A stretch of DNA of 64,000 bases from Squalus acanthias (GCA_030390025.1 CM059432.1:90026001-90090000), one strand, 5' to 3'; shown: positions 1 to 64,000, numbered from the stretch's first letter. Numbers and translations: made by a program. Notes: generated by a model not told the origin, from the letters alone.

Positions 1-300
1 TCGGGACACCCAGTGAGGTGAGGTGTACCCGCCTCCTGATGGGTGCAAGCCGGTCCCCTAGGGATCTAAGCCAGCAATTAGCCTGGACACCTGAATAATC
101 GAGATTCTTTAAAAAAAAATCTTGATTGACTCCTTTACACAGGGGGCTGAGGAAACATGGCTGGCATCTGGGGAGGCCCTGGCAACTCCCCACCTCAATG
201 GTGGATTGGTGCTGGATTTTCCTGCTGGATGGGCAAGCAGATGCTGGAAGTGCGTCAACAGTGGTGTAGGTGCACACCTGTCCTGTGCAAATCAGGAGTC

Positions 301-1165
301 ATAAGAATATAAGAACATAAGAATTAGGAGCAGGAGTAGGCCATACGGCCCTTCGAGCCTGCTCCGCCATTCAATAAGATCATGGCTGATCTTCGACCTC
401 AATTCCACTTTCCCGCCCAATCTCCATATCCCTTGATTCCAAAAATCTATTTATCTCAGCCTTGAATATACTCAACGACTCAGCATCCATAGCCCTTTGT
501 GGTAGAGAATTCCAAAGATTCACAACCCTCTGAGTGAAGAAATTCCCCCTCATCACAGTCTTAAATGGCCGATCCCTTATTCTGAGACTATGCCCCCTAG
601 TTCTAGACTCTCCAGCCAGGGGAACAACCTCTCAGCATCTACCCTGACAATCCCTCTCAGAATCTTATATGTTTCAATGAGATCACCTTTCATTATTCTA
701 AACTCCAGAGAGTATAGGCCCATTCTACTCAATCTCTCCTCATAGGACAGTCCTCTCATCCCAGGGATCAATCTAGTGAACCTTCATTGCACCGCCTCCA
801 AGGCAATTATGTCCTTTCTCAAATAAGGAGACCAAAACTGTGCACAGTACTCCAGGTGTGGTCTCACCAAAGCCCTGTACAATTGTAGTAAGACATCCTT
901 ACTCTTGTACTCCAACCCCTTGCAATAAAGGCCAACATGCCATTTGCCTTCCTAATTGCTTGCTGTACCTGTATGCTAACTTTCTGTGTTTCATGTACCA
1001 GGACACCTAAATCTCTCTGAACACCAACATTTAATAGTTTATCACCATTTAAAAAATATTCTGTTTTTCTATTATTCCTACCTATGTTAATAACCTCACA
1101 TTTCCCCACATTATACTCCATCTGCCACCTTATTGCCTACTCACTTAACCTGTCTATATCCCTTT
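301..1165 (-). mobile_element. CR1-type LINE copy 1, 3' part (ORF2 C-terminus and 3' UTR), split by Harbinger B
   Basis: ORFs 577..771 (MIPGMRGLSYEERLSRMGLYSLEFR..DLIETYKIL) and 864..1121 (MEYNVGKCEVINIGR..QRDLGVLVH) are typical CR1 ORF2 C-terminal segments. 3' end matches the copies at 18748 and 60398. Confidence 0.95.
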
Positions 1166-1875
1166 GCCGGAATTTTCTGGGGTCCGTGCGGGCGCAATCG
1201 GAGGCGGGTCGGGTGGGAAATTTGAAAAAAGTCAGAGCGGGTTGGGAACCTGCCGTCATCCCGCCACAGCGCACCTTTCCCTCGGGCGCGTTTGCCAGTG
1301 CGGCAGCGACCCGACCGGCAGAGGCGGGCGACCTAATTGAAATCATTGTAAGCTTGTTGTCAGACACTTAAGAGCCATTTTCCCCCTATATTTCAAGGGG
1401 GAAAAATTCAGTTGATTAGCGCCTCCCGTTAGCACCCTAAGAGGGCGATAACGGGGCGCAAAGCAATTAGCGCCCGAGCGTGGCAATGCTTGCGCCGCTC
1501 GCGAAATTGACCAGACATTTTGCGGCGGCGCTAAATACTACCGCCATGATCTCCTGCGCCCGCAGATCGTGATGTCAGTCGAGCGTGCAACGCCCCTGTA
1601 GCGCCCCGGACCGGATATTGAGTGGCGCCCCCTGCCTTTCCGCCTGCCGCTAGCAACGACAGGTAGAGGGGAACGTTTTGTTGCAGTCAGGAAGGAACTG
1701 GGGGAGCGCTATTTAAAGGCGGCCGCTTCCTGCCTTTTTTTGTCGGCGACATTTTTGCACCACGCATTCTGAGAGAGCGAGAGAGACTCCTGGAGAGATT
1801 CAACGCTGTGTGAAGGAGCAGCACTTTGTAGGTTCATTTTGATTCGACCTTCCTTGCATTGATTTGGAAGAGACT

Positions 1876-3055
1876 TTGGGGGCTGCACTGATTCAATGCG
1901 TCATCCTGCACCTGCAGAATCGGAGGCATCAGAGACGCAGAGAGAGAGTGGCAAACATGACCAGAGGGAGGAGGGCCAACAGGCCTCTGCGCAGGAGACC
2001 TTACCCTCCCAGGGTATTCCGGGAGCAATTCTCCTACATTCATTTGTCTGAGGAGCAGTGTTTGTGCAGGCTGCGCTTCAGCAAGGAGGTGGTCACTGAG
2101 CTCTGCCACCTGCTGCAACCAGATCTGTAGCCTCAACTCAGGACCAGGACGTCTCTGTTGGCAGTGAAGGTGACAGTGGCTCTGAATTTTTATGCCAGCG
2201 GCTCCTTTCAAGCATCTACTGGGGACATCGCCAATATCACCCAGTTCGCTGTCCATTGCTGTATCCGGGAGGTGACAAATGCCCTGTATAAAAGGAGACG
2301 CCAGTACATCTCTTTCCCCATGACCCGGGGCAAACAGCATGAACGCACATTGGGCTTTGCAAGGATAGCGGGCTTCCCCATGGTGCAGGGCACCATTGAC
2401 TGCACGCATGTGGCATTGCGGGCACCGCATGAAAATGCAGAGGTATTCCGAAACCGCAAGGGCTACCACTCCTTAAATGTACAGTTGTTCTGTGACCACA
2501 GACAGCTGATACTCGCCGTCAATGCCCGCTATCCTGGCAGCAGCCACGAAGCTTTCATCCTGCACCAGACTGGTGTGCCAGACCTTTTCCAGGCACCACA
2601 TCACCCAAGTGGATGACTCCTCGGGGACAAGGGTTATCCACTCTGCACCTGGCTGATGACACCGCTCCGTAACCCCAACACCCCTGCCGAGCTGCGGTAC
2701 AATGAGAGCCATCTCGCCACCAGGAACATCATTGAGCAGACGATCGGCGTGCTCAAGCAACAGTTCCGCTGTCTGGACCACTCAGGAGGAGCCCTGCAGT
2801 AATCTCCTGAGCGAGTCTCCCTGTTCATAGTTGTGTGCTGCATGCTTCACAACCTGGCAATCCTGAGGACCCAGCCAATGCCACCAGGGATTGATGCACC
2901 ACCTGAGGTGGAGGAGGAGGAAGAGGAGGAGGATGAGGTGGATGTCAAGCAGCAGCACCAACGTGGGAGGGAGGCGCACAATCCAACGTGGGAGGGAGGC
3001 GCACAATGTTGCCACTGCAAGGGCCGTCCGTCAACAGCTGATAAGTCGCTTCTAG
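1876..3055 (+). pseudogene. Harbinger DDE transposase (HARBI1-like, DDE_Tnp_4-type), inactivated
   Basis: One frame carries RLRFSKE, VKVTVALNFYASGSFQ, GFPMVQGTIDCTH, NRKGYHSLNVQ, YPGSSHE (usually HD), [27 protein letters not shown] and an acidic tract. Stops at 2128, 2614 and 2800; start codon probably mutated (TTG at 1876); a 25-bp duplication frameshifts the C-terminus ARAVRQQLISRF*. Confidence 0.95.
2958..3007 (+). repeat. Perfect 25-bp tandem duplication
   Basis: CCAACGTGGGAGGGAGGCGCACAAT twice (2958-2982, 2983-3007). Confidence 0.95.
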
Positions 3056-3361
3056 GCCCCTACTGAGAAGATGGCTCTGGCATGGAGAACAACATCATGG
3101 AAATCAACCCGCATCACCTATTGTCAGCCAAAGCTGGAATGATTCCAAAGGCTAAAAATGTAAATTTTGAATACAACAACTTTTTTCTTTATAAACTCTG
3201 TGTCATTTATTCAGGACAAACAATTAGAAACAAACACAACAAATCATGAATTAACAGAACTGGTTCTCACAAACTGGAGATAAACAGCAAAACAGTAAAC
3301 AAATGTAATCACATGAACCTTGACCTTTACCACAAACATTCCCACCACTTATTTAGACCTC

Positions 3362-5121
3362 CTACTGTTTGCCCTTCAAGGATGATCTCCATCCCCTGTG
3401 CACTTCCCCCCTTCCCACCCGACTGCTCCTCCGTAATGGGGCCCCAGTGGCTGCAGCAAGGCTGGTGGAAGGCTGCTGAATGTCAGATGCAGAGACTACC
3501 GATGCCCTTGAAGGACGCCCTCGACCAGCTCTGGGCCTGGAGGCCCCGGCTGCAGACTGCACCAACTCTGCATGGGCGGCAGCAGTCTGTGCTGTCTGTG
3601 TTGCAGGCAGTGGCAAGTGCAATGGGGAAGTGCCAGTGGTGGGAGCAGGAATGCAGTCATCCTGAGAGAGGACAGCACCTTCCTGCTCGACCGACACATT
3701 GGCACTCCCACGGGGCAGTACCTCAGCATCTGGAGCAATCTGCTCGAGCATAGATTGCTGGCCTGCTGCGGCACCATGAGAGCCCCAGGGCAATGTGGGT
3801 GACCCAGCGAGGATGGCAGCAGTCAGTGCTTGCGTGACATCAATCTGAGACTGCATGAGAGCAGTCTGAGACTGGATGGCAGCAGCCAGTGACTGAATTG
3901 CAGCACTAAGCCGTTGCGTTGCGTCGGCCTATGCTGCAGCGGACTGCTCCACACTCCTTGCCAGTCCATCAATGCTTTTGGGCACCCTTGCCATTGCACC
4001 CATGAGCTCAGTGTGCATGCTCAAGGCCTGGCGATTCATTTCCGCGATGACGCGCTCCTCCTCTGCATCCAGTGCAGCAGGACTCGCACTGCAGATGGCC
4101 CCCAAACTTCCCTACCCCCATGGCGTTGCTGCAGCCCACTGGGTCCAGCAGCTTTGCCCTCATCAGACTCTACCCCCCTGCTCCCCTCCAGGGAAGGCGT
4201 GGTCCCAGTGTCGGAATGGGCTCCCTCGGGAGACGCAGGCGGTGAGGCTCCGGCTTCCTCTTCCTCCTCGCCTGGGGCGTTGCTGCCACTGGTAGGTTGA
4301 GGGACAGGCTGCTCAGCTGGTGATTCACTATCTGAAAGCAGGGAGGTACAAGAGTGGCTTTAGCGTCAGGACAGGGGGACCATAAGGGAGCAAGGACTGG
4401 AGACATTTAGTAAGTTGGATTGAAAGTGTAAAAGGCTGGTGTTGTGAGGAGCAAGTGAAATGAGAGAGGAGAGAAAGCTGATGAACATACCATTGCTGTC
4501 CCCAAGGGGGTCGACCTCTCCAGTGGCCACGGCACCTATGACCCGGCTGGCAACGATCCTGTGCACGTGCGCCTCCAAATCGGTCAGGGGGTGTAGGTCA
4601 GCCGGTCCTCCACCCGTGCGTTGCTGCTGGTGCCTGTTATGAGAGAGCTTGGCCTGCAAGAAAAAGGACGGCGTCTGAGTGAATGTGCAGCCATGTGCTT
4701 GCCTGATGTGCCTCCCATAGTTGAATAGCCCTTAATGTATGCAAGGTGTGGAATGTGCGTGTGTGTTTTATGAGATGGCCATAGGTCTTGGATGAGTGTT
4801 GGGCATTTGGGGTTTTTAAACCCCCTGGGCACAGAGTGAAGATGAGATGGAGGGATGGAGAGATATTGAAAAGCAGCCACTCACCCTGACCACCCGAGTG
4901 AGGTTGTTGAACGTCTTTCGACATTGGGTGTGGGTCCTGGGCACCAGGCTCCTGGAGGAGACGTGCTGAGCCACCTCCCTCCAGAATCTTCTGTATTCGC
5001 GTGGTAATGGCCTCCTGCCACTCTGTGGGTAGAGTACTGCCCTTTGCCGCTCCACAGCACCAACCAGAGCCACCAAGGCCCGCTCGCTGAAGCGCTGAGC
5101 TCTTTCCCTGGGCGCCTCCAT
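3362..5121 (-). pseudogene. Harbinger A Myb/SANT-like (trihelix) DNA-binding protein, three exons
   Basis: Exon 1 5121-4885 MEAPRERAQRFSERALVAL..WREVA..RTHTQCRKTFNNL, donor GTGAGT. Exon 2 4653-4491 AKLSHNR..RTGGGPADL, ttgcag acceptor and GTATGT donor. Exon 3 from 4331 (tttcag): acidic, then coiled-coil-like, ending KGKQ* at 3362; one frameshift near 4085 and one internal stop. Confidence 0.88.
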
Positions 5122-5802
5122 TGTACTTTCCAACAGAATTGATGTACAGGTCTATCCAGGCTGAGATTCAAGGCTGCAATGAGCAGGGTGTGGCTGGAGA
5201 GCAAGATCAACCCTCGCCTTTAAGAACTGGCCGGCGCCAGTGTGTCTGTGTTCCATAGCTAACTGACATCACCTGAGCTTCGCCAGCGCTCTGAGGTAGC
5301 ACCTCGCTCCTCGGCGTTAGCACCTTAAGAGAGGTGTGTAGCGCCTGATTTAGCGCTCCAATCACCTCCAGGGGCGATAGAGGCCAAGTTTGCAGTCGGA
5401 GGCGATAATTAGCGCCAGGCGCTAAACTTTGTGCCCGGCCGATAATTGCGCCCCAAACGGGGCGACACTGAATTTCTCCCCCCATATTTCCCTGCATGGC
5501 CACAGGATTCACGCAGCTCAGGAACTACATCTGTCAACCTGAGGTGGGAGTTGAGTAGCCATTGCTCCAGCTGATTACTTGACAGCATCAAATGTAGTTT
5601 AAAAGCTCTCACCTCACAGCTGATCACTTTCCTCAGGCAGAAGCTGTTGCTGACTGCATTGCCAGCAAAGATTTAACTTTCTGCAGCCTGCAAGTGTTTC
5701 CAGCAAAGTCTCCATCCAGTGTCACCTCATTGGAAGAACCTCTCTCACTACTGACAGATTGCTTCTGTCAACACAACTTGACCTGCCATCTATTCCATCA
5801 GC

Positions 5803-5995
5803 ATGGGCGCCGTTTATACTGTCTCACCTTGGTCCTCAGAATCTGACCAAAATGAGACCCAAAACCAGCAGCACCAGGCACACCAACAACACCACCAACC
5901 TTCTCCACAACCATCTGATGCTGCACAGGACAGAGAGCATCAGCACCCAAGCACATTGCTGTCCTGAAAGCCTCATCATGGCCAGATTTACTTAA
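5803..5995 (+). pseudogene. Vestigial family-B transposase: N-terminal stub joined to the extreme C-terminus
   Basis: MGAVYTVSPW.. start followed within 200 bp by ..LIMARFT*. The copy-2 equivalent reads AREARDGLTMARFT*, resembling the element A transposase end. No DDE core. Confidence 0.6.
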
Positions 5996-6279
5996 CTTTA
6001 CGCTGTACACCCATATGGCTGCCACATGCTACGCCAGGTTGGCACTGCCCCACAGCAACACTATAAACCATCCCCACAATGACCAATCCATTCACTATTG
6101 GTGGAGGTACCATTATGTCTCACCATTCACTGCAACTCACTAAGCCACTTCCAAAGGTGAACACAAATTTCTCCAAGACTGGAAACTGGTGAAAATAAAG
6201 ATTTTTATGGTTGAGATCACATTAACAGAAACTTGACATCAACATTGAATAAAACACTCAAGTGGCTACCCTTGTGAAT

Positions 6280-8121
6280 CTACTTGTGTGTCATCTTTCT
6301 CTTCCGCGTGCTTCTACGAGGTGCTACCCCTGTGGCTTCAGCAGAGGTAGAGGCAGCCTGCTCACTTCCCTGCTGTGACTGCTTAGACACTCTTGGTGGA
6401 TGTCCTCTGAGTTTTGGAGCCTCTGATGGCCCCGGCAAAGTCTGCTCCTCCTACGACTGTGCAGGGGCAGACTCAGCCATCGCTGTCCGATGAGGCATCT
6501 GGGGCTCTGACTGAGGGGGTGGCAACAGGGAGAAGTGGTTTGAGAGGAGCCCACACTTCCATGTCCCCTCTCACCATAATCCCTCTCATGGGCCACCCGC
6601 ACTTCCCTGCTAGCAAGAAGCTGGAGAGCACCTTGCTGCACATCAGTGGGGCCATGAGGACCCACGTCTACGCTGACATCCCTCCTAGAGAGGAGGTCTA
6701 TAAGCTTCTGCCATCTATTCTCCATAGATAGCATGTGCTCATGTGAGTGGCATATCAGCTGCTCCATGCAGGTGGCCATCCTTTCCATGGAAGAGCCTAC
6801 AGTTGCCATCGCCTGCAACACATTAGGCCTCATGTTGGAGATGAACTCCTCCATTCTCTGAACATTTGCAGACATTGCGGTTGCAAAAACTGTCAGAGCC
6901 TCCTGCACTTCTTGCTGCACCTCCAGGATCGCCCTCTTTCTGGATGGCCCCCGAGGCTCAGCGTCTGCATGCAGCTGAGCAGAGCTGGGTGCGTCCTGCC
7001 CCCTCCTGTGAGGAGTTTCCACTGCTGTCCCTGTCTTCACCATCTGCTCTTGTTCACTTGTGAGTTGTGAGGCACCAGGTGACAACACTACTCTCGTGTG
7101 GGACCCACCAAGGTGTGCGTATCTGCGCTGGTGCTGGGTGCGCTTATGATTGGTGATTGTGTCCCCTCGGAGGCTGGAGGCTCCTCTGAGGAGTTGTCTT
7201 CCTCTTCCTCCTGTACCATGGGGGGGGCGGGGGAGCTCTTGATGGACCTGTGGGAGAGTAAAGAGATGAGTTAGATATGTCATATGAAGAATGGGTACAG
7301 ATACCATTATGCACATGATGACCAGTCAGTGGCTGATGACATCAGTCTCCATATGAGTGACTGATTTATGCCATGTAGCTGTTTGATATATAATTCTCCC
7401 TCTCTCCGTCTCCCACCTCGAGCTGCTCGGCGAATCCCAATACTTCTAATGCAGCCTCCTCTGCTGTTGTGAGGGTGGTAAATGATGGAGGGCCACCTCC
7501 ACTTCTCTCCCTCGCCCTCTTATTGTGGGCTCTGTTTTCCTGCAAGGAGGGAAAGAAGAGAAGGTTGAGTGAGAATGATGGAATGAGTGTAAGGAATGGA
7601 TGGGTTAGATCTTGAGGGAGACTATGATGGAGTTGGGTGGCAATGCTAAATGGCCTCCTTGTGTGTTGTTAGTTGGTATGATTGCATTAGGATGAGGGTG
7701 AGTGTGAGGGGTGCATAGTAAGATGGGGATGTGATAATGAAGATAGAGAGAGAGGGATGGGTGGACGTGCAAGGTATGTTGGTGTGAGTAATGATGTGCA
7801 GGAATAGGGATGAGAAGGCAGAGTGATGGGGATGTGATGGGAGGCACAGCAGGATGAATTTGAGTGTGGCTTTGTACTCAGCTTTCCTGATCTAATGAGA
7901 TAATTGAAACGTTTGCGGCACTGCACCCAGGTCCTCCTGACCACATCCCTGCTGTTGACCTCCTCTGTAATTTGGAGCCAGGCTCTTTTTGTTTCCTGGG
8001 GAGATCTCTTCCGCCCATTGGAAGGGAAGAGGACCTTACTGCGTGCTCTGACTCCCTGCACAAGCATTTGGAGGGAGTCGTCGGAGAACCTGGGTGCAGC
8101 CCTCTGCCTCTGTGCAGTCAT
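6280..8121 (-). pseudogene. Harbinger B Myb/SANT-like gene, three exons, degenerate
   Basis: Exon 1 8121-7882 [47 protein letters not shown]; donor is CTGAGT here but GTAAGT in copy 2. Exon 2 from 7539 ENRAHNKRARERSGGGPP. Exon 3 from 7247: acidic then coiled-coil-like (ORF 6324..7316), with basic tail PRRSTRKRKMTHK* after a frameshift. Confidence 0.85.
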
Positions 8122-8415
8122 GTTTCCAAGTGTTTGGAGCAATCAAAGCCTCCAATGCAGTGACTGTACACTCCTAGATGATCCTTCAAATGCAATGTGG
8201 CCATGGCTTCTTTAAATCTACCAGCTGAAAACGCATCATGGGTGACATCATCAAACCCGCACCATTCAATAGGGCCGGGTAACACGCTGGGCAGGTTTAA
8301 TAGGCCCCATTGACGCAAAGTCATTTTATGCAGCGGGATGGAAGTAGCAACCGGGTCGTGACCCACCACACCGACCACCCGCACTCGACCCGCCCAAGTA
8401 CAGAAAATTCCGACC

Positions 8416-8705
8416 TTTGTGTCCTCCTCACAGCTTACTTTCCCAACTAGCTTTGTATTGTCAGCAAACTTGGATATATTGCTCTCGGTCCCTTCATCTA
8501 AGTCACTAATATAGATTGTGAATAGCTGAGGCCCAAGCACTGATCCTTGCGGCACCCCACTAGTTATAGCCTGCCAACCAGAAAATGACCCGTTTATCCC
8601 TACTCTCTGTTTTCTGTCCATTAACCAATCCTCTATCCGTGCTAACATAATACCCCCAATCCCATGAGCCCATATCTTGCATAGCAACCTTTTATGTGGC
8701 ACCTT
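8416..8705 (-). mobile_element. CR1 copy 1, 5' part (RT core), 5'-truncated
   Basis: [59 protein letters not shown]. Colinear with 301-1165 by comparison with the uninterrupted copy near 19490. Confidence 0.93.
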
Positions 8706-10203
8706 CCCACGGGCCTTGCAGACTCTGCCAGGGTCTGCGGTGGAGGACACTGGCAGGTGTCACCACCGGGATTGTGCTGCATGGATTTTTGGGGTGCATG
8801 TATTTATAGAGCAAATAGTATTATTCATTATTTTATTGATTTTCTTATTAGATTTCTGTTGTGTAGAGCACAGTATACAGGGATCTAAAAGAGTAAAAAT
8901 AATTTGCTAAAAAAGGAGGAAGCCTTTTTTCCCCCAAGATTTATTTCTGCGGGTTACAGAAAGGCATTAAGCCTATTTTTTTTATAATTCAGTCACTCAG
9001 ATTGTTTGTGCAGTGTGTTGGAATGAGTTACTAAATATTGCTTGGAAAGGAGATATAGACAAAATAGTTCTGGGAAAAGTAGTTACAACAATAGACCTGT
9101 TCAAGAACTAGCTGATCCTGAGAGACCAGAACCAAGGAAGAGTTTGCTTTGGAGGGTCCTGGACCAGAGGATTGTCTGCTGCTAACTAACAAGGGCTGGA
9201 AAAAGGTCAGCTGATGAGGGACACCAACCTCGTGAGGAGCAGTTAATGAGGGATTTGGACCAGGAGGTCAGCTGATGTAGGGCCTTTACCAGGAAAATAT
9301 CTGCAGGTGAAGAACCTTGTAAAGCAACAGGCCAGCGAATGGAAAGGACTTGGACTTGGACTGTTGACGTACTGCATCTGCATCCATAGAAGAGTATCTG
9401 TTGCATGGGCCTTGCGTGCGAGAATGGCTTGCTCCCTGTCAATATGCATAAATTGGACTTTCTATTTTCTTGGATTATGTTAGGCCGTGCGTTGTATTAA
9501 TTTTTTGTTTGTTTCATCTACATGTTTGCATGAATCCAAGTTGGTGCCATTAAATTACCTCACAGACCACAAGCATGGTATAAAGCTGTTATTTTTTTCT
9601 GTACCTGATATCCTTGCATTATTTAAAAATGATTCATCAAGCATATGCACTGGCATCTGAAATTTTTTGATCAGTATTTTGTTTTGTTCTGAGATCACTG
9701 TTGGTGTTCTAAGTTGACTGATAAGAGGGGTAAGTTCAATATTAGTATTGTTTGAGGTATCAGAAGGCCAAATGGTGTAATTGGTGCTAGGGCCTGGTGA
9801 ACTGAGAGAAGGACTGTTACTGTTGTCTCAGCAGCCAGAAATCAGTCCTACGTTACAACTGTAAGAGTTCAAACAAATCCCATGATGGCATTGCAGAGAT
9901 TCTATACAAAGGGTGCCATTAAATGACATCACATGCCACATGTATGTATATTTTCTCATTGCTAGCCCTCTATTATATTTGGATGATACATTAAGTATCA
10001 GTCCAGGTTTCATAAATCTGCTGCTTGTGACTAGTAGTTTTTTTATTCAAATACCAGGTAACTGACAAGAGCTAACACAAAGAAAGTTAAAAAAATGCAC
10101 CCTATAGTATGGGTAACGAGACTCATAATTGGAATAAGCAGATGCCTTTAAGAATCTAGAAATGAGTCAAATTGCACCAATTAGAAAATGTACGGAAATT
10201 AAG

Positions 10204-10456
10204 TTTTTTTTAAATTTGTTTTATGGGATGTGGGCGCCACTGGCAAGGCCAGCATTTATTTCCCATCCCTAATTGCCCTTGAGAAGATGGTGGTGAGCCG
10301 CCACCTTGAACCGCTGCAGTCCTTATGGTGAAGGTACTCCCACAGTGCTGTTAGGTAGGGAGTTCCAGGATTTTGACCCAGTGACGATGAAGGAACGGCG
10401 ATATACTTCTAAGTCAGGATGGTGTGTGACTTGGAGGGGAACTTGGTGGTGTTCCC
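10204..10456 (-). mobile_element. 3' fragment of a second LINE family (CR1/L2 group)
   Basis: Aligns with 50621-50850 (TTTATT.CCCATCC..TTGCCC.TGAGAAG..GAAGGTACTCCCAC..GATTTTGACCCAG), which continues into RT-like sequence. Confidence 0.75.
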
Positions 10457-13400
10457 GTCCATAAGCTTTTCAATGTTTTCATTTTTAAAAAGTGTTCACA
10501 GCAAAATGCTTCACAAAATTTCAATAGGGCTGTTTCCTGCCATTGCAAAGGAATTGATTACTTATATCCACTACTTTTGTCCACTGTGTTTAGTAGATTT
10601 TTGAAAGTTAAATTCTTAGATTTGCATGGAGTGCTATTCTGGACACATCGCAGTCTGCAAAGTACTCAAAATAACATTTTGGTTTATCCCTTAAGTAAAT
10701 CATTGTCCAAATGGTACACAAAATACCTTAGAAGCAGTGCATGAAATTATTCTTGTTTTCACTAGAATAGAAATGCATATTGCATTAGACTGTCCAGTCA
10801 CATGCTGAGCATCTTGCGAAGATTATCACATGCCAGTCACACTAAGCCTCAGTGGTGCCGCTCTGTGTCATTATTTTCAGCATCAATTAATACTCTCCTG
10901 ACCTCATCTTCTGTAAAACTTAGAGAATTATCAGTGCTTATTTTTCAGAGCCTGTTGTGAAGGCATTAGGCCAGTGTATGATCTAAAAAATGTAGACCAA
11001 ACAGCATACTTTCTCATCTGCACAGTTTTTAAGGCTTTTCCTTGAAGCCTTGAGGACAAATAAAGGGGAAGAGTGAATAGTCCAGGTGGTAAAGATAGAC
11101 TTACTGAAGTATAATGGCAGGTTAACACGGAAGATCAACAGCAGCTGAAAATGGTGATCCCACTGTGTGTGCAAACTGAAGAGAAATGTCCAAACTGTCA
11201 TGTTCCCCTGATTAAAGGATCTGCTGTGTACACTGGTCAACCTTTATCCTGAACCCTTATTAGACTTCATTTTTTTCCCCACGCAGCATTCAAAATTATT
11301 GAAAGGGTCAGACATTTGCAGTTAACTCTTTGCAAGCTGCTGGGCCTTTACAGTTTTCAAAGTGCAGATGTATTTTCTTTCACACATCAGGAAAAATGAT
11401 TTTCGGTGAATTCCACTCTCAGGAAAACAGTGCAGTTGTACAGAACGTTGCTTAATTCATTGCTTAATTAGTACTTTTGGGATTAAGAAAAACATTGCAG
11501 TTATGATAATTTTTGAATGCTGTGTTAAATAATAGTGCAACCATCAAAGTATTAACCCTTAGGGCACTGAAAGGTCCCAGCTCCCTGAATGAGCCAGTTT
11601 TTTTTAGATTTTCAGCTCACACGTTGTGTGCTGGATACTTATATAGGCTTTTTCATAAAGCTACTCAAATATAATTAATAGTAACCCTATACAAATAAAT
11701 ATTTTAAGTAATTTTAAATAAAAATTATTCTTTTAAAAAACGTTTTCATTCTTCTGTTTTCCTCTATTCTTGATTCTTCCCCATCCGTTCTCCTGCATTT
11801 ATTGTTTAAATGAAAATGAACTTCCTTTCTAACTAGCAGATTCTCTTCTGATGGACCTGTAGTATTTTTTGTTAAACCAGTGCCCAATCAAGCATAAAAC
11901 AGAGTGAGGTAAGGTGTATTACAGCAGCATGTAAGAGGAGCCACATCAGGGCCTGGGGCTGCAGTTCAGCACTTCAGCCCTGGATAAGGCCGGGTTCTCA
12001 GACAGTACTTTTTTATAGGACATATTTCATATTTGAAGCAGCAATAAGCAGTGCAGCTAATAACCATTACTCATGTTTTGTTGCTACTCTTCTAACCTGG
12101 TCTAGCTCGACTGGATCCAGCACCCCTCCACTGCTTTCTTTGTTGAAGTCCCTGTATAGCCATTAGATACCTGTTTTGAAGTAGACAGATGTTGGAGCTG
12201 ACCAGAACAAAATGCATTTGCTGATTTATTGTGTGTAAAAAATTATTAATGTATAATTGTTTGATTAAATGTCAGATTCTTTACTCGAATAACCAGAGGC
12301 CCTGCGGTTTCCTGGCAGTGAGGTAGTTGCACTGACTAACAGTACCAGGGCTGGGAATTCATTCCTAAGGCATTCTCCAACTAAAATATTTATGGTATAC
12401 TTTTGGCTTGGATTGTAATAGTCATTGAAGTTGAGTGGCTATTTATTAGTTGAGATCCAGGCTGCTGCTGCTGATATTTTTAATAAAAGGCACTTGCAAT
12501 TTGAAAAGAAAGCTGCACCCAGCAATGGATGGGGAGAACAAGGGAACTACCACCAAGAACTCTGGGAAAACTCCTCTGGGTAAATGTGAAAATATAGTTC
12601 CCATCAAAATGTTATTCTATGGAATTTATTCTCCCATTGTGTCTTACTACTATCCCTGCATGCGGTGTAATATTATACCATTAATATGGAAAGGGACCAA
12701 TTGTTTTCACTTCAGGTTAGCTTACTTGGAACTGTCCAGTGTTTCTGATCCAAAAATGTGCTGGAAGCTATGAAAAAAGCTGAACACAGATGGCAAATCA
12801 GGAATAGTACTGTCTAAGCTCTACGTGTTAATTTATTCAGGTGTAATATAGTTTCAGGGAAACCTCACTCTGCTTGGAGGAGGGTCATGGCATGTAAAAT
12901 TAGCAGAGAATAGACGCTGACCTCTTAGATTCCTCAACCAAAGAAGTGAAAAAAATGTTTCAAAATGTACGAAGCCAGGATGTAGTGAAATTAGGATTAT
13001 TGTTGCACCTCGTCAGTCCTTAACATATATTAATGTGTGACTGAATTTGGAAGCAAGTGACATTCACCCAAGCAGGACTGAAATAAATGCCCTGTTTGAT
13101 AAAAAAAAACAGACAATTTATGTATACCCTGAAGAGTTAACAGCTAGTGAGCCATTCCTATGGGTCAAGTGCTGCATTTGCATTTTGATGGGATGTTATC
13201 AAGTAATTAATGCACCAGTCAGGATTTATTACCTCAGGAGTGAATTGAAAGGTTCATTACAAAATCGGTTTCACTGGAAGATAGGCATTTCCTCAGAGTT
13301 AGCTTTTGACATGTTGTTCCTCGCACACTCCGCCTGTGGCAGCAATGGTAGAAGGCCAGTGAGGTGAAATTCATTGCTTAATAAGGGCATTCACATTGGG

Positions 13401-16400
13401 TATTCTTGTGATAATAAATGTATACATCAAGGCCTTGCTGCCTTGTCAGTTTAATTGCTTCTTGTGCTCCTTAACAAGCCAATCTTAATCAGTCTGGACC
13501 ATGTTATGAATAATTTAGAGATCAGCAAACTTCACATTTAATAAGCTGTATCAGATTATTAAACTTAAGTGCACTGTTTAGAGAAAACATGCAAAACACG
13601 TTTGGCTCTTCATTAAGTTAAGGCAAAAGCAGTGAGCAAGTTACTGTAGCATTTGTGTTTCATAAGGAACAGCTGTTTTTCTTACCCATGCAGCCTATTT
13701 CTTGTGCAGTGAAGGCCACAGTACAAAGGCATAATGGGAAATTTGAGCAGCAATCAAATTATAGCTATAAAATGAAACAGCAGACAGTTTGTGGAAATAC
13801 AGTGTAGTATGAACTGTCCTTTATGACAATTTGAAACACTATTCCTACATAGCTATATATTTCTGAATTTTTAGTAAAAGATAAATGTAGCTTTAGTTTA
13901 GACAGTTCACTTTATGTTTTAATACAGACCTGTAAAGACATATAGTAAATAACTAAAATGTTAGATTTTGCAGTAACATAAAATGAGTATTAATGTATTT
14001 AAAGGAGGTTGAGGTTTGTAAATGTTTGTTTTATATCACATTATATTCTGTCAGTTCATGTTAAATAAATAATCTACCTCCTACAAAATTTTACATGCGA
14101 CACTTACCAGGAATGCTTGCCTTGCAGAAATTGATGAAATATGTTCCCTATGCAAAGTTGATATTGCAATAAAGAAAAATAGATTTATAAAATAAAAAAC
14201 TAGCATGTACATTAATTTTTGACAAGCTCCATCTTGATGGAATAGGAAAAAGGAAGGCTGTGTTTTTTTGTCACTTTATCTGAGCTGTCAAAACTAATGT
14301 TAGTTTTATAGAGCTTTTAAAACACTTTATCGTTCTACAAAACATCAGTTTCATCAGAGCTCAGAAGTGTTGAATTTTTTATATATCTAATGGCTCTACA
14401 AATGTAAATGGTCCTGTAACTGTTTTATACCTCTGCTGTTCCATTGCAATGAATATAAATCTTTTAAAAAATAGCATGAAGTTAATGATAAGCTTGTAGT
14501 TGTTTGATTTGGGACAGCTTTAAGCCACAGTAGACACACAGGCCTCCAAAATAACCACGCAGTTACCGGTTTGAAGTAGAATTTTTGGGCTGATTGCAAT
14601 GGTTTTCGGTTTCGGGGGGAAAAAAATCTACCAGTGAGCACTGTGCTATTTAACCTGTACTCCAACCTGCCGCACTCGACAGTCCAGCCTAGTTCTTTGT
14701 TCTTCCTCGGGTTAATGGAGATTGAGAAGATGGGCAGAGAAGAAGCAGTGTAATTTTCTGCTATTTAAGCTTGGCGAAATGGCACTCTTCAGGAAGCAGC
14801 AAAAGTATGAAACTGTAATAGGCATTTTAAAATGGGGAGTCCATATAGATGCTTCAGGGATTCTCAGATTTAGGCATGCATAGAATTTGGAATGAGATAA
14901 TCAGCATTGTGAAATTGAAACCTGTCTGCTGCCTGCTGCTGTTACTCTTCTCACTGCAGAATGATTTGTAACACTCATCTTCTTGAAGCAATGCAACCTT
15001 CAAGATTATCCAGCACTGTCAATAGTAATTGTGAAAGTATTTTATTACTGACAGAAATCAAGGATATTTATAACCAACAGAGATCCAGTTTCAACGTTGG
15101 GCTAGGAAAAAGCAATCTTTTCTGGAATATGCAGCTTTTCCTAATCTTTTTAACGTGGTGATCGTATGACTGTTGCCTGGGTTATTTTAAACTGAATCTG
15201 GAATGAAAACAATATCTTTTAAAAATTCACTGGAAAATTGTGAGGCTGTCAATAGGATTCTTGGACCATTCTTTCAGGTTATGAGCATTCATGATAGCAT
15301 CTTTGTTAATTAAACATGCTTTTCAGTAAGATATTTATTTCAGGTATTGAAACACAAGATTCTGTTTAAAAACTGAGAATAATCCCAATCCACAGTTTAG
15401 AAACTATCAACATGTTTTAATTCCTAGAAATGTACTCAAGTTTTTGGTTGAAATTTGAGGAAATGAATGACCAGTAACAGAAATGTTACTGTAGTTGCCT
15501 CTTAACCATAGCTTCTATCTGTCACCCAAATCCACCTCCTTCAACCAGAAAAGCTTTAATAGTTTTTGGACATGCCACTAGGTGGAGTGTCACACAAAAG
15601 GAAGGTTTCCAGGGGGTTGGGGGAAGAAAGACAACCTGATAATGTACAGCTTAACTGTTGGAATTAAACTCCTGCCAACTGATTAATGGTTCGTGATTGC
15701 AGAGCAGTCTACAGCCCAGACCTTTATTGTGTCATGGCTGTAGGACGATTCACGATGGCCCGTCTCGGCTGAGGGTGATGTTTGACGTTACATTACACAA
15801 TCCCAGCTCGATGGTGAGCAGATCGAAGCCAGAGGCAATGCACAGTGACTGGTCAGAACCAATGAGTTAGACCATGATGTGTGATATTGCATTACAGCGT
15901 CCCAGATAGAGAATGGTGTGTGACACTGTAATGTAGCATCCAGATAGAGAATGATGCATAATGTTCCATTGCAGCATCCCAGCTATAGTGTGAGTGTAGA
16001 CACAGTGTAATGGTTGAAGCACAATATTCCAGCTGGCCGATGACTTTACATGTACATTATTATATCCCAGATAGAGAATGAGCATGATGGGAAGTAGGCT
16101 ACAAGGGAAGAAAAAAACCGAGAAAAAATATCTTTAGTTGCTCTTATAAATAACATGGTGGCCGAGAAATTCAGTCTTACCGCTGGCCGTTAAGGCCAGT
16201 TTCGGGAAAAAAAAGTGGCGGCTGCCTCACTTCCGCCTGCCTCCAGCGCGGGACTCAGTGGCTGCCATTTTGGTAAGGGCTATAGCACGATGGCACCAGA
16301 AATGTAAATCAGCAGAGCATGATGACGCCGACTTGACCCCGCGGCTGCAAAGTTCGACCTTTTCGCGAAGTTTACCATTGGGTCCTAAGCACGCTCAGAA

Positions 16401-16620
16401 AAGCGTGTGTGAAGCACCCCTGCAGAGATGCTGTCAAGGCTTATATAAGGGACACACACATCTTTCAGGTAAGTTTGGATTTAAGCTTTTGGACTGGTTT
16501 TTTAATATTCTATTGAAGTAGTGGCTTGGTACAATAGATGTTAAAAGATCTTAAAGTGGTCAGGGAGTGCTGCTGGATGCTTGTAAGGCTTTGGATGGTA
16601 ATGGAAGGCCTCTGAGACGA

Positions 16621-16755
16621 CAGAAAATGCTGGAAATACTCAGCAGGTCAGGCAGCATCTTGACGTGAGACGTGAACTCTGTTTCTCTCTCCACAGATGC
16701 TGCCTGACCTGCTGAGTATTTCCAGCATTTTCTGCTTTCATTTCAGATTTCCAGC
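16621..16755. repeat. Perfect 40-bp-arm inverted repeat insert (probable Penelope-like retroelement terminal fragment)
   Basis: CAGAAAATGCTGGAAATACTCAGCAGGTCAGGCAGCATCT (16621-16660) and its exact reverse complement (16695-16734). Absent from copy C2. The Penelope label is from recall only. Confidence 0.8.
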
Positions 16756-16768
16756 ACCCGCTCACCGA

Positions 16769-17041
16769 GGGAAGAGGAAGAGGAAGAGGAAAAGGAAGAG
16801 GCAGAAGAGGAAGAGGTGGAAGAGGAAGAGGAAGAGGAGGAAGAGGCAGAAGAGGAAGAGGCAGAAGAGGAAGAGGCGGAAAAGGAAGAGGTGGAAGAGG
16901 AAGAGGCGGAAGAGGAAGAGGCAGAAGAGGAAGAGGAAGAGGCAGAAGAGGAAGAGGTGGAAGAGGAAGAGGTGGAAGAGGAAGAGGTGGAAGAGGAAGA
17001 GGCAGAAGAGGAGGAAGCAGAAGAGGAGGAAGCAGAAGGAA
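16769..17041 (+). repeat. Purine-rich (GAAGAG)n / 15-bp GYRGAAGAGGAAGAG expansion in the acidic transposase tail
   Basis: Reads EEEE(A/V) repeats; about 270 bp here versus about 55 bp in C2 (49025-49080). Confidence 0.92.
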
Positions 17042-17316
17042 GGAGGCAACCCAGACAGCCCCTTTCTGGCTGGGATGTCCGAGATCGAATCATCCACCTG
17101 CGGTACCAGTGACCACAACCCCAATTCCTCTTTCAACATTTGTCCCACACCTTACCTTCCCTCTGTTGCTGCCCATCACAGCATCCTCTTGGCCATAATA
17201 CTGAAATAAAAGCCACCACAACCAAACTTTCCAATCCAACTTTAAACATCTATCCATCCAATATGACATCAAGAAATCCACTAATCACCCTTGTAAATTC
17301 CCTGAGTGACTGTCTT

Positions 17317-17476
17317 ATAGATGCATTTAAGGGGAGGCTAGATAAGCATATGAGGGAGAAGGGAATAGAGGGTTATGCTGATAGAGTTAGATGAGGAAAG
17401 TGGAGCATAAATGCCGGCATGGACTGGTTGGGCCGAATGGCCTGTTTCTGCTGTATATCCTATGTAATCCTATGTA
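17317..17476 (+). mobile_element. 160-bp CR1 3' end inserted in Harbinger C1
   Basis: IDAFKGRLDKHMREKGIEGY and a CCTATGTAATCCTATGTA tail as in the 36931 family. GTCTT is duplicated at 17312-17316 and 17477-17481; empty site in C2. Confidence 0.9.
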
Positions 17477-17499
17477 GTCTTGTGTGTGCCTTTGCCTAT

Positions 17500-18302
17500 C
17501 CTAGTGATGTCACGTAGTGCTACCCCAGTGGCTGCAGCATGGCTGGTGGAAGGCTGCTGACTTTCAGTGGGGGACACTGCAGATGGCCTTGCAGGATGAC
17601 CTCGTGCAACTGGTGGCCGGGAATGTCAAATCGAGTGACGGTGTTTCTTCTTCATCTTCTTCTTCACTCTCTGTCTTCTTGGTCAACCACTGGCTGGATT
17701 TCTTGGGTGTCTGAAATAAGGAAGGCACAAGGGCAGGGTTGTGGTGAGGAGAGGGCGGAAAAGCAAGAAGTGCATACTTACACCATGTGCACCTTGTTAA
17801 GATATTGTGGGATGAGGGGGAATAGGATGTGAGAAGGAGGATAACGAATGAGGATACCAGTATCTTGTATCCTTTCAGCCCCGCTGCTGGCCAAGGGCTC
17901 AGCCATGCCCCTACCAAGAATGGCCAGCACCGTCTCCTCCAAGAGGGTGAGGTGAAGCTAGGAATGGGAGGTGTACCTCGTGTTTAATAGAAATTGTTGG
18001 TAGGTGAGTGATGGGAGAGGGGGCGTGCATTGAGCAGTGTGCGAGGCTAGTGGTGCAGTTGGTAGGAGGGGCTTTTGAAGATGCATTCAATGACCTTGAC
18101 CACTGGTCAGAGGTCATGAAGCTTCTTTGGGCACTGGAGCCCGGTCGTGGGGGCGACACTGGTGGCAGTGATGGCCTCAGTGATGTGGTCCCCCATCCTG
18201 GCCCGTGGGTAGAGGACCTCTCTTGCAGTGTTGATCCCCTGAACAATCCTGGAGTGCTGCATGTGAGACCCTAGGTGCCCCTTCCCTGGCTTGCTGAGCC
18301 AT
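17500..18302 (-). pseudogene. Harbinger C1 Myb/SANT-like gene remnant
   Basis: MAQQAREGAPRVS start at 18302, LQCPKKLHDL motif, and an acidic exon ESEEEDEEETPSLDLT. Confidence 0.7.
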
Positions 18303-18747
18303 TTGTATTAGTGCTGAAGCACTTTTACCATTTTTTTAGGTGCAGAAGGCAGTTCAGTTTAAGAGCTAAAGACTGCCATTTGGGAATTATTTTTAATGTT
18401 TTTTTTTCAGAAGGCAGTTGAGCTATAAGGGCTAAAAACTGCCTATTTTTAAATGATTTTTATTTTTTTCATTTTAGAAGGCAGTTCCCATTTAAGGGAC
18501 CGACACTGCATTCTAAAATGACAGCCATGCTTTAAGACAACTCTGCTCTTGCTTCAAGGCGCAACAGCCATGCTACATTGGACCTCCTGCGCTGGAAAAC
18601 CAATCTTGCACTGTAGGTTTAGTGCTGTGCTAATTTAAATTAGCAGGCAGCACCAAAATACTGTGCTATGATTTTGGCCGACCATTAACTTCATCCCGCG
18701 GTGGCCAGGTTTCTGGTCCACTGCAATTTCTAGACCTATGTGTCTTG

Positions 18748-20281
18748 AACATAAAAAATAGGAGCAGGAGTAGGCCATTCAGCCCTTCGAGCCTGCTCTG
18801 CCATTCAATAAGATCATGGCTGATCTTTTACCTCAACTCCACTTTCCCGCACTATCTCCATATCCCTTGATTCCCTTAGTATCCAAAATTCTAGCGATCT
18901 TTGTCTAGAATATACTCAACGACCGAGCATCCACAGCCCTCTGGGGTAGAGAATTCCAAAGATTCACAACCCTTTGAGTGAAGAAATTTTTCCTCATCTC
19001 AGTTCTAAATGGCCAACACCTTATTCTGAGATTGTGGCCCCTGGTTCTAGACTCCCCAGCCAGGGGAAACATCCTCCCAGCATCTACCCCGTCAAGCCCT
19101 TCAATGAGATGTTTCAATGAGATCACCTCTCATTCTTCTAAACTCCAAAGAATATAGGCCTAGTCTACTCAATCTCTCCTCATAGGACAATCCCCTCATC
19201 CCAGGAATCAGTCTATTGAACCTTTGTTGTACTCACTCTAAGGCAAATATATCCTTCTTTAGGTAAGGAGACAAAAACTGTACACTGTACTCCAGCCTAA
19301 TTGCTTGCTGTACTTGCATGTTTACTTTCTGTGATTCGTGTACAAGGACACCCAGGTTCCTTTGAATACCAACATTTCCCAATCTCTCACCTTTTAAAAA
19401 ATATTCTGCTTTTTTATTTTTCCTACCAAAGCGGATAATTTCACATTTCCCCACATTATATTCCATCTGCTACGTTCTTGCCCACTCACTTAACCTGTCT
19501 CTATCCCTTTGCAGCCTCTTTGCTCCTCCTCATAGCTTACTTTCCCACCTAGCTTTGTATCGTCAGCAAACTTGGATACATTACACGCCATCCCCTCATC
19601 TAAGTCTTTGATATAGATTGTAAATAGCTGATGCCCAAGCACTGATCCTTGCGGTACCCCACTAGTTACAGCCTGACAACCTGAAAATGACCTGTTTATT
19701 CCTACTCTCTGTTTTCTGACCGTTAACCAATTCATGCTAATATATTATCCCCAATCCCATGAGCCCTAATTTTGTGTAATAACCTATTATGTGGCACCTT
19801 ATCAAATGCTTTTTGAAAATCCAAATGCACTACATCTTCTGGTTCCCCCTTATCTACCCTGCTACTTACAACCTCAAAATACTCTAACAGCTTTGTCAAA
19901 CACGATTTCCCTTTCATAAATTCGTGTTGTCTCTGCCTAATCATATTATGATTTTCTACGTGGCCTGTTACCTAATACTGTAATAGGTTCTAGCATTTTC
20001 CCTACTACTGATGTCAGGCTAACTGGCCTAAAGTTTCCTGTTTTCTCTTTCACTAATTTCTTGAATAGTGGGGTTATGTTTGCTACCTTCCAATCTGCTG
20101 GGATCGTTCTAGAATCTAGGGAATTCTAGAAGATCAAAACCAATGAATCCACTATCTCTGTAGCCACCTCTTTTAAAACCCTAGGATGTAGGCCATCAGG
20201 TCCAGGGGATTTGTCGGCTTTTAGTCCCATTAATTTCTCCAGTTCTACTTCTTTACGAATACTAATTTCTTTAAGTTCCTT
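18748..20281 (-). mobile_element. CR1-type LINE copy 2 (RT and 3' UTR, internal deletions, 5'-truncated)
   Basis: [60 protein letters not shown]. Confidence 0.95.
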
Positions 20282-20394
20282 GATAATTTCCTTAATTTCT
20301 TTAAGTTAATTGATAATTAAAGATTTCTAGGAGAGTATTTTTAAAAACATTTTTCTTATGTCCTTAATGTTTCTCTGAAAGAGAAAGAGAACTT

Positions 20395-20700
20395 ATGCTG
20401 GGCTATAACCCACGGAGCTTTTCGTTATGTATGAGCCTAAAAGGTGATTGTCAGCAGGCTCTTTCGTGCATTACCTCCAAACCTGATCTCATCCACATCC
20501 CAACATCTACACATGTCCACATGCAGCAGGTATTACTGGGCGTCTAGGAGCGGTGGATATCTAGTTGATTTCTTTGCTGCCACTAGCTCAGTCGCCAGTT
20601 TTAGCACCCCCTCAGCTACCCCAACTAAGATTAGCTAACATACATTGAATCTGGGGTCTTCCTGTGCCACACTACACTGTACATTTATTCACTGTACTTT
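20395..20700 (-). mobile_element. Old SINE relic (same family as 25740 and 43340)
   Basis: Diverged colinear similarity to 43340-43725 (gcaggct.ttt; acatc; gcagcagg; ttagcta; gaatct..g.g.c.ttc.tg). Confidence 0.5.
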
Positions 20701-23023
20701 CAGGCGATTTCATGTTTCCCCCTTTTTAAAATAAATCTTCCAAATGGACCATTATCAATCAGCTAATCGTCCCCTGAATAAAAAAGCTGGATGGCCTATC
20801 CAACCTTTGCAGCCTCTTTGAATGCCATTCCAGGTTTCCCTGCCGGGAGTAGATGTGTAATTGCAGGAAGGTGTCGTCCCTTGCCAATTCTGTGATGTAT
20901 CTGAAAACCTGGGTGAGATTAGCAACTTACTGTCCTGCAGAAACTTAGGTACAAATGCCTACAGTATCAACTGAGATTTGAACCTGGATCTCTTCTATGG
21001 ATGCTGTGCCAAGAGTCACTGCTCAGCTGTATGAGTTCAGTTCAGGGAAGATTGCAGTGGTGAAGGCTGAGCTGTTTATTTTCAGTGTGTAACTCTGGAT
21101 CGAGTGTTGCAACATTCATCTCTCAGAAATGGCACGACTGTATTTGCCGAAAGATGCACATGATAATCTCCTGCTGGAGTGTGAGCACAGTGAACTGGCC
21201 CGTTTCTGCGTTACTCACTACAATAGATCGAAGTAAAGCTCAATAACACTAAACCAATGCCTGTTTGAAAGATTTGTTTTACAAAACCTTTAAAACTGCT
21301 TTGGATGTACGTACATTGATTTTGTTCGAATCTCCTGAGCTTTGATGGAAAAGCAGATTCCATAGATTCCACATACAGATGACCCCTCCCCCTTCCTCCA
21401 GCTCGCTTCCATAAATGCAAAAAGATTAAGGATTTTTATCATGATCCTGAAATAATCAGTGGCACAGGGTAATAATCTTGGCCCTGAGCCAGTGTTATTG
21501 TTTTCTTAGGTCACACAATCAGTTCAAACAATTCTTATTGACTTTCACTTGCTGTGTTCTGCCATTACGCAAAGTTTGTGTTATTAATCAAAACCATATG
21601 TTGCAAATTGCCATCAAAAACTAAATTCACTGCCCCTGCCATATATATGGAATCACTGAATATTCATTTCACAAACTGGGAAAGTTGTTTTTTTACGATA
21701 CTTCAGTGAAGGCTTAATAAATAATTGAGTTGAAGATGTTAAAACACCAATACTTTCCCGAGGCTGGGTTCAAATGTCCTACAGCCATTAACTCGTTATG
21801 TTACACAGATGTTACAGAGCAATGTATGTCAACAGCAAGCGGTAAATAGTATATTTTTAATCGATTTAACCTCTGTTAGCCTGGTGCATTAGTCAAACAG
21901 GATGCAGTACTTGTATGTTGCTCAGTGTGAGCCGCTCATATTTTTCACTACTGTGCGATTGAGGATTAATGTATAAAAGCATGTTGCATCTAGGGGAATA
22001 GGCCGATATTATTCCAAGGCTGTGTGACAACAAAAGTGAACACCAGTCATTGGATATTATATTTATCTGGTGTCCTCATTTCTTTGGCAATGAAATAAAC
22101 ATTTTTGTATGGCTCATTTATTACTACTGAAATAAGCCTTGGAAAAATATTTATTTTCAGCAGGCAATATGCAGATAAGGTCTTGTACAATAATTCCATT
22201 GTGTAGCCCATGACCCATGCAGGATATGAGTCTAGCAGCTGGGAGCTTGCTAATTATTTGCTAGAGATACACAGTATGGGTACAGTATACATAATTTAAC
22301 AAACTGCATTAGAGTTTCAACATGCTGCACCATAGAGTGTTAGAATTAGAGTTTTTGCCCCACAATTCTCCATGAAGCTGGCCCCCAAACTCAACAATGA
22401 TTTCAAGGAGGAGGCATCAAGCTGAAACCTTCCTCTTTCCCACAGAGAGGTAGGGAAGATTGGAAAGTGAGTAATCTCAGCTATCAGCTACTACTGAGCA
22501 GCTGGCTCGAGAGCAGTGAGACGGCTCGAGATTTTTGATCATTGTTTTCTTCACAGAAATAATTTTTGGCATTGAATTATATTCATGGGTTGTGTTTTAA
22601 AACAAAGTGAATTTGAACAGGTTTAAAAAGAAAGACCACAAGTTGGAGGCATTGAAGATTGTGTATTAAAGCCAGACGAGCCATTTTAAAGAATGTCACA
22701 ACTAGCAGTCTATTTGAAACAGATACAACAAGGATCTGTTGTCTCATCCCAGGCGCATTAACCAGGATGACCAGGGACATTAAGCAATTTGTCATCTCTT
22801 CTCAGGTGCCCAACAAATATTAATATTCAATCTATTTATTTGTGCATGGCTTGAAGTTTCTCCTGGCACAATGGGTGGTTTTGTTGGCAGGCTTGCAGGC
22901 AAATCCCAGCAATGGAAAGTATCAGAGACACCACCCTTCTACCTCCTGCGATCAAATTAAGAGAAAAGAAAGGAAAGCCCATGTTTGAGGCCAGTCAGGT
23001 TTTGAACAATAGACTGAGATATA

Positions 23024-23612
23024 AGCCTTGATTTTAACGCAGAGCAGGATAGGTGCGTAGGCGTGGGGAGGGGCTGGCGCAGAGTGAGCGATAAACTCAC
23101 ATGTTGAGACCCGGTGAGCTATTACCTCCAGGGCCACATTTGCATATTCAGCATCAGACTCCCACCCAAACGCAGCAGGAATCACTGACCAGCGGGGCAA
23201 GCGAGAATTTGGGCAGCAGGAGGCTGTCCCTGGGGACCTGCGGGAAAGGTCCCCGGCAGTCAGTTAAGTCTCGGGGAGGAGAATCCCGATCGGTGGAGAG
23301 GGAAAGCCAGGGCAAGGGAGGCCTAAGGTTTCCTTGTGGGGCCCGGAGGAGCAGCTTTGGCCTGGCAGGAAAGCCCCTGCTCAGGTCTCGCAAGTTAAAA
23401 TCGCATATCAGTCCCCCCGATGATGTCATAGGAGCCCGATCTGCATATTTAAAGAAGACCCAGTCGGCTGGTGGCGTGTGCTCTTGCCGCCTGCAATTTA
23501 TAATTGTGATCAATCAGATCGGAGCGGGAAGGAGTGGGTAAGTCCCCCGCTCCATTATTACTGCCCATCACAGCCTGGTTTCCACCAGGCGGGGGGAATT
23601 AAAACCTAGGCC
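23024..23612. mobile_element. Harbinger/Tourist-like MITE family E (589 bp)
   Basis: Termini AGCCTTGATTTTAAC and ATTAAAACCTAGGCC; ATA on both sides; GC/CpG-rich island in AT-rich DNA. Confidence 0.72.
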
Positions 23613-23918
23613 ATAGTCCTGGGCCCAGAGCGGAGAGCTAAAATGCAGGAGATCAGGTTTTGCAGTTAGAAGTTGACAAGAAAGAAAGAAATGCCAAAAA
23701 CAAGTGAGTCAGCCCATGAAAGGGACAGGTTTATTATTTTTCTCCCATTTGTCGAGGAGAAACGTGAGATTCAGTTAAGTGGAATTTTCTCCATAAATTC
23801 ATTTGCTGTCTGTGAAATAAAGCCGCCTAACAATTCGCAACTGCCTCATCCTACCGAGTGTTTCCGTCTGCCTTCCAAAAGATTGGGGAATTGCATGAGG
23901 GCACGTGGGAAAGACCTG

Positions 23919-24610
23919 GGGCTCGATTTTGTCATTGGGGCGGGCTGGGGTCGTGTCATCCGCTTTTCGTGTTAGCCACCCGACTCCAATTGGATGTGGG
24001 AGAATTATTCGATTTTCCCCTAATTGGGCAATTGAGTTCCAGCATGTGGGAACCCATGACTGAATTAGTTTTTTCAGTCTGAAAGTCGCCTCTGATGATG
24101 TCATCATTGCTGCTGCATTTAAGGTCTGCAAAGACTGGGAACCTTTTGGCCTTTGCTGTGAGAGGGACCTGGAGGCAAAATGAGCAGCAGGAGACCTAAG
24201 TCTGCTCCCAGAATTTTTCTTCTTCTTCTCCTCCTTCTCCTCCTCCTCCTCCTCCTCCTTCATCTCCATCATCTCCATCATCATCTCCATCACATCTCCT
24301 TTTTAATGGTGGACCTGCAGCTGATAGTCAACAATCCAAGTGTGCTACCGCCAGGTTTCACCGTCGTGTTTCAGAGGAGGCGTGCATCACGTCAGAAAAG
24401 TCTTAAAATCAGAAAGGCCTCTCAAAATGGGATTATAGAGGCAATTAAGTGGTTGTTAAGGGCCTATCCCGCCTCATGGAGACGGGATCAGAAACCACGC
24501 ATTTGGGAAAATTGCTCGGAGGCGGGGTCAGGCCCGCCCGCCATTTTTTGCAAGTTTAACACCCCACACGCCTCCATTCCCGCCTCCTCGGGCCTGGCAA
24601 AATCGAGCTC
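23919..24610. mobile_element. Harbinger MITE family D, copy 1 (692 bp)
   Basis: TIRs GGGCTCGATTTTG and CAAAATCGAGCTC; TSD CTG; near-identical to 26546-27303; internal CTT/CTC/CAT microsatellite about 24216-24296. Confidence 0.92.
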
Positions 24611-25070
24611 CTGATATCCAGTTCAGATCACAAGGGGGTCTTATTGTTACACTCCTGGGTTATGCTATATAATTAGATATTGGGCGGTGCGGGCACAGCC
24701 CTGAATGTAAGATTCTCAGTTTGCTCATGGGACAGACCAACACTGCTGTGCACAAGAGAATATCTAAGGGAGGTTCAAAACCTGTAGCAAAGGCCAGGGA
24801 GCAGGCCACCTTCCCGCCCTCCAGGATAGTGTGGGAAAGAAGCGAGAAAGTGAATTTTAAAATGGGGTAACAGAAATAAAAGCTGCTCAGAGAAAAGAGA
24901 ACAACTCAAATGATCATTTGAGCATTTTCATACTGTATAACTTCTAAAAAGTTCATTAGTTTGTGTTGGACTAGCTAAAATAGAGCCAAACAATAATAAA
25001 AATCTGCCTGCAATTTCAAATATTGTCTGTAGTATTTGCCAGTAAGCAGTCATGAGGTCCAAGTAGTTAC

Positions 25071-25405
25071 AAAATCCAAACATAGCCAATTTTGATCTAT
25101 TTGGCTAAATCTGATTTAGCCCAGATTGGATCAATTTTACATTTGGACAACACAAAGTGAGTGGCCAGTTCAGGCAAGGACATATTTGCACTTTAGAGCA
25201 TAGATCATGTGGCTCCAAAGAGCCTAAAGAGGCTTCTAGAGAAAATTAGTAAAGGAATGCAACAAATATCCAGACCAGTTTGCTGTACGCCCAGCTGCCC
25301 CTATCTCCACCCATAACCTGTTTACAGGCAGCTATGGATAAAAAAGCAAATCTGGGCTAACTTAGAAGTAGCCAAATAGATCAGAATTGGACAGATTTGG
25401 ATTTT
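25071..25405. repeat. Diverged inverted repeat with arms of about 57 bp (old MITE-like foldback)
   Basis: AAAATCCAAA..CCAATTTTGATCTATTTGGCTA..TTAGCCCAGATT versus the reverse complement of 25349-25405. Confidence 0.7.
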
Positions 25406-25739
25406 TTAATGGTTTAAACACTTCATCAGGATGAAATTTATACTAGTCGTGTGGAAATACAGTTGGTTATTTAGCAATCAGCCATTTGCATCACTTATTC
25501 TTGTTTGGCGACTGAAGCTACTTTCTTGTTGCACTTAGCTGCTGAATCTACCTCCAGCTACACTTTGAAAAGCGTGTATTTGAATAATTTCTCACAAGTG
25601 CCAGCTAAATATCTAGCAATGGGGCTCATCAGTCGTTTGATTATTACAAGAACATGAGAAAAGTTTAGGACAGTAAAAGGCCATTTAGATCACTGAACGC
25701 GTTGAATAGCAGTCTAACTCTTTTCAATAGTTTATTGAT

Positions 25740-26055
25740 GTTGTCCAGTGAATAGTTGAGCCATACAAACCTGAAAAGTCCCAGTCTGTGCATATTTGAT
25801 TGGACTTAACTGGGGTAGTATTTTTGCCTCGACAACCCAGTGTTAGGGAGGGGGAACTTGGCGCAGGTTCCCAGCTTCAGTATTCTCTATCAACTCTGCT
25901 TAAAGTGTGTGTCTGTGGATATTTGGTGAGGACAGGATCAAGCCTGGTTGCATGCTCCAGTGGTAGAATAGCTTGCCAACACTCCCTATCCAGGCTCATA
26001 TACGAATAATGTCAGTTTCAGCCTGGTACCCATGGAACAATAGCCAGCAAGGAAT
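25740..26055 (+). mobile_element. Old tRNA-type SINE relic
   Basis: Reverse-complement similarity to 43340-43725 (TGAGGACA.GA, AATAGC.TGC, AGGGAGGGG..GGTTCC, GAGCCAT). The tRNA-derived label rests on a weak head resemblance. Confidence 0.55.
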
Positions 26056-26489
26056 CCATCTTGAACTGTATCCAGCAAAGAGACAATCTTAAACTCTATC
26101 CAGCAATGAGTCCATCTTGAACTCTATCCAGCAATGAGTCCATCTTGAACTGTACCCAGCAATGAGTCCATCTTGAACTGTACCCAGCAATGAGTCCATC
26201 TTGAACTGTACCCAGCAATGAGTCCATCTTGAACTCTATCCAGCAATGACTCCATCTTGAACTCTATCCAGCAAGGAGTCCATTTTGAACTGTACCCAGC
26301 AAAGAATCAATCTTGAAGTGTACCCAGCAATGAGTCCATCTTAAACTCTATCCAGCAATGAGTCCATCTTGAACTGTACCCAGCAATGAGTCCATCTTAA
26401 ACTTTATCCAGCAATGACTCCATCTTGAACTCTATCCAGCAAGGAGTCCATCTTGAACTGTACCCAGAAAGGAGTCCATCTTGAACTGT
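26044..26489 (+). repeat. 28-bp minisatellite, about 16 copies
   Basis: Unit CCATCTTGAACT(C/G)TA(T/C)CCAGCAATGAGT, head-to-tail, no spacers. Confidence 0.95.
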
Positions 26490-26545
26490 TATTGGTGCAG
26501 AGCAGGGCTGGCAGATAATGGTTCAAGAGAAGACACTGATGCATT

Positions 26546-27303
26546 GGGCTCGATTTTGTCATTGGGGTGGGCTGGGGTCGTGTCATCCACTTTTCGTGTT
26601 AGCCACCCGACTCCAATTGGATGTGGGAGAATTATTTGATTTTCCCCTAATTAGGCAATTGAGTTCCAGCATGTGGGAACCCATGACTGAATTAGTTTTT
26701 TCAGTCTGAAAGTCGCCTCTGGTGATGTCATCATTGCTGCTGCATTTAAGGTCTGCAAAGACTGGGAAGCGTTTGGCCTTTGCTGTGAGAGAGACCTGGA
26801 GGCAAAATGAGCAGCAGGAGACCTAAGTCTGCTCCCAGAATTTTTCACCACCACCACCACCACTACTCCAGGCTCCAAAGTTCCACAACAATGGTTATGA
26901 CTGCTAAAAGTTCCCCCAGAATGATGATTGATCAAATCTCCTTCTTACTGGTGGACCTGCAGCTGATAGTCAGCAATCCAAGTGTGCTACCGCCAGGTTT
27001 CACCGTCGTGTTTCAGAGGAGGCGTGCATCACGTCAGAAAAGTCTTAAAATCAGAAAGGCCTCTCAAAATGGGATTATAGAGGCAATTAAGTTGTTGTTA
27101 AGGGCCTTAAGGGCCTATCCCGCCTCTTGGAGGCGGGACGGAGACGGGATCAGAAACCACGCATTTCGGAAAATTGCTCAGAGGCAGGATGGAGGCGGGG
27201 TAGGCAGGATGGAGGCGGGGTTGGGCCCGCCCGCCATTTTTTGCAATTTTAACACCCCACACGCCTCCATTCCCGCCTCCTCGGGCCTGGCAAAATCGAG
27301 CCC
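26546..27303. mobile_element. Harbinger MITE family D, copy 2 (758 bp)
   Basis: Perfect 13-bp TIRs GGGCTCGATTTTG and CAAAATCGAGCCC; TSD ATT. Confidence 0.93.
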
Positions 27304-27399
27304 ATTAGGTAAGTGTGCAGAGTACAAGGATGTGACCACATTTGGAAATAATCATGAAGTAAATAAACACATCAGTCGAGAGAGTGTGGAAAAATAGAT

Positions 27400-29075
27400 T
27401 CTCGAAGTTTTATATTTGAATGGTAGGAGTCTTAGGAAAGCCTAGCTGGAGAGGGAAGCTGTGATATAGACATCACAGAAACCTGGTTCAACAATGACAT
27501 AGGTTGGGTAAATATAAAAGGATACAGGTTACTTTGTAGAAATAGAAAAAACAAGCTGGAAGGGGTGTAGCCTTTTATGTGAAAGAGAACTTGATTAAAA
27601 TGGACAAGGACATATGTAGGCTGGTGAAGATTAGATGGAAACCCTGTGCATAGGGATGAGAGACCTGAGGAGACATTAACCAACAGTGGGAGTCTGCTAT
27701 AGACCACCAGGTCAGGATGAAGAATTGGACCAAGTACCTTCCTGTTAAATAAGGGAAGCATGTACAGGAATAATGGATAATTTAAATTCATCAGGGTTAC
27801 ATGGGAAATCTATAAAGGTTCAATAGAAGTGAAGTCAGATCCTGGGTACAATAGTGGATTGTTATATGGAATAATTGGTCAAAAAACCCACACAAGCAAG
27901 GGCACTATTGCACCTGATAAATATCAACCAGAAGATTATAGAGCAGGTCAGAGTCAAAGAACCCCTTGGCAACAGTGACCATTATATGGTGCAGTTTAAG
28001 GTCACGCTTTTGATGGAAAATAGAATAAAGGCAATAGGTATATTAAACTTTGGAAAGGCAGATTAACAGAGGGAGCTCAATAAACTAAAGTGGACAGCAC
28101 TGTTAGAAGGAAAGTGGATCATGTTTAGAAGTAATATAAACAGAGTAAAAACTGATAACTATCACAAGGGAAGGAAGGTAACAGAGAGAAAAGGTCAGGA
28201 TGAGCAACAGTGCAGGGAATAATCGCAAAAAACAGATTGTTCTTTAAAAGTATAAAAGTATGGGTAACATAGTGCATTGAGACAAAATAAAAACAAGGTA
28301 AAAGAGGTTAAGAAATTAGTCCAGGAAGCTAAAATAGGAAATGAAGTTAAGAAAGCAGAGAATATTAAAATAAATGTCCCATAAGTATGTTAACAACAAG
28401 CACATAAAGAAAGGAACAGTGAGCCATTGAAAGATCTGATATCAAGTGACCAAGGGATAATAGATATGCTAAATTTTCTTTTCTGTGTTCATGGAGGTGG
28501 CTATAAGCGGTCTCCCTGGAACAGAAGTTGAATTTCTGGGGTGGGGTAAGAGCGAATAGCATGGAAGAAACTTCAGATAAGGTTGAGCAAGTTAAAGAAA
28601 GACAAAGTCACAGGCCTGCTGAACATCATACAAGGTTACTTAAAGAAGTGGCAAGAAAAAATAGTCGTGTCCTTGCCACTATCTTTGGGGAATCATTAGT
28701 GCCAGAGGATTGGGAAGTAGCGGAACACCAGTTTGTAAAAAAGGGTTACAGGGTTGACCCAGGAAACTACAGGGCAGTGAGCCTAACATGCATTGTGGGT
28801 GAATTATTGGAAGGCAGTCTGAAAGAGGAAATATGGTATAGTTAAAGAATGTCAGTGTAGATTTAGGGAAGGAGGGTCTTACCCAACAAATTTATTGAAC
28901 TTCTTTAAGAAAATGACATCTTGTTGATGTGCTGCGATATATTTAGATTTCAGCAAGGTTTTTGCTTCCGTGCCATACAGGTGATTAGTCTACAAGATAG
29001 GAAGGCATAGAATAGTAGACCAACTTCTAAGGTAGATTAAAATTGGTGAAACAAAAGAAAGCAAAAGGTGGTTGT
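27400..29075 (+). mobile_element. Highly degraded CR1 ORF2 (APE endonuclease to RT start)
   Basis: Residual motifs LYLNGRS, ITETW, GVCYRPP, LGNSDH, VPEDW, DPGNYRAVSLTCIVGELLE, LDFSK. Confidence 0.85.
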
Positions 29076-29337
29076 TACATTTTTGTGTGTAATGCTAGAT
29101 ATTCTACTGTTACTCAGTGTTGCCAACTACTCTCATAAGCAGACCTCATGTTCTCTACAATCCGTAATGTGCCTTTACCTACCCAATATGTAGGTAAACA
29201 ATAGCAAGACCTAGGGATCAAACAGATAACCCTTATCACTGTATCGCAACTTTATTGGAATGTATCACATGCCGCCACATTATTCTCCTCATCTCTGGTG
29301 GGTGGATTGAATATACATTTTGTTAGGCTGGGGTATC

Positions 29338-29600
29338 AGGCTATAAACCAACTGGCAATTTATTTAACGAAGAACAGATAAATGAACAGTATTTATTGCA
29401 AACCGTAGTATTTATAAACTATCCTTCACAGTGTATATATCAAACACAATGAAAGCATTTTCCCAATGCTATCTTTTAACATAACTAGATCCATGAAAAA
29501 AAGTTACTCATTTCTTACATGATGGAACAATGCCACGGAGTCAAACTAGTATAGACTCTGTTGGTTGGTTCGATACTTACTGTAGACGGCCTTTTGAGGC
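29338..29600. repeat. Diverged direct repeat, copy 1 (possible old LTR)
   Basis: Colinear with 31706-31967 (AGGCTATAAA.CAACT..GAACAG.TAA.TGAACAGTATT..ATTTCTTAC..AGTCAAACTAG.A.AGAC.CTGTTGG). Confidence 0.65.
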
Positions 29601-29838
29601 AAACTCATCCAGAGAAGTATTATTCCAAATTCTTTGAAGGTATACTAAAACAAAAGCCCATTCACAAGCAACTGCATTTCCCATAATTAAAGAAGATGGT
29701 TATCCATTGTTTGATAATGAAAAAAATCTGAAATAATTGGAAAGCTAGCTAATTTACTATATAACAGGTACAATCCACTGGCTCTGCATTCAATACACGT
29801 TAACATATTAGACTACTATTTGTTTCAACAGGAACTAA

Positions 29839-30580
29839 GGGCTGGATATTGCCAATGGGGAGCTTTTGGAGGCGAGACTCCCACTTGTCGGGTTTCAGTC
29901 CCGCCTCCATCAACTTCTGGCCAACCTACGCTATTTTCCCTTGATTGACCTTATTAAGCCCGCCCAATGGGCTTAGCAGGCCAATTAAGGGAAAGCTGGT
30001 TACAGAGAACGTCAACGTATGACGTTTCATCTGTCAAAAATTTTTGACAGATGAATTGTCATCGTTTGACAGCTCTGTGAAGCTGTCAAACACTGACATT
30101 TTCTGTAGTTTGATGAGTTCTTGAATTCAAGACCTCATCAAACCTCTTTCTTTTGTAGAAATTAGATGGTTGTTGCATTGGAGAATGCAACGGCCATCTG
30201 TCATCTCTACCGCGGAGGTGCGAGACTCTCCGCATACCCACCAATTGAAACCTGCAGGAAGAAACAAAGGTAAGTAAACTTTTTCTAACACTTTGCACTT
30301 ACCTCAGATACTCACCTCTTCACACTTGCACCCATCACTCACCTCCACAACACACTTTTGCACCACTCTGACCCCCGCAGACCCACTACTCGCCTCGATG
30401 ACCCTGGCGGGTTTCGGAGCCTTCGGGAAGCCCACAATTGTGTGGGCAAAATGGGGATAATCCTCTTATCTGCCTGTTAACTACCTGTTAACAGGCAGTT
30501 AAGTGGCTGTAATCCCTTCCCGTCTCCAAGGAGACGGGACCCAGCGCGGGACGGCTTCCCACCTCCTGGCAAGATGGCAT
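29839..30580. mobile_element. Harbinger MITE (family F, D-like TIR), right end degenerate
   Basis: Starts TAA|GGGCTGGATATTGCC; first 135 bp or so are the inverse of 30672-30805; right end decays at CCTCCTGGCAAGAT. Confidence 0.7.
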
Positions 30581-30594
30581 GAGTCAGACATATA

Positions 30595-30805
30595 GGGCTG
30601 GATTTTGCCAGCCCTGGGGAGGCAGGTTTGGAGGCAGGATTGCCAGGAAAATGGTAGAACTTGGGGGCGGGTGCCCGCTGGGCAGGCTTAACAAGGTCAA
30701 TCAAGGGAAAATAGCGTGGGTTGGCCAGAAGTTGATGGAGGCGGGACTGAAACCCGACAAAGGGAGTCCCGCCTCCAAAAGCTCCCCATTGGCAAAATCC
30801 AGCCC
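30595..30805. mobile_element. 211-bp mini-MITE (family F)
   Basis: Perfect 16-bp TIRs GGGCTGGATTTTGCCA and TGGCAAAATCCAGCCC; TSD ATA. Confidence 0.9.
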
Positions 30806-31705
30806 ATAATAATCAACATTCATCCACTAGACTGAAAATGTGTGTTTCTGTATCTTGCTGAGCCAGCTCACAGAATCCACATGTCTGCACTGTTTCTGGC
30901 AATAAGGAATTCAAATCAATAACCTAATACAGACAAAAAAATATTTTTGTCACATTACTTCCCTCCTTTGAAAATGTCCCTCACATGCATGTCCAGCTCC
31001 TCACTCGTGAGAACAGCATGTACTGTACTTGGCATGCCACTATGGCTTTGAATCCTCCTGGTCTCAGGATTCCATAAGCTACGTGAAAACCTACCCCAAA
31101 AATGTGCAATACCTGGGTCTCCCTCTTTCAAATTTTGTATCTGACAGAATTTAAAAAAAATTATCCTAGATCAGTTGTACTCTTACTTATCAGCCTCACT
31201 GATCACGTTTTCCAGTCAGTTCAAGAGCACATCTACACTACATTGTTTCCTCCGTCTTATATTACTCCTCTTTCTCCTTCCTTGCACCTTGAATTTGTGT
31301 TGAGGTCTGTGTTGTCGTTCTGTGTCCCATCTCTCTCCCTTATGTTCCATTGCATCTTCCAGTATTTGCATTTCTAACTGATACTCCACTCCTGAGCTTT
31401 TTCCTCTACAGCCAACTGGCCAATTCTTCATTTAAATCTTTCTGAACTCTTGTTGTCATTTTTAAATACTGTTGCTTGCAACTGTTCAATACCCTTACAT
31501 TTAAAATGATAAAATAGCCTTAGGTCAGAGTGATAATCAATAATTCTGCAAGCTACCATTTTCTGAGATTTCTGTGGCTCTTCCGCCAAAGTTACGGTGC
31601 ATGAGCAGGAGAACCTTTAAGGAGCTTCACCCCCCCCCCCCCCCGCCCTCCCCTCCCCCGCAACCTTGTCTTTGATTAAATATAACTTTATCAGACTGAG
31701 GCTCA

Positions 31706-31967
31706 GGCTATAAATCAACTACTAATTTTATTTAATATAGAACAGTTAACTGAACAGTATTCAGTGCAAAGCAGTATATGTACAAACCCTGTCATCCTTC
31801 TACATATATCAGAAACAATATACACATTTCCCCAGAGCTATCTATCAATATGACTAGATTCCCAAAAAAAGCAGTTCCTTATTTCTTACGCAGTGGAAAA
31901 CTGCCATGTAGTCAAACTAGCACAGACACTGTTGGCTGAAGACTGGGGGTAGACTGCCTTCTGAAGG
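31706..31967. repeat. Diverged direct repeat, copy 2 (possible old LTR, cut by the following CR1)
   Basis: See 29338-29600. Confidence 0.65.
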
Positions 31968-31969
31968 TT

Positions 31970-34100
31970 TAAATTTAAGCTTACTAACAAGAGACCAGTG
32001 GACTATATAAGGCCAGGAGAGTGTGGAGTTTAACCTCAGCAGGAGTTCAGTTTTCTTGGGAGTTCAACCGTGAGGTACAGTTGGTTTAAAGTTATACTTC
32101 GAGGGGTTAAATCACTAAGTTATTTTGTTGGATTTTATTAAAGCTTCAAACAAAAACATTTTAGTTTAGTATGGTATGGTGGGGGGGCGTGGGCAGCTGA
32201 AGTGTGTGTGCGGTACCTACGTGATGTGGGAGATCCTGGATGCATCAAGTCTCTGCGATGACTATATGTGCAGTTAGTGTCTCTGACTGCTTGTGCTTGA
32301 GATTAAGGCTTCTGAACTTGAGGAGCATCTAATGACATTCCAAAATATTCAAGAGACTGAAGACTTCTTGGAATGGAACTTCCAGTAGATGGTCACCCCA
32401 CAGACTAAGCAAATTACTGAACAAGGGATGACCAATCATCGGAGTAGCAAGAGGAGACAGGACAAGACAGGATGCAGTGAGGGAATCTCCTGAGATTGTT
32501 GAATTAACAAACAGATATGCAGTATTAAATACCTGCAGCAATGGCAATATCTGGAGGAGGGCAACTATAAGCAACAGCGCAATACTGTGGAGCAAGTGGT
32601 TGTGAAAGAGAAGTACAGAATCACAGTAGTAATAGCAGATTCCATTGTCAGGGGAATAGACAAGTCCTTTGTCATCACAACCAAGGATCCTGAATGGTGC
32701 ATTGTCTCACAGGTGTCAGAGTAAGGAATATCACAGAACAGATGCAAAAGATTTTAGAGAGGGAAGTGGAACAGCCAGAGTTGTGGTTCATGTTGAAATG
32801 ACATAGGAAGAAATGGAATTGAAATCCTATAAGGGAAGTTTCAGCTGTATAAATTAAGGAGCAGAAAAATGAGGGTAATAATTTCAGGATTACTCCCAGT
32901 TTCACTAGCTAGTCGGAGTCGGTTAGATACATGACATGAGAGATGGAAGGAAGGAAGGGTTCAGATTCCTTGGACAATGGGACCAGTTCTGGGGCAAGAG
33001 TGGGTATGATATCATAGCATTAACAGACACATCTCTTGGGCTAGTGCTGAGCATTCCATGGAGGGATAGAGTAGGAAAAAAGGGAGGAGGGTGGCAATGT
33101 TAATCAAAGATTCCATTACAAGACGAGAACATAGGGATCATATAGGAGATGGTGCAAAAGCAGAATCTATTTGGTTACAGTTGAGGAATAAGAAGGGAAT
33201 AATTAATCTGTTGGGAGTATATTATAAGCCAAGAGCAGGAGATAGAGGAAGAGAAATGCAGATTAATTAAAGAAAAATGCAGGAAAAACAGGGTCATAAT
33301 AATGGGTGACTTTAATTACCTATAAAATAGACTGAGGTAAGAGTAATGTAAGTCACAAAGATGATGAGGAATTTCTACAATATGCCAGGACTGCTTTCTA
33401 GATCAGTATGCTTTAGTCCATCAAGGAAAGGTCTAGCTCCAGGAAATGAAGTGGGGCAAGTAGTTAATGTACAGGTAGGGGAACATCTCAGAAACAGCAA
33501 CTATAATATAGATAGGTTGATATAAAAATTGAAAAGGAGAGGAAACAGTCAAAGATAAAAGTACTTAACTGGAAAAAAAACTAGCTCAGATAAAACTGGA
33601 AAGAAAAATTGGCAAATAAAACAATCCACAACCAATGGGAAACATTCAGACAGGAGATGATTGGGGTATAGACGAGACATACTCCCACAAGATGTAAAGA
33701 TGGTTCAGCAAAAACTGAAGTTCCTTAGATGTGTAGAAAAAATTAATAAGAGATATAAAGAGAGGCATATGACAAATCTAAGGACTAATAATGCAAAAGG
33801 AAATTGAGCCAAATATAGAAAATATAAACAGGAAGCAAAAAAGGAAATTAGAAAGGCCAAGAGAGGGGTATGAATAAAGCTTGGCAGGTAACATAAGGGG
33901 AAATAGTAAAGATATTATAAATAGATTTTTAAAAATTAAAGAATAATTAGGGCCAATTAGAGATAAAAAAGGAAATCCTCTTGTGGAGGCTGAAGGAATG
34001 CTCAAGATACTGAATGAGTACTTTACCATAGCGTTCACAGGAGTGTGTGGGAGTGGGAATGGAAGGGTGCAAGAAATGGAGTTGTAGAAATTAGGTGGCA
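31970..34100 (+). mobile_element. Degraded CR1 retaining 5' region, ORF1 (Zn-finger/Leu-zipper and SGNH esterase) and ORF2 endonuclease
   Basis: MWEILD..DDYMC..LEIKASELEEHL (about 32225-32330), VVIADSIVRGID, IISGLLPV, GFRFLGQWDQFWGK; then GYDIIALT, IIMGDFNY and LNEYF. Confidence 0.85.
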
Positions 34101-34157
34101 GACGATCCACAGCACGAATGAGGCTGAGGCCCTCAAAATCGGTGCCATTGTTCTTAA

Positions 34158-35706
34158 AGCCGAGATTTTCCCTACCTCGGCGGGTCTGGGGCGGGCGACG
34201 TCAGTGGTGGGTCCCGACCCCGCTGCTGCTGGCTCCATCCCGCTCTGGAAAATGATTTTCCGTTGATAGGGCTTGTTAAACCCGCCCAGCGTGTTTCCTG
34301 GGCCAATTAGAGGAAGCGGGTCTGGTGATGTCATTCATGACGCGTCATCAGCTGGGTTCCTTAAAGGGACCATGGCCAACTTTCTTTTAACATTTGTGCT
34401 GTCAGTGTTCTACAGCATTGAGGTGCTGCAAACACTTACAAAGACTGCACAGAGGTGCAGAGTTGCACCCATGTTCTCCTATGACACCCTCCATAATAAA
34501 ACAGCGGTGGGCAGAAGACACCTCCCCAGGAGATCAAGACAGCTGGTTGCTCATTGCAGAGGAGGGCACAAGCAGGGATGTTGTCAGGAGGACCTGGGTG
34601 CAGTGGTTCAAACCTTTCAATGATCTCATTAGATCACGAAACGTAAGTACAAAGCCACACTCAACTTCATCCTGCTGTGCCTCTCATCACATCCCCATCA
34701 CTCTGCCTTCCCTACCCTACACCTGCACATCCTTACTCACACCAACTTACCTTGCATGTCCATCCATCCCTCTCTATCTACAGCAACCCCTCACACTCAC
34801 CCTCATCCTAGTGCAATCATACCAACTAACAACACACAAGGGTAGTCACTTGGGTGTTTAGCCAATGTTCATGTAAAGCTTCTGTTAATGTGCTGTCAAA
34901 CATTGAAACCTTTATTTTCAACATTTTGCATTCTTGGACAGATTTGTGTGCACCTTTAGAAGTAGCTTAGTGAATGGTGATACATAACAGTACCCCCCGC
35001 AATGGTGGTGGGTGTGAAAGGAATGGCTTGGACATTGTAGGGATGCTTTATGGTGTTGGTGTGGGGTGGTGCCAACCTGGCGCATCATGTGGCAGCCAGG
35101 GTGTATAGCGTCAAGTAAATCTGGCCATGGTGAGGCCATCCCTGGCCTCCCGGGCAGCAATGTGCTCGGGTGCTGATGCTCTCAGTCCTGTACAGCATCA
35201 AGTGATTGCAGTGAAGCTTGGTGTTGTTGTTGGTGCTGCTGGTGTGCCTGGTGCTGCTGGTGTTGGGGCTGATCGTGGTCGGATTCTGAGGACCAAGGTG
35301 AGACAATATAAAGGGCACCCATGTTGATGGAATAGATGGCAGGTGAAGTAGAGATGACAGAAGCATTTTGTCAATGGTGAGAGATTTCTTCCAATGAGGT
35401 GAGAGTGGATGGAGAGTGGAAAGCCTGCAGAATCTCTGCCGGAAATGGACTGAGAAAGGGCTTTTGGCTGAGGAAACTGATGATCTTTCAGGTGGGAGCT
35501 TTTATTGTACATTTGAAGCTGTCAAGTAATCAGCTAGAGCAATGGCCAGTGAATTCCCACCTCAGGTTGACAGCGTGGCTCCCGTGGGCATGAAGTTAAA
35601 GTGAAAAGGTAAGTTAAAAAAGTCCCGACCCGCTGTCAAAAAAAATCAAATTTCCCACCCGACCCACCACCAATCCCACCCGCTGACTCCCCGGAAAATT
35701 CCGGCC
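34158..35706. mobile_element. Harbinger family B, copy 2 (1549 bp, inverted relative to copy 1, further deleted)
   Basis: Termini AGCCGAGATTTTCC and GGAAAATTCCGGCC; TSD TAA; Myb exon 1 remnant (SRDVVRRTWVQ..FNDLIRS) on +; 34900-35575 is the inverse of about 5530-6210. Confidence 0.92.
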
Positions 35707-35799
35707 TAAGTGTTAATTTGTGGACATTTTTTGTGCTGGTGAGCATATATAAGTAAATGGGTTAGAATATTAAAACTAACATCATATTGCAGGTACCCG

Positions 35800-36290
35800 A
35801 GAGAGTCGAGCTGTATCCCATCAGCTGAATCCAAGGTGAAAGGATAGTGGGGTAAATTTTAGTTGTAATCTGGCAGAGTGGATCACCTGCCCCTATTTTG
35901 ACGTATGGTGACCAAAACCGCGTGCAGTATTGCATAGGAGGTCTGACCAGCACATTAGAAAGTCTCAGCATAACCTCTGTAGCCTTATACTCCACTGTAC
36001 TGGCTGTGTATTCCAACATGCATAATTGTTTTTAACATTGTTCCAACATTGATGCCTAGATTATTGTTACTCCCTATTTCTTTCTAAGTTTCCCTGTGCC
36101 AATTCTATCCCTTTCATTGTATATCTATATCACAAATCTTTTGTCCAATCTACAATAGTTTACACTTGACAGTATTAAATTTCATTTGCCATGTGTCTGC
36201 CTAATTGCATAACTGATTTAAATGCTCCTGCAAATGAGTTATGGCATCCTCTGTCTCTGCTGCTTTCCCTATTTTTGTGAAATTACTGCC
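35800..36290 (-). mobile_element. Degraded CR1 ORF2 C-terminal fragment
   Basis: VEYKATEVMLRLSNVLVRPPMQYCTRFWSPY; WQMKFN-like sequence near 36180. Confidence 0.75.
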
Positions 36291-36930
36291 CTACTTTCCC
36301 CTTTGCAGCCAACTCAGACCCAGTCCCAGAGGCCTATCATCCATAATGCCACAGTCTTCCTCCCTGACTCAAACTATATGTAAAATATACCAATTAAGGT
36401 CATACCAAAATAGAAATACTTGGAACTATATGCAAATCAAAATGTATCAAATATTTATTATATAATATTCAAAAGCTTGTGAAAGATGTGCACTTTCTGC
36501 CCTTACTTTCTGTTGTCACAATTTTTTGGTCACATTTTTATGTCTACGTTCACAATGGAAATGCTCAATGCAATATGTTAACATTATATATAAAAGCCAA
36601 AACCTATATCAACAATATTTGCCTGTCACAGAGTAATTGCAGACCTCCTGACAGTAGATGGTGATGCTCCACTTCCCGCCCACCTACATTGCCTCACACT
36701 ACAACGCAGTCTGTAAGAGGCCACTGCTTGTTTTATCTGTATAATATATAGATTATCACATTAAGTTCTTTGCTGCCGACTCTACCCTGCAGCAGGAGCA
36801 GATGTCCAACTCAGCTCCACTTTCTCCTTTGTAGACGACTCAGACACAGGCTCAGGGGCCTATTCTGACTGTGACTCTGCCCCAGGCCTAGAGGCCTACT
36901 TTCATTCTGAACCACTCTCTTTAATTTTAT

Positions 36931-39165
36931 TTACATAGGATTACATAGGATATATGGCACAGAAACAGGCCATTCGGCCCAACCAGTTTATGCCGACGTT
37001 TATGCTCTGCTTAAGCCTCCTCCTGTCTTTCCTCATCTAAATCTATCAGTGTAACCCTCTATTCCCTTCTCCCTCATATGCTTATCTAGCCTCCCCTTAA
37101 ATGCATCTATACTATTCACTTCAACCACTCCCTGTGGTAGCGAGTTCCACATTCTCACCACTCTCTGGGTAAAAAACTTGCTTCTGAATTCCCTATTTGA
37201 TTTCTTGGTGACTATCTTATATTGATGGCCTCTAGTTATGCTGTTCCCCATAAGTGGAAACATTCTCTCTGTATCTACTCTATCAAAACCTTTCATAATT
37301 TTAAATTCCTCAATTAGGTCATCCCTCAGCCTTCTTTTTTCAAGCGAAAAGAGACCCAGCCTGCTCATCCTTTCCTGATAGGTATACCTTTGCATTTCTG
37401 GTATCATCCTTATAAATCTTCTCTGCACCCTCTCCAGTGCCTCTATATCCTTTTTATAATATGGCGACCAGAATTGTACGCAGTACTCTAAGTGTGGTCT
37501 AACCAAGGTTCGATACAAGTTTAGCATAACCTCACTACTTTTCAATTCTATCCCTCTATTTAAACCCTAGTGCCTAGTTTGCTTTTTTTAATGGCCTGTG
37601 GTTGCTACTTTTAGTGATTTGTGTACTTGTACTCCTAGATCTCTTTGCTCCTCTACCCCACCCAGACTCGCACCCTCCAAGTAATAAGTGACCTCCCTAT
37701 TCTTCCTACCAAAATGTAATATCTCACATTTATCTGTGTTGAATTTCATTTGCCAATTATATGCCCATTCTTCAAGTTTATTAATGTCTTCCTGTAATTT
37801 GTTGCAGTCCTCCTCAGTATTAACTATCCCCCCCAATTTGTGTTTTTGATTCCAAAGTCTAAATTGTGAATATAAATTGTGAACAACAGTGGTCCCAGCA
37901 CTGATCCTTGTGGAACACCACTTCCCACCTTCTGCCACTCTGAATAGCTACCCTTTACCCCTACTCTCTGCTTTCTGTCTTGAAGCAAGCTAACTATCCA
38001 TTCTGCTACTTGTTCCCTGACTCCGCATTCTCTGACCTTCTTCATTAGTCTATTATGTGGTACCTTATCAAAGGCCTTTTGAAAATCTAGATAAATTATA
38101 TCTATTGCATTACCCTTGTCTATTCTCTCTGTTACCTCTTCAAAAAATTCTATGAGGTTGGTCAAGCAAGACTTTCCCTTTTGAAATCCATGCTGACTAT
38201 TCATTATTATATTTTTGGCTTCTAGATGTTCTATTATCTCCTTTAGTAGGGATTCCATTATTTTTCCTACCACCGATGTTAAGCTGACTGGTCTATAGTT
38301 CCCTGGACATGTTCTATCTCCCTTCTTAAGTATAGGTATTATGTTAGCTATCCGCCAGTCCTCTGGCACTACACCTTTTTCTAATGAATTATTAAATATG
38401 TGTAGTAATGCCTCTGCTATCTCTTCCCTAGATTCTTTTAAAATGCGCGGATGTAATCCATCCGGACCAGGGTTTTTTTCCTCTTTGAGTTTGATTAGTT
38501 TATTTAATATACGTCCTCTTTTTATTTTAAATGCAGCGATTTCATTACTAATTTAATGATCCAATGTCATATCCACTTGTTCTATCTCCCTGGTAAATAC
38601 TGAGGCAAAGTAATTATTTAATATTTCTGCTATCTCTCTAGCACTGCCTGTGGTATTATCCTGTCCATCCCTTAGTGGTCCTATTCCCATCCCGACCTTC
38701 CTTTTTTGATTTACGCGCCTGTAAACTATTTTACTGTTTTGTTTTATGTTCCTTGATAATTTAATTTCAGAGTTCCTCTTTACCTTCCTAATTGTTTATT
38801 TGGCTTCTTTCCTAATCTCTTTGTATTTTCCTTTATCATGCTCTCCCCTGCTGTCCATGTACTTCATGTATGCCTCTTTCCTTACCCTCAATTATTCCCT
38901 TATGGCTTTATTCATCCATGGTGTCTCATTAGTGTTTAGCTTGTTCTTGTTTTTTAGCAGCATATATTTTTTTCCTGGACTCTGTTGAACACCATTTTAA
39001 ATGTTTCCCATTGCTGTTCTATGTCACTGTTTGCAAATATTGTTGTCCATTTTATTTTCCCCAAGTTGAATTCTCAGCCCCTCAAAATCAGCTTTTCTCC
39101 AATCTATTACCCTGGTCTTCATCATACTTATGTCCTTCTCAATTATTATTTTAAAGTGTATTATA
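36931..39165 (-). mobile_element. CR1-type LINE (2.2 kb, fairly well-preserved RT and 3' UTR)
   Basis: [66 protein letters not shown]; (TCCTATGTAA)2 tail. Confidence 0.96.
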
Positions 39166-41059
39166 TTTAAACTTTTCTTCTACATGATCTTCAATCTCAT
39201 TTTTCTGACACTTGAAGAAACAACCTTAAATTATTAATTCCTACTTTGCCACTGTTATTACATTACTTTTCCAAATGTATTTAATTAATTCCCAGTTACT
39301 GATTTATTACTTGGTTCCCACTTTATTTCCTTTTTCAACTTTGCTACCCCATGCCTTCCCTGACTATCCCAGAAAATGTGCTACCCCAGAAACGACCACT
39401 TAATCCCCACTGCCAGAAAAGCTTGCTGCTCAAAGAATCTGCCACACACCATCACTCAATCCAAAATGACAGAAGACAGAAAGAAGCAGACGATTACAGA
39501 AATAAAAGACAAATAAGAGAGAAAAACAAAAGAGGAGACAAATGGAGAGAAACCAAAGAGAACAGAGAGAGCAAAAAGAAAAAAATGAGAGAAAGACAGA
39601 AGTAGCAACACAAAGATGACAGACAGGTAGCGAGAACGTATATTGTCCAATTTACAGTGGTCAACCTATGGAAGATCCACTAATATAAATATAGAATTAT
39701 TAGATCAAAGTATAGGATTATATATTTAAAATATCAAGCTAATTATGAATATATGGAATTATAAACAAATGTATCCAATGTTGAGGTTACGAAGGTGTCT
39801 GTTGCACTAATATCACAATCCTTATTAAATCTACCATAATACTCAGTTTATTTCTGCCATGAAGCAAACCATCAAAATTAACATGTTGACCTTTTTACTT
39901 GTGGCTTATTAGTTTTGTAAAATAAATTGCATATATCCACACTTGTCTTTCTTTTCCCTTTTTCTCAATAAGAGAATTTGTGATTGTGAACAATTCACAA
40001 TCCAACATTCTGTGTGAAAGCTAACAAAGGAGCAGCTTAATAATACATGTCTTTGGCTATAACCTTACATTTGTCAGTGTAGTGGATTCTGTTAGCAGTT
40101 GTACATTAATGTGCAGTTGCACAAACATAGAGAACGATTCTAAATAGAAAAGGAAATAAACATTACAAGTACAGAAGAGAAAACCTGAGTTCAAAACAAT
40201 AAAATGTCTACCTTGCTTTTGAGTATTTTTTTAAATTAAATTTGCTGATGAAGATTCACACCATCATTAAATTCTAATATTGGCCCAAAATAGTTAGCCT
40301 ATATATAACATACTGAAATCATCCCGTTTGCCTCAAGGCAGTTACAGAGTAATGCCCTTCTGTTGTCTTGAATGCACTAATGCACAACAAAGGATGAGAA
40401 ATAGGCAGATGCAAAACTAGTTTATCTGGGTACTATACAGATAAGTGGTTTCACCAGGGAAATGGAAGAACTGATAATTGTCTACACATGTCATTAGAAT
40501 TTGTGTTTGTTTTGTTGGAATTGACCATAATTGAATGCTGTTGTAGCACAGTAGCTTAGGCACTTGCTTCACACTGCTACACTCACAAGTCTATCTCAGA
40601 TAATGGAATTAGATCAGCTAATAGGCAGGAATACAGAAACAAAATGGTTGGATGCCTGCTTTATCAAGCTTTCTTCAAAAAAAAATGTAAATATTCTGTG
40701 ATCTAGGATTGATAACAAGAGTAACAGGCAATTTGAACAATATTCTGTAAAAATGTTTAGTAGATCAGATGATGAGCGTGGGGTGATTAGTATACACAAA
40801 TAGGTAAGAGTTTGGGTTGTCTTCCATCATTCACTATATGGTAAATATCTCAGCCAAAGAGGAACAAGCAACCTAAGATATGGTGCTTCTCACACCTCTC
40901 CTTCAAAAGAGAGAAAAATTAGAGGAAGATCAAGTCTCACCACTCTCCTGCACCCCCTTAAAGGCAATTTGTGGTAAAATTGACAACGAGTCAGGAACGG
41001 GAAGAAAACAAAAGTTAAAAAATGATGCTAAAACGTAGATTTGAAACCAGTAAGAGTGC

Positions 41060-41680
41060 TGGAGCAAGACACTATGATGGGATTCAAGAAGAAACGCAAG
41101 GCAAGTTCCTATTAGCAAATAAAATTTAAGGTTATTAAGTTCAGAAATGCATGCAGGGAAATGTGTGAGGCATATTGTATAATAAGAAATGTAGCAGTAT
41201 GGATATAAAGTTAGTTGACAGACAGGAAACAAAGTTAGGGCAAATGGGTATTGAACAGATTGAAGAAGGGTTGCAAGTGGTCTATCCCAGGGGTCAGTAC
41301 TGGGTCCACTTTTGTTCTCGGTTTAAATAAATGATTTGGACGTGTATATAGGGAACACAATAAATGATTTGGACGTGTATATAGGGAACACAATAAATGA
41401 TTTGGACGTGTATATAGGGAACACAATTTTGAAATTTGCTGACAAAACCAAAGTAGGGGGTTTGGCAAACATTGGTTACCAAAGTACAAAAAGATTTTGA
41501 CACCCTTCATACACTAAGGCAGGATGTAACCTACAAAGAATTGTGCTGCCACTATCTATGTTTGTATGATGGCAGTCTCAAATACACTGACAGAAAAACG
41601 AATTAGTGAGAAGTAAATTGATATCAAAAAGTATTTATTTATTCAAAGAGCTATAAATATTGGGAAATCTGCCAGGCAGC
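41060..41680 (+). mobile_element. Very degraded CR1 RT fragment
   Basis: [12 protein letters not shown] CCCAGGGGTCAGTACTGGGTCCAC, INDLD and KFADKTKVGG. Confidence 0.7.
41326..41427 (+). repeat. Perfect 33-bp triplication
   Basis: AATAAATGATTTGGACGTGTATATAGGGAACAC three times. Confidence 0.95.
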
Positions 41681-43339
41681 ATAAGTGCTGATTTTGGCAG
41701 GGCAACTGCCCCCACAATGTTAATATTGGGGTTCCAGTGCACCTCCCCAACCTTAGATGATTATCTATGCGTTGCTCCAGGTAGCCTCATTGGCTGAACT
41801 TGTCAGCCTGCTTATTCATATTTGCAGTTGCATTGATAAATTCAAATATTCCACAAACCAGGGAACTGACCATTCTGTTAAAACAGTTCCCTGCAGCATG
41901 AAAAATTTGAATTCACTAATCTCAATGCACGCATGCTTTACTGCTGCTATTTCCTTTACTGTGCATGCATCCAGATGCAAGGTGCCTTTCAGTCTTGCTT
42001 GTACAAGTCATGTTATGTGGTAGAAGCAAAATATTTGGGGTTGTTGTTGTTAAAGCACTGGACGACTGAGCTTCAGTGGGTCAAATGGTTTCTCTTACGT
42101 TCTTCTTACGTGTCTGGATTCACAGATGGAGTAATACTGAATATGTTTCTGATTTCCTTAAGTTTTAGTAGTGACTGTGGATCTGTATTTTTTGGCCATA
42201 TCTTCATGTTAACGTGAATGACTCTTTGCTAGTTCAATGGAATATGCATCTAGTTCCCTCATGGTCACTCCACTTGTGCTTGGTTGTTTTCTGAATGCAA
42301 TGTACAGATTCTGCACATCATAAATTTGGGTCCTTGAAATCTAGTGCAAAGTAATCTGAATATTACCCCTATAAATTACATTTCAAATAATTAAAACATT
42401 GGGTAAATGATCAATAAAAACAACATAGAGTAATACATCACCAAAATGGAATACTAAATATAAAAGTGGAAGAAATTAAACCAACTAAATCCCAATTCCC
42501 TTTTCCATTTCAACAAATCTAATCATAAAAAAATAACTTTTGTTAAGTGTCAGAAAAACTGAACAGTAAATAAAAAAATCTGTTAAGGGCAGAAAGATAA
42601 AATGTAGAGACTTTAAATGATATATTGTATGTGGAAATGGCCTGACACTTCTTGTAGTGGCTGCTTTTACAAAGTAAAGTATTTTGGTATTTTTATCAGT
42701 AGTTATTAGAAATGTGTAAAATGCATTAAATCCACTATTTCTTCAAATTTTGCCATCTTTCAGGGCAGCAGTGTAACTAATTTGGATTTAAGAATATAGT
42801 AGAAATAATAATTCAGAGACCTTTTGGTAATTGGTTAAGCATTCTTTTTTTCTGCTGAGCTGTGTTTATTTTCATGTCCTTGTTGGTAAAGTTCCCTGCC
42901 CTTCCAGTATCAGCACAGTCTCACTGTTTGGTTGTCTGGTACTCCATATGAAATAACACAGGGAGTGCATTCGATTCACTGGAACATTTTCTACAACCGA
43001 CAAAGCTTCATGTGGCTATCTGTTCTTATATGATGGCAGTCTCAAATACACTGACAGTGTCATTGTCAGTCCTGGGCTGAAGTGGTCTGCAGTAATTTCG
43101 GATTAGAAAAGAAAGTGGAACTAAATATGAAAATGAATTTGGTCCAATAACGACCTCAAAGGGAAGTTTAACTTAGAGACAATTCAATGTCTGAGGTCTC
43201 TGGCTGGAAGAGGATGCCATGGAAGTGAAGAGCTCAATTGGGAAAGGAGAGAAAAAAGGATGAACAAAGGATATATGCAATTTTTTTAACATGGCATTTT
43301 CAAACATTTTTACATAATTATTTTTCCCGTCCAATTTTC

Positions 43340-43725
43340 TCCCTCGTCTCCTGATGGTGTTGACTCAAGCTGGGATATGGTCATGGGTGACAGTTGGTTT
43401 ACGTACCTCACCCAAGTAGCTATTCTTTGTGTGAAGGCCTGCGTCTTAGCAGGCTATTTGATTGCGAGGAGATATCGCAGTCAAGCGCAGTCATGTCCTC
43501 ATTTGATATTCACTCATGGGTGTACACACACAAACACGCTTTTCAGCAGGGGTCACTGGATGATGATAAGGAGCAGGAACCCTGCTTGATTTTACCCTTC
43601 CTCACCTATGGATACTGAGGCGAATTCTGACCACCTCAGCTAATTTAGCACAGACTAGGAATCTAACTTGGGACATTCTGGTCCACATGGCTCAGCTACA
43701 CACTGGCTTTACCTGCAATCATTAG
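43340..43725 (-). mobile_element. Old tRNA-type SINE (best-preserved copy)
   Basis: Mutual similarity with the 20395 and 25740 copies. Confidence 0.6.
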
Positions 43726-46700
43726 GAACTCATTTGTTCTTTTTAAGCTGCCTAATTGTGGTGCATAGTTTTATGTTTAATTTATGGGTAATAAGATTGC
43801 AAGCAGATCAAATACAGAAGAACATTTATAGTGAATTATATTTGCTTCCAACAAAGGCTGATTATTACTGACAGTTTGGTGAAATAGAATAAATTAGCAT
43901 GTTTCGCTTTAGTTACAGTAAGTAATCAGTTGAACTTAAAATGACTGCAGTCTTGACAATAATTCAGAGGTATATCCTTTTCTTCTCCAGGCTGGCAGCC
44001 TGTTCTAAAACTGACTGTATGTTTCACAAAAAAGAATGTGATCCAAAATAATTTCCGGTAGTTGAACTGTTCTGAACACTTTTAGAAAAGGAGATTGTGA
44101 TATTGTGTATTTGTAGGGTAGCACTGGATAGGAATGACCCCAAAGAGAGTGATAAGCTCAACCCCATACTCCCTTCTCTATTGTGAATAAAAGGAAGAGA
44201 TGATAGTGAGAATGTCCTCTCCATCAGAGAAAAGAGTATTTTTTACTGAAGCTTTGTTTTTCTATTTCATAACACATTTAAGTTTGGTGTGCAGAGCATC
44301 AGGGCACAGTTGGACAAGTGCTGGTGGAAGAGAGATTGTCTCGGAAATAGTTACTGTAGCACTTGCCAAATTGAAATTTATTTCATATCAGTGCTTTCAC
44401 AGAGTCCACATCATCCAGCAGCACCACAAGTATCTCCAAATAAAATCAATGATCTTACGACACTGCTAAACTATTTCTATCCCATAAATCTTTCTGTGCC
44501 CACATCCAACAAATGAAAGTTGCCATGAAGCTGGAAGCACTGATTTCCATGAAAGGAAGGTGGATCACGCTATTTAATATGGGCAAAATAATGAAATGTC
44601 AGAGTTTATATTTCCACTGTAAGTTGAGAGTAATTTCACTAAAACAGGAGAACACAATTCACATTTAGAATTGTAAATTTTTACTTATAAAGGGAGTTAC
44701 AATTTCTCTGTGTTTACAAAATGGGTTTCACTGTACACTAGCTTGTTGAACTAAGCAGTTCATCCCTTAAAAATGATATATCTGTACTAGACTATTAGTT
44801 TGCTACAATGTAACACTGGTAATATGCTAATACACATGCAAATCCCAGCAGCTGAAATTGGTAAAGTGCCAGTGGATTTTTCACACCAGACTGTAAAATT
44901 ACCTTTTTCAACCTCTTTGATGTGATAAGGAAGTGCTAAATCAAAGCAAATGCCAAGCCCTCACTGAGGGACCAAACAGCATTTGAGCCACTCATTGCCG
45001 AGGCAGGGCATGCAGACTTCGACTGTGAGTCTCTCTGTGGATCAGACAGGCATGTAACAGCCGCTTTGTGCCACCTGCTATCTATCACTTAATTAGCATA
45101 ATCATCTAATTTCCAGTTGGAAATAATGGTGTCATGCACTTTTCTGTAATTGCTACTGTCATAATATATGCTGAATTATGTCACACTTGTGTTATATGAT
45201 TAGACATTTCAGGGGGTGGCTAAGGCATTGAATTCACACATCAGTACCTTTGATCTTGGTCGTGATACTAGCCAGTACAATAACTTCAGAAGCTTTTTGT
45301 GTTTTGATAGTTATACTATTACAGAATGTGGTAAGATGGAAAAAAATAATGAATTACAAATTAATCTGAGATGTAGTGAAGTTTACGCTTTCGTGTCTGC
45401 ATTTATGATGAAACTTCTTAATTGTACAGCACTTAAAATAACAGTGCTATATCCCACATTCATTAGCTCATAAAGAATTTGCTTTGCATTAATGTGATGG
45501 TGATGATCATCAGACATAATGAGGACTTTAAATATTTACAGTATTAAGTAGGTATGCCGATGGGTGAGGTGGAAAGGAGCAGATTATATGTTTTTTTTAA
45601 AACTTGATGCTTTATATAATTAGCTTGCTTGCATTTTACTCTCAGGGATTACATCACAAGCTACCCATAGGTAATGAATAGGTCAGCCTAGGGCAGTTTA
45701 ACTTCAGTTGAACAGACAGCACTGGGCCATGGCATAAAAATGCAGCAAGCTAGAGACTGAGTGGCATCAGCTCATGCGAGTGTCAGGATAAAGAGACTTG
45801 TGTAATTGCATTATAATGGGCGGCCTTGCTAGATACACTGTAGACAAGATGACCATGATTCTCAGACTCATGTAGAGGTGCTGTATTCCCTGAATCGTTG
45901 TTCATTCAGAATCCTAGACGCCTGCAGTTTTCTACAGTTTTTAACTGAAAGTGTGTGCTGTTGTTCAAACAAGCCAATCTTTGCATGACTCACAACTAAT
46001 TTGGCATTTCACAGCTGGCTACTGGAAATTATGCAGACCTCTGATTCATCCGTCAATTTTACAAATAACCTCCAGACTTTATAATGATAATATTCATACA
46101 TCTGTAAAGTTGCCATTGGCAAAAACTACACACTAGTTAATTTCATATATGTATCTATGTACCTAATTATACAACATGTATTTTGATATCTTCTGGCTGT
46201 TAGATCTCCAGTGATCACAAATGTGTATGATATAACAACTAGAACTACTCTTCTCTCTGCTGCTGTAATTCAACTGTATTGAAATAGTTTATGGCAGTAG
46301 CTTGCTGTAATAATCTAATGCAGAAAGAACACCTTTTCTTTCTGAACAGTGACTGATAGAAAACCAAAATATATATTGCCCTTTTTGCATTGGTATTGAA
46401 TCACAGAATTATTCACACTAGCTTCCTGTCCCACTGTGATACAATAAGCATTTGGACCAAGACTGCCCTGAATGAACATAATACAAACAGTACATTTACA
46501 CTCCACAAGTTTATCATCAGTGCAAAGTTGAAATAACTTTACACCATTGTAAGTGTAAGTTGAGTGTAAAGGCCCAAACAGACACCGAAGCGAAGAAGAG
46601 TGAGACTCCCTCCTCCTCATTTTGGGCCTTGACAACAGACTCAGGTTGCATTTACACTCAACTGCACTTTGAACAGATTCTACAGTTGTAGTGTAAGTGC

Positions 46701-46862
46701 ATCCTAAATCCTTGTGAAGTGATTTTTCAAGGAAGCAACCAATCACCTCTGGAGAATGGTGAGGTATTGCACAAAACCTAACTTAGCTTATTAATTAATT
46801 CTCATTAAGACTAAACAAAACAATGATTATATTGTAAAAATAAATTCACACCCTTGAATAAA

Positions 46863-48392
46863 CAGAATAGAATCATAGATGTTTACGCACAGAAGGAGGC
46901 CAGTTGGCCCATCGTGTCTGTGCCGGCCGAAAAAGTGCTATCAAGTCTGATCCCACTTTCCAGCTCTTGGTCCGTAGCATTGTAGGTTATGGCACTTCAA
47001 GTGCATATCCAAGTACTTTTTAAATGCAAGTAACCTGTACATTGAAGTCTAAATCATTGATATATACCACAAAAATCAAGGGACCTACTACTGAGCCCTG
47101 TGGAACCCCACTGGAAACAGCCTTCCAGTCACAAAAACGCCCGTCAACCATTATCCTTTGATTCCCGCCACTGAGCCAATTTTGGATCCAACTTCTCACT
47201 TTCCCTTGGATCCCATGGGCTTTTACTTTTCTGACCAGTCTGCCATGTGGGACCTTGTCAAAGGCCTTGCTAAAATCTATGTAGACTACATCAAACGTGC
47301 TACCCTCATCGAACCTCCTTGTTACCTCCTCAAAAAATTCAATCAAGTTAGTCTTTCCTTAATAAATCCACGCTAACTGTCCTTGATTAATCCGTGCCTT
47401 TCTAAATGATGGTTAATACTGTTCCTCAGAATTTTTTCCAATAATTTGCCCACCACCGAGGTTAGGCTGACTAGCCTATAATTACTCGGTCTATCCCTTT
47501 CTCCCTTTTAATCAACGGTACAACATTAGCAGTCTTCCAACACCACGCCTGTAGCCAGAGAGGATTGGAAAATGATGGCCAGAGCCGCCGCTATTTCCTC
47601 CCTTGCCTCTCTCAACAGCCTGGGATACATTTCATCCGGGCCTGGCGATTTATCGACTTTCAAAGATGCTAAACCCCTTAATATTTCCTCGCTCCCTATC
47701 GTTATCTCATCTAATATTTCACACTCCTCCTCATTAACTACAATGTCTGCTTCATATCTTTCTTTTGTGAAGAAAGACAGATTGTGTGAAGTATTCATTA
47801 AGAACCATACCCACATCTTCCTCCACACACAGGTTATCTTTTTGGTCTCTAATAGGCCCTACTCATTCCTTAGTTACCCTCTTGCTCTTTATGTATTTAT
47901 GAAACATCTTTGGGTTTTTCTTGATTATACTTGCCAGTATTTTTTCATGCCCTCCCTTTGCTTTCCTAATTTCCTTTTTAATTTCACCCCTGCACTTTCT
48001 ATACTCCTCTAGGCGTTCTGCAGTATTGAGCTCTCGGTATCTGACAAAAACTTCCCTTTTTTCCCTTATCCTGCCCTGTATGCTCCTTGACATCCAGGGG
48101 GCTCTAGATTTGGGAGTCCCACCCTTTTCCTTTGTGGGAACATATTTGCTCTGAACCCTCACTATCTCCTCCTTGAATGCCTCCCACTGCTCTGACACCA
48201 ATTTACCTTCAAGTAGCTGTTTCCAGTCCTCTTTTGCTAAATCACATTTCAGCTTAGTAAAATTGGCCTTTCCCCAATTGAGAACTTTTACTCCTGGTCT
48301 ATCTTTGTCCATTTCCATCTAACTGAATTATGATCATTACCACCAAAATGCTCTCCCACTGATACCTCTTCCACCTGCCCAGCTTCATTCCC
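46863..48392 (-). mobile_element. CR1-type LINE with internal deletions
   Basis: IDFSKAFDKVPHGRL..GVPQGSVVGP; LKVDKSPGPDEMYPRLL; VLNWGKANF; 3' UTR joined directly to RT at about 47030. Confidence 0.94.
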
Positions 48393-48431
48393 TCCACCTA
48401 GGAGGGAACAAGGAACAGTTGCACTGACAGG

Positions 48432-50430
48432 GGCTGGGAAATTGGATCAGTTTGCGCCGGCCATTAAGACCGGTTTGGAAGAAATAATGGCAGCCGCCTC
48501 GCTTCCACCCGCTTCCGGCATGGAACGCGGTGGCCACCATTTTGGGCAGGTCGGCAGCATTGCCATTGCCTGAGCTCGCTTCATATATTTAGATGAGTCA
48601 GCTTGTGACGTCAATCGGCGTGCAACACTGAATTGGCACCCAATCTGGTATTTTGGACGTCACCGCTCTTATTAACGCCCTCTCCAAAGCACACACAGCA
48701 GAACGTGCGTGCAGAATTACGACAGACCCACTGCCAACACTTCTTAAAGGGAGCAACGCAACTTTCAGGTAAGTTTAGATTTTTGCTTTTGTACTGGTTT
48801 CTTTACATTTTATTGGCATAGTGGCTTGGTGTAAGACATTTAAAAAGTTATCAAAGTGTGCAGGGAGTACTGCTGGATGTTTGCAAGGCATTTGATTTTA
48901 AAGGAAGGCCTCTGAGAACACCATTTTCTCCCAGTCCTGGGGGTTCTAGTCGCAGTCCCCCTTGGGCTGCAGCATGACATGGAGATGGAGCAGAGGCAGC
49001 AAAGAGGACAAGCTGCTCGCAGAGGGAGGAGAAGGAAGAGGAAGAAGCAGCAAAAGAAGAAGCAGAAGGGGAGGGAAGGAGTCAACCAGGAGAGCCCCTT
49101 TCTGGCCGGGATATCCGGGATCGAATCATTCGCCTGCCCATCCCCTTTCAACATTTGTCCTACACCTTACCTTCTCTCTGATACTGACCATCACAGCATC
49201 CTCTTGGCCACAATGCTGAAATAAAAGCCACCACAAAGCAAACATTCCAATCCAACCGTAACCATATATGCATCCAATATTACATCAAAAAATCAACTAA
49301 TCACCCTGTGCATTCCCTTAGTGAGTGTCTTGCGTGTGCCTTTGCCTGTCCTTCTGCTCTTACACAGTGCTACCCTAATGAGTGCAGCATGGCTGGCGGA
49401 AGGCTACTGACTTTCAGTGGGGGACACTGCAGATGGCCTTGTAGGACGACCTCGAGGAGCTGGTGGCTGAGAGTGTCAAATCGAGTGATGATGTTTCTTC
49501 CTCACTCTCCTCTCCCTCTTCTTGGTTAAACAATGTCTGGGCAGGCTGGATTTCTTGGGTGTCTGAAATGAGGAAGGCACAAGGGTAGGTTGTGGAGAGG
49601 GATGTAAAGCAAGAGATGCATTCATACACCATGTGTAGCTTGTAAATCAGAAGATATTGTGGGATGAGCGGGAAGTGCGATGTGAGAAGGAGGATAATGT
49701 ATGAGGATACCAGCATCTTGTATTCTTTCAGCCCTGCCGCTGGCCAAGGGCTCAGCCATGTCCCTGCCAGGAATGGCCAGTACCGTCTTCTCCAAGGGGG
49801 TGAGATGAAGCTAAGTGAGGTGAAGCTAGGAATGTGAGGTGTGCCCCGTGTTTGGTAGAGATGGTTGGTAGGTGAGTGATGGGATGGGTTGTGCATTGAG
49901 CAGTGTGTGAGGCTTGTGGTGCATTTGGTAGGAGATGGCTTTTGAAGATGCATTCACTGACCATGACCAGTCGTCTGAAGTCATTAAACTTTTTTGGGCA
50001 CTGGAGCCAGGTACTGGGGGGGCGACACTGCTGGCATTGACTGCCTCGGCGATCTGGTCCCACATCCTTCTTTCTGGAGGGCCTCTTGGCCCCCTTTGGG
50101 TAGAGGACCTCTCTTCCAGTGTTCACCCCCTGCACAAAGCTGGAATGCTGTGTCCGAGACCCTGGGAGCCCTTTCCCTGGCCTGTTGAGCCATTTGTATT
50201 AGTGCTGAAGCACTTTTACCATTTTTGATCAGCAGATGGCAGCTCACCTTTAAGAGGTGCAGACTGCCTTTAAGAGGAGTAAAGCTAGCCTCACTTGAGC
50301 AATGCAAACTTTGGCCACCTGATGAACGCACAGCTTGTTGATGTGCTGTCTGCGCTTTTTGAACGAGCTTGGGCATATCTCGCAACTCGGTATTTGAGCA
50401 TGTTTTTTAGCATTATCGAATTTCGAGGTC
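48432..50430. mobile_element. PIF/Harbinger family C, copy 2, non-autonomous
   Basis: Colinear with 16160-18736. Myb exon 1 on - (ATG 50193; MAQQARERAPRVSD..REVLYPKG..WDQIAEAVNA..WLQCPKKFNDF). Degenerate termini GGCTGGGAAATT and AATTTCGAGGTC. Confidence 0.82.
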
Positions 50431-50620
50431 AAGTTGTTTTGTACATGGACTCTGTAACATGTTCTCTCTCGTGCTCTCCCTCTCTCTCTCTATCCCCCTC
50501 TCTCTCTCACTGTCATTCTTGTGCACATTTTAAACAATGTCGAGAGCCCACAACAAAACTCGTTGATGGCATACGTCAGAACCAAACGCCAAACTGAATT
50601 GAAAAGATAATTTTAAAACA

Positions 50621-51829
50621 TTTATTTCCATGATCTGGGCATCGTTGGCAAGATCACATTTATTGCCCATCCTAGTTGCCCTGAGAAGGTGGTGAGCCTC
50701 CTCCTTGTAAATGCCGCCTGCAATCCTTGTGCTGAAGGTACTCCCACGATGGCGTTAAGGAGGGAATCCCAAGATTTTGACCCAGGAACGATGAAAAAAT
50801 TGCAGTGCATGTCCAAGTCCGGATATTGTGTAACCTGAGAGAGAACTTGGTGTTCTTATGATCTTGATACTCTTGTCCTTCTTGGTGATAGATTCCGCTG
50901 GGGTGGTGGGAGGGGGGGGGGGGGGGGGGCGGGGTGCAGTGGAGGTCCTGTCGATGTAAACCTGGTGAATTGCTCCACTGTATCCTGTAAGTAGCACATA
51001 CTGCAGCTATGGGCACTTTGGGTAGAGTTTAGTGGTGGGGATGTTGATCAAGCAGATTGCTTTGTCCTGGAAGCAATCCTTCTTGAGTGTTGTTGTCACT
51101 GAACCCATCCAGGTGAGTGATGTGTATTCCATAACACTCTTGAGCCTTTTTAATGGTGAAATGGCAGTGAGGGGCCAGGAAATGGACTACCTGTTGCAAA
51201 GTACCCAGCCTCTGCCCTGTGCTTGTAGCCATGGTGTTGATATGGCTGGTGCAGTTAAGCTTCTGGTCAGTGGTGACCCCCCAGGATGCTGATGTTGGGT
51301 AACTCAGCAATGGTGGTGCCATTGAATGTTAGGGCAATGTGGTTGGGTTTTATCTTGTTGGAGATGGTCATTACCTGGCACTTATGTAGCATGAATATTA
51401 CCTGCCACTAGTCAGCCTGCGCCTGGATGTTGTACTATTGTAGGCTGGCATGGTCACTTCATTATCAGAGGAGTTGTGAATGGAACAAAGAGTGTAGGAT
51501 TGCCAGAGAACAGCCTCACTCCTGACCTTATGATGAAGGGAAAGTCTTTGATGAAGCAGCTGAAGATGGTAAAGTTAAGGAGGCTACCTTGAGGAACTCC
51601 TGCAGTGAAGCCCTGAGATTGCGATGGTTGGCTTCCGACAACCACTTCCATCAGGTATGACTTCAGCCACTGGACAGTTTCTGATTTATCCCAATTGACC
51701 TCAATTTTGGTAGGGCTCCTTGGTGTCTTACTTGGGTGAATACTGCATTGATGTGAAAGACACCTACTCTCACCTATCCCCTAGCATGTAGCTCTTGTCT
51801 GGAAAAAGCCTGTGACAAGGTCTGGAGAC
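50621..51829 (-). mobile_element. Degraded LINE (CR1/L2 group), RT fragment and 3' end
   Basis: VVVGSQPSQSQGFTAGVPQGSLL..FSCFIKD; GVTTDQKLNCTSHINT..GQRLG; 3' end shared with the 10204 copy. Confidence 0.85.
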
Positions 51830-51832
51830 TAG

Positions 51833-52727
51833 GGGGGAAAAATTCAGTTGGTTGCGCGTCCCGTTAGCGCCTTAAGAGGGCGCTAATGGGGCGCAAATCA
51901 TCTAGCGCCCAGGCGCGGCGATGTTTGCGCCGCTCGCGAAATTAACTAGACATTTTGTGGCGGCGCTAAACACTACCGCCACGATCTCCTGCGCTGGCAG
52001 ATCGTGACGTCAGTCGAGTGCGCAACGCCCCGGTATCGTCCCGGAGCAGATATTGAGTGGCGCCCCCTGCCTTACCGCCTGACGCTAGCAACGACAGGTT
52101 GAGGGGAGCGTTTTGCAGTCATGAAGGGACTGGGGGAGCGCTATTTAAAGGGGACCGCTTCCTGCCTTTTATTGTTGGTGCCATTTTTGAACCACGCATT
52201 CTGAGAGAGAGAGAGAGAGAGACTTCTGGAGAGATTCAACGCTGTGTGAAGGAGTTTTGGGTACTGAGCAGCACTTTGCAGGTTCATTTTGATTTGCCAT
52301 TCCTTGTATCGATTTACAAGAGACTGTGGGGGCTGCACTCTAAGCTCTTTCCCTGGTACTCTCCATTGTTCTTTCCAGCAGATTTGATGTGCAGGTCTCT
52401 CCAGGCCGGGATTCAAGGCTGCAATGAGCAGGATGTGGATGGAAAGCAAGATCAACCATCCCCTTTAAGAACTGGCCGGTGCCATTGTGTGTGTGTTCCA
52501 TTGCTGACTGACATCACATGAGCTTCGCCAGCGCTCTGAGGTAGCGCCTCGCTCCTCGGTCTTTGCGCCTTAAGACAGGTGTGAAGCACCTGATTTAGCA
52601 CTCCAATCACCTGCAGGGGCGATAAAAGTCAAGTTTGCAGTCGGTGGCGATAATTAGCGCCAGGCGCTAATCTTTGCGCCCAGCCGATAATTGCGCCCCA
52701 AATGGGGCGATACTGAATTTCTCCCCC
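51833..52727. mobile_element. 895-bp MITE, internal-deletion derivative of Harbinger A
   Basis: TIRs GGGGGAAAAATTCAGT and ACTGAATTTCTCCCCC; TSD TAG; aligns to A 1397-1890 plus about 5097-5482. Confidence 0.95.
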
Positions 52728-55213
52728 TAGTAGTTTTGTCAGAATGTGTCCTGAATCTGGCCAGTAATTAACTATTTGCAAATTTGTCTTTATTTGGACC
52801 ACTTTGAATTGAAAGGCTTGACCCTTTAAAAGAATCAGTTAGAACGATATCCTTCTACATCTGTAGCGCCATTTTCCAAACCCCAACGTAAGTTCCTTGC
52901 ATCACTGTAGGCCTGAGACTGAAGACATAGCAATAGAAATTTTGGGTTCTATGAACATAATAAAAAGTTAAAACAATAGGAAGTTAATTGAACAGGATCC
53001 AGCAGAATGTATAACAAAACTATTCATTTTCAGGTTGATATGAAAAGCTACAGTCCCACATAAACCTGGCCATTTCAAGAGAACTATAACTGCCTTTCGA
53101 TCATAATTGCAATGAAATCAACAAATCCAAATCATGGCACTTTGTTTCTCTTTTCCCTCATTCTGTTGCACTTTACTGTTTAATCACTGCGTAAGTCATG
53201 CCAAATGAAAAAAATAGCTGCATGTACAGGGTACACCTGCAGCACGAGGACACAAACTGTTCTCATTGTTAAACTGCACTTGATTTAGATGCTTTCGTTA
53301 CTTGGATACAACATGAGGTGAAGTGAGTTACAAAGTGCTGTGAAATTGGCAGGCTAAAGGGCATATTTCTTACTCAGTTCCTTCTAATTAACCACTCAGT
53401 TCTGTTCAGCAGCATGGCTTAATTAGAAGCTGGCATTAGTTCTAATTGTTTGCAAATTAACAAGGCTGCATGTAAATAGTGCTAATAACTTTAATTGCAC
53501 TGTAGCAGTATTCTAGTTAATAAGGTCTATGTACCATTCCCTATGTTAAGACACTGGATTGCACGTTAAGACGCTACACAAACTGTGTGTCAACGATATC
53601 ATGGATTATATTAAATGATACACACTCAGACATCTTTATGAAGTTGCTCATAGCCAAAAAATATAGTTGAGCTCGAGATGGATCAATATTGCTGATAAAG
53701 ATTTTGTCCATTGCTCCTCTACAGAAACAAAAGCTGTCAATAGTCTAATTAGTCAAACTAAAGGATCGCTCCTGTGTAATGCAAGCTAGCTGCATTGACC
53801 GTTTCATTGTTTTAAAATCTTAAGGTATTTAGCAGAACCGTACAGATAAAGATACATTTTCAAATAACTGCAACTTAATTTATCCTACCTGTTGTTATGT
53901 TCCAAGCTTCTTGCATTTAAATGAAAACATGTTAGCGTGCTGATATAACAAACCCTTCCTTGCATCTGCTAGTGCTATAAGGCGTTGTGAAGCTGTGGTA
54001 CGTGTTTTTAAAGCTGATGACGCTAACGAATCACAGCACAAATGACCGAATCGATGTGAAAGCAGCCACTGCTGTTTAAGAGTATCAATAAATGTACCTT
54101 TTCGCTGGAATGGATAAGTGTTGCATTTAAAAGTCATATGGATCTCTTAATTGAAAGTTAATTTTAAATCAATGAACAGAGTCATTTAAATATCGATTGC
54201 CCCTTTCAATGTGAATTGTTAACGGTTGGGTTTTGTAACAACTTTGTTTAAGATGCAATCAATAGCACACAATCAGTACATTCCATAAAAGAAAATTGAC
54301 AGATGTTCTTAAAATGCCTTCTGGGTATAATAATCTTATCTACTTTCATGTATGGCTTGGAATACCCATGATCCTTCAGCTTTCCTAATGATATCTTTAT
54401 ATTTTAAGGATTTAAATCAGGCTTGAACTCACTTGTGCAATGGTACTAAGAGTTCAGTATGAAGACTAAGCATGGAAAGGGCCTTGGATTGGTACAACAT
54501 GTGTTGTTACTGTTATGAACAGTTATTTGCATAGTCTCCTAACAAATGAAATAGTGGATGAGTTATTAGGTTGAACAGAATGAAAAACTTTGGTTTTGTG
54601 CACGCTAGCATTTATAGGTCTTATTTGCTTATGGAATATAATATGGAATGGGCTTCAATTACTTTCAGTATCATAAAATATCACCATGAGAGTTTAATAG
54701 AAATTGCATTCCATTCATTGAATAATATTAACTCCAGTTTTCATTCAAACTCAAGTGTTAACTGTAGAACAATTTTGCTATTGTATAAACCATCAAACTT
54801 TAATCTTTGGAAAAAATATATGTGGAGCTTATGTAAACTCATATGTCCAAGTACATTGCATATTCCATTGTACATGTGATATTGTTTAGGTTTTAATGAA
54901 ATAGACATTTTCTGCACGTGCTTCTGGAGTTGAATCTCAGCAATTGCTTTTATTGGCTTCTCTTCTGTGTTATTTTCCTTTCCAGAAGCAAATGTCATTG
55001 CTTCCATTAATTTGGATTTGAAGAACCAGCTAATCTAGCTAAAAGAGTATAAATTTCATTGTGGGATACTTTGTCTTGTTTAACAGAATGAGGTAAACAA
55101 AGCTACAAGTGGCTTTCAATGTACAGTACAGCAAATAACAGGCTGATGTGACATGGCTGGATGTGGCACTGCTACACTGCATAGCCTGTGCAAGGAGTCT
55201 CAAAGAATGCATT

Positions 55214-55983
55214 GGCCTGGAATTTGTGCTTGTAATGATGGCGAAACTGTCAGCGCATGCTGTCATTACTGTGTAAAACTGACAGCAACTTCTGGCATCC
55301 GCACATGCGCAGTTAAACACGGAAATCCAGAAGTTGCTGTCAGTGATACCCTGCTGCTCCACAGGGTCCGCTGTTGCAGTCTTCGCAGATGCAGAAATCA
55401 ACACAGAATCACTGATTTGACAGAACTCCAACTTTTTACGCATTATTCTCACTGTAAAAACCATTGAAGAAGTTAAGCCTTGTTGAATGAGGTATACTAG
55501 TTTTTAACAGCGTACTAAGTCATAATTACTGCTGAACAACCTCTCTGACCCTGAAAAACTAATCTTATAAGTGTGGAGTGTCATTCCCTCCATTCCATGC
55601 TAAAAATTCCTTACATTTTTTACATAATAAAAATTAATATTTTTTAAATGTTTATGATATTTCAACTTTTACCTTAATTCTGTGTATATGTCCCAATCTA
55701 TATTTCACTCTTAGTAAAATGATTAAAAAGTGAATGATCATCAGTGCTTTTTACTTCCTGGTTTGCTGTCTGTCAGAATTCTTCAATCTGATTGGCTGCT
55801 CAGCCTGCTTGATGACTTCACTGTTCCTGGACACCACAGATCCCCTATAGATGGTACCAGATTGAAACTATCATCGGAATAGGGGAAATTGACGCCACAG
55901 AGCCTGCTAAATCTTTGTGGGCAGCTTTCTTTGAGGTTAGCAGCGAGCGCCATCCCTTCGCCACTGACTGTAAAATCTGCGCC
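55214..55983. mobile_element. Older Harbinger-like MITE (770 bp)
   Basis: Termini GGCCTGGAATTTG and TAAAATCTGCGCC; ATT on both sides. Confidence 0.6.
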
Positions 55984-56288
55984 ATTATGTCAGCAGCAAA
56001 GCACTAAAAGGATCAGGAAAGAACAAAAATAAGTCTTCATTCTAAAACACCTTTCAACTTTCACTGAAGTAACACATCTATTATTGTGCTGTCTTTCATT
56101 TGGTATATCAGCTCAACATGATGTCTGAAAGTCTCAAATGTATGCTTTACAAATCATAAAAGCCTTAGTTTTTGAAGGCTAATTCCTTCTACCAAGTTGT
56201 TACCAAATTAGGAATAAAAAGTGAAATGTAGCTTTATTATTCTACTGAAGAATACATACCTTCGAAATCAAAACTCCCACAAAGTTAA

Positions 56289-57040
56289 GGGGGTGAAATT
56301 GGATGCCTTTGCACCTCACGTTCGTGCCCCCAGAGGGCGCGAACAGGGCTCAAATGGCTTTGCAACCGGGCACAGTGCTGACGTCGACTCCCGCCATATT
56401 CGGCGGGAGTTTTGCGGCGGTGCTATGGCATTGAGCCCTGATCTCCTTCGCCTGGATATCGTGACGTCATCGCCATGCGCAACGTCCCGGTAGCACCCCA
56501 GACCCGAAATTGACCTCCGCTCCCTGCAGCAGCGCTGGTCAAAAACAACGATAGCTGCAGGAGGCGTGCATCTGGCGGCCAGCTGCTTCAGGGGCGATGA
56601 CTAAAGGCGCGGTGGCCGATGTAAGTAAAAAAGAAAATTTACCTTTCTTGTGCCAGTTTTTTTCGTGGGTTCCTGCCCGCGATCGATCAGCCCGGCACTC
56701 TGCTTGAGTTTCGGGCTGATCGCGTGGGATCGCGGCTGCCTTTGTGGTCCAGGTAGGTACTTTTTATATTGCAAAGCCTGCAGCGATGGCCCTCCCATTT
56801 AAGGGAGGGAAGGAGCCTTTGAACGCGGCAGTGCTGCACGACCCAGTGGGCAGTGCTGCTGAAGTCTCCGCCCCGCCTGCTGCCGATTACGCTCAAAGAA
56901 GGAAGTGGAGCGCTTGATTTAGTTCTCCACTTCCTTCCTGGAGCGCAAAACCAAATTTTTCAAAAAGTTTTGAAACATTAGCGCCTGGCGTCAATTTTCT
57001 CAACTTTTAAAAGTTAGCATCCCAAACAGGGCTATAATGA
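56289..57040. mobile_element. Harbinger A-related MITE (diverged subfamily), right TIR lost
   Basis: TAA|GGGGGTGAAATT..AGAGGGCGCGAACAGGGCTCAAA resembles the A left end; TTAGCGCCTGGCG and CCCAAACAGGGC resemble the A right end; CpG-rich. Confidence 0.72.
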
Positions 57041-59129
57041 TCCTTATATCCTTATGAAAATGATGATTGGTAAACCAAAGCTTGTAATTGCAGCACTTTG
57101 TCAATCTTCACAAATGACACATCTGCTGTTTCAAACCATGAAATAATAAACAACTTGGAATTTCTCAAATATGAAACGATTCTTTGGTAGGTTTCAACCA
57201 AAAGAAATGCAATATTTTTTTTAAAATCCTGCAGCTAGTTCAACATTAAAACTGTTGATTTGCTGTAAAACTTTAACTGGTGAAAAGCAAGTCTGTAGTG
57301 CTCCAACCACCTGCACCACTTCAACCCATATCGCATTATAATCACCCTTAACGCTGCATTGTCAAGTTCATTTCACTCCATTTCTCCTTTCTTGAAAGCA
57401 ATATAAAAATTGGAGATTAAAAAGAAATAATTCAGTGTCACTAGTTTATTTGCATATGAAGATGCTGTTACTAAGAAAGGGCTTGAGATTTGGCTGATAG
57501 ATCTTATTTGTCTGGTAGAGTTGACCAGGGAGATAGAGCTACAGCTGGTTACTTCATTAGGTTCTCTCATTGATTGAACCCTGCTGAAGTGATGCAGCAG
57601 GCTTCACGATAACTGCTGGTAATAGAACAAAATGAATTCTTATCACAGAGATTGGAAAGGCCATTAACCTCGGCCTCCAGTGCTTTCAGAAGTTATAGAC
57701 AGGAAGCTGCGTGGTGACTGGTAAAACTGTTTTCTGTCTAACTACAGGTCACGTTGGAGGGCGTGTGTGAAATTTTTACCCTTCGGCTTCTACATAGATG
57801 AAACAATTAAGAGACAGATGTTTAAAATCATCCTTTAATAAACATGGAAAAAGAAGAAAAATATCAGAATGGAAAGGATTTTATCTTGATTATTTTTAAT
57901 GCAATAATAATTGTTTCCATCAGGCTGGCTGTCCTGTTGCAAGAACAATGATATAAGCAATATTCACTGACAGAATATTAAGATACCATTTCCATATTTT
58001 TTTAACCTGCATGCAGTTTTAGATCAACTGCTGTTTCCTGTGCTGCTTGAGTTTGTTGAGAATAAATCCATCCATCCAAATACGTCTGCTATAATATGGC
58101 ATTGGGTGTAGGCCTTTTTTGTAATCTATACATAAAATGTGTATACTGCAAACAGATGATTGATATTTCTTTCCAGTAATGTTGTAATAACAGAATAGTT
58201 AATTATCACAATTATCCTGTTTGAACTACCATGCTAACTTCAGTATCTAAAAGTAAAAATTCTGAGGAAAAAATACTACAATCATTCAAATTAGACACCT
58301 GTGAGGTTTCAACCCTATTAAAATGCAAGTATATATTTCAACTGAGACACAGCATGTTTGGTTGGTTCCTAGGAGCTCCTCATGAAAAATGTCTGATTAG
58401 TGGTTGCTGCCTTAATGTTCTGACCTTGAGTGAAATTGAGGCATTTGGTGATGAATGTGGTCAGTTGTGCTGGCTGGAATAAGCAGCTGCTGTTGCTGTA
58501 TTGTGCTGTGAAAAAGCATACAGTACCGATGGCTATGCACAAAATAGTTATATTTAATTCAGTTCACCCTGCTGACAGATCACAGATCAAATCAGTTGTG
58601 TGCTGTTATAAGAAGGCTATCATTATTGTGACTCCTCCCCACAGATCTGGTCACTTTGGATTGAAAGATGCTTACACCAGTTAATGTAAGGGTGCAGGAG
58701 GTGGACCACATGTCCTGTAGTTCTTTACTGTATTATTTATATGTGGATGTTTATTTGATCTCTTTGTGATCGTTCTTAAAATAGAGAAAACCACTTAAAA
58801 CTGGCTTCCCAATTAGTAGCAAAACAATTATTTTATAAAGTCTTGTGAAATGTATGAATCAAGATGAAGTATAGCTGTGAATCAAAAGTGAAAAACAGTA
58901 ACACCTTCTGGTGAAAAATAATGATAGGAGTTTTGTAGATCAACAGTCAAATGTCACATGATCCATTCATTACACATTAGTTAATTAGCAGGATCCAAAA
59001 CCAAACTGATCTCATGCACTGATGGGCTTAACTGTAGTGTAAAAAATTCTTGCACTGCTTGGCTTATATTATATAACTAGCCAAATACTGTACTCAGTGC
59101 AATAGCTTAATATTTGGTGAGCATAATCG

Positions 59130-59243
59130 ATGCAATGCGTACTTTATGGCTCGCTGTAAAATCTTGTTTGATAACGGTCCTGTGAAGCGCCATGGGACTT
59201 TTTACTATGTTAAAGGTGCTATATAAATGCAAGTTGTTGTTGT
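59130..59243 (+). mobile_element. L2/SINE-type 3' tail
   Basis: TGTGAAGCGCC..TTTTACTATGTTAAAGGTGCTATATAAATGCAAG(TTG)n; inverse copy at 62095-62139. Confidence 0.7.
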
Positions 59244-59457
59244 AATGAATAATAGCTTTTTCTCAATAAACCAGCAGGAGTAACATCATACTTGTTAATT
59301 CTTCCGTGTGAATGATGTCATGGCTCAGAGCAGGATTATACTGACTGTTGGCATCGGCATGGAAAGCCACCACCAACACAAAAGCCAATAACCAAAAGCA
59401 GAATACAACCCCCACATAAAATTGAAACAATATACTTCTAAATAATGGAAAATACGG

Positions 59458-59585
59458 GGGAGGGATTTCAAGGCTGTAATCTAATTGAATAGTTTAAATG
59501 ATTGTTTTAAACCACTTGAGTCCATTCTCATGGTTGATGACATCGTCTGAACCTTAAATTAGATTACAGCTTTGTAATCACTCCC
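59458..59585. repeat. Old foldback (arms about 32 bp)
   Basis: GGGAGGGATTTCAAGGCTGTAATCTAATTGAA versus the reverse complement of TTAAATTAGATTACAGCTTTGTAATCACTCCC. Confidence 0.72.
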
Positions 59586-59756
59586 AGGTATCCTTTATTT
59601 TCTGTTAGAAATGGCTAAAATGGATACATTCATTTCATGGGGTTTCAATTTTTCAGTCTGATGTATAACACACATTAGCATATGAGCTGTAGAAATACAC
59701 AACAAAATTAGCATTAGAAAAAAATCAGCGATGAAAGTATAAGTAGGCTGTTTGAA

Positions 59757-59989
59757 GCTATAGATTTCTGGAGCAAGTTGGGGTAGAAATTCCTCTGTGC
59801 ACTACTTTAAGATAATTGGTTAATGCTTTCAGGTGACATTCCACTGTTCACTGTTTTAACTAAACGGTGGGTTAATACCTTTGCTAAATTAGCGAACAGA
59901 AGAATTTCACACAAAAGCATTAACCAATTCCTTAAAAATAACACACAGTGGAATTGCTAACCCATATTTGTCTCCAGAACTTTATAAGC
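59757..59989. repeat. Old foldback/MITE (arms about 80 bp)
   Basis: GGGGTAGAAATTCC..AATTGGTTAATGCTTT versus AAAGCATTAACCAATT..GGAATTGCTAACCC; outer TTCTGGAG and CTCCAGAA. Confidence 0.75.
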
Positions 59990-60397
59990 ATAAATCAACA
60001 GAGTCATACAGTGCGATGGTGGGAGGAAGGTGCTGTTATGGTTTTCTTTAAAAATTGGTTAAGAAAAAACATAAAGGCTCCATAAGTCTGAAACAGGTAT
60101 CTTCTGCCATAAACTATTCTAAAAGAAAAATACATTTTTATTAGACATTTTTTATTGCTTGGGTTCAGCAAAGTGGGTGGAATTCTGTTGAATTTAATGA
60201 TGTAGACACTCTTGCTCCTTAGTCACTTTAGGCTATCTAGATATATATTCATTAGCAGCTGCAGACTTTTTTCTACACAAAGTCTCCCCATATATCACGA
60301 GTACAGCAGATATGTTGAGCATAGCTTTTGTAAACAGAACCTGAGATAGGTATGCTTTCCTTAATAATAATGTTCTAGATCACCTAATTCCTCAGTT

Positions 60398-61148
60398 CAT
60401 AAAATAAGAACATAAGAAATAGGAGCAGGAGTCGGCCATTTGGCCCTTCGAGCCTGCTCTGCCATTCAATAAGATCATGGCTGATCTTCTACCTCATCTC
60501 CACTTTCCTACACTATCCCCATATCCCTTGATTCTCTTAATATTCAAAAATCTATCGCTTTCTGTCTTGAATATACTCAACGACTGAGCCTCCACAGCCC
60601 TCTGGGGTAGAGAATTCCAAAGATTCACCACCCTCTAAGTGAAGAAATTTCTCCTCATCTCAGTCCTAAATGGCTGACCCCCTTATTCTGAGACTGTGAC
60701 TTCTGATTCTAGACTCCCCAGCCAGGGGAAACATTCTCCCTGCATCTACCCTGTCAAGCTCTCATTCTTCTAAACTCTAGAGAATATAAGCCTAGCCTAC
60801 TCAATCTATCCTCATAGGACAATCCCCCCATCCCAGGAACCAGTCTAGTGAACCTTCATTGCACTCCCTCTATGGCAAGTATATCCTTCCTTAGATAAGG
60901 AGACCACAATACTCCAGCTTTGGTCTCACCAGGGCCCTATATAATTGCAGTAAGACGTCTTTACTCTTATACTCAAATCTACTTGTAATAAAGGCCAACA
61001 TACCATTTACTTTACTAATTGCTTGCTGTACCTACATGTTAACTTTCAGTGATTTGTGTACAAGGACACCCAGATCCCTCTGAACACCAACATTTCCCAA
61101 TCTCTCACCATTTAAAAAATACTCTGCTTTTCTATTTTTCCTACCAAA
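60398..61148 (-). mobile_element. CR1 3' fragment, same family as copies 1 and 2
   Basis: Near-identical to 305-1080 apart from deletions. Confidence 0.94.
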
Positions 61149-61963
61149 CTCAATCGATAGTTGCTTAGGTTATCAAAGTTGTGACCTGTGAATGGAGCCC
61201 ATTTCCCAGGGTACTGTTTTATCACTCTGCTCTGGGGCTATGACAATGGCATTAATGCAATAGCATACTAAAAGTAAGAGTAATCTCCAGTTTGTGTTAA
61301 AATTGGTGTCAGCTTCTGCTTTTGAATCTTACTGTTGTGTACTGATTTCTGTGACTTCTTCCACAAATATATCACTAAAGGCAATCAAGCACTGACTTGC
61401 ATGGGCCACAACAAAAATGTGAAGTATGTATTCAGTATCTTGTGATATCAAATCCTATCTGTATGTATGTGTGTGCTCATTTATCTCATTTACCAACTCC
61501 CCCTTCTTATATCTATGTTTACGGTCTTTCATTCAGGTGAAGGAAATAATTTTGGAGTGCCTAGGAATATTATTCTATGATAATGGCACTGACATGTCTT
61601 TCAGTAGTAGCAGGTGTGCAGATTTTGTGGATCTAGAGCCCATTGCCCTCAATATTCTCTTCCTACAATATTATCAAAAATCCTCTTGTGGTAAAATGCA
61701 TTTTTTTAAAAGCCACTGGCATGGCTCATGTCTACATTATTAGCAACTGTGGACCTGGCATTACAGCAGTGCCACACCCTTTCTATTGGATCTAACCAGG
61801 GTTTCCTTTGGACAGATGGAAAAATCTTTCTTATAGATCAAATTTATTTTGGGTGCTGCCACAAATATCACATTCACATGAGTAACTAATGAAGTCTTGA
61901 CATTTATCAGTCATGCAAAACTGGCAAATTGTGGATGATCTCCCAGGGTACCTATGAGGCCTA

Positions 61964-62093
61964 GGGGTAGATTTTGCCTTTGTCAATAGTGTAAAACAAG
62001 TGATAGCGAATCGGCAGTCTGATTTACACCTCTCCCGATTTTTATTTCCATTGAAATCGGGAGAGATGTAAAATGGGCTCCGTTTTATACTAT
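61964..62093. repeat. Palindromic MITE remnant, truncated by a SINE/L2 tail (62095-62139)
   Basis: GGGGTAGATTTT start; TTTACACCTCTCCCGATTT and AAATCGGGAGAGATGTAAA (18/19); ATAGTGTAAAAC and GTTTTATACTAT. Confidence 0.7.
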
Positions 62094-64000
62094 CAACAAC
62101 AACAACTTGTATTTATATAGCGCCTTTAACATAGTAAAATCATTTGTGGATTTTGTTGTCAGCAGTAGTGCATCTCAGTTTAGGTTTACATAGAATACGT
62201 TCTATACCCCATCCTCAATAAGAATCAGTCACACACAATAGACTTCATCTATTCTAAGACTACCGAATTTCCGCTGCAATGTTTTTTAGGTCAGGTTTCA
62301 TGATATTGTTACAGGATATTTGCTATGGCATGAACTTCATTATAATCCACATAATGCACAGCTTCCAAAGACCATGCCATAATGCGGGTGAGATATATCC
62401 TAGTAGTAATGCTTTTAACTTTGACACGGAACCTGATAGTTTTGTCAGTATGTCAGAGGTTTTTGTCCTTAAGTCATTATTACTTACCCATAAGCAGAAG
62501 AAGGCAGGGTTTGATCTCAGAGATCCCTGAAAGAGACTGAAAGCTGCTGCTTGGGCAGTTGAGGTCTAACATCAGGGTGCGGCATCCTGAGTGGTTAAAG
62601 TGACAAAATTAGAGCAGAGAACAGTAATGAAATCTCATCTCTGGAGACAGAGAGACTACGTGTGAAATGAAGGATTTCACACTAAAAGTGTTCTTTTCTT
62701 TAGTATTTGTAAAAGATAATCACAACTTCTGGGATCTTTCCTTATTAGTCCATAACCTTTATTATAAATTAAGTATGTTTTGAATTTTCTGCTTTATCTT
62801 ATAAATCCTTTGTCCATCATTAAGTTAAAATTTTCTTTGGCTAAAAACCGTGACTCTTTTTAATTAATTAATTGTAGGGGGAGGCACTTAAAGCTCGTAG
62901 TTGAGCGGGAATGTTCATTCAGAGGGTCAGAATTCAGAGCCATTTTCATTTGAGGATGATATTTGAACTTGATTCCCCTCAGAGAGCTTTTGTACTGTAT
63001 ATGGTGGAAGGAGAAGGCTCTTGCTCTTGACCCTGGATAGATCCATTTGGAATACTAGAGTGTTCCATCTATCAAGGGGAGGGGGGACCTTGAGGGTAGA
63101 GCAAAATATTATGAATCATTTTAATTAAAGCTTATTGGGCTTTAGACATTAATTGTGGTTATCCTCCAAACAGCATGTGCAAAATATGGATTAAAAACAT
63201 TGAACTGATTAGAACTAGATTCTTATATCTCCTTGTTAAAATGTATTAGACAAATGTTATTTTTATTCTGATGTTTAATGCTCTAGTGCCGTTAGCATAA
63301 TCTCCATAATATACATTTTAGCCTTTTTCTGTCAAAAATGTTGTTCAAAGCCACCTTTTTCTGTGCATTTCATATCAAGAATAAAAGTATATATATTTAA
63401 ACTGAAATTTAAACTGTGTTAGTTTTCCTGAGTAAAGTAGATTAGGAAAAGAATTATTGCTCAAGCATAAGCTTATGATATTCGGCACAACTGTGAGAAT
63501 GTAATATATCTGTTACAAAAAGACAGTTAAAAATATCATTGAACTCACTTTGGAGATCACCTAACCCTGGAGTTTCTGCTAATTAATTTTGATTATAATT
63601 AAGAAAAGCTATTGCTCCAACATTCGGCATGGCACTGTGCCCGTTTTTACCACAGCATGTAATAAACCTTGTGCATTAAAAAGTACCCTGAGCTCTATTT
63701 AGACCCTGTGGCCTTGAAAGTCTCACATTTTCTAATGAGAAATGTATTAGGCAAATAGACTGCCATGTCCTCCTTCAGCCATTAATTTGATACACTTTAG
63801 TCTTTTCCTTGTAGCCAGGGAAATATTACTCAACAATCATTCTTTTTAATTTCTGCAGTACATGATCTCACATTTAGTAGTAGAGGCAATGAGAAAAATC
63901 AGGGCATTTTTTTTATAGGAAAAGATGTAAAAACTGTGCATACTTTGTTATCAAACCAGATAGGATTTTTTTCTGTGGAATTTATATCTTAATCAAAATA

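What the first reader, a model, noticed from the sequence alone, without database searches (positions are those of the whole stretch)
1166..50430. Two independent Harbinger lineages that lost the transposase but kept the Myb/SANT gene ('adaptor-only' elements)
Seen: both B copies join the transposase start to its last ~15 codons at the same junction (GAGCATCAGCACCC[A/G]AGCACATTGCT, near 5935-5960 and inverse near 35157-35182). Both C copies join the 5' region to the acidic tail (near 16765 and 49025). All four keep Myb exon 1, and B1 keeps all three exons. Known: Harbinger transposition needs the DDE transposase plus the Myb-like protein, which binds subterminal DNA and the transposase. Inference: these deletion forms spread as Myb-only elements that could supply their own end-recognition adaptor and borrow transposase in trans, a bipartite helper/parasite system.
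Basis: partly seen in the sequence, partly recalled or inferred. Interest (0 to 1): 0.75.

Follow-up and report, generated by a model that had tools for sequence, protein, structure and literature searches.

The report
Transposase-less Harbingers with dead Myb genes
These are copies of two abundant families of jumping genes that lost their cutting enzyme through shared deletions and likely spread by borrowing both needed proteins from intact relatives, because in most copies examined their second (DNA-binding) gene is broken too, so this is ordinary parasitic mobile DNA.

Summary
The deletions are real and amplified. B copies join transposase codon 47 out of frame to the last ~19 codons. Exact genome-wide matches number 2,179 for the junction and 605 for the undeleted tail. 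Full-length parents exist for B and C.

Of 60 junction-bearing B loci sampled, 46 share a second deletion removing Myb exons 2-3; B2 belongs to this form. Their exon 1 then decayed (20 N: 3 S changes, lost start codon, frameshifts). The C consensus carries two frameshifts inside the Myb domain and two further shared deletions.

Only B1's subfamily (4 of 60) has an intact consensus Myb frame. Its alleles mostly match autonomous copies, and its private shared variants look neutral (dN/dS 0.97 against 0.53 in autonomous copies). A post-hoc subset of 11 frequent variants leans synonymous. B1 itself has lost both splice donors.

MADF/Myb-only Harbingers are already published (C. inopinata, PMC13668399). 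This scan reached a similar verdict earlier on another piece of this genome (e1-9991115). Verdict: ordinary non-autonomous derivatives, low interest.

The parts
1166..1396 (+). B1 left arm with terminal inverted repeat; B1 sits in a CR1-like LINE
   Evidence: CR1 label from recalled sequence features
1397..5482 (+). Element A: two-gene Harbinger nested in B1. DDE transposase ~1843-3055 (+, with internal stops) and spliced Myb/SANT gene (-). Not part of the deletion lineages
   Evidence: Pfam DDE_Tnp_4 E=5.8e-13 and Myb_DNA-bind_5 E=1.9e-07
5485..8415 (+). Rest of B1 (subfamily Jc3, junction form with three Myb exons)
5803..5995 (+). B1 transposase remnant: first 47 codons joined out of frame (5938-5944) to the last ~19 codons
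6280..7247 (-). B1 Myb exon 3 (predicted), frameshifted, with stops
7395..7539 (-). B1 Myb exon 2 (predicted); last 15 bp and splice donor deleted
7882..8121 (-). B1 Myb exon 1 (Myb/SANT domain, open frame); donor GT changed to CT
   Evidence: Pfam PF13873 E=9.2e-12
34158..35706 (-). B2, TAA target duplication; subfamily J2 with the transposase junction (35156-35181) and a second shared deletion (~34835-34841) removing Myb exons 2-3
34441..34642 (+). B2 Myb exon 1 remnant: no start codon, internal deletion, C68W
16160..18679 (+). C1: transposase-less C element. SINE-like insertion ~16619-16760, expanded acidic-tail repeat ~16770-17050, tail stop 17112, exon-3 deletion joint ~17605, Myb exon 1 remnant 18095-18302 (-)
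48431..50430 (+). C2: transposase-less C element. N-terminal codons 48937-49035 joined to the acidic tail at ~49022-49038, exon-3 deletion joint ~49455, frameshifted Myb exon 1 49962-50193 (-)

Best explanation
B and C are non-autonomous internal-deletion derivatives of two Harbinger families that likely spread by borrowing both the transposase and the Myb protein from intact relatives, with their Myb DNA carried along as a decaying passenger. SHOWN: the shared junctions, the full-length parents, the high copy numbers, and the shared Myb lesions in C and in most B copies. INFERRED: the deletions arose at short microhomologies during gap repair; the ends kept the cis sites needed for mobilisation; shorter forms were amplified preferentially; exon 1 survives as DNA because the founding deletions happened to spare it (it lies ~300 bp from the right end), not because it is translated; and B1's subfamily has an intact consensus frame because it took its Myb haplotypes from contemporaneous autonomous copies, by descent and template switching.
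For: (1) Junction matches 2,100 + 79 against 605 undeleted tails, controls 0. (2) Of 60 junction loci sampled, 46 lack exons 2-3, 5 share an exon-3 deletion, 4 keep exon 3 and 5 are unresolved. (3) After the basal J2 subfamily, exon 1 gained 20 nonsynonymous and 3 synonymous distinct changes, including M1K/R/I, W65R and C68W. Two subfamily consensuses (7 and 4 copies) are frameshifted and the donor is changed. (4) Family C: a 2-bp frameshift in 36 of 41 scorable copies and a second frameshift in 40 of 42 (three '22-nt' scores were regex artefacts and their printed sequences show the frameshifted form). The exon-2 acceptor deletion and exon-3 deletion are shared. (5) Selection test with positive control: shared Myb variants among 48 autonomous copies give dN/dS 0.53 (139 N/88 S, p<0.0001); variants private to 47 junction copies give 0.97 (58/20, p=0.90); J3-private variants are 8 N/0 S. 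(6) 19 of 20 (Jc2) and 16 of 18 (Jc3) consensus differences from the parent also occur in at least 2 autonomous copies. (7) No copy covering the whole Myb frame is open: 0 of 15 F, 0 of 7 Jc2, 0 of 5 Jc3.
Against: (1) The Jc2 consensus has a complete 458-aa Myb frame, and Jc3 is complete apart from a hypervariable poly-C run. (2) Among junction-private variants seen in 5 or more copies, 5 are N and 6 are S against 75% N expected (read by eye; p about 0.03 by hand; threshold chosen after the fact; the variants may come from unsampled autonomous haplotypes). (3) Jc3 singleton variants give dN/dS 0.83, p=0.023. (4) Many private variants seen in only 3 copies are probably recurrent post-insertion changes, which pulls that test towards 1. 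(5) The same junction sits on at least three Myb haplotypes, which could reflect selection for a fresh Myb as well as chance recombination. (6) No parent exon 1 was recovered for C; its frameshifts are judged against B's Myb and a relative, L234.
Confidence: 0.82

Rival explanations
1. Adaptor-only phase in a minority: B1-type subfamilies (Jc2/Jc3) expressed a working Myb protein that helped their own mobilisation with a borrowed transposase, as proposed for C. inopinata. Later derivatives (J3, J2) and family C dropped it and became pure parasites.
For: Intact consensus frame. 6 S against 5 N among frequent private variants, and Jc3 singleton dN/dS 0.83. The junction occurs on several Myb haplotypes. 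Published precedent (PMC13668399).
Against: All private shared variants pooled give dN/dS 0.97. The form is 4 of 60 sampled junction loci. Autonomous copies encoding both proteins were abundant and of the same age (4.4% against 4.2-4.3% non-CpG divergence), so a diffusible Myb was likely not limiting (inference).
Confidence: 0.13
2. Exon 1 is kept in the J2 and C forms because it encodes a short Myb-domain-only peptide (read-through into intron 1) or holds a needed cis site.
For: All four window copies, and the subfamily consensuses, keep exon-1 DNA. The basal J2c8 consensus has an open 80-codon Myb exon with a start codon.
Against: Peptide version: loss of ATG, W65R, C68W and frameshifts in derived J2 consensuses, and two frameshifts in C. 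Cis version: exon 1 diverges more than the adjoining intron (7-17 of ~220 sites against 2-7 of ~215), some J2 copies lack exon 1 (L165, L181), and a MITE of family A lacks it.
Confidence: 0.04
3. The shared junctions are recurrent post-insertion deletions or local duplications, not amplified lineages.
For: Microhomology at the breakpoints could favour recurrence. Both window copies share a rare base at the junction.
Against: 2,179 dispersed exact matches; subfamily-diagnostic substitutions linked to the junction; identical 3-bp target duplications in 22 of 40 complete B copies.
Confidence: 0.01

Closest known systems
Harbinger-1M_cIno and Harbinger-2M_cIno, MADF-only PIF/Harbinger derivatives of Caenorhabditis inopinata (Sato et al. 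2026, PMC13668399; abstract, Introduction, one Results section and Discussion read)
   Same: Internal-deletion derivatives that lack the DDE gene, keep MADF/Myb DNA and amplified beyond the transposase-bearing form. Supply in trans is proposed there, and the authors call it hypothetical.
   Different: There 14 of 19 MADF loci are intact, several are expressed, one copy jumped in the laboratory, and one intact DDE locus remains. Here no examined copy has an open Myb frame, most subfamily consensuses are disabled, copies are 4-6% diverged, and two-gene parents are abundant.
Two-protein vertebrate Harbingers such as zebrafish Harbinger3_DR (Sinzelle et al. 2008; paper not held, known only from passages citing it in PMC13668399 and PMC9179366)
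   Same: DDE transposase plus spliced Myb/SANT gene, short terminal inverted repeats and 3-bp target duplication. This describes A and the parents of B and C.
   Different: The window's B and C copies are deletion derivatives.
mPing/Ping/Pong of rice (PMC9921582, passages read)
   Same: A non-autonomous derivative moved by ORF1 (Myb-like) plus transposase supplied in trans, and more mobile than the autonomous element.
   Different: mPing is a short MITE. J2 (~1.8 kb) and C (~2.2 kb) keep long pseudogenised remnants of both genes.

Membership tests
PIF/Harbinger superfamily (parents of B and C) | DDE transposase of Harbinger type | tested here: met
   The B parent consensus has an open 411-aa frame. 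Full-length copies are 46-55% identical to A's transposase, which hits Pfam DDE_Tnp_4. The C parent L197 matches B's transposase at E=7e-59.
PIF/Harbinger superfamily (parents of B and C) | Second gene with a Myb/SANT (MADF-like) domain | tested here: met
   PF13873 E=9.2e-12 for B1 exon 1. C matches B's Myb in three frames.
PIF/Harbinger superfamily (parents of B and C) | Terminal inverted repeats and 3-bp target duplication | tested here: met
   Inverted ends in B and C consensuses; identical 3-bp flanks in 22 of 40 complete B copies, AT-rich but not strictly TWA. Not counted for C.
Non-autonomous internal-deletion derivative | Shared deletion of the transposase, ends kept, amplified as a unit | tested here: met
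   for B. For C, none of 40 loci had a transposase inside the element; no genome-wide count was made for C.
Functional MADF/Myb-only element (Harbinger-1M_cIno type) | Intact Myb frame in the subfamily consensus | tested here: not met
   Not met for J2 (B2) and C (C1, C2). Met only for the minor Jc2/Jc3 subfamilies.
Functional MADF/Myb-only element (Harbinger-1M_cIno type) | Purifying selection on Myb after loss of the transposase | tested here: inconclusive
   Absent in J2 and J3. For Jc2/Jc3 the pooled value is 0.97, with a weak post-hoc synonymous excess in 11 frequent variants.
Functional MADF/Myb-only element (Harbinger-1M_cIno type) | Intact, expressed, spliced Myb in individual copies | tested here: inconclusive
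   0 of 12 junction copies covering the whole frame are open. The read data could not decide expression.
Functional MADF/Myb-only element (Harbinger-1M_cIno type) | Mobilisation with transposase alone supplied in trans | not testable with these tools
   Needs a cell assay.

The most novel reading that the evidence does not exclude
B1's subfamilies were a vertebrate adaptor-only Harbinger: a transposase-less lineage that kept refreshing a working Myb gene by recombining with autonomous relatives and held it under selection. It then gave rise to Myb-dead parasites, so one genome records the full path from two-gene element to adaptor-only element to pure parasite.
Probability: 0.12. Interest if true: 0.5.

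Novelty: new member of a known kind. Interest (0 to 1): 0.2.

Why it matters
As it stands the finding adds two non-autonomous Harbinger families and a caution: Myb DNA in a transposase-less element does not show division of labour. Here it is mostly a passenger, which bears on how the 2026 C. inopinata model should be tested elsewhere. The B family is a usable natural test bed, with thousands of copies, nested subfamilies and a positive control for selection. If the minor subfamilies proved to have kept Myb under selection, it would supply the evolutionary evidence that the read sections of the nematode paper do not give. The faster evolution of the terminal arms in active lineages is a separate lead.

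Tried and rejected
(1) My first junction count used the window's rare A variant and gave 79 against 605, which wrongly suggested the junction form was a minority. The G form corrected this.

(2) An apparent 1-bp frameshift in the Jc3 consensus was rejected: it lies in a poly-C run of variable length in every class, and those codons were left out.

(3) A synonymous excess between Jc3 and J3/J2c8 first looked like selection in the transposase-less lineage. Most of those alleles occur in autonomous copies (21 of 28 and 8 of 11).

(4) One search used a fixed ts/tv weight that was too high; one search replaced it with rates measured in the element's non-coding parts. One search had exon boundaries off by one base, so its Myb labels beyond exon 1 are not used.

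(5) Expression: no RNA holder listed. Contigs of runs guessed to be RNA, from two other organisms, showed the J2 deletion joint in 4 of 4 runs. No joint at the predicted intron boundaries appeared among the joints shown (15 of 48, 15 of 18). This is no evidence either way.

(6) Search for the C parent: of 12 fetched candidates among 150 hits, 1 had a transposase. It is truncated before exons 1-2.

(7) Rows set aside: duplicates of the same locus (L012, L020, L022; 12 more; five tandem copies). Four loci were reassigned by eye; one of them, L257, mapped to a neighbouring copy and is counted as unresolved in the 60.

(8) Literature: five searches ran. Their listings showed no paper on Myb-only Harbingers in vertebrates. 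Subscription papers, Repbase entries and supplements were not seen and may hold such families.

Full report
Setting. The window is G000:C8:90026001-90090000 in a 3.7-Gb genome. Earlier scan notes call the genome shark-like; I did not test that. A self-comparison shows paired B copies, paired C copies, LINE fragments and a MITE of a third family, A. A (1397-5482) is a two-gene Harbinger with Pfam DDE_Tnp_4 and Myb_DNA-bind_5 hits. It is nested in B1, which runs 1166-1396 plus 5485-8415.

The B junction is real. The motif occurs twice in the window and never in 100 shuffles. Of 39 other copies picked by similarity to B1's exon 1, 26 hold transposase sequence, 8 hold the junction and 5 are undetermined. 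The full-length copies give a 4,253-bp consensus with an open 411-aa transposase and a predicted three-exon 458-aa Myb protein. The junction joins position 691 to 1718 over a 7-bp near-repeat and is out of frame. Exact 23-base patterns give 2,100 + 79 junction matches and 605 undeleted tails, with reversed controls at 0. Capture rates were 21 of 47 and 8 of 22 in biased samples, which suggests roughly 5,000 and 1,700 copies. Identical 3-bp target duplications flank 22 of 40 complete copies. The deletion form therefore amplified by transposition and outnumbers its parent; that the transposase came in trans is inferred.

Most junction copies have no Myb gene. I fetched the first 40 of the 79 A-variant matches and every fifth of the first 100 listed G-variant matches (all on contig C1). 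A second shared deletion (2080 to ~3490), removing exons 2 and 3, is in 32 of 40 and 14 of 20. An exon-3 deletion is in 3 and 2. Exon 3 is kept in 3 and 1, and 2 and 3 are unresolved. B2 is of this J2 type: 24 of the 29 loci closest to its left arm show the same second deletion and none has a transposase. J2 splits into several subfamilies. The basal one has an open exon 1. The derived ones accumulated 20 nonsynonymous and 3 synonymous distinct changes, including loss of the start codon, W65R and C68W. Two consensuses (7 and 4 copies) are frameshifted and the splice donor is altered. This is decay in master lineages that went on amplifying.

Family C is Myb-dead at consensus level. None of 40 C loci (20 picked by exon 1, 20 by the junction) has a transposase inside the element. 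One parent, L197, found among 12 fetched candidates, carries the transposase between the joined points and the exon-3 segment that C lacks. The 2,178-bp C consensus matches B's Myb domain in three successive frames. The first frameshift is in 36 of 41 scorable copies and the second in 40 of 42 (54 sequences examined; three regex artefacts were corrected from the printed sequences). A deletion removes the intron-1 acceptor and the start of exon 2 relative to the related element L234, and another removes most of exon 3 out of frame. C1 belongs to a sub-branch with a shared SINE-like insertion. No parent exon 1 was recovered, so these frameshifts rest on homology to B and L234.

B1's subfamily is the one open case. 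Jc2 has a complete consensus Myb frame, and Jc3 (B1's group) is complete apart from an uninformative poly-C run. Three results point to inheritance, not maintenance. First, 19 of 20 and 16 of 18 consensus differences from the main parent also occur in autonomous copies, and the family is mosaic, with autonomous copies sharing blocks of alleles with each junction subfamily. Second, with measured neutral rates, shared variants among 48 autonomous copies give dN/dS 0.53 (p<0.0001), junction variants also found in autonomous copies give 0.45 (p=0.0004), and junction-private shared variants give 0.97 (p=0.90). Third, the classes are the same age, 4.2-4.4% non-CpG divergence, so autonomous helpers making both proteins were present (inference). 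Against this reading: many private variants are probably recurrent mutations that dilute the test; the 11 private variants seen in 5 or more copies split 5 N to 6 S (p about 0.03 by hand, post hoc); and Jc3 singletons give 0.83 (p=0.023). No examined copy is intact today (0 of 12 junction and 0 of 15 parent copies). B1 has lost both donors and has stops in exon 3.

Mechanism. Shown: junctions, parents, copy numbers and lesions. Inferred: microhomology-guided deletion during gap repair; retention of cis sites (short repeated motifs stay recognisable in the subterminal arms of all subfamilies); mobilisation by both proteins in trans; preferential spread of shorter forms; and template switching that moves the junction onto different Myb haplotypes. 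That both proteins are needed, and that Myb binds subterminal DNA and the transposase, is taken from passages in PMC13668399 and PMC9179366. The primary paper was not held. Greater mobility of short derivatives is reported for mPing (PMC9921582, passages).

Comparison and novelty. Their elements are intact, expressed and active; these are not. The newt genome paper reports expanded Myb-bearing Harbingers but no Myb-only class in the passages seen (PMC5741667). Listings of five searches showed no vertebrate Myb-only report; Repbase, subscription papers and supplements were not seen. An earlier scan note on another piece of this genome reached a similar verdict (e1-9991115); it is not independent support. 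B and C work like ordinary non-autonomous Harbinger derivatives and meet that test. They fail the test for a functional Myb-only element, except for a minor subfamily where the result is inconclusive. Interest 0.2.

Noticed in passing
B family consensuses; window 1166-1396, 5485-5800, 8122-8415 and the B2 equivalents: Between subfamily consensuses the non-coding terminal arms change 3-5 times faster than introns and 3' UTR (43/727 against 12/759 for parent vs Jc2; 140/674 against 19/491 within J2), while private post-insertion changes are even across regions (2.0-2.8%). Lineage-level changes are transversion-rich (ts/tv 0.25-0.56 against 0.8-1.2 on terminal branches), and short repeated motifs persist. 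Selection on promoters or binding sites, end swapping, or error-prone repair in active lineages could explain it; unexplained.
   Followed up: partly
window 5937 and the matching base in 35156-35181: Both window copies carry the same rare base next to the junction (79 of 2,179 exact matches), though they belong to different subfamilies. Coincidence or local gene conversion.
   Followed up: no
window 1397-5482: Full Harbinger A nested in B1, itself inside a LINE. A-type transposases are very abundant (84,721 first-look candidates), many with long open frames.
   Followed up: partly
window 51833-52726: A ~0.9-kb MITE derived from family A, lacking both the transposase and the Myb domain.
   Followed up: no
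window 16619-16760; L096, L102, L109, L195: A SINE-like palindromic repeat sits at the same place in several C copies, so it was amplified as cargo. In L096 and L102 another ~0.8-kb element sits inside it.
   Followed up: partly
window 16770-17050; L190: The acidic-tail codons at the C junction expand as a repeat, up to ~865 bp in L190.
   Followed up: no
L146/L202 and L147/L203: Transposase-bearing copies whose left arm carries junction-type alleles: either the parent subfamily of the junction form or recombinants.
   Followed up: partly
L272-L277 (G000:C1:142.67-142.81 Mb): Six near-identical B copies 20-50 kb apart, likely inside a tandem segmental duplication.
   Followed up: no
window 23919-24608 and 26546-27301; 26035-26490: Two copies of another repeat (85% identical) and a 28-bp-period tandem array between them.
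   Followed up: no
runs X1, X2, X5, X6 laid on window 5485-8420: The J2 deletion joint (6269 to 7657) occurs in contigs of two other coded organisms, so that lineage may predate their split.
   Followed up: no
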